Shown here: positions 1 through 58,510 of the stretch, piece by piece
How positions within the stretch are numbered: position 1 is the stretch's first letter
Layout: each line of letters opens with the position of its first letter
DNA from: Carpediemonas membranifera BICM
Taxonomy: Eukaryota; Protista; Fornicata
Assembly (NCBI GenBank): GCA_019828565.1
Contig: JAHDYR010000050.1
Location: forward strand, 1-58,510
Length of the DNA stretch: 58,510 nucleotides
Direction: 5' to 3'
Program-made: the position numbers and the translations under genes
Notes under the pieces: model-generated
Databases searched by the model: none
What the model was told of the DNA's origin: nothing
The model's input: only the letters and a program-made list of their open reading frames with translations

Positions 1-220
1 TCTGCGTGAAACTCCCGCAGTATGCGTCTGGAGTGACAAAAGCGGGTTTGGGGATATCTTCCTCGTGCATCCGCATCTGGTGGTAGCCTTGTCTGAGGTC
101 TGCAAAGTATTTGCAGCCTGATGCTCGGTCTACAAACTCGCGCGTGTTAGGCAGGGGGAAGTTATCCCTCACTGTCTTGGAGTTTAACTCCTTGTAGTCA
201 ATGCAAAGACGGATCTTGGT
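1..220 (-). pseudogene. pol: Ty3/gypsy reverse transcriptase fragment (runs off window edge)
   Basis: Manual minus-strand translation gives KIRLCIDYKELNSKTVRDNFPLP...DLRQGYHQMRMHEEDIPKT, the N-terminal RT motifs of LTR retrotransposons. Confidence 0.9.
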
Positions 221-521
221 CGATCCTTTGTGGCCCTGCCTGACTACTACGATCGGCGAGCTCTTCGACGAGTGCTAAGATGGAGTGGGGAAGGAGCCGC
301 TGGCGACACCATTCGGTGAAGTTCTTGAGAGTGTAGTTCTTGTCGGATGTGTCTATGCCTTCGGCCTTGAGTTCGAGGGCAAATGACTCCTCAATGAGGA
401 CGGACAGTGGGATGCTTGGGTTTTGTATAGTAAAAATCGTTGCTCGGCGCTCAAACTCCTCAAGAGTCTCTAGTGTTAGATTTGAAGGAGAAAGCTCAGG
501 AATTTGAACAGTTAACGACAT
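221..521 (-). pseudogene. Probable gag N-terminus joined out of frame to RT by an internal deletion
   Basis: ORF 198..527 (ATG at 521, MSLTVQIPEL...) lies directly upstream of the RT fragment on the same strand, about 100 nt from the repeat array. The call is positional. Confidence 0.5.
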
Positions 522-619
522 CAGCACAGCTAATACTAGTATTGTCGGTTGAAATCATTTACAGTAAACCGCAGCGCGGTAAAAGTGGTCAAAACTGGAC
601 GGAGCAATTTATAGACCGG

Positions 620-3600
620 TGTCAACGCAACGGTTCGCACAGGAGCACGCGTGCGTGCAGCGTGAGTGTGGGGTGTTCATTCAGAGTCGAGATGTGACTC
701 GACCCCCAAATGGCGAGTCGGACGCGAACGGGCAGCGCGCTCCTGGAATCAGCAGAGCGATACTCACTCCACGTATTCCGGTAGCGCGCGGTCCGGCGCC
801 CTCCGCCCGCCTCGATGCTCGGCCGACCCAACTCGACCCTCGTCTGGATGCGACAGAGCAGGCGATTCCGGCCGAGCTCTGGAGATGAATAGTAGACATA
901 CATGGTGCGTTTACTGACAGTGCGCTGCGTGCGTGCAGCGTGAGTGTGGGGTGTTCATTCAGAGTCGAGATGTGACTCGACCCCCAAATGGCGAGTCGGA
1001 CGCGAACGGGCAGCGCGCTCCTGGAATCAGCAGAGCGATACTCACTCCACGTATTCCGGTAGCGCGCGGTCCGGCGCCCTTCGCCCGCCTCGATGCTCGG
1101 CCGACCCAACTCGACCCTCGTCTGGATGCGACAGAGCAGGCGATTCCGGCCGAGCTCTGGAGATGAATAGTAGACATACATGGTGCGTTTACTGACAGTG
1201 CGCTGCGTGCGTGCAGCGTGAGTGTGGGGTGTTCATTCAGAGTCGAGGTGACTCGACCCCCAAATGGCGAGTCGGACGCGAACGGGCAGCGCGCTCCTGG
1301 AATCAGCAGAGCGATACTCACTCCACGTATTCCGGTAGCGCGCGGTCCGGCGCCCTCCGCCCGCCTCGATGCTCGGCCGACCCAACTCGACCCTCGTCTG
1401 GATGCGACAGAGCAGGCGATTCCGGCCGAGCTCTGGAGATGAATAGTAGACATACATGGTGCGTTTACTGACAGTGCGCTGCGTGCGTGCAGCGTGAGTG
1501 TGGGGTGTTCATTCAGAGTCGAGATGTGACTCGACCCCCAAATGGCGAGTCGGACGCGAACGGGCAGCGCGCTCCTGGAATCAGCAGAGCGATACTCACT
1601 CCACGTATTCCGGTAGCGCGCGGTCCGGCGCCCTCCGCCCGCCTCGATGCTCGGCCGACCCAACTCGACCCTCGTCTGGATGCGACAGAGCAGGCGATTC
1701 CGGCCGAGCTCTGGAGATGAATAGTAGACATACATGGTGCGTTTACTGACAGTGCGCTGCGTGCGTGCAGCGTGAGTGTGGGGTGTTCATTCAGAGTCGA
1801 GATGTGACTCGACCCCCAAATGGCGAGTCGGACGCGAACGGGCAGCGCGCTCCTGGAATCAGCAGAGCGATACTCACTCCACGTATTCCGGTAGCGCGCG
1901 GTCCGGCGCCCTCCGCCCGCCTCGATGCTCGGCCGACCCAACTCGACCCTCGTCTGGATGCGACAGAGCAGGCGATTCCGGCCGAGCTCTGGAGATGAAT
2001 AGTAGACATACATGGTGCGTTTACTGACAGTGCGCTGCGTGCGTGCAGCGTGAGTGTGGGGTGTTCATTCAGAGTCGAGATGTGACTCGACCCCCAAATG
2101 GCGAGTCGGACGCGAACGGGCAGCGCGCTCCTGGAATCAGCAGAGCGATACTCACTCCACGTATTCCGGTAGCGCGCGGTCCGGCGCCCTCCGCCCGCCT
2201 CGATGCTCGGCCGACCCAACTCGACCCTCGTCTGGATGCGACAGAGCAGGCGATTCCGGCCGAGCTCTGGAGATGAATAGTAGACATACATGGTGCGTTT
2301 ACTGACAGTGCGCTGCGTGCGTGCAGCGTGAGTGTGGGGTGTTCATTCAGAGTCGAGATGTGACTCGACCCCCAAATGGCGAGTCGGACGCGAACGGGCA
2401 GCGCGCTCCTGGAATCAGCAGAGCGATACTCACTCCACGTATTCCGGTAGCGCGCGGTCCGGCGCCCTCCGCCCGCCTCGATGCTCGGCCGACCCAACTC
2501 GACCCTCGTCTGGATGCGACAGAGCAGGCGATTCCGGCCGAGCTCTGGAGATGAATAGTAGACATACATGGTGCGTTTACTGACAGTGCGCTGCGTGCGT
2601 GCAGCGTGAGTGTGGGGTGTTCATTCAGAGTCGAGATGTGACTCGACCCCCAAATGGCGAGTCGGACGCGAACGGGCAGCGCGCTCCTGGAATCAGCAGA
2701 GCGATACTCACTCCACGTATTCCGGTAGCGCGCGGTCCGGCGCCCTCCGCCCGCCTCGATGCTCGGCCGACCCAACTCGACCCTCGTCTGGATGCGACAG
2801 AGCAGGCGATTCCGGCCGAGCTCTGGAGATGAATAGTAGACATACATGGTGCGTTTACTGACAGTGCGCTGCGTGCGTGCAGCGTGAGTGTGGGGTGTTC
2901 ATTCAGAGTCGAGATGTGACTCGACCCCCAAATGGCGAGTCGGACGCGAACGGGCAGCGCGCTCCTGGAATCAGCAGAGCGATACTCACTCCACGTATTC
3001 CGGTAGCGCGCGGTCCGGCGCCCTCCGCCCGCCTCGATGCTCGGCCGACCCAACTCGACCCTCGTCTGGATGCGACAGAGCAGGCGATTCCGGCCGAGCT
3101 CTGGAGATGAATAGTAGACATACATGGTGCGTTTACTGACAGTGCGCTGCGTGCGTGCAGCGTGAGTGTGGGGTGTTCATTCAGAGTCGAGATGTGACTC
3201 GACCCCCAAATGGCGAGTCGGACGCGAACGGGCAGCGCGCTCCTGGAATCAGCAGAGCGATACTCACTCCACGTATTCCGGTAGCGCGCGGTCCGGCGCC
3301 CTCCGCCCGCCTCGATGCTCGGCCGACCCAACTCGACCCTCGTCTGGATGCGACAGAGCAGGCGATTCCGGCCGAGCTCTGGAGATGAATAGTAGACATA
3401 CATGGTGCGTTTACTGACAGTGCGCTGCGTGCGTGCAGCGTGAGTGTGGGGTGTTCATTCAGAGTCGAGATGTGACTCGACCCCCAAATGGCGAGTCGGA
3501 CGCGAACGGGCAGCGCGCTCCTGGAATCAGCAGAGCGATACTCACTCCACGTATTCCGGTAGCGCGCGGTCCGGCGCCCTCCGCCCGCCTCGATGCTCGG

Positions 3601-4307
3601 CCGACCCAACTCGACCCTCGTCTGGATGCGACAGAGCAGGCGATTCCGGCCGAGCTCTGGAGATGAATAGTAGACATACATGGTGCGTTTACTGACAGTG
3701 CGCTGCGTGCGTGCAGCGTGAGTGTGGGGTGTTCATTCAGAGTCGAGATGTGACTCGACCCCCAAATGGCGAGTCGGACGCGAACGGGCAGCGCGCTCCT
3801 GGAATCAGCAGAGCGATACTCACTCCACGTATTCCGGTAGCGCGCGGTCCGGCGCCCTCCGCCCGCCTCGATGCTCGGCCGACCCAACTCGACCCTCGTC
3901 TGGATGCGACAGAGCAGGCGATTCCGGCCGAGCTCTGGAGATGAATAGTAGACATACATGGTGCGTTTACTGACAGTGCGCTGCGTGCGTGCAGCGTGAG
4001 TGTGGGGTGTTCATTCAGAGTCGAGATGTGACTCGACCCCCAAATGGCGAGTCGGACGCGAACGGGCAGCGCGCTCCTGGAATCAGCAGAGCGATACTCA
4101 CTCCACGTATTCCGGTAGCGCGCGGTCCGGCGCCCTCCGCCCGCCTCGATGCTCGGCCGACCCAACTCGACCCTCGTCTGGATGCGACAGAGCAGGCGAT
4201 TCCGGCCGAGCTCTGGAGATGAATAGTAGACATACATGGTGCGTTTACTGACAGTGCGCTGCGTGCGTGCAGCGTGAGTGTGGGGTGTTCATTCAGGGCC
4301 GAGATGT
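620..4307. repeat. 278-bp tandem array, 13 full units plus a partial unit, possibly an expanded LTR
   Basis: Exact 278-bp periodicity is visible in the sequence and the ORF track. The units are near-identical (one substitution at 1081, one 2-bp deletion near 1247). Confidence 0.97.
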
Positions 4308-4367
4308 CATGCTGCGTTTTCCGGTACTCTAACCGGGACTTAAAGTCCCAGAATCAAGTCCCGGAAT
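4308..4367 (+). repeat. Left TIR of element 1
   Basis: catgctgcgttttccggtactctaaccgggacttaaagtcccagaatcaagtcccggaat. Its reverse complement matches 45604-45662 with 6 mismatches and 1 gap; it carries iterated GGGACTT/AAGTCCC boxes. Confidence 0.88.
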
Positions 4368-4821
4368 CCTTGATTGATTTTGATCGATGTCGTCGGATCA
4401 TCCCCAAAGTGGGTGACAGTCTTCTACTAGCCTAGTTCTACCTCTGGAAACATTATTAGCGCATGTCGATGTCACAAAAAATATTTATGATCGTTTTCCG
4501 TATCGTCAGTGCAGGATAAGGTCGCATGACTTGGCCAAAGTCGCTCTTCAGAACTCGATCGTCTGACACATACAAACGCTAAAAGTGGTTGGCAAAGATG
4601 CATTAGACCTTGTATATGACGTGTATAGACAAAATTTCGGGTGTTGCACTGTCACCTCTGAGGGGTATCCTCTCAAAAAGTGTTGAAACTCCTACTGTAA
4701 CATCCCCTTGCTGTCCTAGCAACGGAATAGTACTTTATTTACTTCAACTTTATCCCATTCGATAAAGAAAAAGTCAAATTGTGTGAGCAATCTTCAACCT
4801 TAAAGTGCACATACAGGCATC

Positions 4822-6010
4822 ATGGAAAAGACCCAAAAACGAGAAATCCTGATTGCAATTGCAAAAGAAGTATTCTACTTTCAACGCGATTGTGCTCAAG
4901 CCATGCCTGTTGCGGTTTCAGAGGTGTGCTGGGCTATTCTGCCAGATGATATCCGAGCTCTCTACAAGAAGAAGCAAGCGATGGCTTGTTCTCTTCGTCA
5001 TGCCCTTATCCACGCTCTGGATGGACTCGCCCCCCTCGTCTTACCAGATCAACACCGAGGGTAAGGTCAAGGGTGTGTTCCTCAAGGACTTCGGCGAGAT
5101 CAACCTATCAAGGCTGCAGGACAACCTGCAGGCAGCATCAGGTACCACTAGCACTGTGGTATGGCAGCCTCCGGTTTCGCGCTACATCAGCATCCCCTTC
5201 CAGACCTATTCGAAGAAGAAGGACAAGAGGGCTCGGAAACAGTCTCAACCCGCCCCTCAGTCGGTCGTAACTGTTCGTGACAATCTGGCCAGTGAACACA
5301 GACAGCGGGAAGCAGCGCACATCGACCAAGTCGCTTCCCAATTTTCCACATGTGTGGCGCAGGCAACGGCACTTATCCAGACAGGAATGAACCGGCGCCA
5401 CGCACTCGACAACTTCACTTATCAGCAGCTACGAAACTCATTGCGCATGTGTTGTGGGGTCTGTCACGATCCGATGAATCTGCTGCTGAAGATTGAGGAC
5501 GACAACTCCCTGCAGTGCCAACAATGCGAGAGGTACTTCCATTATAGCTGTGTCAGTGGCTACTTGGAGGAGCGAATGGCATACCCGGCATCTAACAGGG
5601 CCGATAAGCAGAAGATATCCATCTGCGATGACTGTAAGGCAATCAATGGTAACGACGAGTGCTTTCATCGTACACCTCCAACCGAGACCACCCAAGCAGC
5701 GGACTGTGGTAGAAGTATTAAGGATGGACCCAGCATGCTCTGCTACTTTTGTTCCAACTGGTTCTGTCCGGATCATATCGCGGACACCGTTTTTGACACT
5801 GGAACTGACATGTTGAAGCGTCCTTCTCGTCGTGTTCCGGTGTGCGTGAATTGCTTTCCTCGCATTCAGAGAGGCCAGCGACAGTTCAACGGTGAGTATA
5901 CCAACGCTGCCCGCGCTATTACAGAGCCATTGACACTCGCGGATGACGAGGCTCGTGATGATGTCAGTATCCGCGAGGAGGTGAGTGATGAGGAGGATGA
6001 CCAAGAGTGA
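4822..6010 (+). CDS. PHD-like zinc-finger protein (ORFs 4822..5064 and 4853..6010, probably one gene with a +1 shift at the C-run near 5030)
   Basis: CGVC...CQQCERYFHYSC...CDDC is a C4HC3 pattern, followed by a second Cys-rich finger and an acidic tail. Confidence 0.75.
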
Positions 6011-6325
6011 TAAGTGGAATAAAATGAACGAATGACTGATGCGGCACATTCTGTTTACGCTATACGACGATTTTTAGAGAGCGCCAGAGAGGTGCTGCAG
6101 GGAGAGAGCTTGTGCTTGCGTATCCTGAGGGATGCGGGATGGGAGGGGCCGACGTAATTGGCCAATCCACGTTTGTGGATCACCTGGTGTCGTCCATACC
6201 GGGCGTCTCTCCGCCACAGGCTGTGTTGCTGCGCATGGAAAGCAGTGTTAACTGTGTTCTATTGCACGATAGCACGGGGTTATTGACTGATGCGGCACCT
6301 ACCTTAAATTGCTCGTCATCCACAG

Positions 6326-7341
6326 TTGTGGATGGACCGATATCGCGCTAAGCATCGCCAAGCACCTCTCAAAGGGCAATCATCCGCTCGACAAGATCAT
6401 CACCTGTTCATTTCACCATGGAACGATGAGCAGCTCCGCATCCTTGGCGATAATGCGCGAGTTCTTCAGCTGCTCGCCATGATGGTCCCTTGGATGCGGA
6501 AGATCTTGGCCTCGCCTGCATTTAACCCCGGGTGCAAGCCCAATAGCACCGAGAAGGACCTCCTCGGCAAAGAGCTCGAACAGGACGTGGATTCATCAAG
6601 AATCCTTCGTGAGATGTCCAATCGAGCGGCGTACAACAAAGCCCATGCCAAGATCATTCGTGATCTCGTTGAGTACCGGAACCGCGCAGCTCACAATGAG
6701 CTTGAGCCCGACACCCTGCCCAAGGTCCTGGAGCTGGTCGAGAGCTTGGCCCAGGCCTTCTCGGTTCCATTGCACGATAACGTCAGGGCGTTCATCGCGC
6801 TGCTTAAGTCGCCAGTGTCGCTCGTTGCGACAAGTGAACATCATGCTCTGACGAAGAAGGTCAGCATTCTTGAGGATGAGATTGAGAGGCTGCGCGTAGC
6901 GGCGGCCGTAAGACCATGCTCAGGCTGCCAGGTGTCAGGTCTCAGCCGGAGCCCACCACTTTGGAGCAGGCAACGATGACGACTTCGGACGTCGGAGACC
7001 TGGATGAGCCGAGGCCCAGGCCCGAAGACACGGGCAAGACGCGCGGTACGCTCATGTCCCGCACACTGACTGCTAGCCAGGTGGACCAGCTAGCTATGGT
7101 TAGAACGCATGACCCCCCGCTTGTCCTGTCAGGACGTTGCATCGTGTGCGGGGGCTCATGCGAGACCTCAGAGTGGGCTTGCCGTCGTACCTCAACGACG
7201 ACACCCAAAGATCCTTGCCGAACGTTGATTCGGAAGGTTAAGATTGGGAATACTCGCGACGTCTCTGTCTACCTCACAGATGAGGCATTTGAGTGGGTCA
7301 AGCGTCGCGATCCGACAGGCAAGAGAGCGAGACAGGAATAA
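6326..7341 (+). CDS. HEPN-motif protein with C-terminal Zn ribbon (frameshifted copy; intact copy at 39792..40805)
   Basis: YRNRAAHN fits the RxxxxH HEPN motif in a helical domain; C-terminal GRCIVCG...C...C. Confidence 0.6.
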
Positions 7342-7362
7342 ATGAATGTATATGTGCATGTC

Positions 7363-7739
7363 TGGGCCTCAGCGCTGTCGTTCAGGCCAATCCACGTTTG
7401 TGGATCCGTGCAGTTTATGGCTTATCGACCGGACATCTCCTGAACTGAGCGCCAGGGGGCGGAGGTGGCGTTGGCGTGGGGCGTGGAGGCGCTGGGGGCG
7501 GGGGTGGCGTTGATATTGGGCAATTACATAAAGTGCACGGTGCTTGGAATTTCATTCCAACCTCAAAAATGGCGGGAAAGCATTATTGGAAGGAACTAGT
7601 GGCAGCTATGCGGTTCTTTATACTGCAAAAGCAACCAGCTGTCGTCAAAAAGCGCGCCATCTACCATCAATAACCAACATCTGCGTTGCACTCCACTGTT
7701 CTCGGTCGTTAATGCACAAAAATCACTAAAACAACATCA
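7363..7739 (+). repeat. About 375-bp intergenic dispersed repeat, copy 1
   Basis: Near-identical copies at 10649-11021, 12510-12885 and 14326-14701, inverted copies at 39398-39770 and 41431-41803, and a partial copy at 22625-22680. Confidence 0.95.
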
Positions 7740-7778
7740 GAAAGGAACAAAAGATAGATACTATAGACGTCCGTTTAC

Positions 7779-8507
7779 CTATTCAGCCAGGCGCAGGTAC
7801 TGACGCGCCGTCTCTCGGGCAGAAGATATACCATGGAGGGATGCGTTCTGGGCAAGGCGCTTGAACGACACAACGAACAGCGGAAGTCGCTCCCACTCTC
7901 CTTGGGCCCAGTAGTGATGGTCGTACTCGAGTGATAAATATTCGTAGGGGTGAATTGTTCGAACGCACACGAAGAAGAGAAGCGGGAGCAGTTTCGTCTC
8001 ATCAGCAGCAACACGAACAAGAACGTGACCAATGTGGCACTGCACATTGGTCACGACCGGGTTGTCGTTGATGCGATGGACACCGATTGTTTCAGGGTTG
8101 GCGCTGACGCAAAACTGGGTTCCATCGATGAGGTAGTCGTAGTTACCATTTGACTGGCGCTCATGGATGACCTCACCAGCATAGACACCGACCAGAGAAC
8201 CGACGTCGATTCGGTGCGACGAGATGACCCCTTGGCCAACATCGGTGCCCATGAGGGACTTCTGTGGCTCAAGAAGGATCCCATCTGCGGTCTTAGCGAT
8301 GCCGTTCTCAAGTAGTTCTTCGCCTGCATGCTCAGAGTCCGCCTTCTTGCCACCTGCACCGAGGAACTGCTCTCTATCCTCCTTAGAGAGCTTTTTCAGA
8401 GACATCAATTTCTCGTAATCATCTAAAAGACATTGTAATGTTCTCTCTTCCTCTGATCCATCTGTAGCAACATGCGGGATCATGATAGTGTGCATTCCTG
8501 TTGTCAC
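7779..8507 (-). CDS. Stand-alone SET-like domain protein
   Basis: GQGV...IDVGSLVGVYAGEV...HRINDN...RTIHPYEYLSLEY follows the SET motif order GxG, YxG, RFINHS-like, ELxFDY-like. Confidence 0.72.
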   Translation of the reverse strand: MTTGMHTIMIPHVATDGSEEERTLQCLLDDYEKLMSLKKLSKEDREQFLGAGGKKADSEHAGEELLENGIAKTADGILLEPQKSLMGTDVGQGVISSHRIDVGSLVGVYAGEVIHERQSNGNYDYLIDGTQFCVSANPETIGVHRINDNPVVTNVQCHIGHVLVRVAADETKLLPLLFFVCVRTIHPYEYLSLEYDHHYWAQGEWERLPLFVVSFKRLAQNASLHGISSARETARQYLRLAE

Positions 8508-8663
8508 TCACAATTGCGAAACTCGCTCTCTGTTCCATAACCTGCACATCGGATTTGAACGATGACGACAGACAGCCAACAGTGGATCGCATTTGAGCAT
8601 CTTGCGGCTCTATAAACCACTATAAAGCGTGGTAAGATAGAGACCGCAAGTCAATGCATCAAC

Positions 8664-9296
8664 ATGATCGAGGATTCCTGTGTGGAACGATTTGTGATGT
8701 TCTGGCTAACTACAGAGAACGCGGCGACGATTTACAACGAGAAAACGGCTGCTCTGCAGGAGAGCTATGGAGACGGAGTTGAGGACGACAACTCCCTGCA
8801 GTGCCAACAATGCGAGAGGTACTTCCATTATAGCTGTGTCAGTGGCTACTTGGAGGAGCGAATGGCATACCCGGCATCTAACAGGGCCGATAAGCAGAAG
8901 ATATCCATCTGCGATGACTGTAAGGCAATCAATGGTAACGACGAGTGCTTTCATCGTACACCTCCAACCGAGACCACCCAAGCAGCGGACTGTGGTAGAA
9001 GTATTAAGGATGGACCCAGCATGCTCTGCTACTTTTGTTCCAACTGGTTCTGTCCGGATCATATCGCGGACACCGTTTTTGACACTGGAACTGACATGTT
9101 GAAGCGTCCTTCTCGTCGTGTTCCGGTGTGCGTGAATTGCTTTCCTCGCATTCAGAGAGGCCAGCGACAGTTCAACGGTGAGTATACCAACGCTGCCCGC
9201 GCTATTACAGAGCCATTGACACTCGCGGATGACGAGGCTCGTGATGATGTCAGTATCCGCGAGGAGGTGAGTGATGAGGAGGATGACCAAGAGTGA
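8664..9296 (+). CDS. Chimeric ORF formed at the duplication junction (family-X N-terminus fused to PHD C-terminus)
   Basis: The first about 38 aa match the 11844 gene; the rest is identical to the C-terminus of 4853..6010. Confidence 0.7.
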   Translation: MIEDSCVERFVMFWLTTENAATIYNEKTAALQESYGDGVEDDNSLQCQQCERYFHYSCVSGYLEERMAYPASNRADKQKISICDDCKAINGNDECFHRTPPTETTQAADCGRSIKDGPSMLCYFCSNWFCPDHIADTVFDTGTDMLKRPSRRVPVCVNCFPRIQRGQRQFNGEYTNAARAITEPLTLADDEARDDVSIREEVSDEEDDQE

Positions 9297-9610
9297 TAAG
9301 TGGAATAAAATGAACGAATGACTGATGCGGCACATTCTGTTTACGCTATACGACGATTTTAGAGAGCGCCAGAGAGGTGCTGCAGGGAGAGAGCTTGTGC
9401 TTGCGTATCCTGAGGGATGCGGGATGGGAGGGGCCGACGTAATTGGCCAATCCACGTTTGTGGATCACCTGGTGTCGTCCATACCGGGCGTCTCTCCGCC
9501 ACAGGCTGTGTTGCTGCGCATGGAAAGCAGTGTTAACTGTGTTCTATTGCACGATAGCACGGGGTTATTGACTGATGCGGCACCTACCTTAAATTGCTCG
9601 TCATCCACAG

Positions 9611-10627
9611 TTGTGGATGGACCGATATCGCGCTAAGCATCGCCAAGCACCTCTCAAAGGGCAATCATCCGCTCGACAAGATCATCACCTGTTCATTTCA
9701 CCATGGAACGATGAGCAGCTCCGCATCCTTGGCGATAATGCGCGAGTTCTTCAGCTGCTCGCCATGATGGTCCCTTGGATGCGGAAGATCTTGGCCTCGC
9801 CTGCATTTAACCCCGGGTGCAAGCCCAATAGCACCGAGAAGGACCTCCTCGGCAAAGAGCTCGAACAGGACGTGGATTCATCAAGAATCCTTCGTGAGAT
9901 GTCCAATCGAGCGGCGTACAACAAAGCCCATGCCAAGATCATTCGTGATCTCGTTGAGTACCGGAACCGCGCAGCTCACAATGAGCTTGAGCCCGACACC
10001 CTGCCCAAGGTCCTGGAGCTGGTCGAGAGCTTGGCCCAGGCCTTCTCGGTTCCATTGCACGATAACGTCAGGGCGTTCATCGCGCTGCTTAAGTCGCCAG
10101 TGTCGCTCGTTGCGACAAGTGAACATCATGCTCTGACGAAGAAGGTCAGCATTCTTGAGGATGAGATTGAGAGGCTGCGCGTAGCGGCGGCCGTAAGACC
10201 ATGCTCAGGCTGCCAGGTGTCAGGTCTCAGCCGGTGCCCACCACTTTGGAGCAGGCAACGATGACGACTTCGGACGTCGGAGACCTGGATGAGCCGAGGC
10301 CCAGGCCCGAAGACACGGGCAAGACGCGCGGTACGCTCATGTCCCGCACACTGACTGCTAGCCAGGTGGACCAGCTAGCTATGGCCAGAACGCATGACCC
10401 CCCGCTTGTCCTGTCAGGACGTTGCATCGTGTGCGGGGGCTCATGCGAGACCTCAGAGTGGGCTTGCCGTCGTACCCTCAACGACGACACCCAAAGATCC
10501 TTGCCGAACGTTGATTCGGAAGGTTAAGATTGGGAATACTCGCGACGTCTCTGTCTACCTCACAGATGAGGCATTTGAGTGGGTCAAGCGTCGCGATCCG
10601 ACAGGCAAGAGAGCGAGACAGGAATAA
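9611..10627 (+). CDS. HEPN-motif/Zn-ribbon protein, duplicate copy (frameshifted)
   Basis: Near-identical to 6326..7341. Confidence 0.6.
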
Positions 10628-10648
10628 ATGAATGTATATGTGCATGTC

Positions 10649-11021
10649 TGGGCCTCAGCGCTGTCGTTCAGGCCAATCCACGTTTGTGGATCCGTGCAGT
10701 TTATGGCTTATCGACCGGACATCTCCTGAACTGAGCGCCAGGGGGCGGAGGTGGCGTTGGCGTGGGGCGTGGAGGCGCTGGGGGCGGGGGTGGCGTTGAT
10801 ATTGGGCAATTACATAAAGTGCACGGTGCTTGGAATTTCATTCCAACCTCAAAATGGCGGGAAAGCATTATTGGAAGGAACTAGTGGCAGCTATGCGGTT
10901 CTTTATACTGCAAAAGCAACCAGCTGTCGTCAAAAGCGCGCCATCTACCATCAATAACCAACATCTGCGTTGCACTCCACTGTTCTCGGTCGTTAATGCA
11001 CAAAATCACTAAACAACATCA
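10649..11021 (+). repeat. About 375-bp intergenic repeat, copy 2
   Basis: Near-identical to 7363-7739. Confidence 0.95.
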
Positions 11022-11060
11022 GAAAGGAACAAAAGATAGATACTATAGACGTCCGTTTAC

Positions 11061-11789
11061 CTATTCAGCCAGGCGCAGGTACTGACGCGCCGTCTCTCGG
11101 GCAGAAGATATACCATGGAGGGATGCGTTCTGGGCAAGGCGCTTGAACGACACAACGAACAGCGGAAGTCGCTCCCACTCTCCTTGGGCCCAGTAGTGAT
11201 GGTCGTACTCGAGTGATAAATATTCGTAGGGGTGAATTGTTCGAACGCACACGAAGAAGAGAAGCGGGAGCAGTTTCGTCTCATCAGCAGCAACACGAAT
11301 AAGAACGTGACCAATGTGGCACTGCACATTGGTCACGACCGGGTTGTCGTTGATGCGATGGACACCGATTGTTTCAGGGTTGGCGCTGACGCAAAACTGG
11401 GTTCCATCGATGAGGTAGTCGTAGTTACCATTTGACTGGCGCTCATGGATGACCTCACCAGCATAGACACCGACCAGAGAACCGACGTCGATTCGGTGCG
11501 ACGAGATGACCCCTTGGCCAACATCGGTGCCCATGAGGGACTTCTGTGGCTCAAGAAGGATCCCATCTGCGGTCTTAGCGATGCCGTTCTCAAGTAGTTC
11601 TTCGCCTGCATGCTCAGAGTCCGCCTTCTTGCCACCTGCACCGAGGAACTGCTCTCTATCCTCCTTAGAGAGCTTTTTCAGAGACATCAATTTCTCGTAA
11701 TCATCTAAAAGACATTGTAATGTTCTCTCTTCCTCTGATCCATCTGTAGCAACATGCGGGATCATGATAGTGTGCATTCCTGTTGTCAC
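11061..11789 (-). CDS. SET-like domain protein, duplicate copy
   Basis: One amino-acid difference from 7779..8507. Confidence 0.72.
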   Translation of the reverse strand: MTTGMHTIMIPHVATDGSEEERTLQCLLDDYEKLMSLKKLSKEDREQFLGAGGKKADSEHAGEELLENGIAKTADGILLEPQKSLMGTDVGQGVISSHRIDVGSLVGVYAGEVIHERQSNGNYDYLIDGTQFCVSANPETIGVHRINDNPVVTNVQCHIGHVLIRVAADETKLLPLLFFVCVRTIHPYEYLSLEYDHHYWAQGEWERLPLFVVSFKRLAQNASLHGISSARETARQYLRLAE

Positions 11790-11843
11790 TCACAATTGCG
11801 AAACTCGCTCTCTGTTCCATAACCTGCACATCGGATTTGAACG

Positions 11844-12447
11844 ATGACGACAGACAGCCAACAGTGGATCGCATTTGAGCATCTTGCGGCTCTATACACC
11901 ACTATAAAGCGTGGTAAGATAGAGACCGCAAGTCAATGCATCAACATGATCGAGGATTCCTGTGTGGAACGATTTGTGATGTTCTGGCTAACTACAGAGA
12001 ACGCGGCGACGATTTTACAACGAGAAAACGGCTGCTCTGCAGGAGAGCTATGGAGACGGAGTTGTGCGGTGCTCGGGTACGGACAGCATCACGAGAACAA
12101 TATCATCTTCCTCTCGTGGTGTCGAGCATGTATCGAGCATTGAGCGAGCATCAAGCGTCATGCAGCGTCACTTGGAGTTCCTGCATTGGGGCAAGATCGC
12201 CCTTTCCTGTAGCGGCAGGACGCTAGCTGACTTTGCGACTCAGCACTTCCCCTTCCGTGTCTCTGATATTGAACGCAAGATTGTCTTCGTGATGGTCACC
12301 GTTCCCAATGAGTTCATGGTTTGGTATAAGGCGCTTGTTGACGAGAAGATCGATGAAGAAGAGTTTACCTACTACATCATTTATCGTCTTAACTCCAGCG
12401 CGAAGGATCACATGGTTGTTAATGCCCTAACCTTCAAATATGAATGA
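11844..12447 (+). CDS. Unknown protein, family X (frameshift at T-run near 12014); paralog of 30342..30950
   Basis: FRVSDIERKIVFVMVTVPNEFMVWYKALV..IDEEEF aligns with VRLSIFDRYAIYVAKKAPSLYASWVESLL..TSIEEL. Confidence 0.55.
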
Positions 12448-12509
12448 TCAGAGAGAGTGATGTGGTTAAATGGATTGAAAATGAGTCTTTTTAATGTCTC
12501 ACCACCTGT

Positions 12510-12885
12510 TTGGGCCTCAGCGCTGTCGTTCAGGCCAATCCACGTTTGTGGATCCGTGCAGTTTATGGCTTATCGACCGGACATCTCCTGAACTGAGCGC
12601 CAGGGGGCGGAGGTGGCGTTGGCGTGGGGCGTGGAGGCGCTGGGGGCGGGGGTGGCGTTGATATTGGGCAATTACATAAAGTGCACGGTGCTTGGAATTT
12701 CATTCCAACCTCAAAATGGCGGGAAAGCATTATTGGAAGGAACTAGTGGCAGCTATGCGGTTCTTTATACTGCAAAAGCAACCAGCTGTCGTCAAAAAGC
12801 GCGCCATCTACCATCAATAACCAACATCTGCGTTGCACTCCACTGTTCTCGGTCGTTAATGCACAAAAATCACTAAACAACATCA
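12510..12885 (+). repeat. About 375-bp intergenic repeat, copy 3
   Basis: Near-identical to 7363-7739. Confidence 0.95.
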
Positions 12886-13430
12886 AAAGGACTGTTCATA
12901 CGTTATTAAACATTGCTTGCTACTTCTGTTTCATCTTATTGTCGTTTACAGCTGTGTTGTCCTCAACAAATGCCAAGACAGATCAACGAGGCGTTCGCGG
13001 CTTCCCGTTGAAGACTTGCCATTGCCAGAGAGAGTGCCATGCCTGGCACGTCTCTCTTCTTGTCTGCCGCGTGAAGGAATCGACCAGGCTGGATTCATGT
13101 GCAGCTTATGCAGCAATGGACACTCTGGAGTCAGAACTGCATTTGCAGCAGCTTCTTGCTGCTATTGAGCTTACTTGTGGCCCTGTCCCATCAGAAAGAA
13201 ACAACAGACAGGCCCGAAAGATCGCCGCGGTCATTTCTGGTGAGTTTGACAGAGCATTCGACCGTTTCTTGCGCGATCTCTTCGCCGACAGCCCGTCTAT
13301 CATGAAGAGCTAGATCTCCTGGCGGAGATTCCCCAAGAGCCCATTGAAGATGTGCCTGTCGCGGTAGGAGAAACCGCCAAGCCTGCATCCAAGCTTCAGC
13401 CCAAGACCACCAAGTCCTGCGAAGAAGAAG

Positions 13431-14285
13431 GTGCAGACAAAGAAGCTGAGACAGCTGGCGCCGCGACGCGCTGGTACGCCTGCCCCGACACAACAGCAGG
13501 TCATCGTACCACTCAAGAACCTCAGCCGCCAGGAAGAGACAAGCCTTGAAACGTGGATTCGCAGCGTGCCGAAAAACTCTGCCATTACCATCGATATCTC
13601 TGGGATGGATGGTTTCAACGCCAGTGAGTCGACCCTTCACGAGCTGGAACACTCATTCCAGGAGAACAACGTCCGAGTTATTCGGGCCTGGATTGCTTAC
13701 CAGCTTTGTCTCTACGACTGTTTGTCAAGCCAGAAGATTAAGTATAACGAAAACGTGGCCCCCAGCGACGCCCTGCTCTCAGTGGCTCTTCAGCAGCAGA
13801 GGATCTTTGTCCAGGCGAACAAGCAAGGTGCACTTTCCACACGCCTTAACATAACGAAGACCCCCTTCTACAACAACGTTGTGGAGCGTCTGAAACTGAT
13901 GGGTGAGACAGAAAGCATGATGTCAAAGTTCCACAACATCATTGGTGTCATCATCATCCACTTCGCCGACTTCACTTCCTTGCTGAAGAACCGAATGATC
14001 CCGAAGGATAACGATACAGTCAGGGGCTTGAGCACCCTCATTGTTCACAGTCATCTGTGCATGGTTTACTCAACGGCGAAAGATATCCGTCCTGAGATCT
14101 ACAATGCTCTGACGACAAGCAGTACATTCCCGCCAGACCTTATGGCGTTTGCAAGAATGGCATTTGGTCTCGGACAAACCGCGGCGGTGACCCATGAGTC
14201 GCCCGAAAAGCAGAAGCATGCGGACAACACAATAGAGGATGATTCAGAGATCGAGACAAGTGGTAAGAGGGTGAGGACTGAGTAA
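13431..14285 (+). CDS. Unknown protein, family Y; paralog of 28266..29531 (true start probably upstream)
   Basis: ITKTPFY...LMG / IHFADF...MIP align with ITNPFY...GMG / VHPEHF...IIP. Basic NLS-like C-terminus (KRVR). Confidence 0.65.
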   Translation: MQTKKLRQLAPRRAGTPAPTQQQVIVPLKNLSRQEETSLETWIRSVPKNSAITIDISGMDGFNASESTLHELEHSFQENNVRVIRAWIAYQLCLYDCLSSQKIKYNENVAPSDALLSVALQQQRIFVQANKQGALSTRLNITKTPFYNNVVERLKLMGETESMMSKFHNIIGVIIIHFADFTSLLKNRMIPKDNDTVRGLSTLIVHSHLCMVYSTAKDIRPEIYNALTTSSTFPPDLMAFARMAFGLGQTAAVTHESPEKQKHADNTIEDDSEIETSGKRVRTE

Positions 14286-14325
14286 ATGGATTGCAAATGA
14301 GTCTTTTTAATGTCTCACCACCTGT

Positions 14326-14701
14326 TTGGGCCTCAGCGCTGTCGTTCAGGCCAATCCACGTTTGTGGATCCGTGCAGTTTATGGCTTATCGACCGGACAT
14401 CTCCTGAACTGAGCGCCAGGGGGGCGGAGGTGGCGTTGGCGTGGGGCGTGGAGGCGCTGGGGGCGGGGGTGGCGTTGATATTGGGCAATTACATAAAGTG
14501 CACGGTGCTTGGAATTTCATTCCAACCTCAAAAATGGCGGGAAAGCATTATTGGAAGGAACTAGTGGCAGCTATGCGGTTCTTTATACTGCAAAAGCAAC
14601 CAGCTGTCGTCAAAAGCGCGCCATCTACCATCAATAACCAACATCTGCGTTGCACTCCACTGTTCTCGGTCGTTAATGCACAAAATCACTAAACAACATC
14701 A
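14326..14701 (+). repeat. About 375-bp intergenic repeat, copy 4
   Basis: Near-identical to 7363-7739. Confidence 0.95.
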
Positions 14702-14860
14702 AAAGGACTGTTCATACGTTATTAAACATTGCTTGCTACTTCTGTTACATCTCCTTAGGACATTTACTTCTGATTCTGTTTCTGCTCTCTCTTCTCCAGC
14801 ACCTCTGCCATCTCGAGACCTGTCAGCAGCATTGATCTCATTCCTGCATCACAGAAAGTA

Positions 14861-16162
14861 TCAATCTCTTTTCGTCCGCTCAATCATTGCAATAAACTGC
14901 CTGTGCAGTCTTCCGCGCACACCTTTTGCGCACTTATTGGTGCTCACCTGCCTGTATCCCTTGTGGCATGTGTCACAGCTGACGTTCTCGCGTCCATGAA
15001 GGTCTCTACCACACACTATGCAGCGCCGATAGAAGACTTGACCCTCAAACCCTCGCTGACAGCAGTCGGTCAGTCTCTTTCGCTGAGCTGCAGACAGGGT
15101 GACCTCTTCTGTATCATCTAACAGAAGCGGACTCGGCTTGGCGACGCATTCATGCACGCGCATGATGACCTTGAGCTTGTCAAGACATTCGGCAGCAGTG
15201 GGACGCTTCGTTGGGTCGAAGTGGAGCATCTGCATTGCCAGGTCGTACAGGCTGAGACAATTAGGTGGCGTGGTGCCGCGAATCGGGAGCTCAGAGTTCA
15301 CGTTGACACACTCGAGGCAATCTTTGAAATGTGTCTGTGCCTGAGGTGACAACTGCAACTGCCCACCATAGAATTGGCACCAGTTCAGCAAGCTACCAAG
15401 CTTCAGCATCTTCTTCTTCTTGTTGTCGATCTGCGCCATGTTTGCACCCATGTCAGTCACCTTCGCGGCAAAGGGGGACTTAGAGAGACCGTTAACGAGC
15501 ATCATAATGACAATACCGCAAGAGTAAATGTCCGATGCAGGTGTCACGACATAAGAAGTGACGGAAAGAGCCCCTGCCGTCATGCGCGCGAGCTTGGAGG
15601 TGTCGCGTGCAGCAGGAATCACTGAGCGCGAGACAAGGTACTCGTAGAAAAGCTCTGGGGGCAAATATCCATGGGTGCCGCGATACTCGGATGCGAATCT
15701 CAGTTGTATGGCCCACCTGTCGTCGCCATTAGCCGGCTTCCTCATTGCAGACCCAAAATCAATGAGGTATCCCTTCTGACTCTTGCTGAAGAGGAAGTTG
15801 TCTGGCTTAATATCGCAATGGACAACCCCGTGGTCATGCATGTAGCATACTGCCTGCAGCAGATGCGAAACATAGCGGAACTGCACGCTGGAGTGAGCCT
15901 TGCAGATGCCAGCGAAGGGGGTACAGTTGACCAAAGGAGCCATGAAGGCTGTATCACGGTCGACAAAACCTGTATCGACGACAGGGAGGACATGCGGACT
16001 GTCCTTGAGCGCTAGCAGGGTGGGAACCTCCATACCATAATGCTCATCAACTTTGATCACAACCTGCAGCTTTTCAGGTTCAAAGTCGTGCAGATATTGT
16101 CTACTATTACCAGGTAAGGAAGTCAGTCGCTCCAGCTTGTCGCTATCTAGCTCAAACACCAT
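14861..16162 (-). CDS. Ser/Thr protein kinase (non-RD) with C-terminal Zn ribbon
   Basis: VIK, HCDIKPDN, DFG, GTHGYLPPE, SDIYSCG, RPTA; C-terminal CIVCG...CDTC. Confidence 0.93.
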   Translation of the reverse strand: MVFELDSDKLERLTSLPGNSRQYLHDFEPEKLQVVIKVDEHYGMEVPTLLALKDSPHVLPVVDTGFVDRDTAFMAPLVNCTPFAGICKAHSSVQFRYVSHLLQAVCYMHDHGVVHCDIKPDNFLFSKSQKGYLIDFGSAMRKPANGDDRWAIQLRFASEYRGTHGYLPPELFYEYLVSRSVIPAARDTSKLARMTAGALSVTSYVVTPASDIYSCGIVIMMLVNGLSKSPFAAKVTDMGANMAQIDNKKKKMLKLGSLLNWCQFYGGQLQLSPQAQTHFKDCLECVNVNSELPIRGTTPPNCLSLYDLAMQMLHFDPTKRPTAAECLDKLKVIMRVHECVAKPSPLLLDDTEEVTLSAAQRKRLTDCCQRGFEGQVFYRRCIVCGRDLHGRENVSCDTCHKGYRQVSTNKCAKGVRGRLHRQFIAMIERTKRD

Positions 16163-16326
16163 GCACAGGTAGCTGTGTGAAATTCGGTCTTAAAGTGCAT
16201 TTCGCGACAGCTAGCTGTGCGTCGCAACGAGAGAAGTAGCAGTGGAAAACAAGCCAGGACTGGCTTATGAATGGTGTTTATGGACATCAGCTATGCTCCA
16301 ATCATAAACTCTTCCTCTTTACAATG

Positions 16327-16395
16327 TCAGATGAAGGAAAAGACGATACTGTCGGCAGTATCGCTCTCTGAGCGCTCCTCATCAATCACATTCTC
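16327..16395 (-). pseudogene. Displaced 3' end of the gene starting at 35528, separated from it by element 2
   Basis: Removing 16398-34355 and one TT gives in-frame ...GDGEIQ|ENVIDEERSESDTADSIVFSFI*, which continues the acidic tail. Confidence 0.72.
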
Positions 16396-16397
16396 TT

Positions 16398-16472
16398 CAT
16401 ACTGTCAACATCCCTAGATTATCTTTGCTAAACCCTAGATTATCTTCGACCTCAAAACGCTAGATAATCTAC
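16398..16472 (+). repeat. Left TIR of element 2
   Basis: catactgtcaacatccctagattatctttgctaaaccctagattatcttcgacctcaaaacgctagataatctac: two direct TAGATTATCT boxes and one inverted box. Confidence 0.93.
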
Positions 16473-16654
16473 AATTTCTTGCTCAGAAATGAAGTATTCA
16501 TTAAATTTAAGCTATTTAGAGATAAACGAAGGTCTTCTTGAGAGTCCATATGATGTACGTAGAGCATGGAAAGAAGCTCTGGCTCTGACTCCTTGCCTGG
16601 TTTGAGCATTTCGCCGTGCAGGTTAAGACGAAACGATAAAATGGACAATAACAG

Positions 16655-16758
16655 AAAATCTAACAGGTAGATTCACTACGATAGTGATTATGTGAGTAGT
16701 TGAAAGGAGGTACATATGCGCATAATCACTTTCAGAGTGAATCTACCTGTTAGATTTT
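16655..16758. repeat. Long hairpin (23-bp perfect outer stem plus 10-bp inner stem)
   Basis: aaaatctaacaggtagattcact pairs with agtgaatctacctgttagatttt; agtgattatg pairs with cataatcact. Confidence 0.85.
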
Positions 16759-17141
16759 GAGATATGGTCGATTTCTTGTTTTTTGACTTGGCTAGAGTCG
16801 AATTGGAAGAAAAGGAGAGGCTATTACTCAGGGAATATTGCTCGTCAAAGAAAAAGCAAGCAAGGCCGCGAGGTATGGCCACCCGACCTACAAGATGGGC
16901 TGGGTGTCATCGCGTAAGGACGACCGGTCGTGCGCGGTCAACGCTGACAAAAACTTAGCGATTTAGAGAAATAAATGGCGCCACCGTATTCAGCACAAGA
17001 CAGTGAACTCAGCTATATGTTTTTTTCTCAGTATATTTACCCAGCGGCTGATCCCACAGTTTAAGGGCGCGTATTAGCCTGCACTTTGCATGAAAAAAAT
17101 CTGCCTGAACACGACCAATTGTCCAAAACACAGCATTTAGC

Positions 17142-17348
17142 ATGCAACAGGAGCTGGAAGCAGCTGCAACATCTATTCTAGACCATTCAACAACGATTAC
17201 GCAGGAAATTGACGCAATAGAGGCCATTCAGTCCCATTACTTCATAGATTCACGCTTGAACGATATTACGAGCAGTATCAGGCAAGAAACAAGAAAGCTG
17301 AACGCGATTGGTGACTCCTTTCTCGCTGCGACATTTGCAGCATACTGA
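17142..17348 (+). CDS. Small unknown protein, paralog of 58083..58460
   Basis: IEAIQSHYFIDSRLNDITSSIRQETRKLNAIG aligns with VEEIQSRFCLDSRLESICRSIMAETGKMKAIG. Confidence 0.55.
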   Translation: MQQELEAAATSILDHSTTITQEIDAIEAIQSHYFIDSRLNDITSSIRQETRKLNAIGDSFLAATFAAY

Positions 17349-17617
17349 CAGCCACGACACGCCATTAAGCTTACGTCAGGGAGCGCCATCGCCAAGCAAG
17401 TAAATAGAGCTGTATACGACCACCAGAGACGGACGTATGAGTCAGAACGGTGTGCTACCGGAATACGCAGGGTGTTTTGTGCCCTGTTGATTCCAGGAGC
17501 ACGCTGTCCTGGGTCACACAGGATTATCACATAATCACTGAGCAATCGGGCTCATGGTACATTGTTTCATTGGATCTATCTTCATGAAAATATGTTTGAA
17601 AAGATTCAATTGTATCT

Positions 17618-18854
17618 TTACTGCTCCGACTGTTGAACCACCGACTTGAAGTTCTCAAGGCAATCGTCACAAAGACGGATCTTGGGAATATTCACGCCGT
17701 CAATGACGACCTTCACGGCAGTGGTGCCCATACAGCCCTTGTTACCACAGAACCAGTGCCCACACATCCGACAATGATATACCGAGGCGTTCTTCTGGCA
17801 TGCGAAACAAGTCTTCTCCTGGACACAAGCCTGGCATGTGAACTTCCACGAGGACTTCTTTCTGTTGGCTTCTTTCGTCCAGTTGGCATTCTTTGAACAT
17901 TTCTCCGGACGAGCAGGCACGCAAACGGAATTGTCATGAAAGTTCCTGCCGCACTCTCCACACGAGACAAACTTTGACGTGTTGAGATTGCCAACCCAGT
18001 CCAAGCTGTGGCAATGGCCGCAACAGAAGGCAAGCATCCTCTTCTGCAAGTCAAGGAGGTTCTCTCCATCATCGTCAGAGTCTGAATCTGCGGTTACCGG
18101 CCGTTCTTTGAGCTGAGAGAGATCTTCCGACATGCGCTGTGTCATGCGATGGACGTCATCGAGTAGCATGACGTCACGCTTAGAGATAGACTCAGAGGGT
18201 CGAACGGGGTCAACCTTCACCTCCTGCTTCACTTGCGGCACGGAATGGGGGATTTCTGCTGTCTTGAAAAACGTCTTCGTCCGACCAGTAAATATGTCGG
18301 GTGCCGAAAGGTCCACCAGATTAAGGGACAGAGGACGCGAATCAAAAATTCTGGGGGACGTCCAGGCCAACTCTCGTGAAAATCTTCTTCATCGCGGTCA
18401 GAAGCTCCGATCGCACCGGGTTGGGGGCCCGAGAGAGGTTATGAAACACTCTCGAAGGAGCCTGATCAGAAATGCCGATGTTGCAGTGGCAAGACTGGGT
18501 TGCCCACTCCTTAACATGCCCAATGACAAGCCTACCCTGCGATACAGCCGTGAGGGACTTGATACCATCAAAGAATGTCGGATCAGGGTGGCAGGGCTGC
18601 AAGTACACCGAGATGATGTGATTGTAGGCATTCGCCACCTTACGGACAGATAGACCAGTCATATCCGTTCCAAACACATCAACGGTGATGCAAAAGAATG
18701 CCTTGAGCATACCAATCATGAGAGCCGACCTGCATTCGCTCTTTGCGGCGTCATTCCACCTTACCATCGGCTTGCGTTTCTGAGAGTTCGTCTCTCGGGT
18801 GTCCGGAGTAGTTCCTTCATTTCCACGCTTCATCTCTAGTTCCGTGGCTGGCAT
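17618..18854 (-). CDS. PHD-like zinc-finger protein (two overlapping ORFs, +1 shift near 18355); paralog of 4822..6010
   Basis: CCGHC...CGECGRNFH...C...CQAC followed by CFAC...CRMC...WFC...C...CDDC. Confidence 0.72.
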
Positions 18855-18928
18855 TAGATGATCTTCTCGAAGTCACGCATTTTTAGGATTTTTAGAATCT
18901 TTAGAATTCTTGAAAGAGCGACTGACAG

Positions 18929-19684
18929 ATGGCGCTTCAACTGAAGTGGAAACTGTCTAACGGATCTATCTATGCTCCGGAGGGCACTGATGACATCAAT
19001 ACCATCCTTTGCAGCGTCTGGCTCTCGATTGACGCAGTGGATCGCCGTATTAACGGATTTGATACCTCCAAACACCAGCAAAGGCTCGAGCTAGCCCGCA
19101 TCGCGCAGGAACTAATCAATATCGGCGCTGTATCGCGTGAGGCTATTTCTAGCAATCTCTACCCAGCGCCATCATCCACTAGCATCTCAAAGGAGAAGAA
19201 GGCACACCGCTCTGGTCCCAGTCACCTTTACGTTGGTGCATATGTTCTGCATTCTGATAGCGTCGGCCTCGAGGCAGAGAATGCTCGTCTACGAAAGCGT
19301 ATTGCTGACACTGAACGTCTTCTGCAGGTGTCCAACGAGCTCAGGGCCATCACGATCGGCGTGAATGCAGTCAATGACGAGATTCACATCATGCAAGCCC
19401 TTGCACAGAGACTCAACCTTGACATTATCAACATCAAACAGGTCACAAACCAAGTCAAGTCGCTTCAGTGCAGCATTCGGAACATCGCAGACGTTGAAAC
19501 CATTGTCAAGTCGCATAGGAACTTGAAAAAGGCCCTAAAGGGCTACATACCCATGGCGATCACTCAAGAGACACGAGCAAAGAGGACGGACAAGGATCAC
19601 CGCGAGTATGACCTCGACCTGATTACCCACGTCGACGCTGTTGCAGCAGGAAACACAGAGAGTGATTTAATTGATCCGGGGTAA
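18929..19684 (+). CDS. Unknown coiled-coil-rich protein
   Basis: 251-aa ATG-started ORF divergent from the PHD gene; no motif recognised. Confidence 0.5.
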   Translation: MALQLKWKLSNGSIYAPEGTDDINTILCSVWLSIDAVDRRINGFDTSKHQQRLELARIAQELINIGAVSREAISSNLYPAPSSTSISKEKKAHRSGPSHLYVGAYVLHSDSVGLEAENARLRKRIADTERLLQVSNELRAITIGVNAVNDEIHIMQALAQRLNLDIINIKQVTNQVKSLQCSIRNIADVETIVKSHRNLKKALKGYIPMAITQETRAKRTDKDHREYDLDLITHVDAVAAGNTESDLIDPG

Positions 19685-19931
19685 ATCAGTCATCAATTGA
19701 TTACACTTCCCCCAAGATCCGGAAATAAAAATTCGGATCTTCCAAAATCTCCAGAACCCCGAAATAAAATTCCTTGGTCCAAATCTTCAGCAGAATCTAT
19801 TCCCGCAGGTTATGTCTCATTGAAGGTCCCCATGCTGAGGACGCATCAAAAACAAACCATCAACGTCGTATGCCGTGAATAACAACTAATCAACATCAAA
19901 ACCAATGGAATCCAGCTTATTGTAGCTGAAC

Positions 19932-22100
19932 ACTGCTCCTTCCCCCATGGGTCCGAAGTTTCCAGCCTTTTCAGCGACTACCGCCTTAGTTCGCTTTGAA
20001 CCGCAGCATCTTCCGCTGTGCAGGCAACTTCTTCGCCAAATGAGGTACTTTCTCCAAGTATCTGTCAAGTGCTTCGAGTTTGTCTAGCTCCAATGTGAAT
20101 GGCTCCCACGTGGCTTCCTCAGGAAGGTACCCTTCCCAAATAACATGCAGTAGCAGCTTCCGTCCCTCGAACTTGTGCTCGTTGATCTCCTCCACCACGT
20201 ATTCGTCGTCTCGCTCCGCAGCAACCTGCTTCAGCTGATCGAGCGTCAAGCTTGTCTCGAACACCCTGAGCCTGTCAGCGTGGATGCTGTGGGTCTTCCC
20301 GGACGTCAGGTTACGGACACGATAAACGTTCGGGGACTTGTCTGGGCCTATGCACCACATCGGCCCGAGCAGAGTAGATCTCCTACCGGAGTTCGACGCC
20401 ACCAGGACTGCGGTGTCTTGTAGCTCGATGTGATCGCGACTTGGCGACTCTCCATCACACAGTTGTTGCTGAACCACACGATTAACTTCAATCCTACGCC
20501 TAAAGAGCTCCAACGAGACTGTATCGTCACTCAACTCGTCAAGAGTCGAGTCTTGCTCCTGGTCGTACAGTACCGTCCACGGGGACATGCCCGTGGTACT
20601 ATTCTTCGTCGAGTTAAGGATGAACTGAGCGTGTGGAATCAGTTTCGTCCAGTCACGTGTCTTGCACTCCGTCATCAGGCACTTCAGATGCTTCTTCAGC
20701 TCCGCGTTCTGACGTTCGACGACGCCTTGCGATGCCGGTCGGTACGGCGTACCGATATGATGTTTCATCGATAGCTTCTCCACCATGGTGTCGACGAGCT
20801 GATTTCGGTATTGGGACCCACCGTCTGAATGGATTAAACGGGGTATACCGTAGTGGGCGACCCATTGTAATAGGGCCTCAGCTGCCTCTGCCGCAGTCGT
20901 GGAGTGAGTGAGGTATAACATCGTAAGCTTGGAGAACGTGTCGATGGCCACCACGATGTGGCGGTAACCGCCGCCAGATTCAGGTAGGGGTCCAACAGTG
21001 TCTACTTGTACTACGTCAAATGGAAGGCGTCCCATCGTCGAATGCCGGTCCTGCGGCACTCGCTCAGCTGTCTGCCGATGGACTTGGCAGACCGGGCAGG
21101 CCTTGACGAACTGTTTCACCTCGTTGTACATCCCCTTCCACGTCTCTCCTCTTTCAATCAGGCGTTGTAGGGTAGCCCGAATGCCCAGATGTCCTTGTAA
21201 ACCCCCATGTATGCTTTCGATCAGGTCAGTATGGCTCGTATCGGCACTTTGTAGGTGTACTAGACGGGACAAGCCGTCTGCACCGCCGTTGGCCACTCCT
21301 GGTACGTGTTCCACGGAATAGTTGAACCGTGCCATGGCCAGATGCCACCTAACCACCTTAGCGTTGGCAGAGGTGGCCAGGTAGAGCAGATTTTTGTGGT
21401 CAGTGCGCACAACGAACTCTCGTCCGATCAGTAGTCGCTCTGCCTTCTGCATTGCGAAATAAATCGCGAACGCCTCCTTCTCATACGTCGACCATCGGCG
21501 TTGGGTAGCGTCGAATGTCTTCGAGTAAAAGGCGATCGGACTAGGACCTGACGCGGATTCTTGCATCAGTACGGCACCTGCTGCGACATCACTTGCGTCG
21601 GTCTGCAATATCAGCTTCGACCCAGGCTTGGGGTGTACGAGCATTCTGTTGTCCAGCAGGCAGGTCTTGACGCGCTCAAATGCGTCTTGTTGGTCTGGTC
21701 CCCACTCAAACTTCCTGTTGGCCCGGGTGAGGGCCGCAAGGGGGCTCAGTTATGTCCGCGTAGCGCTCAATCATGGGGCGGAAGTAGTTAACAGTCCCCA
21801 AGAGCGTACGAAGCGTCGACAGGTCACGGGGGGGTGCAAGATCGTGAATTCCTTGCAGGCGATCCTCTGCGATCCTCTTGCCGTCGGCGCTAACGGTCCA
21901 TCCTAGATAATCGATCTCGGACGCAGCGAAGATGCACTTCTTCGCATTGAGACGGAGTCCTCGAGTGTGGAGTTTTCCGAGAACGGTCTCCAGGCGACGT
22001 AGAAATTCGGTTTTGTCCCGGCCGTAGACCACTACGTCGTCCACGTACACCAAACAGTCGGTGTACACGCTGCTTCCTAGCGCTGCCTCCAGGGCCTCCA
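19932..22100 (-). mobile_element. pol: 5'-truncated chromovirus (Ty3/gypsy) retrotransposon: RT C-terminus, RNase H, integrase, chromodomain, PPT
   Basis: YVDD (RT); TDASD, EKEA, TDHKNL (RNase H); HHCC and D-D-E (VDTVGP, SDGG, VERQN) integrase; chromodomain EYVVEEI...WEGY...TWEP. PPT gggggaaggagcag at 19933-19946 is followed by TG at 19932. Confidence 0.95.
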
Positions 22101-22942
22101 GGGACAACGCCAAAATGGCGAGTTCAGGTTGTAGCAATGATCTGATGCGCGGAATGTACTAGAAAACATTGCAATTACAACGCAAAGCAGCGAAAAGCGG
22201 AGAAATCAACATCAATAACAACATCAACACCAAAAGAACAGTATCCCAAAGAATTGTGGGCGTTGCTGCGCCAAAGAGCAATAAATGACCACAAAGCATT
22301 CGCTTATGCACAATTAGCTGCCAGAAAGAACACTACACCGTTACTTTGGATCATTCCAGTTCGCCGGAGATGACGCAGGTCCAGAACGCTGCCTTGGAGG
22401 GCTGGCGAAGCGGTAGTGTAGCGCTTACTCGCCAAGCGGGCGATGGTCTCGACGGGACGGTTGACGGTCTCAAGGTGGCCCTGCTCTTCGACGTACCAGG
22501 CGGACATGCCGATGACGGAGCGGCGCTGACCCTGGCGGACGTTATCTTCGCCCTGGGTGAAGCTGTTCTTGCCGCAGTACACGTCGATACCGATGGTGAG
22601 GCAGGGCTGTAGCATGGAGGCCGAGAAACCATAAACTGCACGGATCCACAAACGTGGATTGGCCTGAACGACAGCGCTGATGCCCAGATAGGCATATATA
22701 CATTCATTTATTCCTGTCTCGCTCTCTTGCCTGTCTGATCGCGACGCTTGACCCACTCAAATGCCTCATCTGTGAGGTAGACAGACATGCCGCTGCCCTT
22801 ATCCTTCCGAGTCAGGCTCCTCCTCGTCTGCCTACTTACCCTTCTTCTCCTCTGTCTCCACCTCCTTGTCCTCCTTCTTCTCCGTCTCAGCCTTCTCCTA
22901 AACGTACACAGTCGAACGCACTACAAAGGCATATCCAAATCT

Positions 22943-24540
22943 TTATTCAATCTCAACGACCTCGCACTTCTTCTGGTACAGCGTGGCGTGAGCCGGATCG
23001 CCTTCGATGACAATAGCGAAATTATCTGTCAACCCCCACAAGTCTGCATCGGGTGCAAGCATGGTGGTGCCATCAAACAGGTATAAGATGGCGGAGATGC
23101 CTTGCATGCCGTTGTATCCGTCGTATGACTGGACAACAAGGATGTTCCGCTTCTGCTTCCTCGCCCAGACTCGGATGGCGTTCGAGTTATAGTAGCCGGA
23201 GTCCGGATCTGTCAGGCTACGCTCCGTGACATTCTTCTTAGACCAGTACTTGGCCTTCACTGACTGGCAGAGGCCACGCTGCCACTTTTCGAAGTCGCCA
23301 TCAACTCTGCCACCCAACTCAATGGCTTGGAGACAATATGCAACGCAGTTGCCGTCACTCTTGACATGAATCGCGGTACAGCCAGCCGTGAGAGCCTCCG
23401 CGTTGATGCACGTCTGCACCGCGGCCTCAGAGGTGATGCGAGTCTGAGTCTCCGGCTCAGTCTGGATGCAGGCGTCGCATGTGTTCACCGCCTCCTCTTC
23501 TGCCTCACCCCTCTTCTCCTTCGCCTCCTCCTGCTCCTCATCTGACTCCTCCTCCTCTGACTCCTCCTCCGAGTCCTCAGGCCTGGCCTTCTCGGGCGTG
23601 ATGAAGAGGGCCTTGCGCTTCACAGACATGGATGCCTGCGCCTCGTCCGTATCGCGTCGGGGACATGAAGTCCTGGAGACTGTGCCAGACTGTGGCGGGA
23701 TGGGGCTGCATGGGAGTGATGCATCCATGGACTTGTCAGCGTCATAGGCTGCCTCTCGCTCAGCCTGCTGCTGCAGAAGGCGTCGATGCAGCGTGATGAC
23801 TTCCTCACTCTTTGCCGTCAAGCTCTTCCTCAACTGCTTGACTCTCTTCTTGTATCCTCGAACAATTTTGTGATAGTAATCGATGATAGCGCCAGTACCT
23901 GGGGGGAGCAGGGGCGTACCTTCTCCCGCGGGGGTCTCCAACCATTCCAGGGCGATGATGTACTCTTCGAAGTACGAGCGGCAGGAGTGCTTCATGTAAG
24001 CAAGGTCTGCCTCCTTGCTGCGCACCCTGGCAACCATTGCTGTGACATGGTCGCGCACAAGCGCGTTGGTGGATGTCGCGTTGCGCCACGCCCGAACCTT
24101 GACACTCAGCGCCTCTTTTTCGATACGCGCGCCCTCATTCTCCTTGGCATACTCAGCCCTCTTGGAGTTCTTGAAGGCTGTGACAGCGGCCGACTCAAAC
24201 GCCTTCATCTCCTTCTCCGTGAAGGTTGCCTCGATGTTCTCGTTCGAGGTCTTATCCTGCACCTGCTGAGACAGCAATGCCTCGAGTTCTGCCTTCTTCT
24301 CGCCCTGAATCTCGAAATATGAGCACAGGTGGTTAAAGTTGATCCCTATATAAACATTTGCACCAATTACGTACCGTTCTTGACGACTATATCGAAGATA
24401 TCGTTCTCGTCGAGCAATTTGTCCCGAAGAACGGCACTCTTCGCCTTGTTTGTCTTCTTCTCCTTGAATTCGGTGATAACGGCCTCAATCACATCATCTG
24501 AGGTGCTCTCGATCCACTCGTGAAGGAATTCGAACGTCAT
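22943..24540 (-). CDS. Coiled-coil/acidic protein with C-terminal OTU-like cysteine protease; 29-nt intron at 24346-24374
   Basis: VKSDGNCVAYC...GDPAHATLY gives a D-x-x-C plus His arrangement. Splicing GTACGT..TATAG joins ORF 24367..24639 in frame to ORF 22943..24277. Confidence 0.68.
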
Positions 24541-24749
24541 TCTTCTCTTCGTTATATCCCAATAATGGACATATAACAGAGATGAGAAAATTGCCAGTAA
24601 CCGTAGGCAACGGGGTGTCGGAAACGTTATACCATACAAACGGGGGATATAATCGCTCCGAAAACATCCATTATGTGGACTGAATGGCGATATAACGTAT
24701 GGGGAGTGATCCGGCGAGCTTTCGGGCGGTGCAGGCTAAGACACACCAA

Positions 24750-25347
24750 GTCTGTGGTGCTATAACGTACCTCGGGACGCACTGTGGAGGCCCCTAGAGT
24801 ACTCGGTCATGGCATGTCAGACCAAGGGTCCCTCAAATCTGGCCCCATTCAGGATGCACCCCCTAAATGTTCCGTTGCAAGCGTCTGACGGGCGTTCTCT
24901 GGATACCGACCAAGATGGAGGTCACGTGGATCAACGGGCGAGTATTGCGGTATTCTGGCCATGCCTGGTACTCTCAAATCATCTATACTGATCAGTGCTC
25001 CATTTATAGTTCATATCATATGGTCCTGATGGACTTATAGTTGTTGATGTTGTTTAGGGATAATTGTTGCTTTAATGATGCTCTGCGCCCGCTTACTGAT
25101 GATTCTTAATGTTGTGCACATGCCTACTACGTTAAAGCCGCCAGTATTCTTTCTATTCTTAAGTTCGCCATTTCAATCTCGTTGCGAGCATAAAGTGCAC
25201 ATTGTGAAAGGAAATTGGGTGGTTATATAATGGATACAGGGCAGGAAAAGGTACACGAATGCGGTCCTGAGGTTTGGCATGGGATACTGATCTCATACGT
25301 CAAAAATGGGCGGTGGTATTCGAATTTCAGAATTTCGGCATGTCCGA
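24750..25347. repeat. About 600-bp non-coding block with a diverged inverted copy at 35798-36396
   Basis: Direct reverse-complement comparison shows high identity with scattered substitutions. Confidence 0.9.
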
Positions 25348-27520
25348 CTTCAGTGGACTTCAGTGACTGAAGCGAGGACGAATAAATCCTTTCAGTCTGA
25401 AGTGAGTTAAGCGTGTAATACGCCATAAAAGCTTCCGCCGGTGAGGTATCGAGCTCTGTGGTCAGCATAGAGAAGCGTTGCATTATTCTGCAAAATAGTG
25501 GCCAATTGGCCACTACGATATCGGCAATTAAGACAGTAACAGGAGCGTTTGGTGCGCAGATCAAGACTTTTTAACAATATCAACAAACGGTTCACTCACT
25601 TTCTCGTTTAACGTAGTGAATCATCAGTTTCAGCTGTGGCGTTAGTTGTTAGCCGTGCGAAGCACTGATGAGGCCTTATTACCATCAATAGGAGTAATAA
25701 ACACCATTTAACTTCAATATAGAGAGCGAGCGGCCAAGAAACAAGCGCCGGGAGGATAACGGCGGTGGAGAGCGGCAGGAGAGCGCCGGGCGATGGCGCA
25801 CGGGAGGGAGAGCAGCATGAGAGCGCCGGGGTATGGCGCATGGGAGGGAGAGCGGCATGAGAGCGCCGGGCGATGGCGCACGGGAGGGAGAGCAGCATGA
25901 GAGCGCTGGGGGATGGCGCACGGGAGGGAGAGCAGCAGGAGAGCGCCGGGGGATGGCGCACGGGAGGGAGAGCAGCAGGAGAGCGCCGGGCGATGGCGCA
26001 CTGGAGGGAGAGCGGCATGAGAGCGCCGGGGTATGGCGCACGGGAGGGAGAGCAGCATGAGAGCGCCGGGGTATGGCGCATGGGAGGGAGAGCGGCATGA
26101 GAGCGCCGGGCGATGGCGCACGGGAGGGAGAGCAGCATGAGAGCGCCGGGGTATGGCGCACGGGAGGGAGAGCAGCAGGAGAGCGCACGGAGGCGATTTG
26201 GGGCCCCGAAAACGCCAGCATCAGCGCAAATAAGCTATTCTATTACAAAATGCTTCACTTGCGCTGGTACTACAGCGTTTTCGGGGCCCTTTGCCCATCT
26301 TTCGTCGTCTGAATATTTTCGTGCAGAATTCAAACGAGTGCCGCCTGGCAGAGGCTGAGCTGCGGAGCTTAGTCCCTGTGGCACCACTTGTCTGGCCCAG
26401 CTTCCCGCCATGCTCCCGAAAATTCAGGTGCAGATTTGGGAGCAGAGATGTCGACGAACCCCGGTAATATGGCGTTTTCGGGGCGCAAGTGCCACACGCC
26501 CCACAGCCACGACACCAGCACCACTTACTTACTTTACTCATCGTTGCTTCGCTTTTCGCCTGGAACCTCATTTCAGTCTCGTTGCGAGCATAAAGTGCGA
26601 AATAGTGGCCAATTGGCCACTACGATATCGGCAATTAAGACAGTAACAGGAGCGTTTGGTGCGCAGATCAAGACTTTTTAACAATATCAACAAACGGTTC
26701 ACTCACTTTCTCGTTTAACGTAGTGAATCATCAGTTTCAGCTGTGGCGTTAGTTGTTAGCCGTGCGAAGCACTGATGAGGCCTTATTACCATCAATAGGA
26801 GTAATAAACACCATTTAACTTCAATATAGAGAGCGAGCGGCCAAGAAACAAGCGCCGGGAGGATAACGGCGGTGGAGAGCGGCAGGAGAGCGCCGGGCGA
26901 TGGCGCACGGGAGGGAGAGCAGCATGAGAGCGCCGGGGTATGGCGCACGGGAGGGAGAGCGGCAGGAGAGCGCTGGGGGATGGCGCACGGGAGGGAGAGC
27001 GGCATGAGAGCGCCGGGGTATGGCGCACGGGAGGGAGAGCAGCATGAGAGCGCCGGGGTATGGCGCATGGGAGGGAGAGCGGCAGGAGAGCGCTGGGGGA
27101 TGGCGCACGGGAGGGAGAGCAGCAGGAGAGCGCCGGGGGATGGCGCACGGGAGGGAGAGCGGCAGGAGAGCGCTGGGGGATGGCGCACGGGAGGGAGAGC
27201 AGCATGAGAGCGCTGGGGTATGGCGCATGGGAGGGAGAGCGGCATGCGAGCGCACGGAGGCGATTTGGGGCCCCGAAAACGCCAGCATCAGCGCAAGTAA
27301 GCTATTCTATTACAAAATGCTTCACTTGCGCTGGTACTACAGCGTTTTCGGGGCCCTTTGCCCATCTTTCGTCGTCTGAATTTTTTCGTGCAGAATTCAA
27401 ACGAGTGCCGCCTGGCAGAGGCTGAGCTGCGGAGCTTAGTCCCTGTGGCACCACTTGTCTGGCCCAGCTTCCCGCCATGCTCCCGAAAATTCAGGTGCAG
27501 ATTTGGGAGCAGAGATGTCG
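25348..27520. repeat. About 1.1-kb module in tandem (25493-26453, 26600-27520) and inverted at about 29500-30470, containing a 40-bp minisatellite
   Basis: Unit gagcgccgggNNatggcgcacgggagggagagcRgcaKga at about 25766-26186, 26873-27254 and (inverted) 29878-30060. Each module also carries the palindrome tagtggccaattggccacta. Confidence 0.93.
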
Positions 27521-27667
27521 AGCGCCGCTACACCACCACCGCTACGCCAGCGCCGCCGCCCCTACGCTTGCGCAACTGACACGACGTCCCACGCCGGCGC
27601 CAGCACAGCGCCAGCAACGGCAAGCATACTCACTCACTACTTCAGCTAACATCATCAACGATTTTAT

Positions 27668-28327
27668 CTAGAGTGAAGCAGCAACGGCTGCTTCCAACTC
27701 CTCGCGTGTAGCGCTTTCCCGTATTCGTTTCATACAAATAGGCCACAACAGTAGCCTGCAGCGATCGCGCCAGTAGTCAGCGGTGTAGTCAACTGAAAGG
27801 TACTGGAACTTCCTGATCGTTTCCTTGGCGAAATACACCACAAGCAGGAGGATCATCGACTGCCCACCATCGACCACCTTGACCGCACACTCCGACGCGG
27901 TGACATTGCTGTGCCCTTTCGCGTTATCGTTGACTAAGTGCACGCCGTTCGGCAGCGTGGATGAGTCGACCGCATATCCATTACCTAGCGATGTTGTGTA
28001 CGTTGACGAGGATTCATGGGTTTCGCGAGACACAACACCCATGTAGACGCCGATGCAGGTCTTCGCTTTGATGTCCTGCATGGCTACAAGGCCTTGGCCC
28101 ACATCAGTGCCTTGGAGTGATGTTTGCGGCTCCAACACAAGCTGGAGCTTGGTGTTGAGGCCATGCTCGTCAAGCGTCACTGTAAGACTCTTCTCGGGCA
28201 CAGTATCCGTGGAGCGTACCGAGTCAAGAGAAGAAATGTCGCGCATGAGGAGTTTGTAGTCCTCCATGCTGATTTCACCCTTGTTGATTGCGATCAGCCG
28301 GGCACGTGTCTCATTATCGTTGCTCAT
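27668..28327 (-). CDS. SET-like domain protein, diverged paralog of 7779..8507
   Basis: LEPQTSLQGTDVGQGL...CIGVYMG...HLVNDN...IRKFQYLSVDY. Confidence 0.75.
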   Translation of the reverse strand: MSNDNETRARLIAINKGEISMEDYKLLMRDISSLDSVRSTDTVPEKSLTVTLDEHGLNTKLQLVLEPQTSLQGTDVGQGLVAMQDIKAKTCIGVYMGVVSRETHESSSTYTTSLGNGYAVDSSTLPNGVHLVNDNAKGHSNVTASECAVKVVDGGQSMILLLVVYFAKETIRKFQYLSVDYTADYWRDRCRLLLWPICMKRIRESATREELEAAVAASL

Positions 28328-29531
28328 CGAGATGTGTCAATTCTGGCAATTGGATTTGAACGTTGATTCGTCGTCGAAGATGCCTCATCAAGATCAGCTA
28401 GCACACGAGGATGCCATTTTTGCAGGTTTATTCTCTCTCGCATTCGTTATAGCCTATGACAACACGATCTCTGCGACGGAGAGGTCGAAAGTGGGAGACG
28501 CTACTAAGATAAACCTCCTAGATCATGCACGCACTGTGAAACTGAGCAAGCATGGCAATTCTCCCCAAGATAGCGTCACAGATGGCACAGTAGCTCCTTC
28601 TGTCGAAGAAGTAGACGAAGCCCCCAACCAACCCTCACTCGGCACCGAAGAAGCAGACGAAGAGCAAGACGCCCGCCCCGACCAGAGCGCAGTCGCAGAC
28701 GATGCCGCCGCAGTCGACCAGCCCGCAAGCGACGGCGCAGACTCAACAGCAGGCAAGCCTGACGCGATTATTGAGGAGGAAGTATGGATGGGCTGGGCAG
28801 ACATTTTGTCTGTGGGGGCAACAAAGAGGGAGCTCTCCGTGCACGTCGCGGATCCATCCCTCGCAGAGGGAGTGCCTTCTGCCAACACCCTCGAACTGAT
28901 GGAAAATAGTCTGACGACCGCCAACACGCACAACACCCTCATGGCCATGTTCGTTGCCTACTGGCAGGCAGTCAGGAAGACCCTCAGTGCGCGTCTGATC
29001 GGCCAAACCGTGACCGATGAGGAGCGTGAGCGTCGTGTCGTCAGTCTTTCTGTTGAGCTGTCTTCGGCGTTTTCTGACGTAGCGTCGGCGGTGTTTTCCG
29101 ACCCGACGACTAGAATCACCAACCCTTTCTACTCCCTTATGAGGGAGATCTGTACTGGCATGGGTTACACAAAGGCATTCAAACCCAGGATGCTCATTCT
29201 GTTTGCAATCGTACACCCGGAGCACTTCTCCCAGGTGATCACCTCCCAAATTATCCCAGCCAACACTAGCTGGATGAAGGTCTCGTCCTGGCTCACTCAG
29301 CTTAGCCGGGTGCGGATCATGATCGATCACCAAATGCTGCCAATGTCGCAGGTCGACCACTTCCACAAGACGGTCATTGGTTCCTTCCGCGACAAGGCGG
29401 ATCTTGTTTCGGGTTTGATTTTCGGTCGTGATGAGCACACGACAGCACCGCTGCTCACGCTACAAGAATCCACAGCAGAGAAGAGAAAGGCAGAAGAGGT
29501 TCCAGGCGAAAAGCGAAGCAACGATGAGTAA
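28266..29531 (+). CDS. Unknown protein, family Y (likely start ATG 28380); 3' end overlapped by the inverted repeat module
   Basis: Paralogous to 13431..14285, with an acidic linker and KRK motif. Confidence 0.65.
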   Translation: MLISPLLIAISRARVSLSLLIEMCQFWQLDLNVDSSSKMPHQDQLAHEDAIFAGLFSLAFVIAYDNTISATERSKVGDATKINLLDHARTVKLSKHGNSPQDSVTDGTVAPSVEEVDEAPNQPSLGTEEADEEQDARPDQSAVADDAAAVDQPASDGADSTAGKPDAIIEEEVWMGWADILSVGATKRELSVHVADPSLAEGVPSANTLELMENSLTTANTHNTLMAMFVAYWQAVRKTLSARLIGQTVTDEERERRVVSLSVELSSAFSDVASAVFSDPTTRITNPFYSLMREICTGMGYTKAFKPRMLILFAIVHPEHFSQVITSQIIPANTSWMKVSSWLTQLSRVRIMIDHQMLPMSQVDHFHKTVIGSFRDKADLVSGLIFGRDEHTTAPLLTLQESTAEKRKAEEVPGEKRSNDE

Positions 29532-30341
29532 AGTAAGTAAGTGGTGCTGGTGTCGTGGCTGTGGGGCGTGTGGCACTTGCGCCCCGAAAACGCCATATTA
29601 CCGGGGTTCGTCGACATCTCTGCTCCCAAATCTGCACCTGAATTTTCGGGAGCATGGCGGGAAGCTGGGCCAGACAAGTGGTGCCACAGGGACTAAGCTC
29701 CGCAGCTCAGCCTCTGCCAGGCGGCACTCGTTTGAATTCTGCACGAAAATATTCAGACGACGAAAGATGGGCAAAGGGCCCCGAAAACGCTGTAGTACCA
29801 GCGCAAGTGAAGCATTTTGTAATAGAATAGCTTACTTGCGCTGATGCTGGCGTTTTCGGGGCCCCAAATCGCCTCCGTGCGCTCTCCTGCTGCTCTCCCT
29901 CCCGTGCGCCATCCCCCAGCGCTCTCCTGCCGCTCTCCCTCCCGTGCGCCATCCCCCGGCGCTCTCCTGCTGCTCTCCCTCCCGTGCGCCATCCCCCAGC
30001 GCTCTCCTGCCGCTCTCCCTCCCGTGCGCCATCCCCCGGCGCTCTCATGCTGCTCTCCACCGCCGTTATCCTCCCGGCGCTTGTTTCTTGGCCGCTCGCT
30101 CTCTATATTGAAGTTAAATGGTGTTTATTACTCCTATTGATGGTAATAAGGCCTCATCAGTGCTTCGCACGGCTAACAACTAACGCCACAGCTGAAACTG
30201 ATGATTCACTACGTTAAACGAGAAAGTGAGTGAACCGTTTGTTGATATTGTTAAAAAGTCTTGATCTGCGCACCAAACGCTCCTGTTACTGTCTTAATTG
30301 CCGATATCGTAGTGGCCAATTGGCCACTATTTTGCAGAATA

Positions 30342-31179
30342 ATGCAACGCTTCTCTATGCTGACCACAGAGCTCGATACCTCACCGGCGGAAGCTTTTAT
30401 GGCGTATTACACGCTTAACTCACTTCAGACTGAAAGGATTTATTCGTCCTCGCTTCAGTCACTGAAGTCCCGCACCTTTGTGGCAGTTGAGAAGGAATGG
30501 GCCCAGTCCCCTGCTGGGAAACAGTATTTCGAGCTTCAGTCTGACGAAAAGGTGAAATGTGCCACAAACTCGATCCCCTTCAACCTTCAGAGTGCGTGCT
30601 ATTCACTAACTGGCAAAGGAGCTCTAACAGAGCACCAGATCAAGGCGGCGACGCAGATCCTCGAGCATGCGCCAATGCTCATAAGGCATTCCACTGCACT
30701 TCAGACACTTCGTATGAGTATCAACTCTTTGAAAGATGCTATGAATGCTCCGTCTAAGGTGCGTCTATCGATTTTCGATAGATACGCGATCTACGTCGCG
30801 AAGAAGGCACCCTCACTCTATGCCTCTTGGGTAGAGAGTCTGCTGCTGGGCATCACGTCAATTGAAGAGTTAGATTTAGCCTTTTTTTGTGCTGGCGAAG
30901 AGGGATGCTTCGCTTGGAGACAGGGGCGACAACGTGATTCAATTCACTGACACGCAACTAGACTATGCCATCGAGAAGGTCACATTGCCGGATGGGCAGA
31001 ACGGCTCAACTTGTCGCGTGAAGTGGATAGGCTACCATAACCCTACAACGTGTCCGGCCACAGAGGAGCTGAAACGTTTTGCAAGAGAGGTGGAAGAAAC
31101 GGCAGGTCCTGCGCGTGCTCACAAGCGTGCCACCAAAAACTACTTCACAGGTACTCCGAGAACATTGGCTGAACTGTAA
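30342..31179 (+). CDS. Family-X protein with a C-terminal chromodomain-like segment (frameshift at T-run near 30885)
   Basis: DYAIEKV...CRVKWIGYHNPTTCP resembles the chromodomain pattern YxVE...VKWxGY...TWEP. Confidence 0.55.
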
Positions 31180-31646
31180 ATCGTTAAACAATTACGTAAA
31201 GCTTTCATGACTCCGCCGCGGCGGGGCTCTCACGACCACGCCCCTGCCGGCACTATGCTCGTTAACAAGGCCGATGTCGAGAGCGACGATGAGTTCTTCC
31301 TCTTCTCATGGGCCGCGCCCTCTTCACCAACAAGGCCGTCCACTATCACGTGCTCGGGAACACCATTCCCCCAGCATTACCCTTCAGGACGGTGTTAATC
31401 ATAACAACATATTGGATCATGCAGCAGCCTCCACCGTCGCCCAGAAGCGTAGTGACCGGCATATCATCATGGCAAGGCATCCTAACATTGGATGATATAA
31501 ACGGAGCAATGGCGCATTTATCAGTTGAACCAAAGCCAAGCCTACTTCAACCTGAGCTGTAGGGTACGTTCCTGCTGTCTTTCGACGCGCGATGATCAGG
31601 CATACCCGCGAACATTTCTTTAGAATTTCGTTCTAAAGAATTCGAT

Positions 31647-32587
31647 ATGAGCACAGGCAACAAGGATTCGGCTGCATACGCTGGCATGATGCTGGAAACG
31701 TTGTTGCGAATGGTTCCTGTGCTGAAGGAGATCATAGCAGCAAGTGGTAAGATCAATAATTCAGACGATCCTTCTGTGCTTCTATGTGCCGTTCTGAGTT
31801 GCAGAAAGGACCTTGATCGCATCAATCAACGGTACATTACGACTCTCCAGCGTTTCAGGAACGAGGCATGCCACGGTTCTGCCTCTTTTGGTGGTGAGTC
31901 ATTCATGGACTTCCTGTCTGCGGTCGAAGGAGTCACGAGGCGTGTGACCACGAGGACGGGACCGGATAAGGCGTTCACTGACTTTGTGGACGATATTCGA
32001 CGTGAGGTGAACGGGGGGCGCCCAGGGTGCGGGTTCAGCCGACGAGGACAGACGCACCGCGCCAGCGTCCCGAGGAATCGTATACGTATGGTCGTGCGCC
32101 TGTACGCACGATGCCGCCGCGTCCCTATCTTTATAAGCTAGTCACATCCCGCCAAGTCACTCAGGAGAAGACAGTCAGCTCGGATGGTCAGACACAGACA
32201 AAGGTGCCAGTCGGCTCGGATCATCAGACGCAGACAGAGGTGCGCGACCTTGAGGAGGCGTCTACACAGACTATTCACGCACGCCCTGTACTGTCTCGGC
32301 AGACAGTCGATACCGCAATGTGCGACCTGCTTCGACAGATATTGAAGACTCCGCAGAAGCCGCCGGCTGTTTTGACGGGATCATGCATTGTGTGTGGGGA
32401 ATCTGTGGCTCACACACATTGGGCATGCACGCGGGGTGGCACCGAGACGCCGAAGTCTACCTGTCGTGAGTTGGTGGCGCAGGCCACTGCCGAGGCAGTC
32501 ACAAAAGGAACAAAGAAGCCGCGCAAGACACGTAAGGTGTATCTGACGAGAACTGCAGTGACCTGGCTTCACTCGCAGATGGAGTAG
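31647..32587 (+). CDS. HEPN-motif/Zn-ribbon protein, diverged paralog (frameshift near G-run 32013)
   Basis: FRNEACH (RxxxxH); PPAVLTGSCIVCG...WAC...TPK.C...VYLT...W aligns with 39792..40805. Confidence 0.6.
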
Positions 32588-32616
32588 TAAAAGATTTGAT
32601 TGATACGTTTACGGCT

Positions 32617-33279
32617 TCAGTCATTCCATCTGTCGTCAGGGGTATCCAGATCGGACAGGGAGATGGGTTTTTTCAGACTCTGCATCCCCGCTTCGTGCAA
32701 GATGCGGTTCGCGTGCCTGACTGTCATGGGGGGACTACCCCAGAGCGAATCAAGGTCCTTGGACATCCGGATAAGGGTCTCAAAGGCAGGGTGATCCACG
32801 GCAGCCTCTTGCATCAACTCCTGTAGCGCGGGTAGGTCTAAGTCACGTAGGTCTGCGACATACGATCCCAGCCGGCAGAGAGCAACGACTAGGGCGAGCT
32901 GACGGTGGGACTCGGCAATGTCGTACTTCAGAGCTCTCGTGAGCTTGTCGTACTCCTCGTTAGTCAGCACCTGGCGTGCCGGAAGCGTGTGAGATCTTAT
33001 CCTGCAAATTAGGTCGGTTTCGGCACCAGCAGTGCGAAGAAGGCGAACGAGAGCCTTTTGAGGCATCGAGATGGACTTGTACCGTCCAAAACGGCGACAG
33101 AAGGACAGAGAGTCCAGAAACTGTTCGAATACGTCACTATTTTGTCGGATCTCTGTGCAAATAACAACATCAGCATCCTCATCGTCGCACTCAAGGTAAA
33201 CGCACAGTTTTTGATATGTCTGCTTGTATTGCTCCTTCGTAGAGCGCTTCAGTCCCTCTAGAGCGTGCTTCAGCAGCAT
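32617..33279 (-). CDS. Degenerate tyrosine-recombinase-like protein
   Basis: STKEQY resembles the N-terminal SAM-like helix. VLTNEEYDKL...RQLALVVALCRLGSYVADLRDL resembles box I with Tyr in place of the catalytic Arg. No HxxR or catalytic Tyr seen. Confidence 0.45.
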   Translation of the reverse strand: MLLKHALEGLKRSTKEQYKQTYQKLCVYLECDDEDADVVICTEIRQNSDVFEQFLDSLSFCRRFGRYKSISMPQKALVRLLRTAGAETDLICRIRSHTLPARQVLTNEEYDKLTRALKYDIAESHRQLALVVALCRLGSYVADLRDLDLPALQELMQEAAVDHPAFETLIRMSKDLDSLWGSPPMTVRHANRILHEAGMQSLKKPISLSDLDTPDDRWND

Positions 33280-34280
33280 TTCGATCGAGATTAAAAATCA
33301 CCCGAATTCTAGCTCTGTTCTGGCCGCTGCAGGCACCGCTGGGCGCGATAGAGCTCGGAGCGGCGTTGTCTGCCAAAAAGAGCATATTGCTCCCGGTGAA
33401 AATTGAACCCACGATCAGGAGGCTGTGTACAAAGTCTCTTCCCTCTATGCCACGACTTATGGGAAATCCGCCCTTAGTAAGCTTCCTACAGGGAATATAG
33501 GCCATTTTGGAGGTATGAGCGACCGGGAGGGGGAGATTGGGGGACATTTATGGTATGGCTGGACTCTACTCGGGCAGACTATTATAACGAGGCTCAGATC
33601 AGACCTCTACGGCCGCTATACGAGGAGAAACGAGCCAGTAAGGGCACTAGCGGCCCATGGCCGCAGCAGCGCCCAGCCAAACTCAGCTATAGAGTCACCT
33701 GAGGCCCCAAATGACGTGCTGATCAGGTCGACTCCCATCTATTGACTTGGTAATTGCAGAGGGCGTCTGAACGCGATGTCCTAATAACCGACTTGGTCGG
33801 AGCGGTTCGGCGATGACTCCGTTGTATTCCACACCTTCTTTTAATGCCGAAACATGCAGTCCTTTAGAGTCAACGCGCGTCCTGTCCGTCAGGCGAAGGG
33901 CATTCAGCAGAGGCATTGCTGCGGTCTGCAGACCGCCCTAGCGCTTCAGGATGGCCAACTGCATGATCTGGACTCATGTCTATCAAATCCATTTTGATCA
34001 CATCAAACGTGTGTCAAATCCGGCAAATCGATTTTGCGATAAAAAAAAGGGGCAGAAGGGAGGAAGCGACCCATACGGCGTACTTATGGACCATTTCCTC
34101 CCACCTGCCCGTTTTTTGAGTCTCAACTCTCAATTCCAATTTGTCCCTATGTTACTTTTTTCTAGCAGGATTTAAAGTTTGATACTGCGCATGCGTATTG
34201 CTTAGGTATAGCCAAGTACTACCATACCACTTTGAAGATCCAGCTCCGGCTCATCGTCGAGTTCATTTTTTCTTGCAACC

Positions 34281-34355
34281 GTAGATTATCTAGCTTTTTG
34301 AGGTCGAAGATAATCTAGGGTTTAGCAAAGATAATCTAGGGATGTTGACAGTATG
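34281..34355 (-). repeat. Right TIR of element 2
   Basis: Reverse complement of 16398-16472 with one mismatch. Confidence 0.93.
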
Positions 34356-35528
34356 TTGAATCTCCCCATCACCATCTCTGCCCGCCACCTCCCCGCCATG
34401 CTCGTCGTGGTCGATCTTTGGTTCCTCATCGGCACTCTTGCATAAGTCCACCTCCTCACCAAAGGCGCCCTCCTCGCTCTCCTCGCGAGCTGGCACCTCG
34501 TAGTGCATCCACTCTGCCTGGTAAGCTGGCTCGTCGGACACCGCCTCCTCGTCAGTATCGCCCTCTCTCTCGCCCTCTGGCATCTCTGTCTCGCGAGTCA
34601 GCGAGCCGAACTCCGCCTCCTTGTCAGCCTCGCTCTGCCTCTCTTTCTTCTTAGTATCGTGAAGCTCGATCATTCTGGCCTTGAGCCTGTTGTAAAGCCA
34701 GCCATCGAGCATCGGCGGCACCAGGTCGGCAGAGCTTGTGATCTCCGGGTTGAGATCAAAGATCGTCGGGCGCCGCGTGGTCGTTAAGTGACTGGACGCC
34801 AACTGGTGCCTGAACTGCTCATCGGTCAGGCTGATGCGCTTGTCCTTAATGACCTTCTGAGGCTTCTCCTGCGGTCTGCCGCGGCGCTCTAGCGTGCCGA
34901 TAGACTGCATCCTATCGGTGGACACGTCGATCCGCTGCGCAAAGCGAAGCATGCGAACCGTCAACCCCTGAACCTTGAGCGCCTCCGATACAGCACTGGC
35001 CTGCGGGAATCCCGATTTGAGCGTGCCAAAGCCCATCCAGCTCGGGCACGAGGTAAGGTCTATCGCATCGGGGAGATTACCTTGGAGATACGAATACTCC
35101 CAGCCCGTCTGGTTGAGCAGAATGGCAATGGCGCCATACGGGCTGGGGAGACTCTCAACTGATGCAGGGGACACCTCTTCCTCCTCTTTCCAGGACAACG
35201 GCTTCGCAGGGTGTGGCAAGTCGAAGTTCCGGAAAGACTGAACAGCCGAAACGATCCTCTTAGCCATAGCAGGCGTCTTTGTAGCGAAATAATGCGCCAA
35301 ATAAGTCGTAACGTTGTCGCTTCGGACAATCTCGATGCCCTTCTGCATTTCAGCGCCTGTTTCCTGGCAAATGCTGGCCAAAACGTCCTCCAGGTGCTTC
35401 TTGTACACACTACGCGTCTTCACTGAAACTCTATCAGACCAGCGCTTAACAATATCGTCGTTATTTGCAGCTAGAACCTCCATAACACGAGTTTTCTGTT
35501 GGTATTGCAATTTCAGAATTTCGTACAT
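34356..35528 (-). CDS. Degenerate tyrosine-recombinase-like protein with acidic tail, interrupted by element 2
   Basis: KTRSVY, KRIVSAVQSF, AILLNQTGWEYSYL and LTVRMLRF echo XerC/D-type motifs without full catalytic residues. The ORF reads into the TIR at 34355. Confidence 0.45.
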
Positions 35529-35797
35529 ACAAAATTATCAAATACTTGGATTCGACCTAAACTTGGCTCAGATCCGCAATCCTGAGCTGGAGTGGGTTCA
35601 TGGGAACTTTTTAAAATTTTAAAGTAGTCATGAACATCCAAATTCTAAGACAATCTCCGGTACTGGAAGTAATTCTGAAATTGCAATACCAACACAAGTT
35701 ATATTTCTGAAAACCGAATACACGGTGATACTGTTATCTATTAGCTCCAGTAGGGACCCAGGCCAGGTTTTGTACACCCTACCCGCTTGCCTCGGAA

Positions 35798-36396
35798 TTC
35801 GGACATGCCGAAATTCTGAAATTCGAATACCACCGCCCATTTTTGACGTATGAGATCAGTATCCCATGCCAAACCTCAGGACCGCATTCGTGTACCTTTT
35901 CCTGCCCTGTATCCATTATATAACCACCCAATTTCCTTTCACAATGTGCACTTTATGCTCGCAACGAGACTGAAATGGCGAACTTAAGAATAGAAAGAAT
36001 ACTGGCAGCTTTAACGTAGTAGGCATGCACATATCACTAAGAAACATCAGTAAGCGAGCGCAGAGCATCATTAAAGCAACAATAATCCCTAAACAACATC
36101 AAGTACCATAAGTCCACCACGTCCATACGATATGAACTATAAATGGAGCATAGATCAGTACAGATGATTTGAAAGTACCAGGCATGGCCAGAATACCGCA
36201 ATTATCGTCCGTTGATCCACGTGACCTCCATCTTGGTCGGTATCCAGAGAACGCCCGTCAGACGCTTGCAACGGAACATTTAGGGGGAGCATCCTGAATG
36301 GGGCCAGATTTGAGGGACCCTTGGTCTGACATGCCATGACCGAGTACTCTAGGGGCCTCCACAGTGCGTCCCGAGGTACGTTATAGCACCACAGAC
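35798..36396. repeat. Inverted copy of 24750-25347
   Basis: Reverse-complement similarity. Confidence 0.9.
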
Positions 36397-36716
36397 CTTC
36401 CCCCAAAAGCTGACTCCTGGACCCCTTGGCCGGAGCTCGCCAAAACGTGAAAATCGGCGATGATTTCTCCGTATAACGTCATAGGGGGTTATATGGGGCT
36501 CTTTTCAGCCGCAGATAACGTCTCTTGACCATATTAAATTTGCGAAAGGCCCCGGCTCGCTGGCCGGACGATTTAATCAGCATCGGCGAGAATGGACGTG
36601 TGGGTAGGGCTAGGGGTGTGATGACGGCTGGTGGTAGTCACGGTGTGAGTGCTTACAAGCCGCAGGCGATATACATAAACTTTTAGTAACCATTTAACGT
36701 CTCTTGGCGATATACG

Positions 36717-47427: not shown

Positions 47428-47749
47428 CCCCCTATTCCCTACACCTATGTTCAACCACACGGCTTGTAGGGAGATCTTTTGAAACAGAGAACACATACGT
47501 GTGAAGCCCTTCGGGACCTGATAAATAAGCAGAAATAACAATTAGGATACCACAGGGGGTAAAAATTTTGAGTTTGAGCCATTTTTGCCAAACCTCAAAA
47601 AAACCTTACGCATTTTATGCGAGCCACAAATTCGAAAGAATGGTTTGTTCATTGAAACGCCTATATGAAGGCAATAAGGTATATATTAAGTCATTACATA
47701 GGATAGCACGAACTACTGCGTCGTCAAAAACGAAAACAACATTCCGTCA

Positions 47750-48058
47750 ATGTTCTCTCGCCATTACGAGGATGGACGGATCTCTCCGATCCCGGAGAGG
47801 ACTCCGGAAAGCACGAGAACGCAAAACTACCATCCTACGTGCCGCAGAAGACTACTCCTTGAAGACTGCGACGAAGACGACGACCTATTCGTTACTGAAG
47901 ACGAGTTGGAGCTCATGAGAGCATGGCTCGTCGATGAAACGGACGGCGAAGACGATACGTACATGCCATCGGACGACTCACTCATTAACCAAGAGTGGAT
48001 GGCCACAGAACGCTTCGCAAACGATCACGCTCGGCTGTTCGAACGAATCATGAAATAA
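47750..48058 (+). CDS. Small acidic ORF upstream of Rep, possibly part of the endogenous virus
   Basis: ATG-started 102-aa ORF directly upstream of Rep on the same strand; no motif recognised. Confidence 0.4.
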   Translation: MFSRHYEDGRISPIPERTPESTRTQNYHPTCRRRLLLEDCDEDDDLFVTEDELELMRAWLVDETDGEDDTYMPSDDSLINQEWMATERFANDHARLFERIMK

Positions 48059-48098
48059 AGCAGTTAACACCATTTTAGTAATAAGAGAAAACCCATCC

Positions 48099-48815
48099 AT
48101 GGTCATAACCATGGCGCAGAGGGCGAAGACGTTCTTCCTCACATATCCAAAGTGGACTGGATCTAAGCTAGAAACAGATGACGACTTCAATCGTCTTAAA
48201 GCAACCATGGACACTTTGATATCGACCTCATTCAAGCACCGCAAGATCCACGAGTGCGTTATAGCCAAAGAGAACCACAAAAACGAAGGCATACACCTGC
48301 ATATGCTAATAGTCCTAGACGACAGGACCTACTGGAACGCCAAAAAGCACCCCGACGCATGGGATGTGGAGGACCACCACCCTCATGTCGAGGTTGCTCG
48401 GGGTCTGACAGCCGTCCGGCGTTACTGCAAAAAGGATGGCTGCTTCAGAGCATGGAACTGCAGCCCTATCACCACCGGACGGCATTCAAAGGAGATAAAC
48501 ACCGACGTTCTCCATCTAGACCCGGTAGAAGCACTGCGCACAAAACAAGTATCCTTCGTAGACTTCCGCGCGTTCCTATACGCACACAACTTCCTGAAAC
48601 TACACACACAGGTGAATGAAGTCCTAGATACGCCGCGCGGTATCTGGATATGGGGTCCACCAGGCACTGGCAAGTCCTGGGCTGCCAGAAATAACTATGG
48701 CGCCAGCGACCTTTACCTCAAGGCTCAGAACAAGTGGTGGGACGGCTACTCCGGCGAGAAGACAGCTATCATCGATGATCTCGACACGGACTGTCTCAAC
48801 CACTACCTGAAGATA
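48099..48815 (+). pseudogene. rep: Endogenous CRESS-DNA virus Rep (HUH endonuclease plus SF3 helicase), truncated by element 3
   Basis: Motif I FLTYP, motif II HLHML, motif III YCKK, Walker A GPPGTGKS, KWWDGY, Walker B IIDD. Homology stops at YLKI, exactly where CATACTG begins. Confidence 0.92.
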
Positions 48816-48890
48816 CATACTGTCCAGGGTTCAGGAATTTCCCTTATTGGGTAGGGGAATTTCCTCGGGGGAAAGCCCGAGGAAATTCCC
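48816..48890 (+). repeat. Terminal repeat of element 3
   Basis: catactgtccagggttcaggaatttccc...ggggaatttcctcgggggaaagcccgaggaaattccc, including a 15-bp perfect stem. Confidence 0.75.
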
Positions 48891-48979
48891 TAGCATTTCG
48901 ACTCGGTAAGAAAAAAAATAAATCAACAACGAGCTGTATTCATAATCTATAAATGAGGTTGAATACATGCCTACACATG

Positions 48980-49180
48980 AGGACTACTCATGCGTAGTTT
49001 TGAGCTTTAAATCCTGCTAGAAAAAAGTAACATAGGGACAATTATTCCTTGGGAGTTCAGACTCAAAAATCGGGCTGGGGGGAGGAAATGGTCCATAAGT
49101 ACGCCTTATGGGTCGCTTCCTCCTCTCTGCCCTTTTTTATTGACTTCTGATTTGCCAGATTTGACACATGTTCGAGGTGA
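48980..49180. repeat. Subterminal block, diverged inverted homolog of about 33995-34200
   Basis: Shared strings such as ctttaaatcctgctagaaaaaagtaacatagggacaa and ggaggaaatggtccataagtacgcc. Confidence 0.88.
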
Positions 49181-49308
49181 GTCTTAGATTACTCAAAATG
49201 GCCTCCTGATTCAGCAGATAGACTCAAAATTTCACAATTCGTACTCAAAACCAATTTCAACAGACGTCTGTTGCAAAATCTGCCAAAAACGCACTTTAAA
49301 AGTCATTT

Positions 49309-50583
49309 TTGCAACAGACGTCTGTGGAAATGGTCTTTAAGCTCTCCGCTGCCGATTTGACGCAACTACACAAGACTAACTACAGTAATACGTACATTGC
49401 CGACATTAGCGGGGTCAAAACTGTCGTCAAGGTCGATAACTGTATGACACTTCGCCTGACACACGAAAAGACGATACTTCAGGCAATGAAAAGCCCATTT
49501 ATTGTTACAATCGTCGATGTGGGCTTTGTTGACAGCGATCAAGCGTTTGCCACTCGCTTTGTTGACCATATGTCGTGGCGAGACGTTCTGGCACTACCAG
49601 TACCGGATCAATGTCGCTACTTGCGGCACTTACTGTTAGCTCTCAGCCATGTGCATGAGAATGGATTCATCCACGGCGACATCAAGCCCGACAACTACCT
49701 TTTCAACCGAGAAGACGGTGGATTACTCATTGACTTCGGCTCTGCCATCAAAATAGAGGCTCCTACTGGGATTAACAGGTATATGGGACAAGACATGAGA
49801 GGGACACCTGGTTTTATCCCCCCCGAGCTTCGTGCCGACGAACTCAGTCGGAAATCGAAGCATTGTACAGTAGCTATGCGGGAACCACAGAATTTGAACC
49901 CCTTCCAGGCTTCCAGGAACACCACAACCAGAAACACCAACATGCACACAGTTGATGCGGCATACGACATCTTTTCCTGCGGCGTTATCGTCCTCATGAT
50001 GGCATTGCGACTGGATAAGTCTCCATTTCGATCTGTGAGAGTGGATGGTGGCAAGCCAAGTAACCCAGACGAGCATATTGGCGCTCTATATAACATGGCG
50101 TACTTCTACGGCCGCGAAATCACGATACACAGCAAGAAGAAGAATGCAGCCCGTGGTTTGATGATCAATCCGACTCTCTGCACGAGAGGAAGCCCTCCGA
50201 CACAGTATAGGAGCCTTTATGACCTTGCAATGGGGATGCTCAGCTATAATCCGGAGGATAGACCAACAGCTTTGATGTGCGCTGAACATCTCAACGATAT
50301 CGCCGCCCTAGCAGCAACGTTCGCATCAACACCACTGATGATCAACGACCAGGTGACAATCTCTCAGGAAACGCTCGCTGCCGCCAAACTCACCGTTGAA
50401 GCACTTCGAGAAACCCGATTTGCTGGCCGATGCATTGCATGTGGCATGCCGGTTCACGATAATCGAACAATAACTTGCAAGACACACCACCAAGATTACA
50501 GAAGCATCATGAACCCCCACACAAAGAGAAGAGGACGAGTTTGGAGGGTTCATCGTGATCTATCATTGATTATTGATATGTAA
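49309..50583 (+). CDS. Ser/Thr protein kinase (non-RD) with C-terminal Zn ribbon; paralog of 14861..16162 (likely ATG 49330)
   Basis: VVK, HGDIKPDN, DFG, GTPGFIPPE, YDIFSCG; GRCIACG...CKTH. Confidence 0.93.
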   Translation: MQQTSVEMVFKLSAADLTQLHKTNYSNTYIADISGVKTVVKVDNCMTLRLTHEKTILQAMKSPFIVTIVDVGFVDSDQAFATRFVDHMSWRDVLALPVPDQCRYLRHLLLALSHVHENGFIHGDIKPDNYLFNREDGGLLIDFGSAIKIEAPTGINRYMGQDMRGTPGFIPPELRADELSRKSKHCTVAMREPQNLNPFQASRNTTTRNTNMHTVDAAYDIFSCGVIVLMMALRLDKSPFRSVRVDGGKPSNPDEHIGALYNMAYFYGREITIHSKKKNAARGLMINPTLCTRGSPPTQYRSLYDLAMGMLSYNPEDRPTALMCAEHLNDIAALAATFASTPLMINDQVTISQETLAAAKLTVEALRETRFAGRCIACGMPVHDNRTITCKTHHQDYRSIMNPHTKRRGRVWRVHRDLSLIIDM

Positions 50584-51030
50584 CCGCCCAGTATCGAATC
50601 ACCTCACTACCATGGGATGATCGCATTCACCTTCAAAGAAAGAGATGAGGCCGCATACTCGACCAGATATAAAGGAGATATGCTGCAGCCTTGAAAAGAA
50701 AGAAAGAAAGAAAGAAATTTATGGTGCTTGGATTCTGACCCCGGACTGAGCTTGTTTCCCGTGCTGCAGCCTTGCGCTGGCTTTATAGACAATACCCAGT
50801 TGTTTACACTAAAACCGAAAAATCAGTCCAGTAGACGCTCGAATCGAACTGGAGTGGGGTGGCTGTGATACAGTGTTCGTTCCTGTAGTACCCAGGCAGA
50901 AGACCCGACCGGACGATATGGCCTGGAACTCTACCGGCAAAAAGCAGCTGGCGGCCGCTGAGGAATATGTGGAAGGCGCTTCCAGAATGATCTTTACACT
51001 ACTTTCTTTGCTTCTATCTTGTACTTACTG

Positions 51031-52710
51031 TTAATCACTCTCATCATCTTTTTGTCTACTTGTGGATGACGGAGCGCCTTCCTGTATTTGCGCTTTTCTT
51101 TTGATACCCTCTGGGAGACTGACAAGTTCCGCATGGTCGTCCTGGAGCAGAATAAAGTGGGTAATGCCATGTCTGGAACAGAACACCTGGAAATTCTCAC
51201 AACGATCAGCAGCTGAGTCGCCAGAAGGGTACAAACCCCAAAACTGGTGACCATGTGTGAACAATATCACTGTAGAATTATTACCGTTGTTGCACACCAT
51301 GATGACATTACGCATGTAGATCATGGAAAACTCTCGCACAGCATCATCGGTAAGCCAGCCCATCTTGGAAAACAGTTCTGCCTTAGCGGAATCCTCCGTC
51401 AGAGCCGTCCGCTTCACCCGGCTTTCCACCAGCTCGGCACGCAAAGCCATGGCTGCCTCAAGATCTGTTCTGTGGGTCAGGGTGGTCATATCCCGGAAAT
51501 GGCCGTCCCTAATCATGCAACAGCAGTGCGCAACACAGCTGCCATCACGGTGTGTCGAGTATTTCCTCCATGACTTCAACCCATTCACAATTTCCTCAAC
51601 GAAGGACTGTGGCTGACCGCTGGTGCCGATTGGAATCTCTTTCTTCTCAATCATATTGTTGATGTGAGACTCAATGGCCACAGATGACTCGTGTTCAGAC
51701 TTGATCAAGAGCAGAGAGCGAAAGTCGACGATCTTAGCAGTGGAATCGAAGTTCGGGTACGCAGGCCGGTAAACCTTGTTAAGCAAAGGATAACAACGCG
51801 GCGGGAGTCTTGCGTCTTCCTCCGATACGATCTTCGCTTTTGCACAACCGTCAGGTCTTGCGATAATGACTCTTCGCTTCATGTACGAGAGCTTGGACAT
51901 CCAGAACCAGAATTGCGCGATCTCATGGAGGTGATCTGGCTGAGTCATGATTCTGATGAGCCACGTGGCGTCATGGGCGGCAAGTTCGACGGCGGGTAGC
52001 TCATCTGGTGTCAAAAGCACCACACACCGTTGCATTGTGAACTTGAACTTGCCAGAATACAACTGAAAGATCGGCCGTGGGTCACGGGCGGAAGACTGGC
52101 AGGCGGCAATATACACACCCATGATTCGGGCGAACTTGCAGACATGACTCTCATAATTCTTCAGAATTGCCTCGATGAAGTCGAAGGCAGTTGTCCAGAT
52201 GGCTGGTATCGTGCGGGCATCGACCACAAACCGACCATCAGAGTCCGAGTGACCAGTGATAATGAAAAAAGTCTCATAGTCACCATACAGCTTGCCGAAT
52301 TCCTTGATTTTCGCCTCAAAATCGTCCTCGTTCTCGAACTGGGCCGTCTCGATAACCGTATACTCGCTATGCATTGCCGCAAAGATCTGACGAATGCGTT
52401 CTGCGTGCCCTCCAATGGAGACAGATTCATCAATCGAAAACTGCCTGCTATCTCCAGCAACGAACCCATAGGTTGGCTCGAACACGATGAGGACACGTGT
52501 ATTCTTCAGCGCCAGTGCAGTACGGGTGCACTTGTGACGTCGGGATGGCGAGGGAAAACCGACGTTGCGTGTTTCGCTACTGATGTCCCCACAGACACAT
52601 TCAAACAGCTTTGATCCATCCAGATATCGATTTCTCCACCCCATTGCATTGAAAAATGTCTGATCGTCGTTCATGACGCCAATGCCAAATTGAGGGTGAG
52701 AAAATGGCAT
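51031..52710 (-). CDS. Putative caspase-like (clan CD) protease fused to an OTU-like protease
   Basis: FFIITGHS and GVYIAACQ give a His-Cys dyad after hydrophobic strands; C-terminal RDGSCVAH...GWLT...DDHAEL. Confidence 0.58.
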   Translation of the reverse strand: MPFSHPQFGIGVMNDDQTFFNAMGWRNRYLDGSKLFECVCGDISSETRNVGFPSPSRRHKCTRTALALKNTRVLIVFEPTYGFVAGDSRQFSIDESVSIGGHAERIRQIFAAMHSEYTVIETAQFENEDDFEAKIKEFGKLYGDYETFFIITGHSDSDGRFVVDARTIPAIWTTAFDFIEAILKNYESHVCKFARIMGVYIAACQSSARDPRPIFQLYSGKFKFTMQRCVVLLTPDELPAVELAAHDATWLIRIMTQPDHLHEIAQFWFWMSKLSYMKRRVIIARPDGCAKAKIVSEEDARLPPRCYPLLNKVYRPAYPNFDSTAKIVDFRSLLLIKSEHESSVAIESHINNMIEKKEIPIGTSGQPQSFVEEIVNGLKSWRKYSTHRDGSCVAHCCCMIRDGHFRDMTTLTHRTDLEAAMALRAELVESRVKRTALTEDSAKAELFSKMGWLTDDAVREFSMIYMRNVIMVCNNGNNSTVILFTHGHQFWGLYPSGDSAADRCENFQVFCSRHGITHFILLQDDHAELVSLPEGIKRKAQIQEGAPSSTSRQKDDESD

Positions 52711-52771
52711 CGCACTTTAAAGCAGCTTTATGTGAGAAATGTATTGCATATAATTCTGCATTCAGAAGACG

Positions 52772-53314
52772 ATGGCTAGAACAAAGCAAACGGCTCGCCG
52801 GCCTACGCAAGGTGGAAAGGCGCCTCGCAAGCAGTTAGCAGCGATAGCTGCGCGGAGAGCGAATACTTCGTCGTACCGCACCTACAAGCCGTTGTCTCAG
52901 GCCGCGTTGGAGAATTGCACGGCAGTCCTGCAAAAGGCTGATGCTGATATCCAAGAAACTATTCTGTCGTGCATCAAGAAGACGGAGGCGCACAACTTCA
53001 AGCAGATGGTCAAGAATTCAACACGAGCTGGTTTCCGACTTGCATTCAACACTGAGTCCGAGTCTGTCCACATGAACCCATCGAGGAAGGACGAGGTGGC
53101 AGCGCGGGCAGAAGCTGCTTACCAATCAGCGCTGCATGCCTTCCGCAGCGTTGACCCTGAGACTGCTGCGACAGAAGATATGAAGACACTGCTTGACACC
53201 TTAGCGGTTGCTCTTGACGCAACGCCAGATGTGCCACATGCTCGCCTGGATCCTGAAGAACAGCGTCGGTTCCTGAAGCTGAAGGATACGTACATAAAGG
53301 TTAAAACAGTTTAA
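52772..53314 (+). CDS. Histone H3 N-terminal tail mimic fused to an unrelated helical domain
   Basis: [29 protein letters not shown] vs H3 [28 protein letters not shown]. No histone-fold motifs follow. Confidence 0.88.
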   Translation: [180 protein letters not shown]

Positions 53315-54209
53315 GGAACTCGTCCAACGTCTTCGCATTGTGCGTCATGGCCACCTTGTCCTTCTTCGTCAACCTCGATTTGGTACCCTTTCTCTTCACA
53401 GTCGTCTTCTTCTTCTTAGAAGGCTCCCAGCTCCCATTGGCGCATGCTTTTCTTAGCTTCTTCTGCTCTAATCTGTACTTCTCCTCCTCCGTCATGTCTG
53501 CTTCCTTTTTCTTTGCCTTCGCCTTCTTCTTCGACTTCATTACATCTAACTTCTTCGCCTTCTCTGCATCCTCCTGGACCACGCGAGAAATTGAGTGCTT
53601 CACGTCCTTCGGTACATCACGATTCCTCGCATGCTTAACCACGACAAAGACATTATCGTCAGTGCCGCCACCTTCAAGGATGACCTTGTCCTTTGGGATC
53701 TTGCTGGTGGCAACCAAGAAGCAGATCGGCTTCTTATCCACCTTGAATAGGGCAAACCTGCAGTTGCCAGCAGCCGAATGATGGCAAAGCTTGTTGACGC
53801 ATGCTTCATCAGGAGTCATGAGGTGCAGCTGTGACGATAGCTGAATCCGAGAAGGCTGATCGCTAAGAACACCCTTGGCAATCCCGAGCACTTCTCCCTC
53901 ATCAACATCGCCAGCCGTGACCAAACCATACATCATGTCATCGCCCTTTGACACCATGCATGTGCTGCACTTCAGAGAAATGAGCGATTGGCCGTCAAGC
54001 TCGACAATTTGGTCATCATCGAAAGGCAAGGCGTCTATCTTCATCGCGGCTTCGCCCATGTCCGCCCAATTTGCATAGACACGACGCGCAAGCTCTTCCG
54101 GAAAGCAATCGCAGCAAAAGTTGACAGTTCCACTTTCTTGCTGCATTCTACGCAGTTTATACCAGCAGTTTATACGCAGCAATGACACAGCACCAAGAGC
54201 GTGGCACAC
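53301..54209 (-). CDS. Divergent SET-like domain with Lys-rich C-terminal tail
   Basis: YGLVTAGDVDEGEVLG..KG...LCHHS..GNC...LVATSKIPKD. The terminal ELxFDY motif is absent. Confidence 0.6.
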   Translation of the reverse strand: MCHALGAVSLLRINCWYKLRRMQQESGTVNFCCDCFPEELARRVYANWADMGEAAMKIDALPFDDDQIVELDGQSLISLKCSTCMVSKGDDMMYGLVTAGDVDEGEVLGIAKGVLSDQPSRIQLSSQLHLMTPDEACVNKLCHHSAAGNCRFALFKVDKKPICFLVATSKIPKDKVILEGGGTDDNVFVVVKHARNRDVPKDVKHSISRVVQEDAEKAKKLDVMKSKKKAKAKKKEADMTEEEKYRLEQKKLRKACANGSWEPSKKKKTTVKRKGTKSRLTKKDKVAMTHNAKTLDEFLKLF

Positions 54210-54299
54210 AACCCTTCAATGACCCATGTAAGGTTGGGTGGGTCTTATGTCAGGCTGTTTCTTTTCAATCATTTCAATCATATCCTGCACAGACTTCGT

Positions 54300-55005
54300 T
54301 GATGAAGAAGTTCTGCTATGACGAAGCCGGCTTGTCGCGACGAGAACTGGGCCATAGAACTGAAATCGGCATCCGAATATCGCGGCACGCATGGGTATTT
54401 ACCCCCAGAAATGTTCAAAGTGTGTTCGTGTTCGGTCATTCCGCCGTCAACGAGCGCCATACGAGACCTCCAAGCATACGCGCATGACTGCATCGGCTCT
54501 TCCCGCCTGTTCTTCATGTCGTCACACCTGCCTCCGACATTTACTCGTGCGGTGTAGTCATTGCTCTTTTACGGTCTCCCCAAGTCCCCCTTTGCCGCGA
54601 AGGTGACTGACATGGCGCAGATCGACAACAAGAAGAAGAATAAGATGCTGAAGCTTGGTAGCTTGCTGAACTGGTGCCACTTCTATGGTGGGCAGTTGCA
54701 GTTGTCACGTAAGACACTCGAACCGCTCAGAGATTGTCTCAACTTCGTGAACGTGAACTCTGCACTACCGATTCGCGGCACAACGCCACCCACTTGCCTC
54801 GGAATGTACGACCTGGCAATGCAGATGCTCCACTTCGACCCAACGAAGCGTCCCACTGCTGCCGAATGTCTTGACAAGCTCAAGGTCATCATGCGCGTGC
54901 ATGAATGCGTCGCCAAGCCGAGTCCGCTTCTGTTAGATGACACTGAACAGGTCTTACTCTCTGTAGATCAGCGAAAGAGAATGGTCGACTGCTGCCAACT
55001 GGGGG
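54300..55005 (+). pseudogene. Kinase pseudogene closely related to 14861..16162
   Basis: ASEYRGTHGYLPPE and LGSLLNWC...RPTAAECLDKLK are near-identical; 5'-truncated and frameshifted. Confidence 0.88.
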
Positions 55006-56397
55006 TCCTGGAGGAAAAGTTTAGAGATGCGATTCGAAAGGGTCGTAGCATTGAACTCGAAACCATGAGTCCTAAGAACACCGGCGCATGCCCAACACTC
55101 ACCCCGGTGGGGCCTGGCCGTGGTTTGAACATATACCGACACATAACTGGGTAAATACGTAAATGTTGTGCGAAAATTGCGTCTTGTTCTGCACAGAGCG
55201 ATGACGAAACTAAAAACGGAACAAGAAGAGGCCTGAAGATTTAACTGCCCGGCGGTGCAGGTTCGTCAAGTGGCCGGAGATGCCGCTTCCAGTAAGGTGT
55301 ATGCCGTACAGCTCGCCGTATCCATCTCCGTGCCCGTCTCCATCCCCCACTCCGCCTTCAACGCCAGCCCCCCGCCACGCCTGTTGTAAGTCCGCCTCCA
55401 TCTCCTGTCCGCAGTTCACCACCGAGTCTCGAAATCGAATCACCTCACTACCATGATTCCCCGCAATACCATGATGTATGTGATGACCATTAAACGATCT
55501 CCTTCTATACAATGACTTCTGAAGCCGTCCGACCAACGGCACAGAACGGTTTATAGCATGCATATGATCCATTCTGGTGCCTTTATCCTCTATAACCAAC
55601 ATCAGTCCATCAAAAATGAATCTTGCAACAGAATACTCATCCACACGCATCGAGAACGAAAAAGAAGCATATAACCAACATCAACAACCTAATAGAAGGC
55701 TGCATGCAAGCGTAGAGCTCTCCTAGTCGATTCTTCAATTTATCAAGCATCAATCTCCACGTCAGGATGAAACTGTGCGCCCAAAAGCTCAGAGATGCCG
55801 TTATAGATGATATAACGACGTCTCTGAGCTTTTCAGCGATGTCAGTTTCTGGCCACGTCCAAGTTCGGCTCTGCGAAAATAACAGTGCATTGCACTATAA
55901 GTCATACATTTGGAATACAGCAATGCACTGTTATTTTCGCCAAAACCACGCTGACCTACCATTGTCCATGGGCTTGACGGGGGTGATCTTCTCGGCTTGG
56001 ATTTGGCTGAAACTTGGTATATGTGTAGTATTTGATATGTTAGGACGGATCCAAGATTTTTTTACATATCGTTCGAGTCTATTTACCGAGATATACGTAA
56101 AGCAAAATTAGGGTTGAGTCTATTCTGGCTGAAAAGCGGTATGGTGGGTTCTCTGACTGTCTGAACACGGCTCCAGAAGTTTTACGTGATGAATTGGCAT
56201 ATTTATATTGCTTTGCGTAAACAGAAAATTTTGACAGTACCTACAATCAACTACCTGCATATACATGCTATAAACATGCTTAAAATGCCTTCAGTCGTAC
56301 GTGCTATATACTAAAGCTCTTCCTGCATCTTATTTCGAAAGAACAAAATATTCACTCTGAAAATAACACTGCATTGCTGTGAAATTTTTGGAAAAAG

Positions 56398-58013
56398 ATG
56401 CTAGATATCACTATTCTACGCAGCTGGATTCGTGAGCATCATGAGAAGACCGTTAGGATTGCTTCTGCTGCACCTGGTCAAGAGCGTAAGGCTATTCGAG
56501 CAGATAAGAGTATGTTCGAGAGATGGTTCGCACTCCGGACGAATAAGAGCCGCTTGGAGCACCTCAAGGAGCACAAAGTGATAACGAAGACAGCCCTGAG
56601 ATGCGCGCTGGTCGATAACATCGTCATTGACGAGATTCGTGATGTGTTTGGTCTCGCTGGCCGAGTTTCACTAATGGATCTCATCAACAAGGCTTCCCTT
56701 CCCGAGCTCATGGCCATTAGTGACGACCTTGCCCGGCCCGAGCTGTCTAAGGTTCCTGCAGGCTTGTTTATGGAGGATGATCAGGTTGAAATCGTGCGGA
56801 AGCAGTTTTTGACCACTACACCGGATCAGCGATCACCTTTGAGGATAACCGCGAGGCTGTCATGCCGTCACATCGTGGCTCTATTCATCTAGAAGGAACA
56901 GGCCGTCTCTTTCTTCCAGATCAAGTCAACCTGATCCTTCGCGCTCTCTTCGTCGCCCCTGAGGGCACTGTCGAGGCCCGCCGCGTGCATTCCCCTACGA
57001 GGACATTCTTTCTGGTTGCAAGAATGATCCGGGAAGCGATGTGACATCAGCCCAGCTTGAGCGGTTGCGTCGAGATGTTGCCAAGGCAGCCGCCGAAGCT
57101 ATTCAGGCAAGGAATGACCGCGAGGAAGCCATACACTCGCTTGAACTCGTTACTGCATCCTATGCGCAAGATACAGGGCATGCATATGTGACACCACCCG
57201 CCAGCGACGCCGTGGAATTTTCCGACACTGACGAGGACGAGTCCGATGGCCACGCTGAACCGGCCGCCATGCAGGGTGACGGCGTTCCTTTGCCCCAGAC
57301 TGATCAAGACGTCGAAGTAGAGTCCGATGTGGACGACACAGACACCGTTGGTCTCCAGACGGTTTACGATGTTGATGCAGAGGCCGATCATGACGTCCGC
57401 GAGCCAGTGTCCCTGCTTAATCACAGCTTAGCACAGCTAGACGACACCATTGCAGGCCTTGATGATGTACCCGAGTCTGTGCGCTTGTTGGAGCAGTACG
57501 AGCCCCTTGATGAAACGGCTTGCTGAGGAGAGGGAGGCGAGGGAGGCGCTTGAACAGGCTAACAGAGATTCTGAGGAGTCCCAGAAGAGACTAGAAGCTG
57601 AGTTAGGTCAGCAGAAGGGCGAGGATCAGGCGATCCATCAGTTTACTCAAGCAGAGTTGGCACGCGCGAGTGAGGCTGGGCTTGAAGCACTCGCCGATGA
57701 ACTCGAAGACAACTGGGCGGAGCTTATCAGGCGCGCCGAGGAGGCAACAATCGAGCTTGACCGCTACGTTGCTCTCGCTGCCTTGATGGAACTGTTCCAG
57801 AGGAACAATGTGGCTGGAGCTTTGTGGACTCGGATCAATAGCACCATGATGAGGTACGGGGGCCAGAAGTTCATAACGGTCCCACCCCTAGACCTCGGTC
57901 TTACGCCTGAGATGAAGGCTATCATCGCACAGCACTCTCGAGAGAAGAAGACAAAAGCTCGTGTAACACAGGGAGAGAAGCTGGAGTTTCCCCTGGAAGG
58001 GCGTTCATGCTAG
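56398..58013 (+). CDS. Run of overlapping unknown ORFs (56398..56892, 56862..57044, 57041..57526, 57450..58013), acidic and coiled-coil
   Basis: Contiguous same-strand ORFs; no domain recognised. Confidence 0.4.
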
Positions 58014-58082
58014 TGGAGCAGTTGAAGTAAATGGGCACGGCGACAGGGGCGGAACAAGCAACCGCGAAATAGAGATATCAGG

Positions 58083-58460
58083 TCATCCCTGACATTGTAT
58101 GGCGAGAACTGTTCTCAGTCTCCGCTTTGGGAGCTCTAAGATCAGTCTGAGATGAGTTACAGATGTCCACACGGTATTCGTCAAACTGAGCACTTCTCCA
58201 AATGAAATGTACTCGTGCTGCTTTAATGAGTCTTTGTTGTAGTCATAAACATAAGCAGCACCAATTGCCTTCATTTTGCCTGTTTCTGCCATTATTGATC
58301 TGCATATTGATTCCAAGCGACTATCTAAACAAAAGCGGCTTTGAATTTCTTCAACAATGCCAATTCCGCGCATAATGTCCGATGAAATGCTGACCACTTG
58401 TGATGCAGCTCCCTCAGGCGTTTCTAGATGTGGTTTCATTGGTTTCATTCTCAGTGACAC
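58083..58460 (-). CDS. Small unknown protein, paralog of 17142..17348
   Basis: Shared IQS..DSRL..I..SI..ET.K..AIG pattern. Confidence 0.55.
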   Translation of the reverse strand: MSLRMKPMKPHLETPEGAASQVVSISSDIMRGIGIVEEIQSRFCLDSRLESICRSIMAETGKMKAIGAAYVYDYNKDSLKQHEYISFGEVLSLTNTVWTSVTHLRLILELPKRRLRTVLAIQCQG

Positions 58461-58510
58461 CCTTTACATAATTCATTTTACGTTATAAACATATCGAACG
58501 AAATGAAGCA

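Follow-up and report, generated by a model that had tools for sequence, protein, structure and literature searches.

Three nested cut-and-paste DNA transposons, E1, E2 and E3, lie within a 58,510-nt stretch of the genome of the free-living metamonad protist Carpediemonas membranifera (GCA_019828565.1, contig JAHDYR010000050.1, positions 1–58,510, the whole of which was analyzed and is referred to as the window). We consider it likely that they belong to one previously undescribed family that is present both in C. membranifera and in the assembly GCA_002919055.1, its newness being judged against published descriptions and Pfam models of the named lineages of the CMCT clade, which comprises EnSpm/CACTA, Mirage, Chapaev, Transib, Plavaka, ESTA, along with Lanisha (Kojima, 2025; PMC12730594). 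By its termini, target-site duplications, DDE triad and predicted fold, the family fits this broad clade (CACTA/Mirage/Chapaev/Transib). An earlier note, made from the sequence alone, had proposed a DDE-type, CMC/Transib-like family of nesting, multi-gene elements, and the empty sites, predicted fold and CA..TG termini described below support that proposal.

All five ends proposed in that note, at 4308, 45662, 16398, 34355, and 48816, were confirmed as extended terminal inverted repeats (TIRs) of 17–73 nt starting with CATRCTG. The direct and inverted boxes it had described after CATGCTG or CATACTG were also found; they are family-specific, 9–10 nt long, follow each TIR start, and within the window are confined to the matching ends (∼0.1–0.4 chance matches expected). 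The CCGGGACTT box of E1 occurs at 4333, 4356, 45607, 45619, and 45629, the CTAGATTATC box of E2 at 16414, 16435, 34309, and 34330, and the GGAATTTCC box of E3 at 48834, 48856, and 48881. The bare heptamer CATRCTG was not enriched in the window (24 observed vs. 18.5 expected; at least 24 in 11 of 100 shuffles), and a minisatellite of 40 bp within E2 accounts for eight of its 24 matches; it is thus the extended TIRs, and not the heptamer, that carry the signal. In their general form, the ends are imperfect TIRs that start with 5′-CATRC(T/A)G and finish with ...C(A/T)GYATG-3′, followed by lineage-specific boxes of 9–11 nt in direct and inverted orientation. Position 3 of the heptamer was T at every end seen, such that all termini read CAT...ATG.

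Mobility and exact element boundaries are established by empty sites in paralogous copies, accompanied by 2-bp duplications. E2 is missing from its site in five other copies of E1, where the empty sequence is CTCTTGAATC and the filled one CTCTT[E2]TTGAATC. A further element, E4 (L003 6194–9930; 3.7 kb, no ORF), has empty sites at window position 13535 and in L005, with AG duplicated. Matching 2-bp target-site duplications flank five of the seven complete elements (TT, AG, TG, TC, and GC), for which our own binomial estimate gives a chance probability of ∼2e-5, and those of E2 and E4 are backed by the empty sites in near-identical genome copies. Insertion duplicates 2 bp of target without sequence preference. 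No matching duplication was seen for E1 in the window (flanks GT/TC, which do not represent one target site) or for E1 in L005/L014 (AA/TA), hence two of the three complete E1 copies are unmatched.

E1 (4308–45662, + strand) appears to be autonomous and spans 41,355 bp, as the note had claimed. Its left (4308–4370, +) and right (45600–45662, −) ends both begin with CATGCTG followed by CCGGGACTT-type boxes and match at 35 of the first 40 nt; a subterminal motif at the right end, TTTTTCTTGCAA (45575), is common to E1 and E2. The description of such units as giant was inflated, as the 41.4 kb includes the 18-kb E2 and a 3.3-kb tandem duplication (5493–8781 = 8779–12064); the canonical E1 that remains after subtracting both is ∼20.1 kb, and other complete elements measure 3.7, 8.6, and 11.6 kb. 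Six copies of E1 in the genome share 99.2–99.9% identity and have six different left flanks. The putative transposase gene (42080–44644, +) is intact, and the 854 aa it encodes match the annotated protein J8273_6817 at 100% identity. A SET-related accessory gene (7779–8507, −; 32% identity to the SET gene of E2, E = 4e-20) has a second copy in the duplicated segment (11061–11789) and also matches genes of L007 and L008. A PHD/FYVE-like zinc-finger ORF that falls under Pfam thresholds (8664–9296, +) has a relative at 4853–6010. E1 also encodes a 433-aa protein kinase (14861–16162, −; Pkinase 5e-24) and an ORF of 335–337 aa with weak HEPN-like matches (39792–40805, −), the latter inside a ∼2-kb internal inverted duplication (5799–7746 vs. 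41331–39392). To the left, E1 abuts a 278-bp satellite array (649–4307) that finishes with a variant unit interrupted at position 47 of that unit; the right flank (45663–46899) begins with 29 nt copying the left boundary of that array (cf. 622–648) and continues as 278-bp satellite.

E2 (16398–34355, +; 17,958 bp, again the claimed length) is nested in E1, has 73-nt nearly perfect TIRs and is flanked by the TT duplication. As claimed, it cuts a gene exactly: the E1 gene at 34356–35528 (−) has its last 22 codons directly left of 16397, and other E1 copies in the genome carry it uncut at 402–413 aa. E2 is a non-autonomous derivative from which the greater part of the transposase gene is gone. 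In the remnant (18929–19684, +), the first 237 residues match the N-terminus of an intact 851-aa transposase-family gene (L007:2302–4854) at 100% identity and the remainder is missing; a Ty3/gypsy chromovirus pol fragment with RNase H, integrase and chromodomain (19986–21644, −) lies at the expected site of the C-terminus. The accessory genes of E2 comprise one encoding a C-terminal PHD-like plus FYVE-like tandem zinc finger, split into two ORFs (17618–18854, −), and a SET-domain gene (27668–28327, −; Pfam SET 25.2 bits vs. a cut-off of 22.4).

E3 (48816–58510, −) is partial, continuing past the end of the window, and thus has the claimed length of at least 9,695 bp. Its insertion marks the second exact gene cut, in a CRESS-DNA-virus-like Rep gene encoding an HUH endonuclease and SF3 helicase (48099–48815, +), where Rep similarity ends exactly at codon 239, just past Walker B. 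The right subterminal region of E2 (34218–33998) has its homolog at the visible end of E3 (48964–49180), and E3 is therefore inverted relative to E2. It carries a protein kinase gene (49309–50583, +), a second kinase fragment (54561–55154) and an ORF with a weak SET-like match (53301–54209, −; E = 0.13). Another of its ORFs (52772–53314, +) begins with 40 residues copying the histone H3 N-terminal tail, with K9→R and K27→R, and has no histone fold. Two further complete elements carry a transposase-family gene: one of 8.6 kb in L006 (8363–16930; duplication TC) and one of 11.6 kb in L008 (2171–13799; duplication GC) that splits a Ty3/gypsy pol.

The likely transposases carried by autonomous copies form a family of 750–910 aa proteins with 17 cluster representatives; it includes at least 12 genes annotated in Carpediemonas, spread over at least nine contigs, and several lineages in the second eukaryote assembly, GCA_002919055.1. 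At E ≤ 0.1, no Pfam family was matched by any of the 15 members searched, profiles run against the sequences in the PDB gave no RAG1/Transib match at E ≤ 10, and a full HMMER scan of 1.84 billion representatives returned only 17 relatives, from Carpediemonas or other contigs. Across 14 aligned sequences, residues W337, D339, D422, H521, S523, C562, and E564 are invariant, the H-x2-H motif (H521-x2-H524) occurs in 11, and no conserved Cys pair is found in the 142 aa between D422 and E564. AlphaFold models of two members that are 28% identical, built on shallow alignments of 15–20 sequences, had pLDDT values of 74 and 76.5 and pTM values of 0.70 and 0.71. In the predicted structure, a long strand has D339 close to its end, D422 comes directly after another strand, and E564 opens a helix, placing the D-D-E triad on an RNase-H-like core; we infer that these residues are equivalent to D600/D708/E962 of RAG1. 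When both models were compared with the PDB using Foldseek, the top 44–47 matches were all RAG1, BbRAGL (amphioxus RAG1-like) or HzTransib (Helicoverpa), with best E-values of 5e-9 and 3e-8 and moderate target-normalized TM-scores (≤0.53); the next fold was that of the P element transposase (E ∼6e-3). The fold of the candidate transposase, as modeled, resembles RAG1/Transib over the whole predicted structure, a link made at the level of predicted structure and not of sequence similarity.

The alternative that best survives, though we consider it unlikely, is that the family falls within one of the CMCT lineages other than Transib that already have names (Mirage, Plavaka, ESTA, Lanisha, or Chapaev) and only appears new because Pfam lacks a sensitive model. 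Mirage has 2-bp duplications as well, and an epigenetic accessory gene (TET/JBP) is found in several CMCT and KDZ lineages. Furthermore, PlavakaB combines 5′-CATCA termini with 2–3 bp duplications, PlavakaA duplicates 2 bp, and the range over the entire CMCT clade is 2–5 bp (PMC12730594). On the other hand, the family lacks the C(2)C motif that those lineages have in common, and the HMMER scan recovered only the 17 relatives. Pfam includes models for EnSpm/CACTA and Plavaka transposases, yet none of the 15 members matched.

Placement within the Transib superfamily proper, as a very divergent member sister to or within Transib/RAG1, is less likely still. RAG1, BbRAGL, and HzTransib are the best structural matches with no other fold close, the terminus is heptamer-like with a CA start and TG finish, and Transib/RAG-like elements have been reported from some protists and bacteria (PMC9435367). 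However, the PDB contains no CMCT structures besides RAG1 and Transib, and a protein from anywhere in the clade would therefore match these first. In addition, the duplication is 2 bp rather than the defining 5 bp, heptamer positions 1–3 read CAT rather than the invariant CAC, repeated lineage-specific boxes take the place of a second conserved nonamer block, the SxxCxxC motif is absent, and the elements are larger and multi-gene rather than single-gene elements of 3–4 kb (PMC1131882). The earlier note had recognized no described family with this organization, a reading that the present analysis supports.

That the 854-aa family is instead cargo or a domesticated gene, with another enzyme moving the elements, is very improbable. 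E2 and E4 have no intact transposase-family gene, and none is present in the visible part of E3, whose far end lies beyond the window, but non-autonomous relatives are expected in cut-and-paste families. The gene is the only large one found in every complete element >8 kb in two genomes, in most of them 0.4–1.7 kb from an element end, its D-D-E triad is invariant, and the ORFs scanned in E1–E3 and in the L006, L007, and L008 elements include no gene for a tyrosine or serine recombinase, HUH, Cas1, or polB. That the pattern reflects misassembly or mere segmental duplication, as might be suspected from a short, repeat-rich window in which the E1 flanks fail to form a single target site, is hardly credible given the same end structures with different flanks, 2-bp duplications and exact empty sites on independent contigs of GCA_019828565.1 and in a second genome.

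For the undescribed transposon family that we favor, the transposase would bind the subterminal boxes, whose sequences change from lineage to lineage as the transposase does, and would cut at the CA...TG termini, probably by nick-and-hairpin chemistry as in RAG, Transib and hAT enzymes. The ends would then join target DNA over a 2-bp stagger, and ready insertion of elements into each other, as well as into further repeats, would yield the nesting seen in the window.

Elements in both genomes repeatedly carry a SET-domain gene and a gene for a PHD/FYVE zinc finger, and the conservation of these genes between elements and between the two genomes gives them the look of a core module more than of free cargo. 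Together with the kinases and H3-tail mimic present in some elements, this recurrent set may, speculatively, act on chromatin, either for targeting or against silencing, and hints at a testable transposon–chromatin link. A bolder and doubtful extension is that the family is a deep sister lineage of RAG1/Transib in metamonads, invisible by sequence, with its own chromatin toolkit (a SET methyltransferase, a PHD-plus-FYVE reader and, in at least one element, an H3-tail decoy with K9/K27→R) that couples transposition or escape from silencing to histone marks. If true, this toolkit would be an independent parallel to the reading of H3K4me3 by the RAG2 PHD finger or to TET/JBP in fungal transposons.

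RAG1 assembles vertebrate antigen-receptor genes and descended from Transib-type transposases, and the deep history of its fold is known mainly from animals and a few other hosts. The present family adds a lineage from Metamonada that sequence searches, including Pfam, wholly missed. It has lost the CxxC zinc motif and inserts with a 2-bp rather than 5-bp stagger; these changes, and the pairing of lineage-specific boxes with lineage-specific transposases, offer natural variants for probing stagger length and end recognition in RAG-like systems. Recent activity is suggested by the near-identity of copies, the intact 854-aa gene and the exact empty sites; the host is a free-living protist that can be cultured, and its genome paper makes no mention of transposons (PMC8516963).

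Compared with known systems, the family shares with Transib, ProtoRAG, and RAG1 the predicted whole-protein fold, a D-D-E triad on an RNase-H-like core, heptamer-like CA...TG termini, and cut-and-paste movement with TIRs, but has no detectable sequence similarity to them. Whereas Transib TIRs join a heptamer starting in CAC to an A-rich nonamer across a spacer, with a 5-bp duplication (PMC1131882), this family has no nonamer or 12/23-type bipartite TIR. Its D-to-E spacing is 142 aa vs. 206–253 aa in Transib/RAG1, the CxxC zinc motif of the latter is absent, and the elements span 8.6–20 kb with four to nine genes vs. 3–4 kb and one gene in Transib. No RAG2-like Kelch protein was recognized in the family's elements. 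The hallmarks of the CMCT clade are 5′-CA..TG-3′ termini, 2–5 bp duplications and retrieval of RAG1 by structure-aware comparison (PMC12730594). The family resembles that clade, and Plavaka especially, in its CA..TG termini and a 2-bp duplication within this range, and further in the structural recovery of RAG1, as for ESTA, in its subterminal repeats, and in large multi-gene elements with a chromatin or epigenetic gene. It differs in lacking the C(2)C reported for all CMCT lineages and in having only H-x2-H, in 11 of 14 members, in place of H(3–4)H (PMC12730594). It also differs in the lack of any Pfam transposase match among 15 members (EnSpm/CACTA and Plavaka models included), in its metamonad host, and in having SET and PHD/FYVE rather than TET/JBP accessory genes. 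Fungal Starships are 27–700 kb long and moved by a DUF3435 tyrosine recombinase. In the Pfam search of most element ORFs of at least 150 aa, no recombinase or integrase was found besides the nested Ty3/gypsy fragment; the candidate mover is predicted to be DDE-type, the elements are 4–20 kb long, and a large part of their payload is conserved from one to another. The Starship analogy drawn in the earlier note is therefore loose, although both are large mobile elements that carry several non-transposition genes and nest within one another.

The elements are nested units bounded by terminal inverted repeats (TIRs), with lineage-specific boxes at their ends, exact empty sites, and 2-bp target-site duplications. 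The five ends proposed in the earlier note (4308, 45662, 16398, 34355, and 48816) proved exact in position, delimiting E1 (window 4308–45662), E2 nested within it (16398–34355), and the partial E3, which runs from 48816 to the window end. The heptamer CATRCTG alone was not significantly enriched in the window (24 matches vs. 18.5 expected) and was dropped as a signal; eight of these matches belong to a G+C-rich 40-bp minisatellite within E2, arranged in blocks at 25767–26186, 26874–27253 and, inverted, 29879–30058. The element ends extend well beyond the heptamer: the TIRs of E1 are identical at 35 of their first 40 positions, those of E2 are near-perfect over 73 nt, and every end has a family-specific box (e.g., CCGGGACTT) in direct and inverted copies that is absent from the rest of the window. 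The right ends of E1 and E2 have a subterminal motif in common, TTTTTCTTGCAA, and E3, at its visible end, shares homology with the right subterminal region of E2 in the opposite orientation. A CAGTATG at window 18–24 was rejected as an element end, being a chance match.

Other parts of assembly GCA_019828565.1 were fetched through look-ups of element-encoded proteins and yielded further ends and copies. No right end was found within locus L007 for the element that begins there at position 7225; an end with the same TIR occurs in another copy, at L013 1119. Two further end types, CATACTGTTAGAATGGCC... (L015 15112 and L014 3228) and CATGCTGTCTACCCCGG... (L006 6778 and L015 618), were each seen in two loci, bringing the number of distinct end lineages in C. 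membranifera to at least eight.

E1 is present in at least six copies, 99.2–99.9% identical, whose left flanks all differ. None of the five E1 copies that span the E2 insertion point contains E2, and comparison of the empty site, CTCTTGAATC, with the filled site, CTCTT[E2]TTGAATC, shows that TT was duplicated. The E1 copy in locus L003 carries E4, an ORF-less 3.7-kb relative with CATACTG ends (L003 6194–9930), which neither the window (at 13535) nor L005 contains, and for which AG was duplicated. In the L015 copy of E1, a further relative is inserted at the site equivalent to window 14852. The earlier note had called for a search for empty sites and for duplications flanking paired ends; exact empty sites were thus recovered for E2 and E4 in paralogous E1 copies, and matching 2-bp duplications flank five of seven complete elements (chance probability ∼2e-5, binomial estimate). 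Besides TT and AG, these are TG at the complete E1 copy in L003/L002, TC at an 8.6-kb element (L006 8363–16930), and GC at an 11.6-kb element in a second genome, GCA_002919055.1 (L008 2171–13799), where a Ty3/gypsy pol gene is split. The two elements lacking a matching duplication are both E1 copies, in the window (GT/TC) and in L005/L014 (AA/TA). Locus L004 holds an E1 copy whose left end is immediately preceded by ...CAGTATG plus one C (7095–7108), which suggests from sequence that it inserted right beside the end of another family member. The same copy contains a 6.9-kb insertion of another kind (12500–19378) with a 3-bp duplication, ATT, possibly an LTR retrotransposon.

In the window, a 278-bp satellite flanks E1 on both sides (649–4307 and 45692–46899), and nearly all of its full units are 100% identical. 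With a unit length not divisible by 3, the satellite is not coding; scanning the window against Rfam and for tRNAs, to account for the satellite or a target preference, gave no match. An attempt to read the E1 duplication from the satellite failed. The left flank lies at position 47 of a variant unit and the right flank repeats the left boundary of the array (622–648 vs. 45663–45691), and the two therefore do not form one interrupted target. Their mismatch could reflect either exchange between 20-kb near-identical copies or an assembly mis-join. That the left boundary sequence is present twice (626–648 and 45669–45691) implies that the locus of the array was duplicated or rearranged. Window positions 1–629 are homologous to L013 3333–5216, immediately upstream of a reverse-transcriptase gene in that locus, and are thus probably retroelement-derived.

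The 41.4-kb unit described for E1 in the earlier note keeps its exact ends at 4308 and 45662, but its length is not canonical. The window copy holds E2 (17,958 bp), itself enlarged by minisatellites and a piece of Ty3/gypsy pol, plus a 3.3-kb tandem duplication (5493–8781 = 8779–12064) that is absent from the copies in L003, L005, and L015 (L013 differs in structure). By arithmetic from these copy comparisons, canonical E1 without E2 and the tandem duplication measures ∼20.1 kb.

The candidate mover of the elements is an 854-aa putative transposase encoded by E1 (ORF 42080–44641), 100% identical to J8273_6817, a hypothetical protein of Carpediemonas membranifera, with invariant putative DDE residues and a predicted RAG1-like fold. 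That identity makes the window nuclear DNA of a free-living metamonad. The protein had no match in Pfam, and neither an HMM profile of the entire family nor one restricted to the catalytic core retrieved RAG1 or anything else relevant from PDB sequences; the only hits in these searches were chance matches to a dihydrouridine synthase domain. Among 1.84 billion representatives, a full HMMER scan identified only 17 relatives. Carpediemonas accounts for at least 12 annotated genes, spread over at least nine contigs, and all of the remainder that were traced lie in the unannotated assembly GCA_002919055.1, which has no nucleotide similarity to the Carpediemonas loci. Invariant alignment positions (W337, D339, K349, R351, D422, P517, P518, M520, H521, S523, R558, T559, C562, and E564) are located in the motifs WxDGW, (G/A)DHKA, PPxMHxSH, and RTTGCNEQ. 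Of the E2 transposase only a remnant survives: residues 1–237 match, with 100% identity, the product of an intact 851-aa gene from another E2-family copy (L007 2302–4854), after which homology ends and a gypsy fragment follows.

An AlphaFold model of the 854-aa protein (pLDDT 74, pTM 0.70) puts D339 towards the end of a long strand, D422 straight after another strand, and E564 at the start of a helix, the arrangement usual for DDE triads on RNase-H-like cores. In a Foldseek search of the PDB, hits 1–43 of this model were RAG1 chains (best E=5e-9), followed by amphioxus BbRAGL and the Helicoverpa Transib transposase, with the P element transposase far behind. The ranking was the same for a second model (pLDDT 76.5), built for an 851-aa protein of the other genome that shares 28% identity. 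Kinship to RAG1 is visible at the level of the predicted fold only, the PDB-sequence profiles having missed it. To our knowledge, RAG1 and Transib are the only members of the CACTA/Mirage/Chapaev/Transib (CMCT) clade with solved structures, and the Foldseek result therefore supports broad CMCT membership without singling out Transib.

The multi-gene payload of the earlier note stands insofar as E1, E2, and E3 each carry several genes, but some of these look like a core module rather than random cargo, being shared with the second genome. They encode a SET-domain protein (E2 27668–28327, passing the Pfam cut-off; E1 7779–8507 and 11061–11789; L007 13930–14658; L008 10823–11632) and a zinc-finger protein with ∼200 N-terminal residues followed by C-terminal tandem PHD-like and FYVE-like fingers (E2 17618–18854; L007 8640–9953 and 1114–2034; L008 11805–13073, Hrs FYVE domain E=5e-4). 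A homology search with the latter gave no match, and it was rejected as a RAG2-like partner for want of any Kelch or propeller signature. Protein kinases are present in E1 and E3. E3 also contains a 180-aa ORF (52772–53314, + strand) that opens with 40 residues matching the N-terminal tail of histone H3 (hits to PDB H3 chains at E values of about 1e-6 to 1e-5) with K9 changed to R, S10 to P, K23 to I, and K27 to R. It has no histone fold, no second copy was found in the other fetched loci, and its tail-to-tail neighbour is a weakly SET-like ORF (53301–54209). An OTU protease motif seen by eye in ORFs 36835–38451 and 51031–52710 had no Pfam support and is not claimed, and a HEPN domain gave sub-threshold matches only. 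At its visible end, E3 truncates at codon 239 an endogenous CRESS-DNA-virus-like Rep gene of this metamonad genome (48099–48815, + strand), which encodes a Gemini_AL1 endonuclease domain and an SF3 helicase carrying both Walker motifs (A and B). In GCA_002919055.1, an RCC1-like gene (L009 782–2371) shares its contig with a transposase-family gene, from which it lies 7.6 kb upstream; this RCC1-like family has >30 paralogs (35–69% identity) within that assembly and may have been amplified along with the elements.

In the mechanism we propose, the 854-aa protein would bind the end boxes and cut at the CA...TG ends, possibly via hairpins as in RAG, Transib, and hAT enzymes, and integration would take place across a 2-bp stagger. 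More speculatively, the accessory proteins might act on chromatin.

Kapitonov and Jurka define Transib elements by a 5-bp duplication, a CAC-initial heptamer plus nonamer, an SxxCxxC motif, and lengths of 3–4 kb (PMC1131882), none of which is found here. The CMC/Transib-type reading of the earlier note is supported in the broad sense by the termini, 2-bp duplications, and predicted RAG1-like fold; membership of Transib proper is unlikely. The CMCT clade is marked by 5′-CA..TG-3′ termini, duplications of 2–5 bp, and two common motifs, C(2)C and H(3-4)H; within it, PlavakaB has 5′-CATCA termini and 2–3 bp duplications, and ESTA transposases have been tied to RAG1 via HHpred (PMC12730594). The Carpediemonas family agrees with CMCT in termini, duplications, and (predicted) fold, but differs in that C(2)C is missing and H(3-4)H is represented by H-x2-H alone (11 of 14 members). 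Subject to a phylogeny that includes Repbase sequences, we file the family as a putative new CMCT lineage.

Follow-up and report, generated by a model that had tools for sequence, protein, structure and literature searches.

The window, that is the whole 58,510-nucleotide stretch of DNA that was analysed from the free-living protist Carpediemonas membranifera BICM, contains three cut-and-paste transposons with CAT(A/G)CTG ends in a nested arrangement. E1 (4308..45662; unstranded, as are the other two) runs from CATGCTG to CAGCATG, has imperfect terminal inverted repeats (TIRs) of about 69 bp and holds E2 as well as internal duplications; a target duplication was looked for at its two ends and was absent. 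E2 (16398..34355) has 75-bp TIRs beginning with CATACTG and 2-bp TT matches at both flanks, and is inserted at the 3′ end of an E1 gene, 35528. E3 (48816..58510) starts with CATACTG at its left end and splits a Rep gene, while its right end is presumed to lie outside the window. A look-up of sequencing runs for this interval listed none, a result that carries no information on expression. A subterminal block of E3 (48964-49180) is 82% identical to one of E2 (33998-34218). Within the window, the one member of the cargo families outside the CATRCTG ends was a fragment of the Y gene (47277-47428). An Rfam search matched nothing, and exact look-ups of window ORFs gave no match for 13 of 14. The ORFs of the initial annotation, by whose start coordinates several genes are named below, were present where it placed them, with GTG or TTG instead of ATG at 7 of 21 coordinates (8507, 54209, 40805, 49309, 38588, 13431 and 58460).

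For comparison we used seven loci (L001–L007) of another assembly together with accession adjacency. L006 holds a complete element of 11.6 kb (2171-13799) whose CATACTG repeats are 74 bp long and whose target duplication is GC, and its transposase, OTU, SET, PHD and protease-like genes all lie inside the terminal repeats. Gypsy pol flanks this element, and the L001 insertion likewise lies in Gypsy pol. The CAGCATG terminus closes elements at two distinct junctions, L001 and L004, as it does in E1. CA..TG termini were found at both ends of E1, E2 and L006 and at a single end of E3, L001, L004 and L007, and two of the three two-ended elements have 2-bp target duplications (TT at E2, GC at L006). 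The CAT termini and 2-bp duplication are unlike those of Transib, which has CAC termini and a 5-bp duplication. They also differ from PlavakaB (CATCA..TGATG, 2-3 bp duplication), and there was no Plavaka Pfam match.

E1 encodes an intact transposase of 854 aa (42080..44644, plus strand) in which H521 and the DDE residues D339, D422 and E687/E691 are conserved. E2 retains a 5′ remnant (18929..19639, plus strand; 99.6% to residues 1-237 of P0004) that breaks off at the start of a retrotransposon fragment. Pfam named a transposase family for none of 9 close and 47 further relatives, and a first metagenome scan matched nothing. The predicted E1 transposase model (mean pLDDT 48, higher in the core) matched RAG1 in Foldseek (E 2e-5), and structure comparison gave a Z of 11.6 for RAG1 (rmsd 5.6 over 353 residues), 11.3 for the P element and 9.2 for Transib, with 6.5 for the best unrelated row. 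As modelled, the fold resembles those of RAG1, the P element and Transib. A C(2)C cysteine pair in the stretch that separates the second D from the E is lacking: the window protein has no Cys there and some relatives have one. The histidine motif PPxMHxSH reads H(2)H instead of H(3-4)H, and its second His is missing in some relatives. Since both C(2)C and H(3-4)H are lacking, we regard the transposase as CMCT-like and do not assign it to the CMCT clade. The transposases of E1, the E2 type, L002, L005 and L006 share 28-32% identity in 9 of 10 pairs and occupy separate branches of a quick tree.

The cargo had been proposed to form nine sets of diverged paralogs. In shuffle tests (local alignment with 500 shuffles, supplemented by full-length alignment) eight of them stood and the YR-like set fell, and profile searches bore out the domain labels SET, OTU, PHD and kinase. 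SET genes are present in E1 (7779..8495, minus strand; duplicate copy at 11061-11777) and E2 (27668..28327, minus strand; Pfam SET 2.3e-5), and these two align well (Z 31, 0/500 shuffles). The third supposed member, a distant SET-like gene of E3 (53301..54146, minus strand; Pfam SET E 0.019), aligned weakly to both (27 and 3 of 500 shuffles). It is without the C-terminal catalytic tyrosine motif; the terminal Tyr is kept in the other six of seven SET members. The SET cofactor-binding motif reads NH, and at this position we found ND in five of seven members, NS in one and a divergent sequence in E3. The family profile matched EHMT1 among solved structures (E 1.5e-7), and its closest solved relatives are silencing-type H3K9 methyltransferases. 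One E2-type SET gene, J8273_7652, shares a 46-kb contig with two transposases, at a distance of 5-7 locus tags.

Genes with a PHD and a FYVE-like zinc finger are found in E1 (4822..6010, plus strand; one frameshift near 5032, partial copy at 8616-9296) and E2 (17618..18854, minus strand; one frameshift near 18360). The pair aligns (Z 7.6, 0/500 shuffles), with the exception of the N-terminal halves. The E1 gene is above the Pfam PHD cut-off (6.6e-6), the E2 gene scores 0.085, and the C4HC3 zinc ligands line up in four PHD members. The best solved match of the FYVE-like finger is a membrane-trafficking protein. E3 carries a histone H3 tail mimic (52772..53314, plus strand), with a tail of about 30 residues that matches histone H3 (E 4e-7) on a non-histone body without a Pfam match. 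K4, K14 and K18 are retained in this tail, and Arg stands at the K9 and K27 positions. Among 1009 Met starts, the only other one to reach seven of nine H3 residues was the N-terminus of an L002 ORF, which had no PDB match. Homology of the mimic's body to ORFs of L002, L005 and L006 was rejected (Z at most 2.4). A complex of PHD and H3-tail mimic, predicted with no alignment used, scored 0.00, which is evidence neither way.

OTU-like genes are located in E2 (22943..24540, minus strand) and twice in E1 (36717..38451, plus strand, frameshift near 36837; and 38588..39213, plus strand, frameshift near 38810, start uncertain). In E3 an OTU-like domain forms the C-terminal part of a fusion gene (51031..52710, minus strand). 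Within this set, 38588/52710 (Z 13) and 24540/38588 (Z 8) are related (0/500 each); the direct comparison 24540/52710 was not convincing (28/500). Genes 24540 and 36717 are diverged, as had been claimed, in their N-terminal halves only, and 903 bp of their 3′ parts, including the OTU domain, are 99.6% identical. OTU-like members keep Asp-x-x-Cys and His in the OTU arrangement, and the profile matched OTUD3 (E 3.8e-4). In the N-terminal family of the E3 fusion, Gly-His and Cys are invariant in four of four members. Caspase/CHAT-like cysteine proteases have a dyad of Gly-His, then Cys, on successive strands, and the spacing in this family resembles such a caspase-like dyad. Pfam, NCBIfam and PDB searches with the family gave no match, and the single-sequence model of 52710 was too poor (pLDDT 33.5), with nothing returned by a fold search.

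Protein kinase genes with a zinc domain were identified in E1 (14861..16162, minus strand, intact catalytic motifs) and E3 (49330..50583, plus strand), where a broken E1-type kinase (54306-55154) is also present. The E1 and E3 genes align (Z 109, 140/439 identical, 0/500 shuffles). Among solved structures, Greatwall (E 6e-13) ranked ahead of CDC7 (E 3e-12). Four of eight annotated kinase loci lie at most three accession numbers from a listed transposase (P 3e-6), and the other four have no listed transposase nearby. HEPN-like genes with a zinc domain occur in E1 (39792..40799, minus strand; C-terminal zinc domain, frameshifted copies beginning at 6332 and 9617) and E2 (31647..32587, plus strand; one frameshift near 32013), and these align (Z 19, 0/500 shuffles). 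The HEPN call itself is weak (Pfam E 0.011-0.022, under the cut-off), with RxxxxH in both genes. A zinc domain common to kinase and HEPN genes has weak cross-family support (E 0.036-0.4).

Family X has copies in E1 (11844..12447, plus strand, frameshift near 12013) and E2 (30342..31179, plus strand; tail chromodomain-like, judged by eye), as does family Y (13431..14285, plus strand, first ATG at 13605; and 28266..29531, plus strand, aligned with the E1 copy). Both pairs were marginal locally (3/500 and 1/500) and passed when aligned over their whole length (Z 4.7 for X, Z 5.6 for Y, 0/1000 each), where 20 control pairs gave Z at most 1.8. The small family pairs an E2 gene (17142..17348, plus strand) with an E3 gene (58083..58448, minus strand; Z 19, 0/500 shuffles). 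ORF 56398 was considered as a relative of an L002/L003 family and rejected. The supposed YR-like pair 33279/35528 failed to align (local Z -0.3, global Z 0.7). Searches gave the label no support for the E2 gene (32617..33279, minus strand). The E1 gene (34356..35528, minus strand), near whose end E2 is inserted, is like integrase N-terminal domains, a lead from a language model alone (0.96 to integrase-type clusters). HMM searches matched neither gene, and the catalytic R-K-H-R-H-Y set of tyrosine recombinases was not recognisable by eye.

SET, PHD-FYVE, OTU, kinase-zinc and His-Cys protease-like genes were also found beside transposases in the other assembly. Profiles built solely from window members matched ORFs of the foreign loci (four SET, two PHD, two OTU and one kinase; E 4e-12 to 6e-5), and the 52710 N-terminal family has three foreign ORFs (E 5e-42 to 2e-25). 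None of the seven loci yielded a HEPN, X, Y, small-family or YR-like gene, which indicates that the kit is not fixed. L005 cargo includes a GNAT acetyltransferase and L002 cargo an RCC1-like ORF. Agreement at four-fold sites was 0.15-0.39 for 9 of 11 pairs, with protein identities of 30-39%. As silent sites are randomised and the proteins are still this similar, the cargo is old, selected and not randomly captured; together with the recurrence of the families beside transposases 28-30% identical, this upholds the long-term selection proposed initially. The dN/dS check, suggested at the same time, did not speak uniformly for selection, with values near 1 for Y (0.96, on a weak alignment) and a recent OTU duplicate (1.0, 13 differences); the broken kinase gave 0.55. 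Eight window genes carry a frame break and were translated with X there. Indels separating near-identical copies resemble read errors, so that the frameshifts are probably long-read errors; the eight frameshifted copies could also be decaying. Introns were judged a less likely cause than single-base indels. A donor search returned near-identical copies from C. membranifera alone and no host donor.

With a confidence just short of even, we interpret the elements as RAG1/Transib-fold cut-and-paste transposons with old, selected cargo that would likely keep element chromatin open and element proteins active against host silencing. From the sequences we infer an anti-silencing role in which the PHD finger would bind histone tails at the element, and SET, kinase and the L005 GNAT would place marks that counteract or cover repressive ones. 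OTU would remove ubiquitin from histones or element proteins, and the H3-tail protein, with K4 kept and no lysine at K9 or K27, might be a decoy or docking tail. The C-terminal zinc domain may target both kinase and HEPN proteins to element DNA, and recombination could exchange cassettes between elements, as suggested by the 99.6% identical OTU end of E1 and E2. Roles in repair, the cell cycle or conflict would suit the kinase, OTU and HEPN genes and the protease-like family equally. Several observations count against the anti-silencing reading: the nearness of SET to H3K9 writers, the ND found in most SET members and the missing Tyr in E3, the membrane-trafficking match of the FYVE-like finger, the variable make-up of the kit, the L002 H3-like start with no PDB match, the dN/dS values, the four kinase loci far from listed transposases and the frameshifted genes. 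DNMT1 and DNMT3B are not among the genes listed in the host gene table (PMC8516963), and the silencing contest would therefore probably take place at the histone level. More tentatively, the elements may represent an undescribed fornicate RAG1-fold lineage with a complete virus-style chromatin-control operon (a reader; methyl, acetyl and phosphate writers; a ubiquitin eraser; a clipping protease; a K4-only H3 decoy; zinc-domain aiming), putatively kept and shuffled since before the transposases reached 30% identity and serving histone-level counter-silencing.

A less probable explanation, which we regard as doubtful, is that the cargo serves transposition and not anti-silencing, with kinase, OTU and protease adjusting DNA repair, the timing of replication and the turnover of transposase, and PHD and chromodomain-like readers steering insertion. 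The CDC7 match of the kinase is in line with this, as are the insertions into mobile DNA (of E2 into E1, of E3 into the Rep gene, and of both L006 and L001 into Gypsy pol), and OTU and Ulp1 on Ginger transposases have been proposed to act in repair in the account given in PMC2836005. However, the kinase match is not specific to CDC7, the host owns a Cdc7 (J8273_0055), and SET, GNAT and the H3-tail mimic would have no clear job. A conflict or addiction system, in which HEPN RNase and caspase-like protease are toxic, the other proteins are antidotes or weapons against rivals or viruses, and SET silences competitors, would account for the RxxxxH motif, the invariant Gly-His and Cys and the nearness of SET to H3K9 writers. 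It appears improbable, as HEPN is missing from all seven foreign loci including the complete L006, its domain call is weak and the protease call is without database support.

Genes that are densely packed on both strands and apparently free of introns, an OTU domain with mostly giant-virus proteins in the language-model clusters closest to it (0.92) and the YR-like lead would also suit cargo inherited from a large DNA virus, or from a Polinton-like element, after its fusion with a transposon, with virus-style host-takeover functions and not element-specific anti-silencing. We consider this origin quite improbable, since capsid, packaging ATPase and polymerase were absent from the 30 window and 19 locus ORFs scanned and neither the transposase nor the protease-like family had a relative among viral contigs; the taxa of language-model clusters are, moreover, not informative on origin. 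Random capture of drifting host gene pieces in the manner of Pack-MULEs could explain the frameshifts and fragments in which the window is rich, the Y fragment beyond the element ends and the RCC1-like ORF of L002. It is already largely refuted by the recurrence of the families with such distant transposases, the saturated silent sites, the failure of the searches to return a host donor and the error-like indels, and it retains very little probability.

Transposons with single accessory domains are already known. The CMCT clade comprises EnSpm/CACTA, Mirage, Chapaev, Transib, Plavaka and ESTA (Kojima 2025, PMC12730594), and the elements described here share with it the RAG1-like-fold DDE transposase, the CA..TG ends and a 2-bp duplication inside the 2-5 bp range of CMCT. 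They depart from the features described there by the lack of C(2)C, by H(2)H in place of H(3-4)H and by having no Pfam transposase match. Fungal CMCT members carry a TET/JBP accessory gene for which escape from silencing has been proposed (PMC12730594); as described, this is one gene for a DNA dioxygenase, whereas here there are five to ten accessory genes with histone and ubiquitin domains. As in the account of VANDAL/VANC of Arabidopsis (PMC5735166), non-transposase element proteins are diverged between families and internal non-coding repeats are present. VANC is described as a single DNA-binding protein with a proven anti-silencing action on DNA methylation (PMC5735166), in contrast to several enzyme-like genes with a predicted role in a host without listed DNMT1/3B. 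OTU and PHD domains are also reported on the DNA transposons Ginger1, Mutator and Helitron (PMC2836005, PMC6431247), in these accounts as single, mostly transposase-fused domains, whereas here they are separate genes accompanied by genes for SET, kinase and GNAT proteins and for an H3-tail mimic. The TBE of Oxytricha is likewise a DNA transposon of a protist, and one of its ORFs, an accessory zinc-finger/kinase gene, is under purifying selection (PMC4724952); unlike our elements it has a Tc1/mariner transposase and three ORFs in about 4 kb, and SET, OTU and PHD are not reported in that account. Compared by description, the enlarged, CACTA-type EnSpm elements of Chondrus crispus (16-20 kb; PMC6431247) are similar in size and in having several extra ORFs, for which that description gives no chromatin functions.

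Our literature search found no multi-gene transposon kit with a histone H3-tail mimic. To our knowledge, proven transposon counter-silencing is limited to few cases, each involving one protein directed against DNA methylation. The transposase contributes a protist branch close to the RAG1/Transib fold, and the cargo proteins are small stand-alone domains that are directly assayable. If the anti-silencing interpretation is true, a multi-enzyme, histone-directed kit would mean that a cut-and-paste element handles chromatin as large viruses do, and it would reveal silencing marks in a metamonad without listed DNMT1/3B.

One transposon of the window, E1 (4308-45662), has CATGCTG ends and terminal repeats of about 69 bp at 85%, and it encloses a second one, E2 (16398-34355), with CATACTG ends and 75-bp repeats at 98.7%. 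In the same self-comparison, a third, E3, begins at 48816 and continues past the window end. E2 is flanked by TT, a 2-bp match. No target duplication was found at the ends of E1; a position at an LTR junction, or a recombinant origin, is therefore possible for this element. A 278-bp unit is arrayed on either side of E1 (620-4309, 13.2 copies; 45661-46899, 4.3 copies); TGTCA closes one array and opens the other, and two bases of each overlap E1's end. Together with a gag-like ORF at 198-521, the arrays may represent an LTR. The second array is cut by a remnant at 46900-47233, a short ORF resembling (by eye) the end of a non-LTR retrotransposon endonuclease and ending in (CTTAC)6. E3 has broken a geminivirus-like Rep gene (48099-48815; Pfam Gemini_AL1 plus helicase); sections of the genome paper (PMC8516963) describe four Rep genes in C. 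membranifera, all unexpressed.

E1 contains an intact transposase. The E2 transposase differs from it and retains 237 codons, 99.6% identical to the transposase P0004; it is cut by a Gypsy-type fragment (RT, RNase H, integrase and chromodomain; 19640-22158). The family, with 21 accessioned members in the clusters examined, has no Pfam name and conserves the blocks W-x-D, D-H/N, PPxMH and EExxE. A modest structural model (mean pLDDT 48) matched RAG1 best (E 2e-5), and a second aligner placed RAG1 (Z 11.6), the P element (11.3) and Transib (9.2) ahead of the next unrelated row (6.5). The ends and duplication of these elements fit the CMCT clade, a group of DNA transposons with RAG1-like transposases, as defined in a section of PMC12730594, but these transposases lack two motifs given there, C(2)C and H(3-4)H, and we therefore call the elements CMCT-like rather than members.

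The initial annotation claimed nine paralog sets of cargo genes, named here by start coordinate; eight stand at least partly and one does not. Local shuffle tests gave 0/500 for the kinase-Zn, HEPN-Zn, small-family and PHD sets, for SET 8507/28327 and for OTU 38588/52710 and 24540/38588, while families X and Y gave 0/1000 in end-to-end tests, where 20 controls reached Z 1.8 at most. The YR-like pair 33279/35528 gave no alignment; 35528 scores 0.96 against integrase-type clusters, and 33279 has no such lead. The third SET gene, 54209, is more distant and lacks the terminal Tyr. Genes 24540 and 36717 have one recent 903-bp block in common as their OTU ends, and 52710 is a fusion of an OTU-like domain with a separate, protease-like family carrying invariant Gly-His and Cys (His-Cys family). 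Profiles including members from the other assembly described below matched OTUD3 for OTU (E 3.8e-4), EHMT1 for SET (1.5e-7), and PHD and FYVE fingers for the PHD gene. The ORF at 52772 is the proposed decoy; residues 1-30 align with the H3 tail (E 4e-7), with K4, K14 and K18 kept and arginine at the K9 and K27 positions. The E2 family-X gene ends in a chromodomain-like stretch (30946-31080) without a Pfam match, and E3 holds three further ORFs without family at 56398-58013 (164, 187 and 183 aa).

Eight gene models in the window required a frameshift. Of these breaks, six fall at runs of at least five bases versus a 3.9% background, the runs having partly guided break placement. Across three near-identical, partly overlapping copy pairs we counted 15 indels and 16 substitutions, and 12 of the 15 indels adjoin runs of at least four bases. 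This pattern suggests long-read error, with gene decay as a possible other source; MinION R9.4 reads are described in the genome paper's sections on sequencing (PMC8516963).

Five distant transposases, used as queries in a metagenome scan, returned seven loci (L001-L007), all from one other assembly, three of them with flank long enough for several cargo genes. L006 is a complete element (2171-13799; 74-bp CATACTG repeats, GC duplication) with Gypsy pol on both sides, and it contains the transposase, OTU, the His-Cys family, one unnamed ORF, SET and PHD. L002 carries PHD, kinase-Zn, OTU, SET, the His-Cys family, an RCC1-repeat ORF (896-2368) and an ORF whose start has 7/9 H3 residues; L005 carries two SET genes, a GNAT acetyltransferase (1454-2101) and the His-Cys family. 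A CAGCATG end occurs in L001 and L004 at two different junctions. L001 and L006 are inserted in Gypsy pol genes; the Gypsy fragment, in turn, sits inside E2. A further unnamed cargo family adjoins the transposase (L002 8987-9802, L003 426-1259, L006 6612-7181) and is fused with the OTU domain in L006. Searched over 1572 frame segments drawn from the window and the loci, profiles built solely from window genes matched four SET, two PHD, two OTU and one kinase ORF in the foreign loci; the HEPN, X, Y, small and YR-like profiles had no match in the seven. The transposases concerned share 28-32% identity in 9/10 pairs, and a quick tree puts them on separate branches. The accessory set on these mobile elements is old and shuffled.

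E1 also contains six copies, 98-100% identical, of a 388-bp intergenic repeat (7359-7746, 10645-11028, 12507-12891, 14323-14707, 39392-39774 and 41425-41807), which coincide with the breakpoints of its internal duplications. L006 has an intergenic repeat of 45-56 bp three times; a shared gene-end signal or binding site is possible for both. The Y-X intergenic region of E2 holds 40-bp tandem arrays (25767-27253, 29879-30058), duplicated and expanded with copies inverted, which recall VANC target repeats. Imperfect palindromes of 50-135 bp, unrelated in sequence from element to element, are intergenic in most elements (window 16639-16774, 26201-26289, 55783-55940; L006 8230-8359, 13180-13283; L005 202-288; L003 222-329; L007 526-580).

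In C. membranifera, a free-living fornicate protist, four of eight kinase loci lie at most three accessions from a listed transposase (P 3e-6); of the others, one adjoins a Y gene and three have no neighbour on this partial list. Kinase and SET searches matched only near-identical copies from C. membranifera. A 150-bp Y fragment (47277-47428) lies outside every element end; it is 93% identical to the E2 family-Y gene and has the (CTTAC)6 tail on one side and the Rep gene on the other. Counting estimates of dN/dS, rough owing to saturation and protein-guided alignment, were 0.17-0.60 for eight diverged pairs (PHD undefined); the broken kinase gave 0.55, Y reached 0.96 and the recent OTU block 1.0. 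Four-fold sites, the more robust measure here, agree at 0.15-0.39 in 9/11 pairs, while the same proteins are 30-39% identical. This contrast and the recurrence in foreign elements uphold the claim of long-term selection on element-borne cargo, and random capture is very improbable. The accessory set is real, element-borne and selected; its function is proposed only.

We tentatively propose that the kit counters silencing, since its make-up comprises a reader, three kinds of writer, an eraser and a tail mimic without repressive lysines, in a host without listed DNMT1 or DNMT3B (neither is in the gene table of the genome paper's supplement). The nearest solved relatives of the SET family are H3K9 methylation writers, which argues against a simple activating role, although the substrate is unreadable at such distance. 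That the cargo instead aids repair and target choice appears unlikely, that it forms a conflict or addiction system is more doubtful, and viral ancestry with general host takeover is slightly less probable again.

J8273_6817 of C. membranifera matches the 854-aa ORF at 42080-44644 with 99.9% identity. According to sections of the genome paper, repeat masking preceded gene prediction, and its review file leaves repeats for a later report; the string 'transpos' is absent from its text and searchable supplements (PMC8516963). In the literature searched (few subscription papers; Repbase outside scope), neither this family nor such a kit came up in work on Carpediemonas transposons, on anti-silencing with OTU and SET, on histone mimics on transposons, on giant cargo transposons, on metamonad DNA transposons with SET and on Trichomonas elements with SET/OTU. 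Sections of the cited papers give precedents for single parts: OTU, Ulp1 and PHD in Ginger, Mutator and Helitron (PMC2836005, PMC6431247), a kinase-zinc ORF in TBE (PMC4724952), TET/JBP in fungal elements (PMC12730594), and VANC (PMC5735166). Cargo-bearing DNA transposons are known, and these elements add a new form.

Follow-up and report, generated by a model that had tools for sequence, protein, structure and literature searches.

A histone H3 tail joined to a predicted helical body lacking a detectable histone fold, from a repeat-rich island of Carpediemonas membranifera

Introduction

Several cellular proteins, among them VRK1, BCL11B and PCLAF, carry the M-A-R-x-K start of histone H3 on a non-histone body, with potential H3K4-reader binding; according to the part of the literature on these H3 N-terminal mimics that we consulted (PMC8166343), the A-R-T-K end is bound by PHD fingers and NuRD-type proteins in H3 and in the mimics alike. 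Genomic parasites also carry H3-like sequence with altered sites, and the existence of viral histone mimics, on which the original prediction for the present locus drew, is documented in print in the form of short linear motifs (PMC11738798, in the sections consulted). Single viral H3s are described, in the text available from PMC9145170, as keeping a fold that is 73-89% identical, while excerpts of a preprint on transposon chromatin capture (bioRxiv 2021.11.30.470311) describe PHD, chromo and SET domains as frequent acquisitions of transposons, occurring on mobile elements as fusions to transposon domains. Short viral mimics, viral H3s with an intact fold and transposon-captured readers and writers are therefore already in print; the known viral mimics span a few residues, and the chromatin genes known to travel with transposons encode readers and writers. 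In a literature search that covered subscription papers thinly, no title or abstract dealt with the protein described below or with a transposon-borne H3 tail devoid of the fold, and the excerpts of PMC11738946 and PMC9396995 added nothing to the comparison.

Here we analyse an open reading frame (ORF) of 180 codons at 52772..53314 (+ strand) of a 58,510-nucleotide stretch of Carpediemonas membranifera DNA, hereafter the window, which encodes an H3 N-terminal tail followed by a helical body. Whereas the mimics of PMC8166343, as far as that source goes, are short motifs in cellular proteins, this ORF holds a captured tail of 28 residues, lies in a probable mobile island and is known from sequence only. 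Unlike the viral H3s, its fold is undetectable and its tail is long when set beside the viral motifs; unlike the transposon-captured domains in the preprint excerpts, the gene is free-standing.

Results and discussion

The H3 tail

The ORF is intronless, runs from ATG to TAA and has no internal stop, whereas the remaining two plus-strand frames contain 8 and 10 stops and those of the minus strand 4, 3 and 8. Its N-terminus matches human H3.1 over residues 1-40 (phmmer, E = 5.5e-6), and its H3-tail score of 106 compares with 42 for the best unrelated stretch and a median of 17.5 (3,894 six-frame segments of 60 aa across the whole window). That the ORF begins with an H3 tail keeping the equivalents of K4, K14 and K18, as originally predicted, is thus confirmed. 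Overlooked at that stage were one extra residue inserted between K9 and K14, and the fact that T22, S28 and K36 are lost as well. The homologous part comprises codons 1-28 (52772..52855, + strand), corresponding to A1-R26 of the mature histone plus the insertion, and residues 1-8 and 13-21 are exact H3 matches. In comparison with canonical H3, K4, K14, K18 and the K37-P38 pair are kept, and the changes are K9R, S10P, T22A, K23I, K27R, S28A and K36Y. The M-A-R-T-K start has the M-Z-R-X-K form by which the consulted text of PMC8166343 defines H3 N-terminal mimics.

Significant H3 likeness stops at R26. Past residue 28, the H3 scores of all three frames are at the level of shuffled sequence (90, 195 and 151 of 300 shuffles as high). 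The junction (52856..52891, + strand) consists of the R27 codon and a linker leading to the K-P at the K37-P38 register, and is ambiguous with respect to indels. On the 5' side, a spacer of 61 bases (52711..52771) lies between two divergent start codons and is likely a shared promoter.

The body

Residues 41-180 (52892..53311, + strand) are predicted to be all-helical, with a three-helix bundle at about 103-179. The original prediction saw here an unrelated C-terminal domain without a histone fold. As regards sequence this stood, every test of residues 41-180 being at chance, while on the structural side there is a model of pLDDT 56 that matches generic bundles only. An H3-body HMM (56 sequences) gave 0.3 bits, a score reached by 1,051 of 2,000 shuffles; hhalign (109 sequences) returned a probability of 0.2%, with 72/150 (local) and 16/150 (global) shuffles as high, its positive control, P0077, having passed the filter for the profile's own sequences and hence not being independent. 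A frame-shift-aware H3 alignment was matched by 39/60 shuffles, pairwise alignments to H3s by 550 to 950 of 1,000, and register-limited ones by 50 to 120 of 200. No histone fold was detected in the ORF by Pfam (PF00125) or by the H3-body profile. A hidden histone fold that had been seen by eye as motif echoes over residues 76-140 failed six shuffle tests and was set aside, as was a spliced or extended H3 with its fold further downstream, of the kind found in P0150, for tblastn of H3 against the 58.5-kb window matches only the tail of 52772..53314 and no other H3 piece. By sequence, a body fold of H3 type is undetectable.

The AlphaFold2 model, built from the single sequence, is all-helical with a pLDDT of 56 and a pTM of 0.35; the bundle at 103-179 reaches a pLDDT of 70-76 in most blocks, again from single-sequence input. 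This weak model resembles generic helical bundles only (best VIA-align Z of 8.2, no histone entry among the 50 rows listed), and Foldseek yielded nothing at E<=0.001 in the PDB or BFVD; both outcomes would be compatible with a histone fold. The only relative of the body is the C. membranifera database protein discussed below: no other homologue was found among 1.84 billion representatives, in 5 pattern matches from viral contigs or in 212 from metagenome contigs, and the best ESM Atlas match, at 0.86, belongs to no family.

These results bear on whether the protein might instead be an extremely diverged H3 variant, in which residues of about 62-145 still adopt the histone fold and pair with H4, so that the protein would mark element chromatin with nucleosomes closed to methylation at K9 or K27. 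When the body is aligned with the full H3 variant of a metagenome locus (L001, see below), the best BLOSUM45 alignment does fall in the histone-fold register over 51 columns, placing F76, V80, L90, F92 and the A120-L-H-A-F-R motif on their H3 counterparts. The K-P pair sits at the K37-P38 register, a SET-linked full H3 variant with such a tail is known from L001, the database protein is named 'histone H3/CENP-A', and the consulted text of the host genome paper (PMC8516963) mentions other divergent H3 variants. That alignment is, however, at chance (775/1,000 shuffles as high; 50-60/200 in the register-limited band), as are the HMM and hhalign scores given above, with no Pfam histone-fold family, and P103 would lie inside the long histone helix, at a point where the model breaks. 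We regard a surviving histone fold as improbable.

Related H3 tails

Among 408 fetched tails, the closest, identical at 25/29 positions, belongs to the full H3 variant of L001. This protein has a complete H3 fold and, in its tail, the insertion, no S10, A22, no S28 and R27 (codon AGA), with K9 and K23 kept. P0187, an H3 of this type (85% identity), likewise has the insertion, no S10, A22 and no S28, and keeps K9, K23, K27 and the complete fold. The insertion, the absence of S10 and A22 are thus shared with our ORF, while K9, K23 and the complete fold are found only in the two true H3s. Several changes separate the L001 H3 from P0187 in the fold and C-terminus. At 567-3405 of its locus, the L001 variant directly follows a gene for a 742-aa SET protein (E = 3e-6), in which a possible OTU-type Cys motif was also seen; the mix of genes is similar to that in the window. 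The L001 H3 may be element-borne. Beyond the tail, no significant match was found between L001 proteins and window proteins; the resemblance of the tails suggests an L001-type full H3 variant with an adjoining SET gene as a source of the H3-tail ORF.

Long non-histone continuations after the H3 tail occur in two of the 123 fetched loci that carry it. L089, a giant-virus contig, encodes a protein of 145 aa (3001-3438) in which the H3 tail, up to about A25, is followed by a coiled region of acidic character and, at the end, a basic stretch; it belongs to a cluster of 8 members and has no histone fold. In L014 (13-903), a canonical H3 tail is fused to a von Willebrand A domain (vWA) protein (Pfam E = 1e-11). 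H3 tails without the fold are therefore not unique to our ORF. Two further fetched sequences are of a different kind: in L033 (232-558), an H3 tail that has R27 leads into a weak match to the histone fold, by eye more H2B-like, and P0150, an H3, combines a doubled tail (Q9, P10, M23, T27) with an insert of about 90 residues and a complete fold. P0097, once considered a second fold-less mimic, was dropped, since it clusters with the fold-bearing P0150.

H3 tails bind importins, and the tail might then be nothing other than a ready-made basic signal by which an unrelated helical protein enters the nucleus or binds DNA, its mimicry being incidental. The K-to-R changes would keep the charge, and the vWA protein of L014 exemplifies H3 tails that head unrelated domains elsewhere. 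An exact match over residues 1-8 and 13-21 nevertheless goes beyond the needs of a basic signal, and K23I removes a charge, which makes this explanation very hard to favour.

The database version and the indels

The C. membranifera protein KAG9389682.1 (P0001, 127 aa; E = 1e-39) corresponds to the sequence of the H3-tail ORF with three 1-base frame shifts. The two are identical at residues 1-28 and 56-105, and the remainder of P0001 is window DNA read in shifted frames; it has the same tail and differs in these shifts, in a K at position 27 and in its stop at 127 aa. The NCBI record has no Pfam histone domain, and the name 'histone H3/CENP-A' seems to be based on the tail alone. The first difference from the window falls at residue 29, the K27 position, and the third frame at the junction continues from a serine, like canonical K27-S28.

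Where the window holds near-identical duplicates, 1- or 2-base indels, most of them in homopolymers, separate the copies with about the frequency of substitutions (7 vs 5 in a 3.3-kb pair), so residual long-read errors are likely in the window too; the public host assembly was built with nanopore reads, according to the text consulted in PMC8516963. The list of substitutions in the original prediction accordingly needs to be graded. K9R, S10P and K23I stand, and K9R and K23I appear secure in both known versions, whereas K27R is less secure, since P0001 shifts frame at this indel-ambiguous junction and reads K, and since the window shows signs of 1-base errors. In favour of R27 are the frame, open to 180 codons, the K-P in register and the same AGA codon in the L001 H3.

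The two versions also raise the possibility that the ORF is a chimera that is dead or was never in use, in which 28 codons of H3 were joined to unrelated element DNA and the substitutions represent drift in a silent, decaying copy. The H3 likeness ends at R26, exactly at the indel between the two known versions, the database version is truncated, and the body is without another homologue in the collections and the viral and metagenome contigs listed above. On the other hand, the three shifts of P0001 are of the type given by long-read errors, in an assembly based on nanopore reads; 180 open codons face 3-10 stops in the other five frames; and residues 103-179 model as a bundle (pLDDT 70-76 in most blocks) from one sequence. 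The state of the neighbouring genes, which is considered next, bears on the same question.

Neighbouring genes and the island

Downstream, the H3-tail ORF meets a SET-like ORF (53301..54146, - strand; 281 aa with a Lys-rich C-terminus). The tail-to-tail overlap noted in the original prediction is real, at 14 bases, and the SET likeness is weak: the Pfam SET match (E = 0.059, 14.2 bits) lies below the cut-off of 22.4, and KMT5A is matched at E = 0.24. HHS stands in place of the NHS motif, and KVILE followed by Gly where KMT5A has EELLY. As the terminal tyrosine motif is absent, the product is probably inactive and at best a pseudo-SET. Its structural model has a pLDDT of 33, which makes a structure search uninformative. 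The SET-like ORF has a letter-for-letter match in the protein collection, while 8/9 looked-up ORFs of the window have no exact match, and no homologue of it was found in viral contigs (0/5).

On the other side, a 559-aa ORF (51031..52710, - strand) has a CHAT/caspase-like middle part, a lead only (Atlas 0.91), and a C-terminal part that resembles ORF 36967-38451 (2/500 shuffles as high). Similar C-termini were seen in ORFs 22943-24208, 36967-38451 and 38785-39213, which have no Pfam match; in all of these, as in 51031..52710, we take a Cys motif to be of OTU type. A protein kinase gene (49330..50583, + strand), whose best solved match is Cdc7, has paralogues at 14861-16162 and 54306-55154, the latter broken. 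The Cdc7 match of the three kinases (E = 4e-9) is barely ahead of that of other kinases, and the host is reported to be without ORC and Cdc6 and to have one Cdc7. An identical 22-base sequence lies 3' of both kinase copies in the module (50593-50614 and 55434-55455). A CRESS/geminivirus-type Rep (48099..48854, + strand) comprises an HUH domain and the start of a helicase, and ends early, just before a 15-bp hairpin (48855-48890).

Taken as a whole, the window forms an island of duplicated modules carrying SET, PHD-like, HEPN-like, kinase and protease-like genes. The SET gene at 27671 has a Pfam E-value of 2.3e-5 and paralogues at 7782 and 11064; the PHD-like fingers, at E-values of 3e-4 to 8e-4, are below cut-off. 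Of the original interpretation, the captured H3 tail on a body in which no histone fold could be detected is supported, and its surroundings are genes of SET, PHD-like, kinase and protease-like type. Hairpins flank the module that contains the H3-tail ORF, and a flank copy is 82% similar; neither a transposase nor element ends were established for this module within the window, and its Rep ends early. Elsewhere in the window, a block with a PHD/FYVE-like finger, a HEPN-like domain and SET is repeated (4946-12064 and 39392-41331), with homopolymer indels between copies that break ORFs, and an LTR retroelement pol with RT, RNase H, integrase and a C-terminal chromodomain is split over frames (19986-22158, - strand). 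A 278-bp repeat forms two arrays of 99-100% identical copies (649-4307, 13.2 copies; 45692-46899, 4.3 copies), and Rfam gave no match to the whole window, these arrays included. The second array runs into a stretch (46900-47233) that by eye resembles the restriction-like endonuclease end of a non-LTR element, followed by six copies of a 5-base unit; this endonuclease-like stretch has no Pfam match. An open ORF of 854 aa (42080-44644, + strand) has no match in Pfam, NCBIfam or the PDB, and some of its motifs, we presume, recall CMC-type transposases.

For the proposal of a dead chimera, these surroundings cut both ways. The neighbouring Rep and the second kinase are broken, and in the text consulted of PMC8516963 the four Geminivirus-like Rep genes of the host are without RNA support; the ORFs that flank the H3-tail ORF, at 559, 281 and 417 aa, are nevertheless open. 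Taking the junction, the body and the neighbours together, we consider a dead chimera possible, though on the unlikely side.

Are the changes aimed at silencing marks?

The original prediction read the substitutions as targeted at silencing marks, and this could not be upheld: S10, T22 and S28 are already absent in insertion-bearing true H3s, K36 and K23 are gone too, and the loss of lysines in the tail is not significantly enriched (3/6 vs 3/22, Fisher P = 0.09). All six changes in positions 1-28 fall on K, S or T, where 16/28 positions are K, R, S or T, a coincidence whose P of 0.02 is post hoc. Of the fetched H3s, 91 have a fold motif; 73 of these are without K9, 17 without K9 and K27 and 2 without K9, K23 and K27, in a query-biased set that overstates these rates. 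Since the true H3s L001 and P0187 have the insertion and already lack S10, T22 and S28, only K9R and K23I are special to our ORF; and if these two come from host relatives, only K9R and K23I, plus K27R in the element-like copies, would be derived.

A K-to-R change removes the substrate, yet does not produce an inhibitor as K-to-M does. Methyltransferase inhibitors of the K-to-M/I type have Met or Ile at K9, K27 or K36 in native context, and the K27M oncohistone and EZHIP inhibit PRC2 through altered H3 lysines of this sort. The H3-tail ORF shares with them the alteration of H3 lysines, but reads R9, R27 and Y36, with Ile at 23 only. Inhibition of PRC2 type is therefore not expected, with Arg rather than Met or Ile at K9 and K27 and with the Ile at 23 lacking a preceding Arg. 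The change at 23 also removes an acetylation site.

As to the marks themselves, a K27 writer in the likely host is plausible, since Supplementary Data 8 of PMC10638273, the part consulted, files CARMEM (which we read as C. membranifera) under EED, SUZ12, RBBP and, according to the file header, EZH; according to the accessible part of an earlier preprint (10.1101/2021.07.16.452543), E(z) was not found in metamonads. For Giardia, H3K9me3 has been reported on antibody evidence (PMC7743719, in excerpt). The host is credited with five H3 genes (J8273_5023, 5025, 5027, 5939 and 7228) and a separate CenpA (J8273_4235), besides the divergent variants already mentioned, in the text consulted of PMC8516963. 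Among the best 120 of 173 homologue rows, obtained under a narrow candidate filter, no H3 of C. membranifera had this tail, which is weak evidence on the host sequence.

Conclusions

We propose, with a probability of about 0.45, that the H3-tail ORF goes back to an H3 variant and serves a selfish element as a cargo gene, which would offer an H3 tail with K4, K14 and K18 outside nucleosomes. In its favour are the tail, intact from residue 1 and of the M-Z-R-X-K form, the 180 open codons, a body at shuffle level in six tests, the surrounding island with its SET and PHD-like genes, the L001 variant as a suggested source, the frequent capture of chromatin domains by transposons and the fold-less tail protein of L089. 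Counting against it are the broken Rep and second kinase, the Rep genes of the host without RNA, the absence of a transposase or element ends from what was established for the module, the weak structural model, the chance-level alignment in the histone-fold register, the several tail changes that are lineage traits and the single relative of the body, frame-shifted three times. Under the cargo proposal, removal of the Met would expose A-R-T-K as in H3, and writers and readers of H3K4 from host or element (PHD, WD40/NuRD-type and acetyl-lysine readers) could take the tail for H3. The protein might then titrate the H3K4 machinery, or tether it to the element through the predicted helical body, which would likely be barred from nucleosomes. 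With K9, K23 and probably K27 gone, the corresponding marks would be impossible and chromodomain and Polycomb readers escaped, so that the role would be that of a passive decoy or recruiter bearing active marks only, as opposed to an inhibitor of K27M type.

A wider and distinctly speculative suggestion, which we hold to be rather unlikely, is that Carpediemonas-type protists harbour a family of selfish elements with a chromatin kit of their own, made up of SET proteins, PHD-like fingers, a Cdc7-like kinase, protease-like proteins and a copy of H3. In such a family a full H3 with K27R, as in L001, could have given rise to a tail decoy free of nucleosomes, in which the activating lysines alone remain and which would thereby shield the element from K9/K27 silencing.

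Should the gene prove to be silent, or to be a sequencing chimera, it would be an ordinary decayed fragment, misnamed CENP-A in NCBI. If the cargo proposal is true, a whole captured H3 tail, deployed by a genomic parasite as a separate protein without the fold, would be a new counter to host silencing, from a lineage in which chromatin has hardly been studied, and the pair formed by the full variant of L001 and the tail-only ORF would give a possible evolutionary path towards it.
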